This document shows positions 1 to 61,133 of a stretch of DNA of 61,133 nt, in pieces. Origin of the DNA: Anaeramoeba ignava BMAN (taxonomy: Eukaryota > Protista > Anaeramoebae). The DNA lies in assembly GCA_028826165.1 (NCBI GenBank), contig JAPDFW010000034.1, forward strand, positions 1 through 61,133, written 5' to 3'. A program made the position numbers and the translations under genes. Numbering within the stretch: the first letter of the stretch is position 1; each line of letters begins with the position of its first letter. Under the pieces are notes generated by a model. That model saw nothing but the letters and a program-made list of their open reading frames with translations, did no database searches and was not told the DNA's origin.

Positions 1-63
1 TCAAAATTTCATTTTTCTTTAAATTTTTTTTTAAAACAAAATAATAAAATAAAATAAAATAAA

Positions 64-3000
64 ATGAATACAAATTTTTCTATTGAAACAAGAACTTTAT
101 TAGTTAGATTAACTTTTCATCCACAAACAAAATTTCTTAAACAATCACAAACAGAACAAATTACAAGAGTTGAACCTGTTGAAATTTTAAAAAGATGGAT
201 TAATTTTCATTTAGGAAATTCTCAAAAAATTAATAATCTCACTTCAGATTTACAAGTAATTTTATTTATTAAATTAAATATAGAATTAATTATAAAATTA
301 AATATAAAATTATTTATAAAATTATTTATAAAATTATTTATAAAATTATTTATAAAATTATTTATAAAATTATTTATAAAATTATTTATAAAATTATTTA
401 TAAAATTATTTATAAAATTAAATATAAAATTATTTATAAAATTATTTATAAAATTATTTATAAAATTATTTATTAAATTATTTATAAAATTAAATATAAA
501 ATTAAATATTAAAATTAATTATAAAATTATTTATAAAATTATTTATAAAATTATTTATAAAATTATTTATAAAATTAAATATAAAATTATTAATAAAATT
601 ATTTATAAAATTATTTATAAAATTATTTATAAAATTATTTATAAAATTATTTATAAAATTAAATATAAAATTAAATATAAAATTAATTATAAAATTATTT
701 ATAAAATTATTTATAAAATTAAATATAAAATTATTTATAAAATTAAATATAAAATTATTTATAAAATTATTTATAAAATTATTTATAAAATTAATTATAA
801 AATTATTTATAAAATTATTTATAAAATTATTTATAAAATTATTTATTAAATTATTTATTAAATTATTAATAAAATTATTTATAAAATTATTTATAAAATT
901 AATTATAAAATTATTTATAAAATTATTTATAAAATTAATTATAAAATTATTTATAAAATTATTTATAAAATTATTTATAAAATTATTCATAAAATTATTT
1001 ATAAAATTATTTATAAAATTAAATATAAAATTATTTATTAAAATTATTTATAAAATTAAATATAAAATTATTTATAAAATTATTTATAAAATTATTTATA
1101 AAATTATTTATAAAATTATATATAAAATTATTTATAAAAATTAAATATAAAATTATTTATAAAATTATTTATTAAATTATTTATAAAATTATTTATAAAA
1201 TTATTTATAAAATTAATTATAAAATTATTTATAAAATTATTTATAAAATTATTTATAAAATTATAAAATTATTTATAAAATTAATTATAAAATTATTTAT
1301 AAAATTATTTATAAAATTATTTATAAAATTATTTATAAAATTTATTATAAAATTAAATATAAAATTATTTATAAAATTATTTATAAAATTATTTATAAAA
1401 TTAATTATAAAATTATTTATAAAATTAATTATAAAATTATTTTATAAAATTATTTATAAAATTAAGTATTAAATTATTTATAAAATTATTTATAAAATTA
1501 TTTATAAAATTATTTATTAAATTATTTATAAAATTATTTATTAAATTATTTATAAAATTATTTATAAAATTATTTATAAAATTATTTATAAAATTATATT
1601 TTAGAATTTTAAAGCTTTATCAGTATTTTTAAAGAAATTAACACAAGTTGATTTTACATTGGTTATTTTTATTTCAGATGTAACAAAAAAACAAGAAAAA
1701 TTTGAAGAATGTATGAGTAAAACAGGTTATAATGATTTTGTTTGTTCTATTCAAGATATAATTGATGTAAAAATTAAAAATAGATTTGATTAAAATTTAA
1801 AAATAAAACTTTTTTTCATTTTAAAAAAAAAGGCAAATGAAGAAGAAGTTGTTAAATTTCTTGCCAAACTTTATTTATGGAATCCAAATCTTGAAGATAA
1901 TCAATCAAAAGAAGATGAAAATAATGATCAAAAACAAGATAATCAAACAAAAATTGAAACTAAATCAAATATTGAATCAGTAAAAAAAATATAAATTTAT
2001 TAATTAAAAAATTAAAAAATTAAAAAATTAAAAAATTAAAAAATTAAAAAATTAAAAAATTAAAAAATTAATTTAAATTAAAAAAGAAATTACCAAAAGT
2101 ATCAGATTCTGTAAGTGAAATTTTAGCAAGATTTCAAAGAAAAAGTAAATCACCAATATTATCAAAAATGATGAAAAAAGATGAAAAAGAATCAAATCAA
2201 GAAACTCAAAAAATTGAAGAACCAAAAATACCAGATAAAATTCAAAATTTAATTTCAAAATATCCAAAAGTTGAAGAACCAAAAATTGAAGAATCTAAAA
2301 TACCAGATAAAATTCAAAATTTAATTTCAAAATATCCAAAAGTAGAAGAACCTAAAATTGAAGAACCAAAAATACCAAATAAAATTCAAAATTTAATTTC
2401 AAAATATCCAAAAGTAGAAGAACCAAAAATTGAAGAACCAAAAATACCAAATAAAATTCAAAATTTAATTTCAAAATATCCAAAAGTAGAAGAACCAAAA
2501 ATTGAAGAACCAAAAATACCAAATAAAATTCAAAATTTAATTTCAAAAAGTCAAAAAGTAGAAGAACCAAAAATTGAAGAACCTAAAATACCAGATAAAA
2601 TTCAAAATTTAATTTCAAAATATCCAAAAGTTGAAGAACCTAAAATTGAAGAACCAAAAATACCAGATAAAATTCAAAATTTAATTTCAAAATATCCAAA
2701 AGTAGAAGAACCAAAAATTGAAGAACCAAAAATACCAGATAAAATTCAAAATTTAATTTCAAAATATCCAAAAGTAGAAGAACCAAAAATTGAAGAACCA
2801 AAAATACCAAATAAAATTCAAAATTTAATTTCAAAAAGTCAAAAAGTAGAAGAACCTAAAATACCAGATAAAATTCAAAGTTTAATTTCAAAATATCCAA
2901 AAGTTGAAGAACCAAAAATTGAAGTATCTAAAATAGGAGATAAAATTCAACAATTAATTTCAAAAAAAGAAATTGAAAAAGAAATTGAAAAAGAAATTCC

Positions 3001-6000
3001 AAAAAAAGAAATTCCAAAAAAAGAAATTGAAAAAGAAATTCCAAAAAAAGAAATAATTCCAAAAAAAGAAATAATTCCAGAAAAAGAAATTAAAAATGAA
3101 ATTCAAAAAAATGAAATTAAAAATGAAAAATTACCTTCATTCCATAAAATTATGCAAGAGGCAAACAAAAATTCAATCACAACTTCATCAAGAAACATAA
3201 TAAAACAACCAAATATACCAAAAGAAATTCCAGAACAAATCAAAAGTATATTAAGTAAAGAATATCAAACATCATCAAGTATTCTTGATAACATCATCAA
3301 AACAAAAAAGAAAATCTCTCAAAAAAACCCAAAATATATCGAAGAAATTTTAAAAAAAACAAATGAATCTTCTGAAGAACTTTTCGCTCCAAAAAAACCT
3401 GATTCATTTAAAGAAGAAAAACAAATTGATATTATTGTCAATCTTGAAGAAAAATTATCTCAAGAAGATAATCAAAAAATTGAAAAACTTTTAAATACTG
3501 TTGATGGTTATACTAATAATACTCAAAATTTTATAAGTGTTTTAACTAATGTTTTCAAAGAAATTGATGATGCTTTTCCAAAAGTGAATAAACAAAATTT
3601 GCAAATATCACAACATACTCAATCATTAGAAACATTTGGAACTAAAAAAACTGTATAATATATTTTTATATATATATATTTTTTGGATTGAATTTTATTA
3701 TTAAAAAAATTTTAATTTTAATTTTAATTTAATTTAAAGTTTAATCCTAAAAAAAGTCAATATCAATTATTAGCAGCAATTTTCTCAATTTTGGAATCAA
3801 ATTCAGTTCAAGGATTCACAAATCAAATCAAAAATGAAATTACTGATTTAATTTATGAAATGAATATTTCATTTGAAAATTTATATATTAATTGGATCAA
3901 AGTTGTTTATTTATTAAAAGGAAAATAAAATTGTTTCTGGACCTGAAGATAATGTTCTTATTTCTCTCGAAACTTTGTTTAGTTATTATATATACACTCA
4001 AAATTTCAAACAACAATTAACACAAACTTTACTTGAAAAATTTTTATCACAAAATTGTATAAATTTCTTTTTGTTTTTTTTTTAAAAAAATTTTTTATAT
4101 TTATTTAAATTACTTCTTTTTTTTTAGCTCAATTAATTTCAAAAATTAAGAAAACAGTTTTTAATTTAATTGATTATAATGTTCCTGGAAAAATTCAATT
4201 TGAAGTTTTTATTCAACCTTTAAAAATTTTAATTAGTGAATTATCAGAAGATTCAGAAAATACAGAAGAGGTTTTATAAAATTTAAATTTAAATTTAAAT
4301 CTAAATTATTTTAATATTTTAATATTTTTTTTAGGAAGCAAAAACAATTATTGAAGAAGTTAGAAAAAAATCATTTTCAACAACTTTAAAATCTATTATA
4401 TTGCATTATATGCCAAAAGAAGTTAAATTTGAAATCAATCAATCACTTACAGCAAAAGATAAAGATTCTGAATTAAAAAGATGGTTTGAAAGAGGAAAAA
4501 TGTATTTGGAACATCTTTTATCAGAAGATGATTTATATTTTTTGACAGCAATTTTTAACAAAACTTTATTTCTTCCATTTATTAAAGAAGCTGCAAATCC
4601 AGTGTTTTATTTGTTTGAAATGTTTGGAGAATCATTGAATTTAATTTTATTCACAATTTCACAAGTTGTTCTCAGCACAGTTTCTGCTGGAACATTGTTA
4701 AAAGAAGATTTTGCTGGAGAATTTACAAAAATTTATACTTTTGAAAATGGAAAAAAATTTCTTCAAGAAATTCTTTCTAAACCTATTATTGAATATTGTA
4801 AATCAAATGATTCTTTAGATTTGGATCCATCAAACGCTAATTTTGAAGGGAATTTGGAAGAAAATACTGAAAAAATGAAGCATTATTTACAATCATTTTC
4901 AAAAGCAATTTTATCATCAGCTCAAAAAGTTCCTGAAAATTTTAAAGTTATTTCTTCTTTGATTAAACAAGATTTAATGTCTAGATTTCCTGATAATGTT
5001 ATTTCTGTGATTTGCACATTTATTTTATCAAATTTTATTTGTGAAATTCTTAAAAATCCATTTGAATATGAAATTATTAATTGTATTTATTTGAAAAAAC
5101 AATAAGAAAAAAAGAATTTTAATTTTTTAATTCAAAATTTAAAATTTAAAATTTAAAATTTAGTTGAACCAAATCCTAAATCAAAAAGAGGACTTGAAAA
5201 TTTATCTTTAGTTTTTGAAACTTTATCTATTGGAGCTGCATTTGGATCAAATAAAAAGAATTTTCAACCACTTAATAGTGTTATGATTCAACAATTTTCA
5301 GCAAGATCAAATTTTATAAATTCCATTTCAGGATTAGTAAATAATAATAAATTATAAAAATTAAATTTAAATATTTTAAATATTTATATTTATATATTTA
5401 TTTTTTGATTAGAAATCTTTTGAATATCAAGTAGTTAAAAAAGAAGAAGTTCATGAACAATCAACAAAATTAAAAAAAATAAAACCAAATTCAGCAATGG
5501 CAACTCTTCAACAAGGAATATTAAAGAAAAAAGCTTTAATGAAATGCTTTTTAGATATTGGAAGTCATATTTTAATTACACAAAATAAATCAATAGATTA
5601 TTCAACAAATATTGGAAATTTTTATATCCAAAAAATTCACAATCAATTTAGATCAATTTATCAAAAAATGAATAAATTAAATGAATTTATTGATGATTTA
5701 GATATGCTTTTAGATAATTATCAAGATAAAAAGAAGAAATTCATGAAGAAAAGAAAATCAAAATCCAAATCAAAATCCAAATCAAATTGAAAATCAAAAT
5801 GAAAATCAAATGAAAAAAATTCTTTATATGATTTTAATAAAATGAATCAAAAACAATTAATAGAAATTTGGAATAATTTATCTGAAGTTGAAATATCAAA
5901 AGAAGGAAAACTTCATTTTTCAAATTCAGGTGGAGCTTTTAGTTGGAAAAAAAGATATTTCATTTTGAAATCAAATTTATTAGCAATTTTTCAAGATAAA

Positions 6001-6207
6001 TCACATGCAAAAGAATCAAATGCTAAAGAAATTATTGTTCTTCATTCTTCTATTTTGATTGGATATTCTAATTCAATTTCTTATTATAAAAAAAAAGTTT
6101 TCCAAATTACAAGAACTGATCAATCTATTCTTTATTTATGTTCTGATAGTCAAAAAGAAAATGAAGATTGGGTTCATACTCTTAGAAATGCAAGAAAAAA
6201 GAAATGA
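64..6207 (+). CDS. Multi-exon cytoskeletal signalling protein: N-terminal calponin-homology (CH) domain, 24-aa tandem repeat region, degenerate RasGAP domain, C-terminal PH domain
   Basis: GT-AG introns at 256-1604, 1767-1832, 1980-2086, 3653-3739, 4057-4127, 4271-4334, 5083-5163 and 5337-5412 join the exons in frame. CH-like segment ILKRWINFHL...SDLQ-NFKAL...QDIID-ANEEEVVKFLAKLY. RasGAP-like segment LDLDPS...NLEENTEKM...KVPENF...RFPD...NP...KRGLENLSLVF. PH segment KEGKLHF...SWKKRYFILKSNLL...ENEDWVHTL. Homopolymer frameshifts near 3925 and 5790. Confidence 0.8.
256..1604 (+). repeat. 1349-nt intron filled by a 12-mer tandem repeat (TTATAAAATTAT)n
   Basis: GTAATT donor at 256, TTTAG acceptor ending at 1604; removal restores the CH-domain frame. 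Confidence 0.85.
2210..2960 (+). repeat. Coding tandem repeat, 72 nt / 24 aa (EEPKIP[D/N]KIQNLISKYPKVEEPKI), about 10 copies
   Basis: Directly visible in ORF 2168..3658. Confidence 0.9.
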
Positions 6208-6307
6208 GAACAATTTTTTATTTTTTTATTTTTTAATTAATTAAAAAATTTATTTCAAAAAAATTTTTATTTTTCATTTTTTTTCTTTTAAAAAAAAAAA
6301 TATTAAA

Positions 6308-9300
6308 ATGTTTAAATTAAATTTTAAAAATTCTTTATCTTCTTCTTTTAATTCAATTCCTTTTCAATCTACTAATAATTTTTTAACTCGAAAATTAACT
6401 ACAATTTTTAAAGAAGAAAAAAAAGAAAATTTTGAAATTGGAAGATTTAATCACATTGCAATAGCAGTTCCAGATTTAAAAAAAGCAGGAGAAATGTATA
6501 AAAATACATTTGGAGCAGAAATATCAGAAATTATGGTAAATTATTTTCAATTTACAAAATATTTAAATAAATCAAAATATAAATCAAAATATAAATATAA
6601 ATATAAATATAAATATAAATATAAATATAAATATAAAAATAAATATAAATATAAATATAAATATAAATATAAATATAAATATAAATATAAATATAAATAT
6701 AAATATTAATATAAATATAAATATAAATATAAATATAAATATAAATATAAATATAAATATAAATATAAATATAAATATATATAAATATAAATATAAATAT
6801 AAATATAAATATAAATATAAATATAAATATAAATATAAATATAAAAATATAAATATAAATATAAATCTAAATATAAATATAAACATAAATATAAATATAA
6901 ATATAAATATAAATATAAATATAAATATAAATATAAATATAAATATAAATATAAATATAAATACAAATATAAATATAAATATAAATATAAATATAATAAA
7001 TATAAAATATAAATATAAATATAAATATAAAATATAAATAAAAATATAAATATAAATATAAATATAAATATAAATATATAAAATATAAATATAAAATCTA
7101 AATATAAATCAAAATATAAATATAAATCTAAATCTAAAATATAAACATAAAAACATAAATATATAAAAATAAAATATAATATAAATATAAATATAAATAT
7201 AAATATAAATATAAAAATATAAAATATAAATATAAATATAAATAAATATTATTATGAAATATAAATATAAAAATATAAATATAAATATAAAAATATAAAT
7301 ATAAAATATAAATATAAATATAAATATAAATATAAAATATAAATATAAATATAAATATAAATATAAATATAAATATAAATATAAATATAAATATAAAATA
7401 TAAAATATAAATATAAATATAAATATAAATATAAATATAAATATAAATATAAATATAAATATAAATATAAATATAAATATAAATATAAATATGAAATATA
7501 AATATGAAATATAAAATATAAATATGAAATATACAAATATAAATATAAATATAAATATAGAAATATAAAAATAAATAAAATATAAATATAAATATAAAAT
7601 ATAAATATAAATATAAATATAAAATATAAATATAAATATGAAAATATAAATATAAATATAAAATATAAATATAAAATAAATATAAATATAAAATATATAA
7701 ATATAAAAATATAAATATAAATATAAATATAAATATAAATATAAAATATAAAATATAAATATGAAATATAAAAATATAAATATAAATATAAATATAAATA
7801 TAAAATATAAATATAAAAATATATAAATATAAAATATAAATATAAATATAAATATAAATATAAATATAAAATATAAATATAAATATAAAATATAAATATA
7901 AAAATATAAATATGAAATATAAATATAATTATGAAATATAAATATAAATGTAAATATAAACATAAAATATATAAATATAAAATATAAATATAAATAAAAT
8001 ATAAAATATAAATATAAATATATAAATATAAAATATAAAATATAAATATAAAATATAAATATAAATATAAAATATATAAATATAAATATAAAATATAAAT
8101 ATAAAATATAAAATTTTAAATATAAATATAAATAAAAATATAAATACCCAAATATAAATATAAATATAAAATATGAAATACAAAAATATTTTAAATATAA
8201 ATATAAAATTATGATAAAATATAAAATATAAATATAAATATAAATATAAATATAAATATAAATATAAATATAAAAAATATAAATACAACATAAATATAGC
8301 AACATAAACATATAAATATAAATATAAATATTATAAAATATAAATATAAATATAAATACTATAAATATAAATATAAATATAAATATGAAATATAAATATA
8401 AATATAAATATAAATATAAATATAAATATAAATATAAATATAAATATAAATATAAATATAAATATAAATATAAAATATAAAATATAAATATAAATATAAA
8501 TATAAATATAAATATAAATATGGAAATATAAATATAAATATAAATATAAATATAAATATAACGAAATATAAATATAAATATAAATATAAAATATAAATAT
8601 AAAATAAATATAAATATAAATATAAATATAAAAATATAAATATAAATATAAATATAAAATATAAATATAAATATAAATATAAATATAAATATAAATATAA
8701 ATATAAATATAAATATAAATATAAATATAAATATAAATATAAATATAAATATAAATATAAATATAAATATAATTATAAATATAAATATAAATATAAATAT
8801 AAATATAAATATAAATATAAATATAAATATAAATATAAATATAAATATAAATTAAATATATAAATATAAATATAAATATAAATATAAATATAAATATAAA
8901 TATAAATAAAATATAAATATAAATATAAATATAAATATAAATATAAATATAAATATAAATATAAATATCAATATAAATATAAATATAAATAATTTTGAAA
9001 ATAAATAGCATCTTCCAGAACATGGAGTTTCAACAATATTTGTAAAACTTGCTAATACAAAAATTGAATTATTACATCCTTTAGGTGAAAAATCACCTAT
9101 TAAAGGTTTTTTGGAAAAAAATCCAATGGGAGGAATTCATCATATGTGTTTAGAAGTTGAAAATATTCAAAAAGCAATTAAACAAATGGAAAAATCTAAT
9201 ATTAAAACTATTGGAAAAGAACCTAAAATTGGTGCTCATAATAAACCTGTTATATTTTTACATCCTAAATCTGTTGGTGGTGTTTTAATTGAACTTGAAC

Positions 9301-9314
9301 AAAATTCAAATTAA
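6308..9314 (+). CDS. MCEE: Methylmalonyl-CoA epimerase (VOC/glyoxalase fold) with N-terminal organellar targeting presequence; exons 6308-6535 and 9009-9314
   Basis: Spliced protein contains [13 protein letters not shown]...[53 protein letters not shown]...[26 protein letters not shown], the MCEE family signature; phase-0 intron 6536-9008. Confidence 0.95.
6536..9008 (+). repeat. 2473-nt intron consisting almost entirely of (AAATAT)n
   Basis: GTAAAT donor, AAATAG acceptor, hexamer array between. Confidence 0.9.
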
Positions 9315-9700
9315 AATTTAAAATTCAAATTCAAATTAAAATTCATTTAAAATTAAAATTAAATTAAAATTAAAATCAAAATTAAAATTAAAATTAAAAT
9401 TAAAATTAAATTCAAAATTAAAATTTAAATTTAATTTTAATTTAAAGTTAAAATCAAAATTAAAATTTAAATCTAAATCTAAATCTAAAACTAAAATTAA
9501 AATTAAAATTAAATTTAAAATTAAAATTAAAATTAAAATTAAAATTATAATTTAAAATTAAATTCAAAATTAAAATTAAAATTAAAATTAAAATTCAAAT
9601 CAAAATTAAAATTTAATTTAAAATTCATTTATAAAATTAAAATTAAAATTAAAATTAAAATTAAAATTAAAATTAAAATTAAAATCGGATAAAAAATAAA
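9315..9700. repeat. Intergenic (AAAATT/AAAATC)n hexamer array
   Basis: Visible tandem repeat. Confidence 0.8.
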
Positions 9701-9758
9701 AAATTAAAATTTAAATTTTTTGAATTTTCATTTTTCCTTCTTCTTTTTTTTAAAAAAA

Positions 9759-9918
9759 ATGTTAAATCAAAATGAATTCATTTTACAAATTATTGAATCA
9801 ATTAAAAAAGAACAATTTCAAGAATCAATTTTAAATGAAATTTCAAAAGATCGTTCAAAAACTCAAAAATTCATTTCATTTTCAAAAGAAATTCCAATTA
9901 ATTTAAAAGAAATTCTTA
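9759..9918 (+). CDS. TSC1: 5' part of exon 1 of the TSC1/hamartin-like gene, cut off by the transposon insertion
   Basis: MLNQNEFILQ...NLKEIL; joining 9918 to 30103 (removing the element and one TA) gives in-frame ...KEILKLEKNLKENL... Confidence 0.75.
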
Positions 9919-9958
9919 CAGTCGTTTTCGATCAACCAAGGACAAAAAAAGGAAAATT
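9919..9958 (+). repeat. Left terminal inverted repeat
   Basis: Matches the reverse complement of 30061-30100 at 33 of 40 positions. Confidence 0.9.
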
Positions 9959-10605
9959 TAAAAAAAAATAATAAAAATTTTTTTAAATTTTATTAAATTT
10001 TTTTTTAATTGAAAAAATTCAATGAAATTTTTATGTTAAAAAACACGTGTTAGTTTTTTAATAAGATTTGCCATTTAAATTTTATAATAGTTTTTAAAAG
10101 GTTTTTTAAATGAAAAATACAGTTAAAATTTCTTTTAAATTTCTAATTTAAATTTTAATTAAAAAATACAGTTAAAATTTCTTTTAAATTTCTTATTTAA
10201 ATTTTAAATAAAAAAACAAATTAAAATTTTTCTATTTCGTTTATTTTAAACTAATTAACAAATCTAATTAAAATTTCTTTTTAATTTCTTTTATTTTAAT
10301 GTAGCTTTTTAAACAAAAATTAAAATTAAAATTAAAATTAAATTCCATTTTCACTTCAAAGATCAATTTCTGTGCTTTTTTATGAACAAATTTGGAATGT
10401 AGTTTCTAATAAATATTAACTTTAGTTACTTAAAACATTTAAAGAATACTAAAATCAACCAAAATTTTGTTTTAATTCATTTTGTTTTTATTTAAAGTAG
10501 TTATAAAAAATTATAACTATAATTCCCAAATCAATAAACAATTTTAAATCAAAATCTAAATTAAACAAATTTTTTTCTATTTCTTTTTTCTATTTCTTTT
10601 TTTTG

Positions 10606-10810
10606 ATGAACAACATACCTTTTCAAAACAAACAACCGAAAAAATAAAACGGACTTTTGTTTAATAGTTAACAATAATCCATCTTAGCAATAATTAAAAT
10701 CCTTGTTTAGTGTGCAGATATTTGTGTTAATAATTTTATATTGAATATCAAAAATCCTTTTTTTTCAACAACTGAAAAAAACAATTCCAGAAAAAAGGAA
10801 AACATATCCA
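10606..10810 (+). pseudogene. Degenerate copy of the transposase N-terminus
   Basis: MNNIPFQNKQPKK*NGLLFNS*Q*SILAIIKILV*CADICVNNFILNI aligns with MINNIPFQNLQVNKQKGLFFNGYSYPILTVIEILICFAEFCVNDLILNI at 17278; upstream non-coding DNA (10040-10600) also resembles 16858-17150. Confidence 0.8.
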
Positions 10811-11008
10811 CATAAGAAAGTAGCATTTTTGATAGGATCTCCTTATTATAATCTTCTTTCCAAAATACTTTCCCAAACAGAAATTTGCTTATATCGACAA
10901 CAATATGGAGTTGAAAATCGCAGTCAACTGATGCTAAAAGAGGAGAAAAGAAAATAAAAAATCTCAATACTTATCTCTCAAAAAAATTGATATGCAGGAG
11001 TGTTTATG

Positions 11009-14000
11009 TTTATAATAATATTTATAATGAATATTTATAATAATATTTATAATAATATTTATAATAATATTTGTAATAATATTTATAATAATATTTATAA
11101 TAATATTTATAATGAATATATATAATAATATTTATAATAATATTTATAATAATATTTATAATAATATTTATATAATAATATGTGAATATATATATAATAT
11201 TTATAATAATATTTATAATGAATATTTATAATAATATTTATAATAATATTTATAATAATATATATAATAATATAATATAATAATATATATAATATATTTA
11301 TAATAATATTTATAATATAATAATATATATAATAATATTTATAATGACAATATTTATAATAATATTTATAATAATATTTATAATAATACCCATATATAAT
11401 AATAATATTTATATTTATAATAATATTTATAATAATATATATATATTTATAATAATTTATAATATTTTATAATAATAATATTTTATAATAAATATAATAA
11501 TATTTATAATAATATTTATAATATATTTATAATGAATATTATAATAATATTTATAATAATATTTTAATAATATTTATAATGTATTTAATAATATTTATAA
11601 TAATATTTATAATAAATATATTTTATAATATTTATAATAAATATTTATAATAATATATATAATAATATTTATATATAATAATATATAATAATATTTTATA
11701 TAATAATATATATAATAATATTTATAATAATAATATTTATAATAATATTTATAATAATATTTATTTATAATAATATTTATAATAATATTTATAATATTTA
11801 TAATATTTTATAAATAATAATTTATAATAAATTTATAATAATATTATTTATATAATATATAATAATATAATAATAATAATATTTATAATAATATTTATAA
11901 TATTTATAATAATATTTATAATAATATTATAATAATAAATTTTATAATATATAATATTTTATAATAATATTTTATAATAATATTTATAATATATTTATAA
12001 TAATATATATAATAATATTTTATAATAATAATATTTATAATAATAATATTTATAATATATTTATAATAATATTTATAATAATATAATATTTATAATAATA
12101 TTTATAATAATATTTATAATTATATAATAATAATATAATAATATTTATATAAAATATAATATTTATAATAATATTTTATAATAATGTTTATTATAATAAA
12201 TATATAATTAAAATTTATATATTATAATATAAATAATATTTATAATAATATTTATAATATATAATAATATATATATATAATAATATTTAATAAATAATAT
12301 TTATAATAATATTTTATATAATATAATATATATAATTTATAATAATTATATATAATAATATTTATAATAATATTTATAATAATATTTATAATAATATTTA
12401 TAATAATATTTATAATAAATATAATATATATAATAATATTTATAATAATATTTATAATAATATATTTATAATAATATAATAATATTTAATAATTAAATAA
12501 TAATTATAATTTATAAATAATATTTATAATAATATTTATAATAATATATATATAATAATATTTATAATAATATTTATAATAATATATTTATAATAATAAT
12601 ATTTATAATAATATTTTAATAATATTTATATTTATAATATATATTTATAATAATATTATTTATAATAATATTTATAATAATATTTATAATAATATTTATA
12701 ATAATATTTATAATAATATTTATAATTTATTATAATAATAATTTATAATAATATTTATAATAATTTTTTAATATATTTATAATTAAATTTATAATAATAA
12801 TATTTATAATAATATTTATAATAATATTTATAATAATATTTATATTTATAATAATATTTATAATAATATATTAATATTTATAATAATATTATTTTATAAT
12901 TAAATATAATTATATTTATAATAATATTTATAATAATATTTATATAATAATATTTATAATAATATTTATAATAATATTTATAATAATATATATAATAATA
13001 TTTATAATAATTTATTTATAATATATAATAATATTTATATAATAATATTTATAATAATATTTATAATAATATTTATAATAATATATATAATAATATAATA
13101 TATTTATAATAATATTTATAATAATATTTATAATAATATTTATAATAATATTTATAATAATAATTTTATAATTATTTTAATTAATATTTATAATAATATT
13201 TTTAATATTTATAATAATATTTATAATAATATTTATAATAATATATATAATAATATATTTATATTAATATTTAAATTTTATAATAATATTTATAATTAAA
13301 TTTATAATAATATTTATAATAATATTTATATTTTTATAATATTTATAATATATATAATAATATTTATAATAATATAATATTTATAATAATATTTATATAA
13401 TTAATATTTATAATTAAATTTATTTAAAATAATATTTAATAATTAATATTTATAATTTATATTAATAATTATAATTAATATAATAATATTTATAATAAAT
13501 TTATAATAAAATTTATAATAATAATTTATATAATATTTAAATTTATAATTAAATTTATAATTAATATTTATAATTATAATAATAATAATCAATATTTATT
13601 ATTAATAATAATATTTATATAATTTAAATTAATAATTAAATTTATAATTAAAATATTTATAATAAATTTATAATAAAATTTATTATAATTAAATTTATTT
13701 AAATTAAATAATAAATTTTATAATAATTATTTATAATATTTATAATGAATATTTTAATAATTAAATTAATAATATTTATAATTGATATTTATAATTAAAA
13801 TATAAATTTATAATATAATTTATAATAATATTAATTAATATTTATAATAATATTTACTTAATATATTAAATAATATTTATAATAATATTTATAATTATAT
13901 TTATAATTAATATTTTATAATAATATTTATAATAATATAATAAATATTTATAATAATAAATTATAATAATATTTAATATATTATAATAAATATTAATTAA

Positions 14001-14220
14001 AATTTATAATAATATTTATAATAATTATATTAATATTTATAATTAATGAATATTTTTAAATTTTGATAATAATATTTAAATTTATAAATAATATTTAATA
14101 TTTATAATATTTTAATAATAATTTTATAATTAAATTACAATAAATTTAAATTTAATATTTATAATAATATTTATATTTTTATCGGAATATTTATAATAAT
14201 ATTTATAATAATAAATTTAT
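11009..14220. repeat. Noisy AT-only satellite, 12-mer (ATAATATTTATA)n
   Basis: Visible tandem repeat with many indels; probably poorly polished sequence. Confidence 0.8.
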
Positions 14221-14229
14221 ATAATAATA

Positions 14230-16070
14230 TTTATTAAATTTATAATTAAATTGATAATTAAAATTGATAATTAAATTTTATAATAAATTTAAATATGATA
14301 ATTAAAATTAATAATTATTAAATTAATAATTAAATTGATAATTAAATTGGTATTTAAATTTTATAATTAAATTGATTAATAATTATATATAATAAATTTA
14401 TAAATATATAAATTTATAATTAAATTGATAATTAAATTGTTATAATTTTAAATTGATATAATAAAATAAATTGATAATAAATTGTATATATATAATTGTT
14501 AATGATAATTAAATTTATAATTAAATTGATATTAAATTGATAATTAAATTGATAATTAAATTATTAATATTTAAAATTAAATTGGTATAATTAAATTGAT
14601 AATTAAAATTGATAATAAATTTATAATAAAATTGATAATTAAATTATATAATTAATATTTATAATAATAATTGTATTTATAATGTAAATAATAAATTTAT
14701 AATAAATATTATAAATTGATAATTAAATTTTGATAATAAATTGATAATTAAAATGTTAAATTAATATTGATAAATTTAAAATTGATAATTAAATTGATAA
14801 TTAAATTTGATAAAATTGATAATCAAATTGATATATTAAATTTATAATTAAATTGATATTTTAAAATAAAATATTTGGTAATTAAAATTATAATTAAATT
14901 GATATTTATAATGAAATTTAATAACAATTTGATAATTACAAAATTGATAATTAAATAAAATAATAATTAAATTTATAATGCGAAATTGAATAATTAAATT
15001 ATAATAATATTGATAATTAAATATTAAAAGATTAAAATATTTATATAATAAAAAATTAAATTGATAATTAAATTAAATTTAAATTAATTTGATAATATTT
15101 GGTAAATTGTTAATTAAAATTGATAATTAAATTGTTAATAATTAAATTGGTAAATTAAAATAATATTGATTAAAATTTAAATAAATTATTATAATAATAT
15201 TAAATTGATAATTGGAAATTAATAAATTGATAATAAATTTAAATTGATTAAATTGATAATAAAATTGATAATTAAATTGATAATTATTAAATTGATATAA
15301 TAAATTAATAAATTGATAATTAAATTGATAATTAAAATTGTTATAATAAATTGTATAATTAATTTGTTATTGATAATTAAATTTATAATAAATTGATAAT
15401 TAAATTGATAATTAAATTGTTAATTAAATTGATAATTAAAATTGATAATTAAATTGATAATTTAAAATTTGATAATTAAGGAGTTGATAATTTAAATTGT
15501 TAATTAAATTGTTAATTAAATTGATAAATTGATAATAAAATTGATAATTAAATTGGTAATTAAATTGATTAAATAAATAATTAAATTGATAATTAAAATG
15601 ATAACAAAATTTGATAATTGATAAAATTGGATAATTTTTAATTATAAAATTGATAATAAATTAAATTGATAATTAAATTGTTAATAAATTATAATTAAAT
15701 TGATAATTAAATTGATAATTAAATTGATAATTAAATTAATAATTAAATTGATAAATAATTATATTGATAATTAATATTGTATAATTAAATTGATAATTAA
15801 ATTGATAATTAAATTGATAATAATAAATTAATAAATTTTAATTAAATTGATAATTAAATTGTGATAATTAAATTTATAATAATATAAATTGGTATAATAA
15901 ATTGATAATTAATTAATTGATAATTAAATTGATAATTAAATTGATAATTAAAATTGATAATGAAAATTGATAATTAAATTTATAATTAAATTGTTAATTA
16001 AATTGATAATTAAATTGATAATTAAATTGATAATTAAATTGATAATTAAATTGTTAATTAAATTGATAAT
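14230..16070. repeat. Noisy copy of the 12-mer satellite (AATTAAATTGAT)n
   Basis: Same unit as 25737-29243. Confidence 0.8.
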
Positions 16071-16840
16071 CAATATTTCAAGTAAAAGATACAAAAACAG
16101 AATCAAAAAGTCAAATAAAAGCACACACAAACACTAATAATCGAACTTATAATCGAATTTATAATCGAACTAATAATCGAACTTATAATCGAACTAATAA
16201 TCGAACTAATAATCGAACAAACAAAAGCAAAAATATATACTCGAAACTTATAGAAGCATATAATAAGAATACTAAAAACTATTCTATTTTAAGGTTAAAA
16301 AATAGATAAATGCTCAAATAATTAAACTATTAATTAAATTATTATTGAATCCATAAATGTACACAATTCGAGCACAAAACTATCACGAAAATAAATATAT
16401 AAGCAACTTAATATTTGTAAAAGGAGGATATTAAATAAAAAGAATGAAAAAAAATGAAAAAGAAAAAAAGGGAAAAAATTTTTTTTTTGAAATTTTTTTT
16501 TTAAAAAACCCTGAAAACAATTTAACTCAAGATTTGGAAAAGGTTTCATAAATTAATATCCATTTAAAACTTACTTCAATAAAGATATACAGTTAATGAG
16601 AAATTAAATAAATAGAAAATAAATTAGATTTTTCATAAAACAATTATAAACCACTTTTTAATAATAAACAATCAAACAAATAGAAAGTAGAATATTTATA
16701 AGAAAAATATAGCGATTAAGACACATTTATTTTATAATAGGGTAAAGAAATAAATTGTATAAATTGAGATTGGCCTGGCAAATGAAAAAATTTTTATTAA
16801 AATTTTATTGAATTTTTTATTGAAATTTTTATAAAATTTT
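16071..16840 (+). repeat. About 770-bp direct repeat, copy 1 (right-subterminal block of the transposon without its TIR)
   Basis: Near-identical to 29244-30011, including the (TAATCGAACTAA)n mini-array and GATTGGCCTGGCAAATG. Confidence 0.92.
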
Positions 16841-17277
16841 TATTAAATTTTTATTAAAGAATACGTGTCAATTTTTCAATTAGATTTTTAATTTAAATTT
16901 ATAATTGTTTTTAAATAAGGTTTTTAATTCAAAAACTTAATCAAAATGCTATTCTTCTTTTACTTTTAATTGAAATAATATGAAAATTTAGTTATTAAAA
17001 ACAATAACAAAAATAACAAAAACAACTAAAATTTTGTTTTATTTCTTTTTTTTTTATTTAAATTAGTTATAAACAATTATAACTAATAATTCATAAATCA
17101 ATAAACAAACAATTTTAAATCAAAATACAAAATAAAAAAAAATTTTTTTTTTTGCTTTTTCTGATCTTTGTTTATTTATTGATCCATTTTTTTTCATTCA
17201 TTTTTCTAATTCATTTTTCTAATTTTTTTTCATTCATTTTTCTAATTCTTTTTCTAATTCTTTTTATAATTCTTTTT

Positions 17278-19221
17278 ATGATAAATAACATACCTTTTCA
17301 AAATCTGCAAGTGAACAAACAAAAAGGTCTTTTCTTTAATGGATATTCATACCCAATCTTGACAGTCATTGAAATCCTTATTTGCTTTGCTGAATTTTGT
17401 GTTAATGATCTGATCCTCAATATCCCACGTCCTTCTTTCCGGGAAATGGAAGACCAATTTAAAAAAGGCAAAACATTCTTAAACAGATTGTATAATCTGT
17501 TTGTTTCCAAACTATTTCAAATATCACAAGAATTGATCCATATAACAGAAGTGACTCTACCCGAAATTATTGTTGAAGCAATTTTCCAGACGACAGAAGA
17601 ATACTGGACTAAAAAATACATATCAAATTCTCAAAATCATTCCCAAAAAAAAATCAAAGAAAATCATCAAGCATTTATTCAAAATCAAATAGAGAATACC
17701 CCAGAAATTTTTCTCAAAGAGTTAAAATCAAAGCTAGCCAATACTTTTGATTTAGATGTTTCCCTTTCAACAATATACAAGCATTTATCAAATGAAATGG
17801 GATTTACTAAAAAAAAAATGAATCTGCGAGCACCACGCAAATATGAACCAGAGAACATGGAATACTATCAAATGTTTTATCTGCTTATGCAGAACATATT
17901 TGCCCACTATCCTCTTGATCGAGTCTTTTTTCTTGACGAGACAGGTGTGAACCTCCATAACGCCTACAGAACAACTGGATGGTCCAGTAAAGGGAAAAAA
18001 ATAATTGCTCCTTTCTTTAATAGAAACCAAAAATACAGAATAAATTCCATTTGCACCTTTTCTATTTTGGGATTTATCTCTTTAGACTCTCATAAAAGTA
18101 CAATCAATCAATGGTTGTTTTGGGAGTACATTCGGGATGTGTTATTTGCTCAGCTTCCTCCATCTAGCGTGCTTGTGATGGATAACTGTGCGATCCATCA
18201 CGCAATAGATTATGAAATGAAAACAATATTTGCAACAAAAGATATCATGCTTGTTTATCTCCCCGCATACTCGCCTGAGCTTAACCCTATAGAAATGGCG
18301 TTTGGAGTTATTAAGAAAATGCTGAAAAATCATACTGAAGAATTTATATCAAATCCGTTTAATACTTGGCATAAACTATTTAGTGAATTCAATGAAAACC
18401 AAAATTGCTTAAATTTTTTTCTAGAAGATTATCCATTTCTAAAGGATCCAAATTTTAAATACACACTTTCTGAAAATTTAAACAACAATTTTAATAATAA
18501 TTTTAACTTTCATTTTAATGATAATTTGAATGATAATTTGAATGATAATTTGAATGATAATTTGAATGATAATTTGAATGATAATTTGAATGATAATTTG
18601 AATGATAATTTGAATGATAATTTGAATGATAATTTCAACAATTTGAACATTAATTTAAACAACAACTTAAACAATTTTAATGATAATTTAAGCAACAATT
18701 TAAACAACAATTTAAACAATAACTTTAATGATAATTTAAATGATAATTTTAATGATAATTTAAATGATAATTTAAATGATAATTTTAATGATAATTTAAA
18801 CAACAACTTAAACAACAATTTTAATGATAATTTTAATGATAATTTCAATAATAATTTCAATAACAACTTCAACAACAATTTAAACAACAATTTAAACAAC
18901 AATTTAAACAACAATTTAAACAACAATTTAAACAACAATTTAAACAACAATTTAAACAACAATTTAAACAACAATTTAAACAACAATTTAAACAACAATT
19001 TAAACAACAATTTAAATAATAATTTAAACAATTTGAATGATAATTTTAATGATAATTTTAATGATAATTTTAATGATAATTTTAATGATAATTTCAACAA
19101 CAACTTAAACAACAATTTAAATGATAATTTAAACAACTTCAATAACAATTTAAACAACAATTTAAACAACAATTTTAATGATAATTTAAACAACAATTTT
19201 AATGATAATTTTAATGCCTGA
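17278..19221 (+). CDS. IS630/Tc1-family DDE transposase (DD36E) with HTH DNA-binding region and long Asn-rich C-terminal tail
   Basis: HTH-like PEIFLKELKSKL...VSLSTIYKHL...GFTKKK; catalytic motifs VFFLDETG, VLVMDNCAIHH and LPAYSPELNPIE with 36 residues between the second D and E; first ATG at 17278 (the earlier part of the ORF is T-rich leader). Confidence 0.93.
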   Translation: MINNIPFQNLQVNKQKGLFFNGYSYPILTVIEILICFAEFCVNDLILNIPRPSFREMEDQFKKGKTFLNRLYNLFVSKLFQISQELIHITEVTLPEIIVEAIFQTTEEYWTKKYISNSQNHSQKKIKENHQAFIQNQIENTPEIFLKELKSKLANTFDLDVSLSTIYKHLSNEMGFTKKKMNLRAPRKYEPENMEYYQMFYLLMQNIFAHYPLDRVFFLDETGVNLHNAYRTTGWSSKGKKIIAPFFNRNQKYRINSICTFSILGFISLDSHKSTINQWLFWEYIRDVLFAQLPPSSVLVMDNCAIHHAIDYEMKTIFATKDIMLVYLPAYSPELNPIEMAFGVIKKMLKNHTEEFISNPFNTWHKLFSEFNENQNCLNFFLEDYPFLKDPNFKYTLSENLNNNFNNNFNFHFNDNLNDNLNDNLNDNLNDNLNDNLNDNLNDNLNDNLNDNFNNLNINLNNNLNNFNDNLSNNLNNNLNNNFNDNLNDNFNDNLNDNLNDNFNDNLNNNLNNNFNDNFNDNFNNNFNNNFNNNLNNNLNNNLNNNLNNNLNNNLNNNLNNNLNNNLNNNLNNNLNNNLNNNLNNLNDNFNDNFNDNFNDNFNDNFNNNLNNNLNDNLNNFNNNLNNNLNNNFNDNLNNNFNDNFNA

Positions 19222-19538
19222 TTCAAGGAGAACTTTAATTCTCAATCTCACTTTAATTCAAATTCTAATAACAGCTATAATAATTATATTTCTCTATTTT
19301 CAATTTGAAATTCTTTTTTTTTCTTTTTTTCTTTCCAAATATTTGGATTTTTCACACAATAAGAAAAAACTATTAAAAAAAAAATTTTTTTTTGTTTTGT
19401 TTTGTTTTGTTTTGTTTTATTGGAAGGGATCCTCCCAGGAGTATCTTTCCAGCTTATGCTGGCATTTAAGAAATTTTTTTTATTTTTTTTCATTTTTCAT
19501 TTTTCAAGTACTAAACGACAATAATTAATTTCAAAGAA

Positions 19539-22299
19539 ATGGATAAAGAAATGAATAAAAAAGAAAAAGAAAAAGAAAAGAAAAAGAAAAAGAAAAAGAA
19601 AAAGAAAAAGAAAAAAAAGAAAAAAAAGAAAAAGAAAAAAAAGAAAAAATTTTCAAAGAGTTAGAAACATGGAAAAGACTAGAAATTTCTACAGAGAATA
19701 TTATCTTTTCTTTATGGAACGGAAATATATTTCGTGATAACTTATCCAACGAGAAAGTACAAAAAAGAATGGATTTATTTGCTGAATTCAAAAAAAAAAA
19801 TCTATTTAGCACGGAGGATTATTTGGGATCTATGAACATACTGAGAAAAATTACAGAAAATAGAATCCAACAGCAATTTCAAGAAAGGTTTGGCAATAAT
19901 CTACTTAGGGCAATTAATCATGAAGTAACAACAATCCAAAATGTATTTAGCAGACAAACGGCTCAAGCAAATGAAAATCGTATAAAAAAAAATAAAAAAA
20001 ACATAATATAATATAATATAATATAATATAATATAATATAATATAATATAATAATTTAAATAGAATTCCAGTCCAATAAAGTAATGAACAGCAGAGATCA
20101 AATTATTGAAAATTCAACTGAAAGAAATTTTAATGAAACTCAAGAAATACATATGCAAACAGAGATGAATTACAACAATAACAACAACAACAACAATAAC
20201 AATAACAATAATAATTATAATGAGAATAATGAGAATAATGAGAATAATGAGAATAATGAGAATAATGAGAATAATTATGAGAATAATGATAATAAAAATT
20301 TACAAAATTTTTCACAAAATGCTCGAGAAATCACTCAATCACAAGGTATTTAAAGAAATATTTTGTTGGTAATAATTTTTTATTCATTTTTTATTAATTG
20401 ATTTGTTTGGAATTACATCAAAATAAATAATATTGAAAATCTCATATACAAGAGAAAAAAAACAAGAAGTTAACATGCTCACTGTGTGACATGGAAAAAG
20501 AAACAGGACATGTTAGCATATGCCCATATTATCAAATCATGGATCATTTAGGAGTGCGTAGTGACTTCAACAAATTAAGTGCAGGTGCCAATCCAGCTAA
20601 AAAAAAATATATTTGCTATAAACTTCTCAAGCATGGTAACAATAAAGAAACCCAAGAAGAAATTACAAAGGGCATAGTAGCATGGCACTCCTCAATGTTT
20701 CAAGAAACACAAAAAGAAGAATTCAAATCTTTAGTGAACCAACTAAATCAACAAATGAAACAAAAAAATAATCAAAATTTTCAAAATTCAAATCCATTTT
20801 CCTCACCTCAAACAAATCAAAATGAAAGTAAAAGGACATTTCTAAAGCAATTAGGACAAAATCAAAATCAAAACTCAAATCAATTTCAATTTCAAAATCA
20901 AAATCTAAATGAAAACCAAAAACAGATGATCAAAGGACTTAATAAAGACTTATATGATAAAATAAGCACAAAAACAAGAAATAACAAATCAAAACCATAC
21001 CCAAACACAAATCAAATTCGAAATCAAATTCAAAATCAAAACTTAAACCAAAGTAGAATTCAAAATCAATTTCAAAATCAAAATTTAAATCAAAATTTAA
21101 ATCAAAACTTAAATCAAAACTTAAATCAAAGTAGAATTCAAAATCAAAACTCAAATCAAATTCAAAATCAGTTTCAAAATCAAAATTTAAATCAAATTCA
21201 AAATCAATTTCAAAATCAATTTCAAAATCAAAATTCAAATCAAAATTTAAATCAAAATTTAAATCAAAATTTAAATCAAAGTAGAATTCAAAATCAAAAC
21301 TTAAATCAATTTCAAAATCAAAATTCAAATCAAATTCAAAATCAATTTCAAAATCAATTTCAAAATCAATTTCAAAATCAATTTCGAAATCAAAATTCAA
21401 ATCAATTTCGAAATCAAAATTCAAATCAAAATTCAAATCAAAATTTAAATCAAATTCAAAATCAAATTTTAAATCAAATTCAAAATCAAAATTCAAATCA
21501 AATTCAAAATCAAAATTCAAATCAAAATTTAAATCAAAATTTAAATCAAAACTTAAATCAAAACTTAAATCAAAATTTAAATCAAAATTTAAATCAAAAT
21601 TTAAATCAAAATTTAAATCAAAATTTAAATCAAAACTTAAATCAAAACTTAAATCAAAACTTAAATCAAAACTTAAATCAAAACTTAAATCAAAACTTAA
21701 ATCAAAACTTAAATCAGAACTCAAATCAAAATTCAAATCAAAATTCAAATCAAAATTCAAATCAAAACTTAAATCAAAACTTAAATCAGAACTCAAATCA
21801 AAATTCAAATCAAAATTCAAATCAAAATTCAAATCAAAATTCAAATCAAAATTCAAATCAAAATTCAAATCAAAATTCAAATCAAAATTCAAATCAATTT
21901 CAAAATCAACTTCAAATTGAAATGGAAAAAGATGATAAATCTAAAAATGAAAAAAGAATTTATCCAAATGAAAAGAATTATAACCTAACTCTTAACCAAG
22001 AATTATATAATTCTATTGATGAATCTCGAACTCCAACCCAAAATTCAAATGAAAAAGAATCTGAATATGAAAATGAAAAAGAATCTGAATATGAAAATGA
22101 AAAAGAATCTGAATATGAAAATGAAAATGAACATCAAACTAAAGAAAACCAGAGAAAAGTAGATAATTTCATCACTCCTCCGTACACACCTGATCCAAAA
22201 AGCAAGAAAAATAAAAAACACAAAAAAAACAAAAACAAACACAAACAAAAAACCAAAAAAAGAAAAAAAAATTCCAAAAAATCATCACAAAAAGAATAA
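19539..22299 (+). CDS. Transposon cargo gene of unknown function: basic/acidic N-terminus, C-x2-C-x7-H-x3-C putative zinc finger, long Q/N low-complexity region, basic C-terminal tail; 3 exons
   Basis: Phase-1 introns 19980-20063 and 20346-20452 join ORFs 19769, 20084 and 20491 in frame; KKLTCSLCDMEKETGHVSICPYY; the ATG at 19539 needs a 1-nt correction in an (AAAAAG)n run. Confidence 0.65.
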
Positions 22300-24267
22300 A
22301 CCAAGTAGAGAAGAATCACCCAAAAAAAGAAACAAAATAAAGCAAAAAAAATGAAGCGAATTCAATTTCTGCAACCAAATTTTGCTTTTCTACTTCTTCT
22401 TTTTTTACTTCTTCTTTTTTTACTTCTTCTTTTTTTACTTCTTCTTTTTTTACTTCTTCTTTTTTTACTTCTTCTTTTCCCAAATAAAATCCAATTCAAT
22501 TTCCAACTTCATTCAAGATTCTTTTAACTTTTTATTTTAATTTCATCAAAATTAAAAAAAACAATAATAATTATAATAATAATAATAGGAAACACATATT
22601 TTTTTTCTTCATTTCTTGAATATAGCAATATTGAACTAAAATATCCAATCAATGATATGTTTTCTAATCATTTCACTTATTCATTAATTTATTTTTATTT
22701 TTATTTTTATTTTTATTTTTATTTTTATTTTTATTTTTATTTTTATTTTTATATTTATCATTTTATCACAACTAATGTAGCATTGAAATAATGATTTATT
22801 TGATAGAAATTCACATTTAAGACAAGACGAAATTAAATATATTATGGAAGATATTCATATATTTTGATCTTTATTCAATTTTCAAATTGACAAAATCTAT
22901 AATATTTAGTATATTCATAATTTTTTTGATTCAATATATATAAGATAATACATCACAAAAAAAGGATCAATATCAAAAAATTTAAACAAACCATTTCTGT
23001 AGAAGCTTTTTTTTTTGAGAAGTGTGTCATTGTTCATCTTGAGATATTTTTGAGCATAAAAATATTGATTTACTTATTAATATTATTGTTTTCATATTCC
23101 TTGAGAAGTGAATTGTTTCTTTTTCTTTTTCTTTTCTTTTGTTTTTTTTTGTTCTTCATCTTTATCAATTTTAAGACTTGGAAAATCAGAGAAATATGAC
23201 AAGTCATTGAAAGTATTGGAATTATTATGACCAAAAGAAACAAGAAAGAAAGGAGAGAAACTAAATAAATTGTTTTTACCTTAGAATCGACCTAAATTTT
23301 TGCATTGATTTGTGATCTTACTCCCTATACTACAATGAAAGAAATTCCAATACAACTATTCATAAAGCATTCCCAAAGATAAGAAAATGACCATCCATTT
23401 TTCATAGTGTGAATACAAGAAGAATGTTTTTTTTTACAAATAATTCCTATAATTTTTATCAGATATAAACAAGTTGATTCTTTATCATTTTCTATGTAAT
23501 TCCTGATTTGTAAATGGATACTTTTTAAGTTGGTCTTTGTACTCATCTCATTTAAATTCACAATTTGAGTTTCATCATTCAATTATAGCTCTTTATTTCA
23601 ATATAGAATGTCATTATTATGTTGTCTCTTACAAAGAATGTTAGATCTGAAGAAAATATTCTTTGAGGGGATGTGAAAAGTAATCATCATTTATCTATGA
23701 TATACATTCAAATATTTCACGTATTTAATTGGCCACAAATTTGGGGAATCAGTTCCATAAACGTATATCCTGGGATGAATTTATGAGTTTTTCTTAATTA
23801 AAATATCAATAATATCACTAAAAGAATTATTATAAATTGGTTTCACACAACTTGATAATAATAAAAGGAAACAAAATTAACAGAAAAAGGTCAGTAACAA
23901 TCAACAATCTTAGTCATATACATATCCTATTAATTCATTTATATCTACATCCCCTCCTATCTATATTTTATTTACCTAAATAACAAAAATATCATCTCCT
24001 TTTTCATATTTACGAGAAAAATGAGTTAGTATAATAAAAATTTTTTTAAGAATTTGTTGTAGAAGCTAACAAAAAATTGTATCATCCTTTTTCTTTTTTT
24101 TTTGATCTAATCAGAACTCAGAAAAAGTTTTTCTGCATAAGAATTTTGATTATCGGGAAAATAGAATAGAGTTTACAAATTCAAAATATTGCTGATTGAA
24201 CAGGAGAAACAACTGAAAATTTTCAAAACAAAACAAAACGCAAAAAAAACAAAACAAAACAAAACAA

Positions 24268-24298
<31 letters not shown>

Positions 24299-24419
24299 CG
24301 CAAAAAAAAGGTATCAATGATTCTTATTAAACAGTAGCAATTTCAAGAAAAAATAAGATGGAAGATGAAAAGAAACAATAACAAAAGTCAAAATAAAAGA
24401 TGAGAATATCATAATATAT

Positions 24420-25200
24420 GCAATCAATATATATAATCAATATTTATAATATATATAATCAATATTTATAATATATATAATCAATATATATATAATCAAT
24501 ATTTATAATATATATAATCAATATATATATAATCAATATATATATAATCAATATATATATAATCAATATTTATATTATAAATATAATATATATAATCAAT
24601 ATATATATAATCAATATTTATAATATATATAATCAATATATATATAATCAATATTTACAATATATATAATCAATATATATATATATAATCAATATTTATA
24701 ATATATATAATCAATATATATATATATATATATATAATCAATATTTATTTATATTATAAATATAATATATATAATCAATATATATATAATCAATATATAT
24801 AATCAATATATATATAATCAATATATATATAATCAATATATATATATATAATCAATATTTATATATTATAAATATAATATATATAATCAATATATATAAT
24901 CAATATTTATATTATAAATATAATATATATAATCAATATATATATAATCAATATATATATAATCAATATTTATAATATAATAATAATATATAATAATATT
25001 TATATTATAAATATAATATATATATATATATATAATCAATATTTATATTATAAATATAATATATATAATCAATATTTATATAATCAATATATATATAATC
25101 AATATTTATAATATATAATAATAATATATAATAATATTTATATAATCAATATATATAATCAATATATATATTATAAATATAATATAATATAATATATATA
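24420..25200. repeat. AT-rich minisatellite based on ATATATATAATCAAT
   Basis: Visible tandem repeat. Confidence 0.8.
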
Positions 25201-25219
25201 ATAAAAAGAAAGACAAATA

Positions 25220-25595
25220 CAAATTCACCAATAAACTCACAAATAAATTCACCAATAAACTCACAAATAAATTCACCAATAAAAACCCAAATAAATTCAC
25301 CAATAAAAACCCAAATAAACGTACATATAAACGCCCATATAAACGCCCATATAAACGCCCATATAAACGCCCAAATAAACGCCCAAATAAACGCCCAAAT
25401 AAACGCCCAAATAAACGCCCAAATAAACGCCCATATAAACGCCCATATAAACGCCCATATAAACGCCCATATAAACGCCCATATAAACGCCCATATAAAC
25501 GCCCAAATAAACGCCCATATAAACGCCCAAATAAACGCCCAAATAAACGCCCAAATAAACGCCCAAATAAACGTACATATCAACACCCAAATAAA
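25220..25595. repeat. 12-mer satellite (A[A/T]ATAAACGCCC)n and related units
   Basis: Visible tandem repeat. Confidence 0.88.
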
Positions 25596-25736
25596 CACAT
25601 TAAAAAATACATAGATAGATATATTTGTAAGTGTAAATTGAAAATGAAAAAGATAAAGAATTGGAAGTTAAGATAATAGCTGAATACAAGAAAAAATTAA
25701 ATGAACTGTTAGCTAAATTTCTGAATGAAGTGTGCT

Positions 25737-28700
25737 AATTAAGTTGATAATTAAATTGATAATTAAATTGTTAATTAAATTGATAATTAAATTGATAATT
25801 AAGTTGGTAATTAAATTAGTAATTAAGTTGGTAATTAAATTGGTAATTAAATTGATAATTAAATTATTAATTAAATTGGTAATTAAGTTATTAATTAAAT
25901 TGGTAATTAAATTGGTAATTAAGTTGATAATTAAATTGGTAATAAAGTTGATAATTAAATTGATAATTAAGTTGATAATTAAATTGATAATTAAATTGGT
26001 AATTAAATTGGTAATTAAATTGATAATTAAATTGATAATTAAATTGATAATTAAATTGGTAATTAAGTTGGTAATAAAGTTGGTAATTAAGTTGGTAATT
26101 AAGTTGGTAATTAAATTGGTAATTAAATTGATAATTAAGTTGGTAATTAAGTTGGTAATAAAATTGGTAATTAAATTGTTAATTAAATTGGTAATTAAAT
26201 TGGTAATAAAGTTGATAATTAAATTGGTAATTAAATTGGTAATTAAGTTGATAATTAAATTGGTAATTAAATTGATAATTAAGTTGATAATTAAATTGGT
26301 AATTAAGTTGATAATTAAATTGATAATTAAGTTGTTAATTAAGTTGATAATTAAATTGATAATTAAGTTGATAATTAAATTGGTAATAAAGTTGATAATT
26401 AAATTGATAATTAAATTGGTAATTAAATTGATAATTAAATTGATAATTAAGTTGATAATTAAATTGTTAATTAAATTGGTAATTAAATTGGTAATTAAAT
26501 TGATAATTAAATTATTAATTAAATTGGTAATTAAGTTATTAATTAAATTGGTAATTAAATTGGTAATTAAGTTGATAATTAAATTGGTAATTAAATTGGT
26601 AATTAAATTGGTAATTAAATTGTTAATTAAGTTGGTAATTAAATTGATAATTAAATTGGTAATAAAGTTGATAATTAAATTGATAATTAAATTGATAATT
26701 AAATTGATAATTAAATTGATAATTAAATTGATAATTAAATTGTTAATTAAATTGATAATTAAATTGGTAATTAAATTGATAATTAAGTTGGTAATTAAGT
26801 TGGTAATAAAATTGGTAATTAAATTGTTAATTAAATTGGTAATTAAATTGGTAATAAAGTTGATAATTAAATTGGTAATTAAATTGGTAATTAAGTTGGT
26901 AATTAAGTTGATAATTAAATTGATAATTAAGTTGATAATTAAATTGGTAATTAAGTTGGTAATTAAATTGATAATTAAGTTGATAATTAAATTGATAATT
27001 AAATTGATAATTAAGTTGGTAATTAAATTGATAATTAAATTGATAATTAAGTTGATAATTAAATTGGTAATTAAGTTGGTAATTAAGTTGATAATTAAGT
27101 TGATAATTAAATTGATAATTAAATTGATAATTAAATTGATAATTAAATTGGTAATTAAGTTGGTAATTAAATTGATAATTAAATTGGTAATTAAATTGGT
27201 AATTAAGTTGGTAATTAAGTTGATAATTAAATTGGTAATAAAGTTGATAATTAAATTGGTAATTAAGTTGGTAATTAAATTGGTAATTAAATTGGTAATT
27301 AAATTGGTAATTAAATTGGTAATTAAATTGGTAATTAAGTTGTTAATTAAGTTGATAATTAAATTGGTAATTAAGTTGGTAATTAAGTTGATAATTAAAT
27401 TGGTAATAAAGTTGGTAATTAAATTGATAATTAAATTGGTAATTAAGTTGGTAATTAAATTAGTAATTAAGTTGGTAATTAAGTTGATAATTAAATTGGT
27501 AATAAAGTTGGTAATTAAATTAGTAATTAAGTTGGTAATTAAATTGGTAATTAAATTGATAATTAAGTTGGTAATTAAATTGGTAATTAAATTGGTAATT
27601 AAATTGGTAATTAAGTTGGTAATTAAATTGATAATTAAATTGGTAATTAAATTGATAATTAAGTTGATAATTAAATTGATAATTAAATTGATAATTAAAT
27701 TGATAATTAAATTGGTAATTAAGTTGGTAATTAAATTGGTAATTAAATTGATAATTAAGTTGATAATTAAATTGGTAATTAAGTTGGTAATTAAGTTGGT
27801 AATTAAGTTGGTAATTAAATTGGTAATAAAGTTGGTAATTAAGTTGATAATTAAATTGGTAATAAAGTTGGTAATTAAATTGGTAATTAAGTTGGTAATT
27901 AAATTAGTAATTAAGTTGATAATTAAATTGATAATTAAATTGGTAATTAAGTTGGTAATTAAATTGGTAATTAAATTGATAATTAAGTTGATAATTAAAT
28001 TGGTAATTAAGTTGGTAATTAAGTTGGTAATTAAGTTGGTAATTAAATTGGTAATTAAGTTGGTAATTAAGTTGATAATTAAATTGGTAATAAAGTTGAT
28101 AATTAAATTGGTAATTAAATTGATAATTAAATTGATAATTAAATTGTTAATTAAATTGGTAATTAAATTGGTAATTAAATTGGTAATTAAATTGGTAATT
28201 AAATTGGTAATTAAATTGGTAATTAAGTTGATAATTAAATTAGTAATTAAATTGGTAATTAAGTTGATAATTAAATTGGTAATTAAGTTGATAATTAAAT
28301 TGGTAATTAAATTGGTAATTAAATTGGTAATTAAGTTGATAATTAAATTGGTAATTAAGTTGGTAATTAAATTAGTAATTAAGTTGATAATTAAATTGAT
28401 AATTAAATTGGTAATTAAGTTAGTAATTAAATTAGTAATTAAGTTGATAATTAAATTGATAATTAAATTGATAATTAAATTGGTAATTAAATTGGTAATT
28501 AAATTAGTAATTAAATTGTTAATTAAGTTGGTAATTAAGTTGATAATTAAATTGATAATTAAATTGATAATTAAATTGGTAATTAAGTTGGTAATTAAAT
28601 TGGTAATTAAATTGGTAATTAAATTGATAATTAAATTGTTAATTAAATTGATAATTAAATTGTTAATTAAATTGATAATTAAATTGATAATTAAATTGTT

Positions 28701-29243
28701 AATTAAATTGATAATTAAATTGATAATTAAGTTGGTAATTAAATTGGTAATTAAGTTGGTAATTAAATTGGTAATTAAATTGATAATTAAGTTGATAATT
28801 AAATTGGTAATTAAGTTGGTAATTAAGTTGATAATTAAATTGATAATTAAATTGATAATTAAGTTGATAATTAAATTGGTAATTAAATTATTAATTAAAT
28901 TGGTAATTAAATTGGTAATTAAATTGGTAATTAAATTGGTAATTAAATTGTTAATTAAATTGATAATTAAATTGTTAATTAAATTGTTAATTAAATTGTT
29001 AATTAAATTGTTAATTAAATTGATAATTAAATTGGTAATTAAATTGTTAATCAAATTGATAATTAAATTATTAATTAAGTTGGTAATTAAATTGTTAATT
29101 AAATTGATAATTAAATTGATAATTAAATTGATAATTAAATTGATAATTAAATTGATAATTAAATTGGTAATTAAATTGATAATTAAATTGATAATTAAAT
29201 TGATAATTAAATTGATAATTAAATTGTTAATTAAATTGATAAT
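25737..29243. repeat. 3.5-kb phased 12-mer satellite (AATTAA[A/G]TTG[A/G/T]T)n
   Basis: About 290 units without loss of phase; source of the spurious 1188-aa and 1233-aa ORFs. Confidence 0.95.
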
Positions 29244-30011
29244 CAATATTTCAAGTAAAAGATACAAAAACAGAATCAAAAGTCAAATAAAAGCACACAC
29301 AAACACACTAATAATCGAACTTATAATCGAACTAATAATCGAACTAATAATCGAACTAATAATCGAACTTATAATCGAACTTATAATCGAACAAACAAAG
29401 CAAATATATACTCGAACTTATAGAAGCATATAAGAATACTAAAAAAAACTATTCTATTTTAAGGTTAAAAAATAGATAAATGCTCAAATAATTAAACTAT
29501 TAATTAAATTATTATTGAATCCATAAATGTACACAATTCGAGCACAAAACTATCACGAAAATAAATATATAAGCAACTTAATATTTGTAAAAGGAGGATA
29601 TTAAATAAAAAGAATGAAAAAAAATGAAAAAGAAAAAAAGGGAAAAAATTTTTTTTTTGAAATTTTTTTTTTAAAAAAACCTGGAAAACAATTTAACTCA
29701 AGATTTAGAAAAGGTTTCATAAATTAATATCCATTTAAAACTTACTTCAATAAAGATATACAGTTAATGAGAAATTAAATAAATAGAAAATAAATTAGAT
29801 TTTTCATAAAACAATTATAAACCACTTTTTAATAATAAACAATCAAACAAATAGAAAGTAGAATATTTATAAGAAAAATATAGCGATTAAGACACATTTA
29901 TTTTATAATAGGGTAAAGAAATAAATTGTATAAATTGAGATTGGCCTGGCAAATGAAAAAATTTTTATTAAAATTTTATTGAATTTTTTATTGAAATTTT
30001 TATAAAATTTT
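29244..30011 (+). repeat. About 770-bp direct repeat, copy 2 (right-subterminal block)
   Basis: Near-identical to 16071-16840. Confidence 0.92.
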
Positions 30012-30060
30012 ATAAAATTTTTTTGGGTTTGAAAAAAATTTTATAAAAAATTTCTTTAAA

Positions 30061-30100
30061 AATTTCGTTTTTTTTGTCCTTGGTTGAAAAAAAATGACTG
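30061..30100 (-). repeat. Right terminal inverted repeat
   Basis: TTTTTTTGTCCTTGGTTGAAAAAAAATGACTG followed by TA. Confidence 0.9.
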
Positions 30101-30101
30101 T

Positions 30102-32549
30102 AAATTAGAAAAAAATTTAAAAGAAAATTTAATAAATTTAAATGAAAATTTATCAAAAATTATTTGTTATTTGAATTATTTTTATCAAATGATTTGCAAG
30201 TTTCAATATAATTTACTTAAAGGAAATATTGATGAATGGCTAAATGTTTTAAAATCCTTTATTGATTTTAAAAATATTCAATTATTTAAATTGATGAAAA
30301 AAATTTTTATTCAATTATTATTAAAAAAAGATTATGAAAATTTCCATTTTTTATTTCTTTATTATTTCGAAAATGATTCAGAAAATGTTTTTAAAATATT
30401 TACAAAGTTTATTAAATTAGATTCTTATGTAATTAATTTATTATTTAAAAAAAACAAAAATTGGAAATTTTTTTAAAATTTGAAAATTTTATTTAGTGTT
30501 TTTTTGACCAAATGAATCAAATTTTAAAACATAAACATTATCAAAGTGTTTGTGTTAATTTAATTTTAAAAATGATGGTTTTAATTGAAGTAAATTTTTT
30601 TATTAAAATAAAAATTTAATTGAAAAATATTTAATTGAAAAAAAATTTTTAAAAGAAAAATCAAATTGCTTCAATTATGGATACTTCTTTATTTTCATCA
30701 TTAATTTCAATCTCAAAATCAGATAAAAATACTCTTGATATCATTTCTTCTACTTGGATACTTTGTATTATAATTTCAACTTTTCAAAATCCACATTTAA
30801 TTTCAAAACATCAAAAAGATTTTTTCCAAATATTTCAAAGATTAATAATTATTTCAAATGAAAGAAAAACTAAATCTCAAATAACAATAGATACACTAAA
30901 AAATTATATCAAAGAATTCCAAATTCAAAATCAAAATAATTCTTTCTATTCCAAAAAAAGAAACTCAATTCAAAATGATGATGATCCTTTTCTTTTTATA
31001 AATTATATTGAAATAATTTCAAATATCAAGAAAAAGAACAAGAATCAATTAAGAATTTAAAAAATTTTCAATTGAAAAATTATCAAAATATTATTCATCA
31101 TCTTCATTTTATTCATTTAAAAAAATGTATAACTGAACTTTTAATTCTTTTATATGGATATTTTCCAAAAGAGTTTATTGATTTAATTCATAAAGAATAT
31201 TCATCTAAAAAATCAAAACAAAGATTTGATTTAATTTCTTCATTTTTGAATAATTTATTTGTTCATCCAAAACTTTTTGATGATAAATTTGAAAATTATG
31301 AAGAAGTTATTCAAAAAATTAAGACTCATTTTGTTCAAGAAAATTTAAATTTAAATTTAGATTTAGATGAAAATGAAAATGAAGATGAAAATGAAAATTT
31401 AAATGAAAATTTAAATGAAAATCAAAATCAAAATCAAATTGATTCAATAGAAGAAAATATAAAAACTTCACAAGAAATGATTCTAATATTAAATAACTTT
31501 CAACAAAATTGTCAATTTAAAATTAAACCTTCAATTTTCCAAAATTTGAAAAAAAGTTTAAAAGATATTGATTTAATCAAAATGGAAAAAAATCAACTTG
31601 ATATTCAACAATTATTACAAGAAAACAATACATTAAAATGTTCTATACTTTGTCTTGAAAACGAAGTCATTTTCCACAATTTTTTACTTAATAATTATTT
31701 AATTTTAAATCTCAAACAAAACTCACAAAATAATATCCAAATCAAACAAGAAAATGTAATTGAAAATTTTAAAGCAACTGAAACAATCCAAAATAAAATC
31801 ATAATGGAAACAAAAGAACAACTTCAATTCCTTCAAAAAATTCTTGTTGAAAATGAAAAAAACCAAAAACTAAATGAACAAAAATATCTCAATAAACTTG
31901 AAAAATTTGCAACAGAAAATCATAATTTGAAAAGAAGTAATATCATTTTACAAAGAAATTTAGATGAAGATCGACTTATAAGTCAAAATTTAAACAAACA
32001 ACTTAAAATTTCTCAATCAAAAGTGTTTCCTTTAGAAATCAAAATTAGATATTTAATGGAAAAAATCCAAAAACTTCAATCAATCAAAGAAAAGAATAAA
32101 ATTCTTAAAGCAAATCTCCAAATATCAAGTACAATGTCTCAATTTTATCCTTTAATTGTTGAGCAAAATAAAGATCTTGAAAATGAAAATTTATTCAAAA
32201 ATCAAAAATCAAAGAATTGAATTCAAAAATTTAAATTATGAATCAAAATTATTTAAATTGCAAAATGAAATTGAAAATTTTGAAATCAAAATATCTTCTC
32301 TTCAAAAATCAAATTCTGATTTCCAAAAAGAACCAAGAATTATATTCTTCTTTAATTAAACAACAAAGTTCATTTCAACAAAATATTCGAAATATTCAAA
32401 CTAAATATGAAAATGTTGTTGAAGATTCATTAAGAAAAGACAGAAAAATTTTGGAATTGGAATCAAAATTGGAAACTATTCAAGTTAAATTATTTTCAAC
32501 AAATCGTGAAAGTTCTTTATTAAATGAAAATGAAAATTTAAAAAAATAA
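30102..32549 (+). CDS. TSC1: TSC1/hamartin-like protein, remainder of the gene (N-terminal helical core plus C-terminal coiled coil); interrupted allele
   Basis: LFSSLISISKSD...DFFQIFQRL...FIHLKKCITELLILLYGYFPKEFIDLIHKEYS...LFVHPKL resembles the hamartin motifs [31 protein letters not shown] and VRIHPEL; introns 30429-30496 and 30590-30655 are in frame; homopolymer frameshifts near 31020 and 32200-32340. Confidence 0.75.
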
Positions 32550-32595
32550 AAAAATTCAAAAATTCATTTTTCATTTTTTCATTTTTTAAATAAAA

Positions 32596-34071
32596 ATGGA
32601 AACTTATTTAAATTTAGAAAAACTTTCAAATGATTTAAAAAATTTATTTCAAAATCAAAATGAAAATGAAAAAGAAAATGAAACTTATTTTGATTTTGAA
32701 ATAATTTGTGAACAAAATAAAATTTCATTTAAAACTCATAAATCAATTCTTTCTTCAAGAAGTCAATATTTTAAATCCCTTTTCAATTCAAAAATGAAAG
32801 AATATCAAGAAAATAAATTAATTCTAAAAGATGTTTCAAGTTCAATTCTATTTTCAATTTTGCATTATTTTTATTCAGGAAAGATTGAAATTAATTCAGA
32901 AAATGCAATTGAAATTTTAATTTTTTCATCAAAATATTTAATTGATGAATTAATTGAATTTTCTTTAAATTTTATCAAAAAGAATTTACAAATTGAAACT
33001 GTTATTGATATACTTAAATTATCTGAATCAATGAACTTAAATGAATTATTAGAATCTTGTTATCAATTTATTTATCAAAATTTTGAAAAATTTATCAAAA
33101 CTTCATTTTTTCTTGAACTTGAAGAAAATCATTTAAATTCAATTTTATTAAATGATTATAATCTAATAGATGAATTTGAACTATTCCAATCAATAATAAA
33201 ATGGGGAAAACATAAATCAAACATTAATCAAGAAAAACAAAATCAAAAACTTGAAAAAGAAGAAAAAGAAAAATTACAAGATCGAATTTCAAATATTATT
33301 GATAAAATCAGATTTATTGATTTCTCAAAAGAACAACTTGAAGATATTTTGAAACAAGATTTAATTCCAAATCAAATTTCACAAAAATTAAATGAATTTC
33401 AAAAATTTCAAAATGATAAAGAAATCAATCAATTTATTCAAAAAGAAAATCAAAATTCATTCATTTTCAAATCAAGAATTAAATTTGATTCGAAAATTAT
33501 TCAAGATATTCTATATTTCAAAAAATTAAAAGAATGGATAAATGATAATGAATTCTTTTCTAAAATGAGAAAAGGATTTTCAGCAAAAAGAGATGGATTT
33601 GATTCTCGAAATTGGCATTCAAAATGTGATAATAAAGGAAAAACATTAATTGTTATCAAAACCAAAGATAATTTTATTTTTGGAGGATTTACTCAAATTG
33701 GATTTACAAATGATAAATCAAAATGGAGAAAACAAGATAGAAATGATACAGAAGGATGGATTATTGATCCAAAAGCTTTTATTTTTTCATTAAGAAATGA
33801 TAAGAATGATAGAAAACCAGAGAAATTTAAAATCAAACAAGGTGAAGAGCAATTTGCAATTCATTATACTTTAAATAAAGGTCCAATTTTTGGATTTGGA
33901 ATTGTTGGAGATATTTCCTTAAATTATGATTTACAATCTGGTTCTTCAAATTTTGGTTTTAGCTACAATTTACCTAAAGGAATTAAATCTAATACGAATG
34001 AAGCTCAAAGTTATTTAGCTGGTTCTTATTATAAATGGGTTGTTGATGAACTTGAGACTTATTTCATTTAA
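32596..34071 (+). CDS. BTB/POZ-BACK-TLDc domain protein (putative cullin-3 adaptor), single exon
   Basis: BTB: YFDFEIIC...FKTHKSILSSRSQYFKSLFNSKMKE...ILHYFYSGKI; BACK: EFELFQSIIKW...IRF; TLDc: SAKRDGFDSRNWHSKCDNKGKTLIVIKT...FIFGGFT...AFIFSL...GPIFG...VDELETY. Confidence 0.92.
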   Translation: METYLNLEKLSNDLKNLFQNQNENEKENETYFDFEIICEQNKISFKTHKSILSSRSQYFKSLFNSKMKEYQENKLILKDVSSSILFSILHYFYSGKIEINSENAIEILIFSSKYLIDELIEFSLNFIKKNLQIETVIDILKLSESMNLNELLESCYQFIYQNFEKFIKTSFFLELEENHLNSILLNDYNLIDEFELFQSIIKWGKHKSNINQEKQNQKLEKEEKEKLQDRISNIIDKIRFIDFSKEQLEDILKQDLIPNQISQKLNEFQKFQNDKEINQFIQKENQNSFIFKSRIKFDSKIIQDILYFKKLKEWINDNEFFSKMRKGFSAKRDGFDSRNWHSKCDNKGKTLIVIKTKDNFIFGGFTQIGFTNDKSKWRKQDRNDTEGWIIDPKAFIFSLRNDKNDRKPEKFKIKQGEEQFAIHYTLNKGPIFGFGIVGDISLNYDLQSGSSNFGFSYNLPKGIKSNTNEAQSYLAGSYYKWVVDELETYFI

Positions 34072-34149
34072 TTTCAAATTTTTCTTTTTTTTTTTTCAAA
34101 ATCCAATTCAATTCAATTTTCATTTACTTTCAATTAAATAAATAAAAAA

Positions 34150-35680
34150 CAAATCTAAATTTAAAATAAAATAAATTTAAAATAAATTATTATTAAAATT
34201 AAATATTTTTAAAATATTTATTCCACTTTTTAATATTTTTATAATTAATATTAAATTAATAAATAATTAAAAATATTAATTTAATAAATAAAATTATTAT
34301 TTCAATTTAAAATAAAATAAATTTAAAATAAATTTAAAATAAATTATTATTAAAATTAAATATTTATCTTTATTAAAATATTTATTCCACTTTTTTTTTA
34401 ATATTTTTATAACTAATATTAATTTAATAAATAAATAAAAATATTAATTTAATAAATAAAATAATTATTTCAATTTAAAATAAAATAAATTTAAAATTAA
34501 TTATTATTAATTATTATTAAAATTAAATATTTATTTTTATTAAAATATTTATTCCACTTTTTTTTAATATTTTTTTATAATTAATATTAAATTAATAAAT
34601 AATTAAAAATATTAATTTAATAAATAAAATTATTATTTCAATTTAAAATAAAATAAATTTAAAATAAATTTAAAATAAATTATTATTAAAATTAAATATT
34701 TATCTTTATTAAAATATTTATTCCACTTTTTTTAATATTTTTATAACTAATATTAATTTAATAAATAATTAAAAATATTAATTTAATAAATAAAATAATT
34801 ATTTCAATTTAAAATAAAATAAATTTAAAATTAATTATTATTAATTATTATTAAAATTAAATATTTATTTTTATTAAAATATTTATTCCACTTTTTTTTA
34901 TTATTTTTATAATTAATATTAAATTAATAAATAATTAAAAATATTAATTTAATAAATAAAATAATTATTTTAATTTTAAAATAAAATAAATTTAAAATAA
35001 ATTATTATTAATTATTATTAAAATTAAATATTTATCTTTATTAAAATAGATGGTAAAAATAATATTTTATTATAATTAATATTAAATTAATAAATAATTA
35101 AAAATATTAATATAATAAATAAAATAATCATTTCAATTTAAAATAAAATAAATTTAAAATTAATTATTAATAATTATTATTAAAATTAAATATTTATCTT
35201 TATTAAAAATAGTTGGTAAAAATAATATTTTATTATAATTAATATTAAATTAATAAATAATTAAAAATATTAATTTAATAAATAAAATAATTATTCCAAT
35301 TTAAAATAAAATAAATTTAAAATAAATTATTATTAATTATTATTAAAATTAAATATTTATTTTTATTAAAATATTTATTCCACTTTTTTTTATTATTTTG
35401 TTATAATTAATATTAAATTAATAAATAAATAAAAATATTAAATTAATAAATAAAATAATTATTTCAATTTAAAATAAAATAAATTTAAAATTAATTATTA
35501 TTAATTATTATTAAAATTAAATATTTATCTTTATTAAAATAGTTGGTAAAAATAATATTTTATTATAATTAATATTAAATTAATAAATAATTAAAAATAT
35601 TAATTTAATAAATAAAATAATTATTCCAATTTAAAATAAAATAAATTTAAAATAAATTATTATTAATTATTATTAAAATT
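34150..35680. repeat. About 165-bp AT-rich minisatellite, about 9 units, two subtypes (TTCCACTTTT and TAG[A/T]TGGTAAAA cores); about 2 more units at 35960-36290
   Basis: Core motifs recur near 34221, 34386, 34552, 34721, 34886, 35047, 35210, 35377 and 35540. Confidence 0.8.
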
Positions 35681-35702
35681 ACTTATATTTATAATATCTT
35701 TA

Positions 35703-35867
35703 GGTGATATTTCCTTAAATTATTATTTACAACCTGGCCGATCAAATTTTGGTAATAATTACAATCTACCTAAAGAAATTAAATCTAATACGGATGAATC
35801 GAAAAGTTATTTAGCTGGTTCTTATCAATCATGGGTTGTTGATGAACTTGAGACTTATTTCATTTAA
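35703..35867 (+). pseudogene. Orphan variant copy of the last 54 codons (TLDc C-terminus) and 3' flank of the BTB-TLDc gene
   Basis: GDISLNYYLQPGRSNFGNNYNLPKEIKSNTDESKSYLAGSYQSWVVDELETYFI* versus 33907-34071. Confidence 0.85.
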
Positions 35868-36398
35868 TTTCATATTTTTCATTTTTTTTTCAAAATTCAA
35901 TTTTATTTTCATTTACTTTCAATCAAATAAAATTCTTCAAATTAATAAATAAGAAACAAATCTAAATTTAAAATAATAAATTTAAAATAAATTATTATTA
36001 AAATTAAATATTTATCTTTATTAAAATATTTATTCCACTTTTTTTTAATATTTTTTTTATAATTAAAATTAAATTAATAAATAATTAAAAATATTAATTT
36101 AATAAATAAAATAATTATTTCAATTTAAAATAAAATAAATTTAAAATAAATTATTATTAATTATTATTAAAATTAAATATTTATCTTTATTAAAATATTT
36201 ATTCCACTTTTTTTTTATTATTTTTTTATAATTAATATTAAATTAATAAATAATCAAAAATATTAAATTAATAAATAAATTCAATTTAAAATAAATTGTT
36301 ATTAAAATTCTATTTTTTTTTTGTGATTAAAATATTTTTTATTCAATTTAAAATGAAATGAAATGAAATGAAATTTTTATTTATCTTTATTAAAATTG

Positions 36399-38471
36399 CT
36401 ATTTTTGATTAATCAATTTATCAATTCTCATTAATTCTCCAACAACAATCAAAATCATTTTGGATTTCACTTCAACAATATCTTCAGGTAAAGCGAAAAT
36501 GGAGGCGCCAATCTTTCTGCAAAGCGAAATGGCATAAAGAGCATTATTCATACATTCTTCATCAGAATTTCCGCTTTGAATAAAATTATAATTGATTGCT
36601 TTTGGAGAAATTGAATAAACTAAATCAATCAAAAAAATTCCGTTTTGAAGCGAGCGATCTTTGAAGTTGGGAATGGAGGATTGCTTCCCAGCCGATTCAA
36701 TCTTAGTATTTGCCCAAGTGACGATATCCTTGTCAGTTATTCTTCCAGATTGAATAACATTGAGTTTTGTGAGGATTGTTTTGATATGATATTCCATTGC
36801 TTGCCAAACAAACCCGAGAATCAAAGTTTTGTTTCCTTCTTGGATATTTTCACCCGAGATGTTGATTAAATGCAAATGGAGTGATTTCCCCAATTCAATA
36901 ACATAATTGCAATTCTCCAATTTTTTGAAAACATCATTTGGAACCAAGTTGACTTTTTTCCAGTTGACGAGATTAGGCTCAATTTTATCAATCACCTTCA
37001 AAATCACCAAACCGTCGCGTAAATCCTTGGAAAGATCATAAACCTTCGGCTGGATTCCCATGCTGTTGATCCATATTCTCAGCGCCCGTTCTTCTCTTGT
37101 TCCTGCTCGATCGTGATCGTCAAACACGATTTTTTGTGCTTGTTCTTTCGAGATTGAAATTCCAGAACGAGTGTGGAACAAAAGCGCAAGAAAAGCTGCG
37201 TTTAATTGGTCGTATTTTCCCGACATTATTGTTTGCGCTGAGATGAATTGTTTGCAATCCAAATTTGACGCGAATTTTTCAATCATTTTCGCTTGAATAT
37301 CGGGATCTGTTTCCTTTGCAAATTCCGCAAGAGGACACAATTGAGGGCTTAATTGGTTCATCAACGTTGCAAACACGATTGGTTGCTGGAGATCCTCGGA
37401 AAAATTCTGGATAATCCTTTTCTCGCCAGCCCTGTGAATGTGGTAGTTAATCCATTTCAAAAGAATATTTTCTGGCGGAATTTTATTGATTTCATCGATT
37501 AATTCTTGTGATAATCCCTTCTTGTTGTTTTCGTCAAATAAAACCACAATTTCTGGGTGTTTGATGATTTTCAAATTCGAAAATAACCCAAGTTTGATAA
37601 TCTCCCAAGTTAGTTGCAATATCGAAGATTCATCTCCATTCAGCAATGATTGCGGTTCAATTTCCGAAACATTGCATCCAATCCATTTTGCCGAATTAAG
37701 GCATAAGTTGTGATTTTCAAGTGAGGATTCCTCGTTGATTTCATAGTTGATTGCTCTGTTGTCAATTGTTAAAGGAAAACTATCGTTGATTAACTTGCAA
37801 AGCAAAACTCCATTCCTCGCTGCTTCTAAAAGATCCGCGGATTTTGTTCCGATTGGCAGAATATTGATTAAATCCCGATCGTATTTTAATCTCAAATTTA
37901 TATATCCAACCAATTCCTTCTCAAGTAAATCAACACTTCTTTTTGATTCAATTTTCCCCTTCAAATTTTCAATAGTCTCTTTTAACTTCGCATTCTCTTC
38001 TTCAATTTCTTCCCCTTTTTCTTTGTCTGTTGCAATTATTTCTGTTGAAAATTCAAGTTTTTCTTTTAATATCTTGTTTTCTTCTTCAAGATTCTGTATT
38101 TTTTGGTTCAAATCCTCAATTTTCTTCGCATATTCCTTGTTCAGAGAAGACATTGTTTCCTGAAAATCTAATTTTTCTTTTTCATTTTCTAAATTCAAAA
38201 AAAAAAAAGATGAGCACAAATTAATATTTTGATGTTTCCATTGTTTGAAATTTTTTGGATCAAGAGTACTTTTTTCATCTTCGAGTTGTGATATTTTTTT
38301 GATCAACTCTTCTTCTCTTCTTTTCCCGTTTTCAATTTGCTTTTTTAAAGATTCGTAATTGATTTTGTTTAAATTATCGACAACCTTTTCTTCCTTCATA
38401 CAAAATTTACGGGAAAAAAGTTGATAATTTATATTTTTTGGAACTAATTCATTTGTTTTTTGTTGATTTTT
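36399..38471 (-). CDS. Fimbrin/plastin-like actin-bundling protein (four CH domains) with an N-terminal coiled coil in place of EF-hands
   Basis: RNGVLLCKLIN...ENHNLCLNSAKWIGC...PENILLKWINYH...GTREERALRIWINSMG...DLRDGLVIL...KLENCNYV...NNALYAISLCRKIGASIFALPEDIVEVKSKMI; probable 81-nt in-frame intron 38189-38269; frame stays open to an acceptor at 38472. Confidence 0.92.
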   Translation of the reverse strand, partial: KNQQKTNELVPKNINYQLFSRKFCMKEEKVVDNLNKINYESLKKQIENGKRREEELIKKISQLEDEKSTLDPKNFKQWKHQNINLCSSFFFLNLENEKEKLDFQETMSSLNKEYAKKIEDLNQKIQNLEEENKILKEKLEFSTEIIATDKEKGEEIEEENAKLKETIENLKGKIESKRSVDLLEKELVGYINLRLKYDRDLINILPIGTKSADLLEAARNGVLLCKLINDSFPLTIDNRAINYEINEESSLENHNLCLNSAKWIGCNVSEIEPQSLLNGDESSILQLTWEIIKLGLFSNLKIIKHPEIVVLFDENNKKGLSQELIDEINKIPPENILLKWINYHIHRAGEKRIIQNFSEDLQQPIVFATLMNQLSPQLCPLAEFAKETDPDIQAKMIEKFASNLDCKQFISAQTIMSGKYDQLNAAFLALLFHTRSGISISKEQAQKIVFDDHDRAGTREERALRIWINSMGIQPKVYDLSKDLRDGLVILKVIDKIEPNLVNWKKVNLVPNDVFKKLENCNYVIELGKSLHLHLINISGENIQEGNKTLILGFVWQAMEYHIKTILTKLNVIQSGRITDKDIVTWANTKIESAGKQSSIPNFKDRSLQNGIFLIDLVYSISPKAINYNFIQSGNSDEECMNNALYAISLCRKIGASIFALPEDIVEVKSKMILIVVGELMRIDKLINQK

Positions 38472-38562
38472 CTAAGTTGTTAAAAAATGATATAAAATCA
38501 AACGATTAAATTTTGAGAATATATTTAGAAAATATTTAAAAAATATTTAAATTGAAATCAAC

Positions 38563-38859
38563 TTTTTCAAGTGGGCAATCTATCAAGGAATATAAAAAAC
38601 TACTAAATCCAAATCCAATTCCTTGAAGAGCTGCTTCTTTAGTTGTGGATTTAATTACTGACAATAATCTTTGTTTTGGTGATTGCTGTTGATGATCAGC
38701 AAAAGTTAAAATCAAACCAAAAATTCCTCCACAAAAAGTGCCTAATTTAAAACCAGAAATACCATTTTCTAATGCTTTCAAAAAACAATTTTCTTCATCT
38801 TCTATTTGGGATTTTTTTTTTGAATTTTTTCCTAATAGAAAAGGGTTTAAATTTTGCAT
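38563..38859 (-). CDS. Tim17/Tim22/Tim23-family N-terminal half (TM1-TM2); probably exon 1 of the fimbrin transcript
   Basis: ENCFLKALENGISGFKLGTFCGGIFG...KEAALQGIGFGFSSFLYSLIDCPLEK shows the glycine-rich TMs and the two Cys typical of Tim22; TM3-4 are absent; phase-0 intron 38472-38562. Confidence 0.65.
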
Positions 38860-38978
38860 TAAAATTTTAAAATTCAAAAAAAGAAAAAATGAAAAATGAA
38901 AAATGAAAAATTTTTTTTAATCAAATTTCTTTTTTTGAATTGAATTTGATTTGATTTGATTTTTTTTTTTGAAGTTTT

Positions 38979-41900
38979 TTAGATGAAATAAGTCTCGAGT
39001 TCTTCAACTTTCCATGAATTATTAGAACCAGCTAAATATCTTTTGGACTGAATTGTTTGGTTAGTCATTCCTTTTGGGTGATTATAACTAACACCGAAAT
39101 TTGTTGATTCAGGTTGTAAATCCGATTTCAAACATAAATCAAATCCGGATCCAAAACAAGGACCAAAATTCTCATCACTATAATAAATGGCATTTTTTTG
39201 ATGTTCTTTTCTGATTGGAAATAATTGTGGTTTTCGATCATTTATATCGTTTTTTAAAGAAAAAAGAAATGCTTTTGAATCTTCTGTAAATTTCAAACAG
39301 CTAGATTTCTGCCATCCAACTGAAGTAAAACCTCCAAAAATGAAATCCTCTGTTGTTTTGATAATAACTAATGTTTTTCCTTTCCCATCAACCGCTTTGT
39401 GCCAATTTTGAGAAGAAAACCCATCTTTTATTGCTGAATATCCTTTTTTCATTTTCATAAAAAACTCATCATCATTGATCCATTTTTTTAATTTTTTGGT
39501 GTACTTCGTTTTATTCATGATAATCAAGGATTGATCGAACACTTCATTCCATTCCCTGGCTTTTTTTTCTGTTGATTTCAACTCCAAAAGTGTTAGTAAT
39601 TTCTGAATTGCTTTATTTTTTTGATTGATTTCTTTTTCCGTTTTTCGGAGTTCTTGTTCTCTTTTGACAATATATTCTGAATATGACATTGCTTGCTTCT
39701 GCTCGATAATTTTCTGTTGATAAATTTTCTTTAATTCTTGGATATCTTCACTTTTTTCCAGATCCATTATACTTTGAGATAAAGCCCCGTTTCGCACGAT
39801 TTTATTGATCAAGTTATGATTTCGATCTTTCATTTGAGAAATTTTACTCATTTTTTGGATGATTAATTGGTCTTCCTTATTCATGTTTTTTTGATCTTTC
39901 TCTTTCTCTTTCTCTTGGTTGCTAGTTTGCACATTTTCACCCTCATTTTGGTGAACCACATCTTCAAAGGCATTAATCAAATCTGGATCAACTTCAAAAG
40001 CTCTTTGGAAGGATTGAATTGCTCGGTCATCATTTTTCTTTGCATAAGCAATCCCTTGTTTTAAGCACCAAATTGCACTATTTTTTGGGTTGTGCAGAGC
40101 TTCATCAACTAAAATGAGCAAGGCATAAACTTCTGGTGTTTGTATTGATTTGTGATTTTGGTTTTGAAGATTCACTAAAATATCTTTTGCTTTTTTTGGA
40201 TCGCTTCGTGAATAAATTTCTGCAAGGGTAGTATCTGTTTCTAAAATTTTCGCAACAAAGTTTCTGGATTTGTACACTTTTTTCAAAAAGGATAAAATTT
40301 TTTCTTTCATTTGATCTTCTTCTGTATTTCCCAGTGATTTACATAAAATATCTTCTCCTTTTTCATAATCTTTCAACTCACACAAAATTTTCCCTTTCAA
40401 ATATTGTTTTTTGGCAAGTTCTTCTTTATCCTTCAATTGATTTTGCAAAAGATAAATGGCTTCATCAATCACAGAAAAAAACAACTCTTTATTCATGCTT
40501 TCCATTTTTTGGGGTTTTAACGAAAGAGCAAATTTCAGAATTAAGTAAGCAGAATCAGGATCACTTTCTTTAATTTCATGATAAAACTTGAGGCAGGCTT
40601 CAATTTTTGTTTTTTTCCACTCATTGATTGCATCCTTCAACCCCAAATTGTCAACCACATCTTTTCTAGTAAAGCGTATTCCTATCCCATAAATTTGAGG
40701 ATTTTTAGGGTTGAACTTGAGAATTCGTTCGATATCTTTCCTTTCATATGAGTTTTCTTTTATTGAGACAGGATCATGGAGTATTCCTTGGTCAGTTAAC
40801 CGGTTTTTCAAATGATCAGGAATCTGGAATAATTTCTCCATATGCCTCTTTTTTTTTTCTTTCTCATAACTCCTTTTCACAATTCCTATTGAATTTGTCA
40901 AAGTTTCTCCAAATTCTTGATTGAATAAACTTAGGATTGCTCCTAAAAATTGGAGAACAAAATTCCCTTCTTTTTTACAATAATTTCGGAATTCTTGGAA
41001 ATCAATATCCTTTTTCTCTTTTTTGGAAAATTCGAACAACTGCTCAATATCTGATTTGAGATCCAGTTTTTCTTCCAAATTCTTGATTTGATCATAAAAT
41101 TTCTGTTTTTCTTCTTCATTCATTTTAGAAATCAAATTATGAATAGATCCATGACTTTTTTTGATTTCTAAACAGATTAACAAGAGTTTCAGATTTCCAA
41201 AAACTTGCTCTAACTCATATTGATCTAATCTCTTGTCATGATTCCTAAACAAAATGTGAAAAGGATTTTCCAAACGTTAAAAAAAAATCAATTAAACATA
41301 TATTCTTTCTTTTACTTACAAATCCCAAGCTTGAAAAAGACTTGACAGTTGTTCCTCTTGATTTGACTTCAGAAATTCAAAAGATTTCCTTAATATTTCG
41401 ACAATTCCTCCACTGATATTTTGGTCTCTAATGAAATTTTCAAGAAAAAAAAAAGAGGAAATGAGAAGAATAATTCGACAAAAATGAAATTTTTTTGATA
41501 AATTTTACATTTTCAAAATATCACAAAAAATTTTCGCACTTCTTGGTTCTAATCCAAATAATGTTTCAACAAATTCCAAATTTTTGGCATGCTCTAAAGG
41601 ATTTGAATTTTCATTTTGTGGAATCTTTTCTTTATTCAATGAGATTTCTTTAACTTCAACGGAAATTTTTTTAAGTAGTTCTTGAATGTTATCTTGGTTG
41701 TGTATTTGATCATTCCGCATTTTTTCAAATTCGACATTCAATTTATCCAGCTTTTCTTGAGCCATTCCCATTAGTTCTAAATTCAAATCTCCAACATAAC
41801 TACTAAGTTGGTTATCAAATTTTTCGAATTCTTTTTTTGTTGAACTAAAAAACTTCGAAAATGCATTTTTTTTTTCGTAATTCTCAACAACTGACTTAAT

Positions 41901-42184
41901 TTTTTCCACTGTTTTAAGAACATTTCTTAAAGTTGCAATGTGGGATTTCTCGTCATTAAATTGTTTGATTTCTTTTTTTTTTTTTTGGAAGAATTTTTAA
42001 TTGAATTTGCTTTTTTCTTTAAAAAAAATTTTTTTTTGGATTTTTTACTTTCTAAAGGTTTTTCAAGTGCTTCTATTCTTTCAATTAATCTTTTCGCTTC
42101 TACTTTCGTTTCTTTATATTCATCGAATTTATTTTTAATCCAACAACCAATTTCAAATATTTTTTCAATAATTTCAAGAGCCAT
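38979..42184 (-). CDS. MLKL-like/HeLo four-helix bundle + EF-hand pair + U-box + TPR repeats + coiled coil + TLDc protein; 4 exons
   Basis: Introns 41972-42048, 41428-41508 and 41245-41319 join the ORFs in frame; EF loop FQAWDLNHDKRLDQYEL; U-box IPDHL...ILHDPVSIKENSYERKDIERIL...NLGLKDAINEW; TPR AIWCLKQGIAYAK...AIQSFQRAFEVDPD; TLDc SAIKDGFSSQNWHKAVDGKGKTL...FIFGGFT...GPCFG...ELETYFI. Confidence 0.8.
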
Positions 42185-42670
42185 AAAATTTGCTAAAAGA
42201 AAAATGAAAAAAAAAAAGAATTTGAATAAAAAATAAGAAAAGAATCAACTCTTTTTTTTTGGAAATTAAAAATTAATTACAAAAATAAAAAAGCAAAAAA
42301 TTGTTTTTTTTTCTTTTGTTTTTTCAGTTAAATGATCAAATTTTTATTTTCCAAAACTTCAAAAAAATCCTTTCCTTTCAACAAAACTAACATTTTCCTT
42401 TAATTCATCTTCTGGATCAAAGAATCAAATTTTTGCTTTTTTTTTATTTAAAAAAAGAAGAAAAATGGAAAAAAAAAAAAATTTCTTTTGAAATAAATTT
42501 CTCCATTAAAAAAATCAATATTTAATTCATAAAAACTCAAATTTGAATATAAATAGCTTTTTATAAAATAATTTTTAATTTAATTTAATTAACGAAAACA
42601 AAATTTCAATAAAAATTTATTATTAAAAAATTTTTTCATTTTTTTCTTTTTTCCTTTTTAAAACTATAAA

Positions 42671-44348
42671 ATGCAAAACGAAATCAAAAATCAATTTCCT
42701 TCAGGAAATAATTTTAAAGCAAAAAGAAAAATTGGAAAAGGTTCTTATGGAACAGTTTATTTAGGAAAAACTTTAAAAACAAAAGAAATTTGTGCAATTA
42801 AAAAAATTGATATCCAAAAAAATTTCAATCAAAAACAAATTATCAGAGAAATTCAAATTATGAAAAAAGTTAAACATGAAAATTGTGTTAATTTATTTTT
42901 TATTGAACCAGAAAATTATCAAAAAGTAATTCAATAAAAAAAAATATCAAAAATTTCCAAATTATAATTTAAAATTTAAAATTTAAAAAGTCTGATTTAA
43001 TTTATGTTGTTATGCAATATTGTAATATGAATGATTTAAATCATTATATCCAATCAAAAAACAAAAGAATTTCTATTGAAGAAATGAAAGAAATATTTAG
43101 GCAAATTCGTATAATTTTCTTTTTTATAATTTAAAATTTAAATTAAAATATAAATTAAAATTTAAATTAGTTCAAGGATTGAAATATTTATACCAAAAAC
43201 AAATTGTTCATCGTGATTTAAAACCTGAAAATATTCTTCTTCAAAAAAATGAAGATTCAAAATTTGGATATTCAATTAAATTAGCTGATTTTGGATTTGC
43301 AAGAAAAATTCCAAAAGATGATTTAGGAAAACTTCAGAAAATGCAATCCTTTGCTGGAAGCCCTTTATATATTGCTCCAGAAGTTTGGATTATTATTTTA
43401 AAAAACTAAAATATTTATTTAAATGCAAATTATTTCAAAAAATAGATTTTATTTGGTGAATCTTATACTTCAAAAGTTGATTTATGGAGTTTAGGTGCAA
43501 TTTTATATGAAATTATTACAGGAAGTATACCTTTTCAAGCAGAAAATATAAACGATTTAAAACTTATTTATAAAAATACGACAAAAAAATCACTTCCAAA
43601 AAAAGTTTTAGTAAATAAATTGAAAATATATTATTTCAAATTAATTAATTAATTAATTAATTGATTTATTTATTTAATCCAAAAAAAAAGAATGTTGTTC
43701 CAAAAGAATGTAATGATTTAGTTGAAAAATTATTAACTGTTGATCCTGAATTAAGGATTTCAAGACAAGATTTACATAATCATCCTTTTATTTTTGAAAA
43801 ATTAGTAAACTATTTAAATTCCAAAAAAATTATTCAACAAATTTAAAAAAAAAATTCATTTTAATAAATAGAAAGAATCAGTGGAAAAATCACAAAGTTT
43901 ATTAGATTTAGAAAAGGGAATAATTGGAATTACAAAAGAAGATTTTGAAAGCAAAAGAAAATGATAAACTTTCATTTAAAAAGGAGAAGTAATTGAAATT
44001 ATTAAAATTAAAAAAGATAAAGAAATTTGTGAAGGAATATTGAAAGAAGAAAAAGGAATTATTGAATTAAAATCAATTGATTTATATCAGAAAATTGAAA
44101 ATATTTTTTCAATAATTGAATCAAATAATAAAATTAAAAAATTTCAAAAAAGAATTATTGGAATTACTAAATATAGATATCAAGCAAATCAATTTTCATT
44201 ACCAAAAGGAGAATTAGTTGAAATTACACTTATAAATGGAGAGAGTAGTTCTTGTGAAATTCAATTTGAAAATCAAAAAGATGAAATTCCTCTTTCATTT
44301 TTGGATTTTTATGAACAAATTGGAGGAAATAATGGAAATCAAAAATAA
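42671..44348 (+). CDS. Atg1/ULK-like Ser/Thr kinase + SH3-like domains, copy 1 (lacks third SH3)
   Basis: [43 protein letters not shown]; introns 42926-42990, 43109-43170, 43383-43445, 43611-43690 and 43805-43871; compensating homopolymer indels near 43955-43985. Confidence 0.85.
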
Positions 44349-44643
44349 ATTAGAAAAAAGAAAAGAGATCATTTTTTGAATCAAATTTTTGCTTTTTTTT
44401 TATTTAAAAAAAGAAGAAAAATGGAAAAAAAAAATTATTTCTTTTGAAATAAATTTCTCCATTAAAAAAATCAATATTTAATTCATAAAAACTCAAATTT
44501 GAATATAAATAGCTTTTTATAAAATAATTTTTAATTTAATTTAATTAACGAAAACAAAATTTCAATAAAAATTTTATTATTAAAAAATTTTTTCATTTTT
44601 TTCTTTTTTTCATTTTTCCTTTTTAAAATTTTAAAATTATAAA

Positions 44644-47644
<3,001 letters not shown>

Positions 47645-48124
47645 AAATCAAAATTAAAAATTAAAATTCAAATCAAATTCAAATCAAATTTAAAATTAAA
47701 ATCAAAATTCAAATTCAAAATCAAATTCAAATTTAAAATCAAAATCTAAATTAAATTTAAAATCAAAATAAAAATCAAAATTAAAATTAAAATCAAAATT
47801 AAAATCAAAATCAAAATCAAAATCAAAATTAAATTCAAAATCAAAATCAAAATCAAAATCAAAATCAAAATTCAAATCAAAATCTAAATTAAATTTAAAA
47901 TTAAAATCAAAATCAAAATTAAAATTAAATTTAAAATCAAAATCAAAATTAAAATTAAAATTAAAATTAAAATTAAAATTAAAATCAAATTCAAATCTAA
48001 ATTTAAAAGAAAAGAGATCATTTTTTCCACTTTTTTTTAACCAATTTTTTTTTGCTTTTTTTTTTTCATTTTTTTTTTCTTAATTTTCTTTTTTTCTAAA
48101 TAAAAAAATAACGTAAAAAAAAAA

Positions 48125-50360
48125 ATGGAAAAAAAAAAAAGTAAATCAAAACAGAAAATATTATTTACTGGAAGAAAATTCCAAGCAAAAATCAAAATTG
48201 GAGAAGGTTCTTATGGGAAAGTTTATTCAGGAAAAATTTTAAAAACAGAAGAAAATTGTGCAATTAAAAGAATTAGTTTCAAAGAAAAACCAAAAAGAAG
48301 AGAAAAAGTAAATCGAGCAATTCAAATTATGAAATTAATTAATCATGAAAATTGTATTGATTTATTTTTTGTTGAACCAAAACATTACCGAAAAGTAATT
48401 CAATATTTAATTTATAATTTAATTTATAATTTAATTTATAATTTAATTTAAATATTTAAAAAGGCTGAACCAATTTATGTTGTTATGGAATTTTGTGATA
48501 TGGGTGAACTAAAGGAATATATCGAATCAAAACAAGAAAGAATTTCTATTGAAGAAATAAAAGAAATATTTGGACAAATTGGTATTTTTTTTTAATTTAA
48601 AATCAAAAATCAAAATTAAAATTAAAATCAAAATCAAAAAATCAAAATCAAAATCAAAATCAAAATCAAAATTAAAATCAAAATCAAAATCAAAATCAAA
48701 ATCAAAATCAATTAAAATTAAAATCAAAATCAAAATCAAAATCAAAATCAAAAATCAAAATTAAAATCAAAATCAAAATCAAAATCAAAATCAAAAATCA
48801 AAAATCAAAAATCAAAAATCAAAATCAAAATCAAAATCAAAATCAAAATCAAAATTAAAATCAAAATCAAAATCAAAATTTAATTAGTTCAAGGATTGAA
48901 ATATTTATATGAAAAAGGAATTGTTCATCGTGATTTAAAACCTCAAAATATCCTTCTTCAAAAAAATGATGATTCAAAATTTGGATATACAATTAAATTA
49001 GCTGATTTTGATTTTGCAAGAAAAATTCCAAAAGATGATTTAGGAAAATCATTAAATATGGAATCATTTGTTGGAAGTCCTGCTTATATGGCTCCAGAAG
49101 TCTGAAATTTTAATATAAAAATAATTCAAATTAAAATTAAAATCAAAATTATTTCAAAAAATAGATTTTATTTCATGATAAATATACTTCAAAATCTGAT
49201 TTATGGAGTTTAGGTGCAATTTTATATGAATTATTTACAGGAAGTATACCTTTTCAAGCATTTGATATAAATGATTTAAAAAGACAATATCGACAAATTA
49301 CAAAAAAATCACTTCCAAAAGATATTTTAGTAAATAAATTGAAAATATTTTATTCTATTCCAAAATAAATAAATTAATCGATTTATTTATTTAATCCAAA
49401 AAAAAGAATGTTGTTCCAAAAGAATGTAGTGATTTAGTTGAGGGATTATTAACTGTTGATCCAAATTTAAGAATTTCAAGAGAAAAGTTACATAATCATC
49501 CTTTTGTTTTTGAAAAATTAGTAAACTATTTAAATTCCAAAAAAATTATTCAACAAATTTAAAAAAAAATTCATTTTAATAAATAGAAAGAATCAATGGA
49601 AAAATCAAAAGAAATACAAAGTTTAGAAAATGCAATGATTGGAATTACAAAAGAAGATTTTGAAAGCAAAGAAAATGATAAACTTTCATTTAAAAAAGGA
49701 GATATAATTGAAATTATTAAAATTAAAAAAGATAAAGAAATTTGTGAAGGAATATTAAAAGAGAAAAAAGCAATTATTGAATTAAAATTAATTGATTTAT
49801 TTCAGAAAATTGAGGATATTTTTTCAATAATTGAATCAAATAATAAAATTAAAAAATTTCAAAAAAGAATTATTGGAATTGCTAAATATGATTATAAAGC
49901 AAATGAATTTTCATTATCAGAAGGAGAAGTAATTGAAATTAATAATATAAATAAAGGAAATGATTCTTGTGAAATTCAATTTGAAAATCAAAAAGATGAA
50001 ATTCCTTTTTTCTTTTTGGATTTTTATGAAAAAATTGAACAAATTGAAGAAAATAATGAAAATCAAAACGAAATTCAAATTCAAAATCTAAATCTAAATC
50101 AAAACGAAAATCAAAACGAAAATCAAAATGAAAAAGAAAAAGAAAAAGAAAAAGAAAAAGAAAAAGAAAAAGAAAAAGAAACAAATAAGCATCACCATAA
50201 ACACAAACATCATCATCACCATAAGCACAAACATCATCATCACAACCACACAAAAAATTCAAAATCAAATTCAAAATCAAAATCAAAATTAAAATCAAAA
50301 TCAAAATCAAAATCAAAATCAAATTCTAAAAATCAAATTCAAAATCAAAATCAAAATTAA
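48125..50360 (+). CDS. Kinase + SH3 copy 3 (DFD instead of DFG; third SH3 absent)
   Basis: GEGSYG, HRDLKPQNILL, LADFDFAR, GSPAYMAPE; the ORF runs out into an (AAAATC)n array. Confidence 0.8.
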
Positions 50361-51650
50361 AATCAAAATCAAAATCAAAATCAAAATCAAATTCTAAATC
50401 AAATCAAAATCAAAATTAAAATCAAAATTAAAATTAAAATTAAAATTAAAATTAAAATCAAAATCAAAATCAAAATCAAAATCAAAATCAAAATCAAAAT
50501 CAAAATCAAATTAAATTTAAAATCAAAATCAAAATCAAAATCAAAATCAAAATCAAAATCAAAATCAAAATCAAAATCAAAATCAAAATCAAAATCAAAA
50601 TCAAAATCAAAATCAAAATCAAAATCAAAATCAAAATTAAAATCAAAATCAAAATTAAAATCAAAATCAAAATTAAAAATCAAATTCAAAATTAAAATCA
50701 AAATCAAAATCAAAATCAAATTCAAAATCAAAATCAAAATCAAAATAAAAATTAAAATCAAAATCAAAATTAAAATTAAAATTAATTCAAATTAAAATGA
50801 AATTCAAAATCAAAATCAAAATTAAAATCAAAATCAAAATCAAAATCAAAATCAAATTCTAAATCAAATCAAAATCAAAATTAAAATCAAAATTAAAATC
50901 AAATTCAAAATACAAAATCAAAATTAAAATCAAAATCAAAATCAAAATCAAAATCAAAATCAAAATCAAAATAAAAATTAAAATCAAAATCAAAATTAAA
51001 ATTAAAATTAATTCAAATTAAAATGAAATTCAAAATCTAAATCAAAATCAAAATCAAAATCAAATTCTAAATCAATTCAAAATCAATTCAAAATCAAAAT
51101 CAAAATCAAAATCAAAATCAAAATTAAAATCAAAATCAAAATTAAAATTAAAATCAAATTCAAAATCAAATTCAAAATACAAAATCAAATTCAAAATCAA
51201 ATTCAAAATACAATCAAAATTAAAATTAAAATCAAATTCAAAATTAAAACTCAAATCCAAATTAAAATCAAATTTAAAATCAAAATCAAAATCAAAATCA
51301 AAATCAAAATCAAAATCAAATTCAAATTCTAAATCAAATCAAAATTAAAATCAAAATTAAAATTAAAATCAAAATCAAAATTAAAATCAAAAATCAAAAT
51401 TAAAATCAAAAATTGAAATTAAAATTAAAATTAAAATTAAAATTAAAATTAAAATTAAAATTAAAATTAAAATTAAAATCAAAATTAAAATTAAAATTAA
51501 AAAAAATTAAAGTTCTTATTTAAAAAAAAACAAAATGGGAAAAAAAACAATAAGATCAAAATCAAAATCAAAATCAAAATGAAAAATTAAAATCAAAATC
51601 AAAATTAAAATCAAAATCAAAATTAAAATCAAAATTAAAATTAAATTATG
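50260..51650. repeat. (AAAATC/AAAATT)n hexamer array
   Basis: Visible tandem repeat. Confidence 0.88.
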
Positions 51651-51919
51651 TCCAATTTTTCTTTTTGAAAACAATAAGATCTAAAATCAAATTTTAATTC
51701 AATCAAAAATGAAAGATCATTTAAAAATAAAAAGGAAAAAAACAATCAAATAATTCAAAATCGAATTTTAATTCAATCAAAAACAAGATCTAATTCAAAT
51801 TCAATTGAATATTTCTTTTTTTTAAAAAAAAAAAATAAAAAGGAAAAAAAAATAAAAAATAAAAAAAATTAAAAAATTGAAATTCATTTTTTTTTTCGTT
51901 TCTTTTCTTAAAATTTAAA

Positions 51920-54616
51920 ATGAATACAAAAACAAAAACAAAAACAAAAACAAAAACAAAAAAGAAAAAATTTCCTTCAGGAAATAATTTTAAAGCAACA
52001 AAATTACTTGGAAAAGGTTCTTATGGTTCAGTTTATTTAGGAGAAACTTTAGATACAAAAGAAAATTGTGCAATTAAAAGAATTGATTTAAGAAAAACAG
52101 AAAATAAAAGAGAAAAAGTTTTGTTAGAAATTAAATTAACGGAAAAAGTTAAATATGAAAATTGTGTTAAATTATTTTTTATTGAACCAGAAAATTATCA
52201 AGATGTAAATTTATTATTTAAAAAAAAAAAGCAAAAAAAAAAGTGGAAAAATAAATTTTGTTTTAATAAATTTTTAAATTATAATTTAAAAGGCAAAAGT
52301 TGTTTATCTTGTTATGGAATATTGTGATATGGGTGATTTACAAGGATATATTCATTCAAAAAACAAAAGAATTTCTATTGAAGAAATAAAAGAAATATTT
52401 GGACAAATTGGTATTTTTTTTTAAAATTCATTTATAAAATAAAATTAAAATTCATTTATAAAAATCAAAATTAAAATTAAAATCAAAATTAAAATTAAAA
52501 TTAAAATTAAAATTAAAATTCAAATTAAATCAAAATTAAAATTCATTTATAAAATTAAAATTCATTTATAAAATTAAAATTAAAATCAAAATCAAAATTA
52601 AAATCAAAATTAAAATTAAAATTAAAATTAAAATTAAAATTAAAATTAAAATTCATTAATAAAATTAAAAATTAAAATTAAAATTAAAATCAAAATCAAA
52701 ATCAAAATTAAAATTAAAATTAAAATTAAAATTAAAATTAAAATTAAAATTAAAATTAAAATTAAAATAGTTAAAGGATTGAAATATTTATATGAACAAG
52801 GAATTGTTCATCGTGATTTAAAACCTGAAAATATCCTTCTTCAAAAAAATGAAGATTCAAAATTTGGATATACAATTAAATTAGCTGATTTTGGATTTGC
52901 AAGAGAAATTCCAAGAGATGATTTAGGAAAATCATTAGAAATGGATTCACGTTTAGGAAGTCCTTCTTATGTTGCACCAGAAGTTTGAATTATTCTTTTA
53001 AAAACAAAATATTAAAAATAATATTAAAAATATTAATTTAAATATTAATTTAAATATTAATTTAAAAAATAGATTTTATTTGGTGAATCTTATACTTCAA
53101 AATCTGATTTATGGAGTTTAGGTGCAATTTTATATGAAATTGTTACTGGTAATTCTCCTTTTCAAGCAATGAGCATCATTAATTTGATAAAACAATATCG
53201 ACAAAATACAAAAAAATCACTTCCAACAAATTATTTAGTAAATAATTTATTCAAAATTTAAAATTCAATATTCAATATTTAAAATTTAAAATTCAATAAA
53301 ATAGGAATTTGTTCCAAAAGAATGTAGTGATTTAGTTGAAAGATTATTAACTGTTGATCCAGAATCAAGAATGACAAGAGAAGAATTACATAATCATCCT
53401 TTTATTTTTGGAAAATTAGTAAATTATTTCATATTCCAAAAAAATCAATTTAAAATTTATTCAAAATTTAATATTTAAAATTTTATTTTAATAAATAGGA
53501 AGAATCAATGGAAAAATCAATAGAAATTGATGATTTAGAAAAGAAAATAATTGGAATTACAAAAAAAGATTTTAAAAGCAAAGAAAATGATAAACTTTCA
53601 TTCAAAAAAGAAGAAGTTATTGAAATTATTAAAATTAATAAAAATAAAGGAATTTGTGAAGGAAAATTAAAAGAAAAAAAAGCAATTATTGAATTAAAAA
53701 GAATCGATTTATATCAAGAAATTGAAGATATTTTTTCAATGATCGATTCAAATAATCAAATTAAAAAATCTCAAAAAAGAATTATTGGAATTACTAAATA
53801 TGATTATAAAAAAAAAGAATTTTCATTATCAGAAGGAAAAGTAATTGAAATTAATAATATAAATGAAGAAAACGAATCTTGTGAAATTACATTTGGAAAT
53901 CAAAGAGAAGAAATTCCTTTTTTCTTTTGGATTTTTATGAAAAATTGAACAAATTGAAGAAAATAATGAAAATCAAAAATTCTTCAAAACATAAACATAA
54001 ACATAAACATAAACATAAACACAAACACAATCATAAAAATAAAAATAAAAACAAATACAAAGATAAACATAAAAAAAAACATAAAGATAAACATAACGTT
54101 AAACACAGAAAAGTATCAAAACCAAAACCGAAATCAAATTCGAATTCAATTTCAAATTCAATTTCAAATTCAATTTCAAATTCAATTTCAAAATCAAAAT
54201 CAAAATCAAGTTCAAAATCAAGTTCAAAATCGAGTTCAAACTCAAATTTAGATTTAAAATTACAATTAGAATTAGAATTACAATCAAAATCAAAATCAAA
54301 ATCAAAATTAAAATCAAAATCAAAATCAAAATCAAAATCAAAATCAAAATCAAAAAAAATTGATATTGAAAAATCAAATCAAAAAATCAAAAATAAAGAA
54401 AATAACAAGAAGAAAATAATTGGAATTGCTAAAACTGATGAAAATGGGGAAAATGATGATGAAAATGATGATGAAGATGAAAATGATAGTTATCTTACTT
54501 TTTCAAAAGGAGATGAAGTTGAAATTCTGGAAATTAATGGAAAAATAGGAATTGGAAAATTAAATGGAAAAACAGGAGAAATTTTTATTGATGATTTTGA
54601 TATTAAAGAAATATAA
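51920..54616 (+). CDS. Kinase + three SH3-like domains, copy 4
   Basis: [29 protein letters not shown]; HK and SK low-complexity linker before the third SH3; homopolymer indels near 53925-53990. Confidence 0.83.
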
Positions 54617-54817
54617 AAAAATTTTTCATTTTTAAATTTCATTTTTGATTTACTAAAAACAATTAAATGAAGAAAAAACTGTCCAATTTTCTTTTTTTTT
54701 TTTTAATCAAAATTTTAATTTTTCATTTTTTTTCTTTCTTTTACTTTTTTATAAAATCAAAAATAAAATAAAAAGGAAAAAAATAAATATATAAAAATAA
54801 AATAAAATAAAATTAAA

Positions 54818-56859
54818 ATGAAAAACGAACGTGAAGATCTTTTATTTCAAAATTTCCAACCAACAAAATTTATTGGAAAAGGTTCTTATGGAAAAGTTTA
54901 TTTAGGAAAAATTTTAAAAACAAAAGAAAATTGTGCAATTAAAAGAATTGATTTAAGAAAAACAAGAAATTTAGAAAATAAAAGAAAAAAATTGAATAGA
55001 GAACTCGAAATAATGAAAAAAGTTAAACATGAAAATTGTGTTAAATTATTTTTTATTGAACCAGAAAATTATCAAGATGTAAATTTATTATTTAAAAAAA
55101 AAAAGCAAAAAAAAAAGTGGAAAAATAAATTTTGTTTTAATAAATTTCGAAATTATAATTTAAAAGGCAAAAGTTGTTTATCTTGTTATGGAATATTGTG
55201 ATATGGGTGATTTACAAAAATATATTCAATCAAAACAAGAAAGAATTTCAATTGAAGAAGCTCAAGAAATATTTGGACAAATTGGTATTTTTCTTTAAAT
55301 ATCAAAAATATCAAAAATTAAAAAATATTAAAAAATATTAAAAAATATATAAAATCAATTAGTTTTAGGATTGAAATATTTACATCAAAAAGGAATTGTT
55401 CATCGTGATTTAAAACCTAAAAATATTCTTCTTCAAAAAAATGAAGATTCAAAATTTGGATATACAATTAAATTAGCTGATTTTGGACTTGCAAGAGAAA
55501 TTCCAAGAGATGAAATGGGAAAATCATTAGAAATGAATTCAATTCTTGGAACTATTTTATATGCTGCTCCAGAAGTTTGATTTATTAATTTAATTCAATT
55601 TAATTTAATTTAATTCAATTCAATTTAATTTAATTTAAAAACAAAAAAAAAAAAGATTCTATTTGAAGGATTTTATACTTCAAGTGTTGATTTATGGAGT
55701 TTAGGTGCAATTTTATATGAAATTATTACAAAAAATCCACCTTTTCAAGGAAGAAATATTGGTGATTTTGTACAAAAATATAATAGAATAGCAAATAAAT
55801 CACTTCCTAAAAATTATTTAGTAAATAAATTGTTAAAAATCCAAATGAAAAATTAAATTAAAAATTAATAAAAAAAAAAGAAATTTATTCCAAAAGAATG
55901 TAATGATTTAATTGAAGGATTATTAACTGTTAATCCAAATAAAAGAATGACAAGAGAAGAATTATATAATCATCCTTTTATTTTTGAAAAATTAGTAAAT
56001 TATTTCATATTCCAAAAAAAAATTCATTTTAAATCATTCCAAAAATATTAAAAATTTGTTTTAAATAAATAGGATGAATTAATTGGAAAATCACAAAATT
56101 TATCAGATTTAGAAAAGAAAATAATTGGAATTGCAAAAGAAGATTTTAAAAAGCAAAGAAAAATGATAAACTTTCATTTAAAAAGGAGAAGTAATTGAAA
56201 TTATTAAATTTTATCGGATTTTCTGTGAAGGAATATTAAAAGAAGAAAAAGGGTTTATTGAATTAAAAAGAATTGATTTATATGAAGAAATTAAAGATAT
56301 TTTCTCAATAATTGAGTCAAGTAGCAATTCACTTGATTATCAAAAAAAGATGATTGGAATTATTTCAAATGATTATAAATCAGACAAAGTTTCATTATCA
56401 ATAGGAGATTTAGTTAAAATTATCAATATAAATCAAGTAAACAAAACATGTGAAATTGAAATTGGATTTGGAATTGAAAATCAAACAGAAGAAATTCCTT
56501 TATTCTTTTTGTGTTTTTATGAAAAAATTGAAGAAAATAATGAAAATCAAGAAAATAATGAAAATCAAGAAAATAATGAAAATCAAAATTCAATTCAAAT
56601 GGAAATTGAAGATAATCAAATACAAATAGAAGATAATCAAATACAAATAGAAGAAACAAAGAAAACAAAAATCAAAAAGAAAAAGAGTTTAATTGGAATT
56701 GCTAAAATTGATTCACAAAATCAAAATAAAGATATTCTTTCTTTTTCAAAAGGAGATGAAGTTGAAATTATTGAAATTAATGGAGAAATGGGAATTGGAT
56801 ATTTAAATGGAAAAGAAGGAGAAATTTTTATTGATGATTTTGATATAAAAAAAAATTAA
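54818..56859 (+). CDS. Kinase + three SH3-like domains, copy 5
   Basis: [29 protein letters not shown]; homopolymer indels near 56150-56185. Confidence 0.83.
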
Positions 56860-59440
56860 ATATAAATCTAAATATAAATATAAATATAAAATATAAATCT
56901 AAATATAAATATAAATATAAATATAAATATAAATATAAATATAAATATAAATATAAATCTAAATCTAAATCTAAATCTAAATATAAAATATAAATCTAAA
57001 TATAAATATAAATATAAATATAAATATAAATATAAATATAAATATAAATATAAATATAAATATAAATATAAATATAAATATAAATATAAATATAAAATAT
57101 AAATATAAATATAAATATAAATCTAAATATAAATATAAATCTAAATCTAAATCTAAATATAAATCTAAATATAAATATAAATCTAAATATAAATTTAAAT
57201 ATAAATATAAATATAAATATAAAATATAAATATAAATCTAAATATAAATATAAATATAAATATAAATATAAATATAAATATAAATATAAATATAAATATA
57301 AATATAAATCTAAATATAAATATAAATATAAATCTAAATATAAATCTAAATCTAAATATAAATATAAATATAAATCTAAATCTAAATATAAATCTAAAAT
57401 ATAAATCTAAAAATATAAATCTAAATCTAAATATAAATATAAATATAAATCTAAATATAAATCTAAATCTAAATATAAATATAAATCTAAATCTAAATCT
57501 AAATATAAATCTAAATATAAATCTAAATCTAAATCTAAATCTAAATCCAAATATAAATCTAAATCTAAATCTAAATCTAAATCTAAATCTAAATCTAAAT
57601 CTAAATCTAAATCTAAATCTAAATCTAAATCAAAATCTAAATCTAAATCTAAATCTAAATCTAAATCTAAATCTAAATCTAAATCTAAATCTAAATCTAA
57701 ATCAAAATCAAAATCTAAATATAAATCTAAATCAAAAATATAAATATAAATATAAATATAAATCTAAATCTAAATATAAATCTAAATCTAAATATAAATA
57801 TAAATCTAAATCTAAATATAAAAATATAAATATAAAATATAAATATAAATATAAATATAAATATAAATATAAATATAAATATAAATCTAAATATAAATAT
57901 AAATCTAAATATAAATCTAAATATAAATCTAAATCTAAATCTAAATCTAAATCTAAATCTAAATTTAAATATAAATCTAATTCAAAATATAAATATAAAT
58001 CTAAATATAAATCTAAATCTAAATCTAAATCTAAATCTAAATCTAAATATAAAATTCAAATTCAAAATCAAAATCAAATCTAAATATAAATACAAAATTC
58101 AAAATTCAAAATTAAATTCAAAATCAAATTCAAATTCAAATTCAAATTCAAAATGAAAATCAAAATCAAATTCAAATTCAAAATCAAATTCAAAATCAAA
58201 TTCAAATTCAAATTCAAAATCTAAATTTAAATTCAAATTTAAAATTAAAATATAAATCTAAATCTAAATCAAAATCTAAATCTAAATCTAAATCTAAATC
58301 TAAATATAAATATAAATATAAATCTAAATATAAATATAAATCTAAATATAAATCTAAATCAAAATATAAATATAAATTCAAAATTAAAATTAAAATTAAA
58401 ATCAAATTCAAAATCTAAATCTAAATCCAAATCTAAATCTAAATCTAAATATAAATATAAATATAAAATATAAATATAAATATAAATCTAAATCTAAATT
58501 TAAATATAAATATAAAATATAAATCTAAATCAAAATCTAAATCAAATTAAAATTAAAATATAAATCTAAATCTAAATCAAAATCTAAATCTAAATCTAAA
58601 TCTAAATCTAAAATATAAAATATAAAAATAAAATATAAATCTAAATATAAATATAAATCTAAATCTAAATCTAAATCTAAATCTAAATCTAAATCTAAAT
58701 CTAAATCTAAAATATAAATATAAATCTAAATCTAAATATAAATATAAATCTAAAAATATAAATCTCAAATATAAATCTAAATCTAAATCTAAATATAAAT
58801 CTAAATCTAAATATAAATATAAATATAAATATAAATCTAAATATAAATATAAATCTAAATATAAATATAAATATAAATATAAATATAAATCTAAATATAA
58901 ATCTAAATATAAATCTAAATATAAATATAAATCTAAATCTAAATATAAATATAAATATAAATTCAAATATAAATCTAAATCTAAATATAAATATAAATCT
59001 AAATATAAATATAAATATAAATCTAAAATATAAATCTAAATCTAAATCTAAATCTAAATCTAAAATATAAATCTAAATCTAAATCTAAATCTAAATCTAA
59101 ATATAAATCTAAATCTAAATCTAAATCTAAATCTAAATCAAAATATAATTATAAATATAAATCTAAATCTAAATCTAAATCTAAATCAAAATATAATTAT
59201 AAATATAAATATAAATTCAAAATCAAATTTAAATTCAAATTCAAAATCAAAATCTAAATTCAAATTAAAATTAAAATTAAAATTAAAATTAAAATTAAAA
59301 TCTAAATCTAAATCTAAATATAAATTCAAATTCAAAATTAAATTCAAATTCAAAATTTAAATCAAATTCAAATTCAAAATTAAAATTAAAATTAAATTCA
59401 AAATCAAATTCAAATTCAAATTCAAAATTAAAATTAAAAA
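56860..59440. repeat. 2.6-kb intergenic hexamer array (AAATAT/AAATCT/AAATTC)n
   Basis: Visible tandem repeat. Confidence 0.9.
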
Positions 59441-59517
59441 TTAAAAAGCAATTATTTTTTGATTTAAAATTTTTTTTTCCATTTTTTTTTTCTATTTTTT
59501 TTCAAACAAAAAATTAA

Positions 59518-61133
59518 ATGCAAAGAAAACTTCCTTCAGGAAATAATTTTGAAGCAATAAAAAAAATTGGAAAAGGTTCTTATGGTTCAGTTTATTTAGG
59601 AAAAAGTTTAAAAACAAAAGAAAATTGTGCAATTAAAAGAATTGATTTAAGAAAAACAAGAAATTTAGAAAATGCAAGAAAAAAAGTGAATAGAGAACTT
59701 GAAGTAATGAAAAGAGTTAAACATGAAAATTGTGTTGAATTATTTTTTATTGAACCAAAAAATTATCAAAATGTAAATTTAAACAATTTTTAATTAAAAT
59801 AAGTAAAAAGTGGATTAAATTTTTTTTTCCTTTTTTCCTTTTTTTCTTTTCTTTTTTTCCTTTTTTTATAAATATAAATATAAATATAAAAGGCTGATTT
59901 AATTTATGTTGTTATGGAATATTGTGATAAAGGAGATTTAAGTGAATATCTTGATTCAAAAAAAGAAAAAAACAAAAAACTTTCTATTGAAGAAATAAAA
60001 GGAATATTCAGACAAATTGGTATAATTTTTCAAAACAATTAAATCATCAAATTTAAAATCAAATAAAACTAAATTAAAAACCAAAATCAAATGAAATTAA
60101 ATTTAAAATCAAAATCAAAATTAAAATCAAAATCAAAATCAAATTAAAATTCAAAATTAAAATCAAATTCAAAATCAAATTCAAATTCAAAATCAAATTC
60201 AAAATCAAAATCAATTCAAATCAAATTCAAATTAAATTCAAATTAAATTCAAAATTAAAATTAAATTAAAATCTAATTAAATTAAATTCAAAATTAAAAT
60301 CTAATTCAAATAAATAGTTTTAGGATTGAAATATTTACATCAAAAACGAATTGTTCATCGTGATTTAAAACCTAAAAATATAATTCTTCAATCAAATCAA
60401 AATCAATCAAATCCACCTTATTTCCATATACAATTTCAAATTAGCTGGATTTTGGATTTTCAAAAGAGAAATTCTCAAAAGATGATTTAGGAAATCATTA
60501 GAAATGGAGTCAAGACTTTGGGAACACCTTTTTATATATTGGTAACTAAAGTTTGAAATCTTTTTAAAAACAACATTTAATTATATTCAATAATATTAAT
60601 ATTTAATAATATTTAATAATATTTAATAATATTCAATAATATTTATAATATTCAATATTAATTTAATATTTAATAATATTTAATAATATAATATTTTAAT
60701 AATATTTAATAAAATATTCAATAATATTTAATAATATTCAATCAATATTTAATAATATTCAATAACATTTAATAATATTTAACAAAAATATTTAATAATA
60801 TTCAATAATATTTAATAAAATATTCAATAATATTCAATAATATTCAATAATAATATTTGTCATTTTAAAAATAGATTTTATTTAATAATGTTATCCAAAA
60901 AGTCGATTTATGGAGTTTAGGTGTTATTTTATATCAAATTATTACAGGGAAGTGCTCCTTTTTCAATCAATAAATATTGGAGGCCTTATACAACAATTTT
61001 TAAATATAAAAACAAAAAAACTTCCAGAATCATATTTAGTAATTAAATTCAAAATAAATTCAAATTAAATTCAAAATAAATTCAAAATCAATAAAATAGG
61101 AAATTATTCCAAAAGAATGGAAGTGCATTTAGA
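59518..61133 (+). CDS. Kinase copy 6, partial (runs off the window); many indels after 60380, either low-quality sequence or a pseudogene
   Basis: [21 protein letters not shown] and DLWSLG recognisable; same intron positions as the other copies. Confidence 0.7.

Follow-up and report, generated by a model that had tools for sequence, protein, structure and literature searches.

A 20.2-kb IS630/Tc1/mariner-type insertion with a head-to-tail composite structure in a hamartin-like gene of Anaeramoeba ignava

Among transposons, Tc1/mariner/IS630 elements are the standard example of small size and a single gene, at a usual length of 1–3 kb. A stretch of about 20 kb bounded by ends of this type and lying in a coding exon of Anaeramoeba ignava BMAN, a deep-branching, anaerobic protist for which we know of no description of mobile DNA and of no genetic tools, raises the question of whether so large a unit was inserted in one piece and what made it large. 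The initial annotation of the window (the whole stretch of DNA analysed here, 61,133 nucleotides, contig C36) took it for a transposon with genes and satellite DNA as cargo, and possibly for a member of an undescribed giant family.

Ends, empty site and host gene

The element occupies positions 9919–30100 of the window (20,182 bp), with TA on either side and imperfect terminal inverted repeats (TIRs) that both start with CAGTC; the left end reads TA followed by CAGTCG from 9919, and the reverse complement closes at 30100, next to the second TA. The two arms are identical at 28 of the 32 terminal positions, as initially proposed, and beyond them a weaker, gapped end-to-end similarity reaches about 126–141 nt. 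Two exact copies of the 18-mer core TCAACCAAGGACAAAAAA are present in the window, against 0.35 expected, and the same two, inverted and corresponding to the element ends, are the only exact copies in the 42.8-Mb genome; the remaining genomic matches all carry 2 mismatches and do not exceed the control in frequency, so that the search for further TIR copies, suggested at the outset, found none. In a scan of window positions 5–36 kb, 9919/30100 was the top TA-flanked inverted pair around the transposase; a smaller element nested around the transposase was rejected, as the runner-up pair, 17179/22970 (19/24, T-rich), appears to be a chance match.

The features at the borders of the insertion are as follows:

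9759–9918, plus strand: host exon, left part, with the ATG at 9759 and the left TA copy at 9917–9918
9919–9950, plus strand: left TIR, with weaker subterminal similarity to the right end until about 10045
30069–30100, minus strand: right TIR, its core unique to the two ends
30101–30428, plus strand: host exon, right part, with the right TA copy at 30101–30102, up to the splice donor after ...KLDSY

The window is collinear with positions 36222–72100 of another contig of the same assembly, C67 (36.2–72.1 kb). At C67:46318–46400, 38 nt of the left flank and 36 nt of the right flank meet over a single TA, exactly at the predicted empty site, and the exon is uninterrupted there, with an open reading frame of 177 codons from ATG to stop. 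Excision of 9919–30102 with a local script gives the open frame ...KEILKLEKNL..., and C67 has exactly the rejoined sequence; the earlier claim that the host frame fixes both boundaries independently of the TIRs is thereby confirmed. Since C67 carries the intact exon with a single TA, the insertion on C36 is real and polymorphic, and the occurrence of the filled and the empty site within one assembly is an unusually clean proof of insertion. The interrupted gene is hamartin (TSC1)-like, and the insertion sits in its first coding exon, in one of two copies of the locus that differ by about 1% (0.5–0.9% in the flanks, 13/1515); C36 and C67 may be alleles or may stem from a recent segmental duplication, and the ploidy is given as unknown in the genome paper. 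Two other explanations of the interruption were rejected. The ends fit the TAYAGYNR pattern that ciliate internal eliminated sequences follow, but the genome is that of Anaeramoeba, with the standard code; a 20-kb intron is contradicted by ends other than GT-AG and by the continuous coding sequence of C67.

Gene content and satellite arrays

Between the TIRs, the following features were recognized, A and B denoting two copies of the element and X1 and X2 two copies of a subterminal block:

9966–10776, plus strand: copy A head, a diverged duplicate (71–83% at the nucleotide level) of 16780–17438
11009–16070, no strand: satellite block 1, 12-mers TTTATAATAATA, then AATTAAATTGAT; GC 0–8%
16028–16852, plus strand: X1, which repeats the right subterminal block inside the element (808/816 positions shared with X2)
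16853–17277, plus strand: copy B head, 5′ region of the transposase gene, without a left TIR
17278–19221, plus strand: transposase gene, single exon, 647 codons, matching Pfam DDE_3 and NCBIfam IS630
19769–22299, plus strand: ORF2, three predicted exons (about 19769–19979, 20064–20345 and 20453–22299)
22300–24412, no strand: non-repetitive spacer without a long ORF; its last 176 bp (24224–24399) are 90% conserved in a fragment on contig C74
24413–29243, no strand: satellite block 2, 13–15-mers (24413–25202), AATAAACGCCCA (25230–25596) and the 12-mer TAATTAAATTGG (25736–29243)
29201–30022, plus strand: X2, right subterminal block, a 99% repeat of X1, in which the public gene model P0064 starts

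The reading frame of the transposase is uninterrupted and comprises a core of about 400 amino acids and an Asn-rich repeat tail from about position 18475. The protein matches DDE_3 (PF13358; 1.4e-22, 80.5 bits against a cut-off of 28.6) and IS630 (NF033545; 106.7 bits against a cut-off of 100), the latter a model that fungal Tc1-like proteins also pass and that therefore cannot separate IS630 from Tc1. In an alignment (A1) of P0001–P0003 with fungal Tc1-like and IS630 proteins, the transposase start and the catalytic columns line up, and D262, D344 and E381 (positions in the ORF that runs from 17152) do not vary; the second D and the E are separated by 36 residues, within the superfamily range of about 32–41 for this second spacer. 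A PDB search with the single transposase sequence gave no match, and only the family profile reached the catalytic domains of Sleeping Beauty (SB100X, 8e-11) and Mos1. Helix-turn-helix matches at residues 122–185 were below threshold (HTH_33, 0.019; HTH_Tnp_Tc3_2, 0.02; HTH_32, 0.15). Identity to any protein outside A. ignava is at most 31%, and an N-terminal extension of about 120 amino acids is common only to the A. ignava paralogs. On these sequence features the transposase appears intact, with its ends defined, and the TIRs, the TA duplication and the DDE_3 transposase together indicate that the element is an IS630/Tc1/mariner-type insertion in the nuclear genome. This part of the initial annotation stands: 20.2 kb of DNA with TIRs and a TA duplication, inserted into a coding exon and bearing an intact transposase. 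Its list of contents holds as well (a DDE transposase, a spliced second gene and about 10 kb of satellites, which total 9.7 kb).

The two predicted introns of ORF2 are of the GT-AG type, 84 and 107 nt long, and its start coordinate is provisional, an upstream ATG being present at 19540 in another frame. The predicted protein contains a CX2CX7HX3C motif, long Asn/Gln repeats and a Lys-rich C-terminus. Neither the ORF2 exons nor the other ORFs of the element match a Pfam family at E values up to 5, and ORF2 had no family in the ESM Atlas, in a word-indexed protein search or in an exhaustive HMMER search; exact-match queries with candidate gene products and queries of gene context in this genome gave no match, and no tRNA genes were found in the element. 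In its own genome and 1.84 billion representative proteins, the sole relative of ORF2 is the decayed C74 fragment, which argues for a gene of the element and not for host cargo, and the earlier view of the second gene as a moved passenger is not borne out. ORF2, an orphan, is probably an accessory gene of the element, and its product possibly binds nucleic acid, given the CCHC-like motif and the basic tail.

Tandem arrays at 11009–16070, 24413–25202, 25230–25596 and 25736–29243 make up about half of the element. Arrays resembling block 1 are present on many other contigs, and similar satellites occur at dozens of genomic loci without a linked transposase, whereas the C74 fragment lacks all of block 2 at the corresponding junction. 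This distribution makes growth in place likelier than capture and goes against the idea of satellites as cargo: the 9.7 kb of AT-rich repeats would have expanded within the non-coding spacers of the element, as in intergenic DNA genome-wide. The arrays beside X1 and X2 differ in their unit, with one G as against two G per 12-mer and a GC content of 5–8% as against 15–17%.

Composite structure and the size of the inserted unit

The element is a head-to-tail composite, in which a truncated and diverged left copy (A) is fused to a complete right copy (B). Copy A consists of the left end, the 5′ region, a remnant of transposase codons 1–58 (at 10603–10776), satellites and X1, and copy B of the 5′ region, the transposase, ORF2, the spacer, satellites, X2 and the right end. 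The relationship between the two heads, which differ by 17–29%, is apparent from blastn blocks, from tblastn (50% identity, E 3e-12) and from an alignment score of 480 against at most 299 for shuffles. X1, an 825-bp block that holds a 20-codon mini-exon (16357–16416) followed by a GT, ends 78 bp before the position of a right tip, and the inner junction lacks the last 78 bp of A and approximately the first 110–260 bp of B, so that neither inner inverted repeat is left. The size of the element owes much to this fusion of two diverged copies and to the 99% internal repeat.

The divergence of the heads, compared with about 1% between the copies of the locus, points to a fusion older than the insertion, and the inserted unit would then already have been composite and at least about 10 kb long without its satellites. 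As only the two outer ends are left to pair, the entire unit would have to move as one piece; the transposase would pair these ends and move the composite as one unit, a step suggested by this single polymorphic insertion, the only trace of movement. The element is thus probably a genuine cut-and-paste insertion of a head-to-tail composite, moved as a unit, with internally grown satellites and with ORF2 as an accessory gene.

A rather unlikely alternative is that an ordinary multi-gene Tc1/IS630 element of about 6–10 kb was inserted, and that the satellites and the X duplication accrued later, so that nothing of 20 kb was ever transposed. Satellite turnover is fast, the units of the arrays by X1 and X2 having diverged although the X blocks themselves are still 99% identical; the relative on C74 is compact; and the divergence between X1 and X2 (8/816, 1%) is not clearly older than that of the flanks, the two values being too close for ordering the events. 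Against later growth, the fusion of A and B predates the insertion, as indicated by the head divergence and by the TA duplication at the outer ends, and the non-satellite part alone amounts to about 10 kb. The same satellite family also precedes both X blocks, from which it follows that an array existed before the X duplication. If the preferred reading, insertion of the composite as a unit, is correct, ordinary 32-bp Tc1-type ends delimited a unit of about 20 kb, and of no less than about 10 kb, that was inserted into a gene; fusion of two copies head to tail, with the inner ends lost, would be a route to such large units, and the case suggests that a DNA transposon can carry satellite arrays along.

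Relatives in the genome and comparison with known systems

The genome contains one copy of the element and the decayed fragment on C74, in which the 5′ and 3′ parts of ORF2, the end of the spacer and X are contiguous within 1.6 kb, without satellites. Only six DDE_3 loci were found, among them four to five transposase paralogs, 35–48% identical, on C26, C51, C40 and C146. Around these paralogs, no TA-flanked inverted pair or TIRs were detected within 10 kb, nor any CAGT-type end or left-TIR-like sequence within 3 kb upstream; the search combined blastn self-comparison (mostly noise), scans for TA+CAGT and TA+CA pairs, exact inverted seeds and TA-flanked 24-mers.

That the element belongs to a giant IS630/Tc1-like family of Anaeramoeba that habitually carries genes and satellite arrays as cargo is distinctly improbable. 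The paralogs sit on small contigs (49–74 kb), like the element itself, and satellites of the same 12-mer family extend for about 5.6 kb downstream of the one on C26, in the same relative orientation, with at least 12 kb around this paralog that have no second copy in the assembly; DNA searches with two C26 loci returned only satellites and a dispersed repeat, and no second haplotype. Set against this are the paralogs without detected ends, the TIR core, head and X block without further intact copies elsewhere in the genome, the orphan status of ORF2, the compact C74 fragment and the many transposase-free satellite loci. Of the giant cargo-carrying family initially proposed, the 20.2-kb insertion holds and the family is not supported. 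A wider proposal, that A. ignava has a currently active DD36E IS630/Tc1-like lineage whose members regularly reach 15–26 kb through copy fusion and satellite growth and transpose as units, is speculative and unlikely. Such elements would be, to our knowledge, the largest natural members of the superfamily, and would spread kilobase satellite arrays, along with promoter/exon modules that read outward (block X), into genes.

It is very improbable that the junctions are real and the interior is in part an assembly artefact, the assembler having looped via the satellite and the X repeat around a shorter true insertion (for example 9919–16852 joined to 30023–30100, a non-autonomous element of about 7 kb, with the transposase part coming from elsewhere). 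The interior is known from one assembly, built from early Nanopore reads with ABruijn 1.0, and this concerns above all the two 99% identical X blocks, each preceded by kilobases of similar 12-mer satellite; the contig was, however, polished and checked by long-read mapping (PMC11550330), the transposase, ORF2 and 16853–29200 are found nowhere else in the assembly, and the systematic difference between the units of the two arrays shows that a single array was not assembled twice.

With Tc1-like elements of fungi and animals and with bacterial IS630, the A. ignava element shares the DDE_3 transposase with its D,D,E residues, the TA duplication, the CAGT ends, the cut-and-paste logic and an empty site with a single TA; it differs in its 20.2 kb, two genes, tandem repeats and two-copy structure, and in the N-terminal extension and Asn-rich tail of the transposase. 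In ciliates, the IS630-Tc1 elements Sardine (about 6.7 kb, up to 4 ORFs), Anchois (3.6 kb, 3 ORFs), Tec and TBE likewise combine such a transposase with element-specific extra ORFs and are TA-bounded, and insertions within coding sequence are known (PMC3464196). Sardine and Thon are labelled DD35E (PMC3464196), as against a spacing of 36 here, and the A. ignava element is three times larger, its ORF2 has no recognisable domain, programmed excision is not known for it, and the tyrosine recombinase ORF of the Tec/Sardine type was not found in it (Pfam, E up to 5).

In bacterial composite transposons, two IS copies move the intervening DNA (PMC6431247, PMC9977792), and the outer ends of two copies similarly bound one larger mobile unit. 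The A. ignava copies, in contrast, are head-to-tail and abutting, with no foreign DNA between them and with copy A truncated; both inner ends being deleted, they can no longer move separately. In hAT macrotransposition in maize, two neighbouring elements contribute one end each, of opposite kind, and a much larger segment is mobilised. This process and the foldback-bounded 'TE' units of Drosophila (mentioned in PMC6431247) resemble the present case in that the ends of neighbouring elements mobilise a far larger segment, but they concern another superfamily and carry host DNA, whereas the A. ignava unit holds only element sequence and satellites. Starships, Mavericks/Polintons and Teratorn, the giant eukaryotic transposons (PMC6431247), also exceed 10 kb and have more than one gene; theirs are many, and they rely on tyrosine recombinases, retroviral-type integrases or piggyBac transposases. 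The terms Tc1, mariner and IS630 have 0 occurrences in that 2019 review (PMC6431247).

The public annotation of C36 has been misled by the insertion, and the hamartin-like gene is split. The left part of the host exon, the same as in C67 up to the single TA, is used by the NCBI model P0065, while P0064 starts in the mini-exon of X2 (29527–29586) and is spliced from there, past the right TIR, to the host exon at 30201, outside the element; the chimeric models draw on an exon within the element and on the TIR's GT.

Ends of the element and its empty site on contig C67

Directly after a TA, the element begins with CAGTCG at 9919, and the reverse complement of this sequence closes it at 30100, where a second TA follows. 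The terminal inverted repeats (TIRs) agree at 28 of their first 32 positions, with a gapped similarity that extends over about 130 nt. The window contains two occurrences of the 18-nt TIR core, against 0.35 expected; these two, which lie at the ends of the element in inverted orientation, are also the only ones in the genome. When the window was scanned between 5 and 36 kb for inverted pairs that are flanked by TA and enclose the transposase, 9919/30100 came out best. The CAGTC-type TIRs with flanking TA proposed in the initial annotation are borne out, and the search it recommended for further TA-flanked copies elsewhere lent no support to a family. A weak TA-flanked inverted pair at 17179/22970 (19/24, TTGATCC and then a T-run) encloses only the transposase and the second gene, ORF2 (5.8 kb); it was judged a chance occurrence in T-rich DNA, though it was the sole candidate for an inner boundary.

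The whole contig under study, C36, is collinear with positions 36222-72100 of C67, another contig of the same assembly, at 92–98% identity. On C67 a second, 100% identical copy of the interrupted exon's right half lies in a longer open frame. At C67:46318-46400, the 38-nt left flank and the 36-nt right flank of the element adjoin over a single TA, exactly matching the empty site that had been predicted; the sequence at the insertion site is AATTCTTAAATTAGAA. This stretch of C67, which is uninterrupted and contiguous natural DNA, forms a 177-codon ORF from ATG to stop that is not a chance frame, because stop codons are expected at about 10% per codon at this base composition (own calculation); the frame across the element-free site was checked by translating the joined host flanks with a local script. 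In the immediate flanks, the substitution divergence between C36 and C67 is 0.5–0.9%. The two contigs, whether alleles or duplicates of very recent origin, are thus polymorphic for an insertion of 20,184 bp, namely 9919-30100 with one TA, and since C67 carries no footprint and the gene is intact there, the insertion is the derived state. C36 (61,133 bp) belongs to a 42.8-Mb assembly of 147 contigs; according to the paper on the Anaeramoeba ignava genome (PMC11550330), the assembly was built from Nanopore data with ABruijn, its A+T content is 80.65% and the ploidy is unknown. The window itself is extremely AT-rich (about 15–27% GC in coding stretches and less than 5% in spacers), and the standard genetic code is used.

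Composite organization and gene content

The element is a truncated copy A fused head-to-tail to a complete copy B, with both inner ends gone.

Parts of the two fused copies, from left to right
Copy A: left TIR, head, transposase remnant, satellites, X1
Copy B: head without TIR, transposase, ORF2, spacer, satellites, X2, right TIR

The repeated blocks X1 (16028-16852) and X2 (29201-30022), identical at 808 of 816 positions, each follow kilobases of 12-mer satellites from one family, whose units contain a single G in the array that precedes X1 and two in the one that precedes X2. The distance from the end of X2 to the right tip is 78 bp, and X1 breaks off at the corresponding position. The segment 9966-10776 is a diverged copy of 16780-17438 (71–83% at the nucleotide level, with an alignment score of 480 compared with at most 299 in shuffles); within it, transposase residues 1-58 survive as a remnant (50% identity, 3e-12). 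As the heads are 17–29% diverged, against about 1% between the two copies of the locus, the fusion would predate the insertion, and the unit that inserted would already have been composite. The interior of the element is read from one long-read assembly, in which the path might have looped wrongly through the X repeat; such an error is very improbable, given that the satellite arrays before X1 and X2 differ in unit sequence and that the assembly contains the transposase region only once.

The three kinds of content expected within the element, a DDE transposase, a spliced second gene and about 10 kb of satellites, were all recovered. The transposase ORF (17152-19221) has a Met at 17278, the position at which the A. 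ignava paralogs start in the alignment, and from there runs for 647 codons without interruption. The protein matches Pfam DDE_3 at 1.4e-22 and lies above the curated cut-off of the NCBIfam IS630 model; as fungal Tc1-like proteins also pass this model, the safe label is IS630/Tc1-like. All aligned sequences keep the catalytic D, D and E, the second D and the E being separated by 36 residues, and comparison of the family profile with the PDB points to the catalytic domains of Sleeping Beauty (8e-11) and Mos1 (2e-3). The best relatives outside A. ignava share no more than 31% identity.

For ORF2, two short exons precede the ORF at 20491-22299, with predicted GT-AG introns at 19980-20063 and 20346-20452; this three-exon structure was derived by reading the sequence, and the exons were searched one by one rather than as a joined model. 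Exon 3 carries, directly upstream of the ATG at 20491, a CX2CX7HX3C motif whose spacing differs from that of the canonical zinc knuckle. No Pfam family, ESM Atlas neighbour or word-index protein homologue was found for ORF2, and a search of 1.84 billion representative proteins returned a single match, KAJ5073611.1 (P0063), the product of a fragment on contig C74. We infer that ORF2 is an accessory gene of the element. The tandem arrays comprise 9.7 kb of non-coding satellite and 1.65 kb of coding Asn/Gln repeats; matches to the satellites, at 70–85%, lie at dozens of loci across the other contigs, and arrays like them abound in the rest of the window.

What is observed directly is a pair of ends, a duplicated TA, an empty site, a catalytic triad that is intact and a composite organization; in the most likely mechanism, the transposase would bind the two outer 32-bp ends and excise the whole unit, which would then integrate at TA, as for Tc1/IS630 elements. 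The loss of both inner ends would lock copies A and B into a single large mobile unit, and the satellites may have expanded by slippage or unequal exchange in non-coding spacers. The element agrees with the IS630/Tc1/mariner superfamily in every sequence-level test but that for the HTH domain, where the matches in the N-terminal part of the transposase are below threshold. It can be likened to a composite or macro-transposon in action, although it differs from the bacterial type in having lost its inner ends and in joining its two copies without foreign DNA between them. Among ciliate IS630-Tc1 elements, Sardine is about 6.7 kb long with up to four ORFs and Anchois 3.6 kb with three (PMC3464196); like these multi-ORF elements, the present one contains extra orphan ORFs, but unlike them it has no tyrosine recombinase, and it is three times their size. 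The Tc1/mariner/IS630 superfamily is unmentioned in a review of giant eukaryotic transposons (PMC6431247).

Relatives elsewhere in the genome

Only one full copy of the element is present in the genome, together with the following related loci.

Loci related to the element
C74:77100-78696 (L042-L044), minus strand: contiguous 1.6-kb fragment
C26:54426-55304: transposase paralog
C51:11195-12196: transposase paralog
C40:52185-53108: transposase paralog
C146:12443-13346: transposase paralog

The C74 fragment, annotated as the 143-aa hypothetical protein KAJ5073611.1, retains the 5' part of ORF2 (83%), its 3' part (81%), the end of the spacer (90%) and X (87–89%); satellites, transposase and TIR are missing, ORF2 is broken, and the CCHC-like motif has lost its first Cys and its His. 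It is a decayed, compact relative, and it shows that ORF2 and X are parts of the element. It also shows that the 4.9 kb of satellite DNA now separating the spacer from X was no original component.

DDE_3 loci number only six in the genome. The four paralogs are 35–48% identical, three of them being annotated as 'integrase protein-related', and no TIRs were found within 10 kb around them. The C26 paralog is followed by 5.6 kb of the element's satellite family, and for at least 12 kb around it the assembly holds no partner copy; both points slightly favour the existence of giant IS630/Tc1 elements elsewhere in the genome. The giant cargo-carrying family of the initial annotation is supported in part: the sequence observation, a real 20-kb insertion, stands, whereas there is one full copy, ORF2 is a gene of the element and the satellites are genome-wide.

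Two further observations concern contigs that carry paralogs. The regions C40:49012-56573 and C146:8989-16798 have flanks in common, inverted relative to each other, and encode nearly identical proteins (P0002 and P0003); the C40 locus probably duplicates the C146 region, as a second copy or haplotype, in the way that C36 does C67. A dispersed repeat of about 2 kb at C26:62545-64499 (L023:8046-10000) occurs on at least 14 contigs with 86–95% identity, often a few kb from the contig end (C2, C3, C110, C115, C57, C71), and may be a subtelomeric or mobile family.

Chimeric gene models and other differences between C36 and C67

On C36 the host gene is divided into two NCBI models.

Gene models across the ends of the element
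P0065, 100 aa: left host exon; donor at the GT within the CAGT of the TIR (9918-9922), joined to the acceptor at 10817 (10817-10954)
P0064, named hamartin, 261 aa: 20-codon start inside the element at 29527-29586 (X2), across the right TIR to 30201, then the next exon

P0064 scores 24.9 bits with Pfam Hamartin, for which the cut-off is 25.9, so that the name seems plausible but borderline. The same 20-codon mini-exon, followed by GT, recurs in X1 (16357-16416), 860 bp ahead of the transposase ATG; judging only from these public gene models, block X may be a promoter and first-exon module.

Downstream of the insertion, a 382-codon ORF (31072-32220) is intact on C36; on C67:47324-48512 its counterpart (87–93% identity) consists of three pieces that overlap but read in different frames and show TGA and TAA stops, reflecting either real frameshifts in that copy or assembly homopolymer errors. 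In a second presence/absence difference, the stretch 38905-42621 (3.7 kb, 27–32% GC) is missing from C67 at 56170-56178; no TIRs were seen, an A5-T6/7 microhomology is shared by the breakpoints, and a minus-strand ORF of 764 aa (38979-41273) lies within it.
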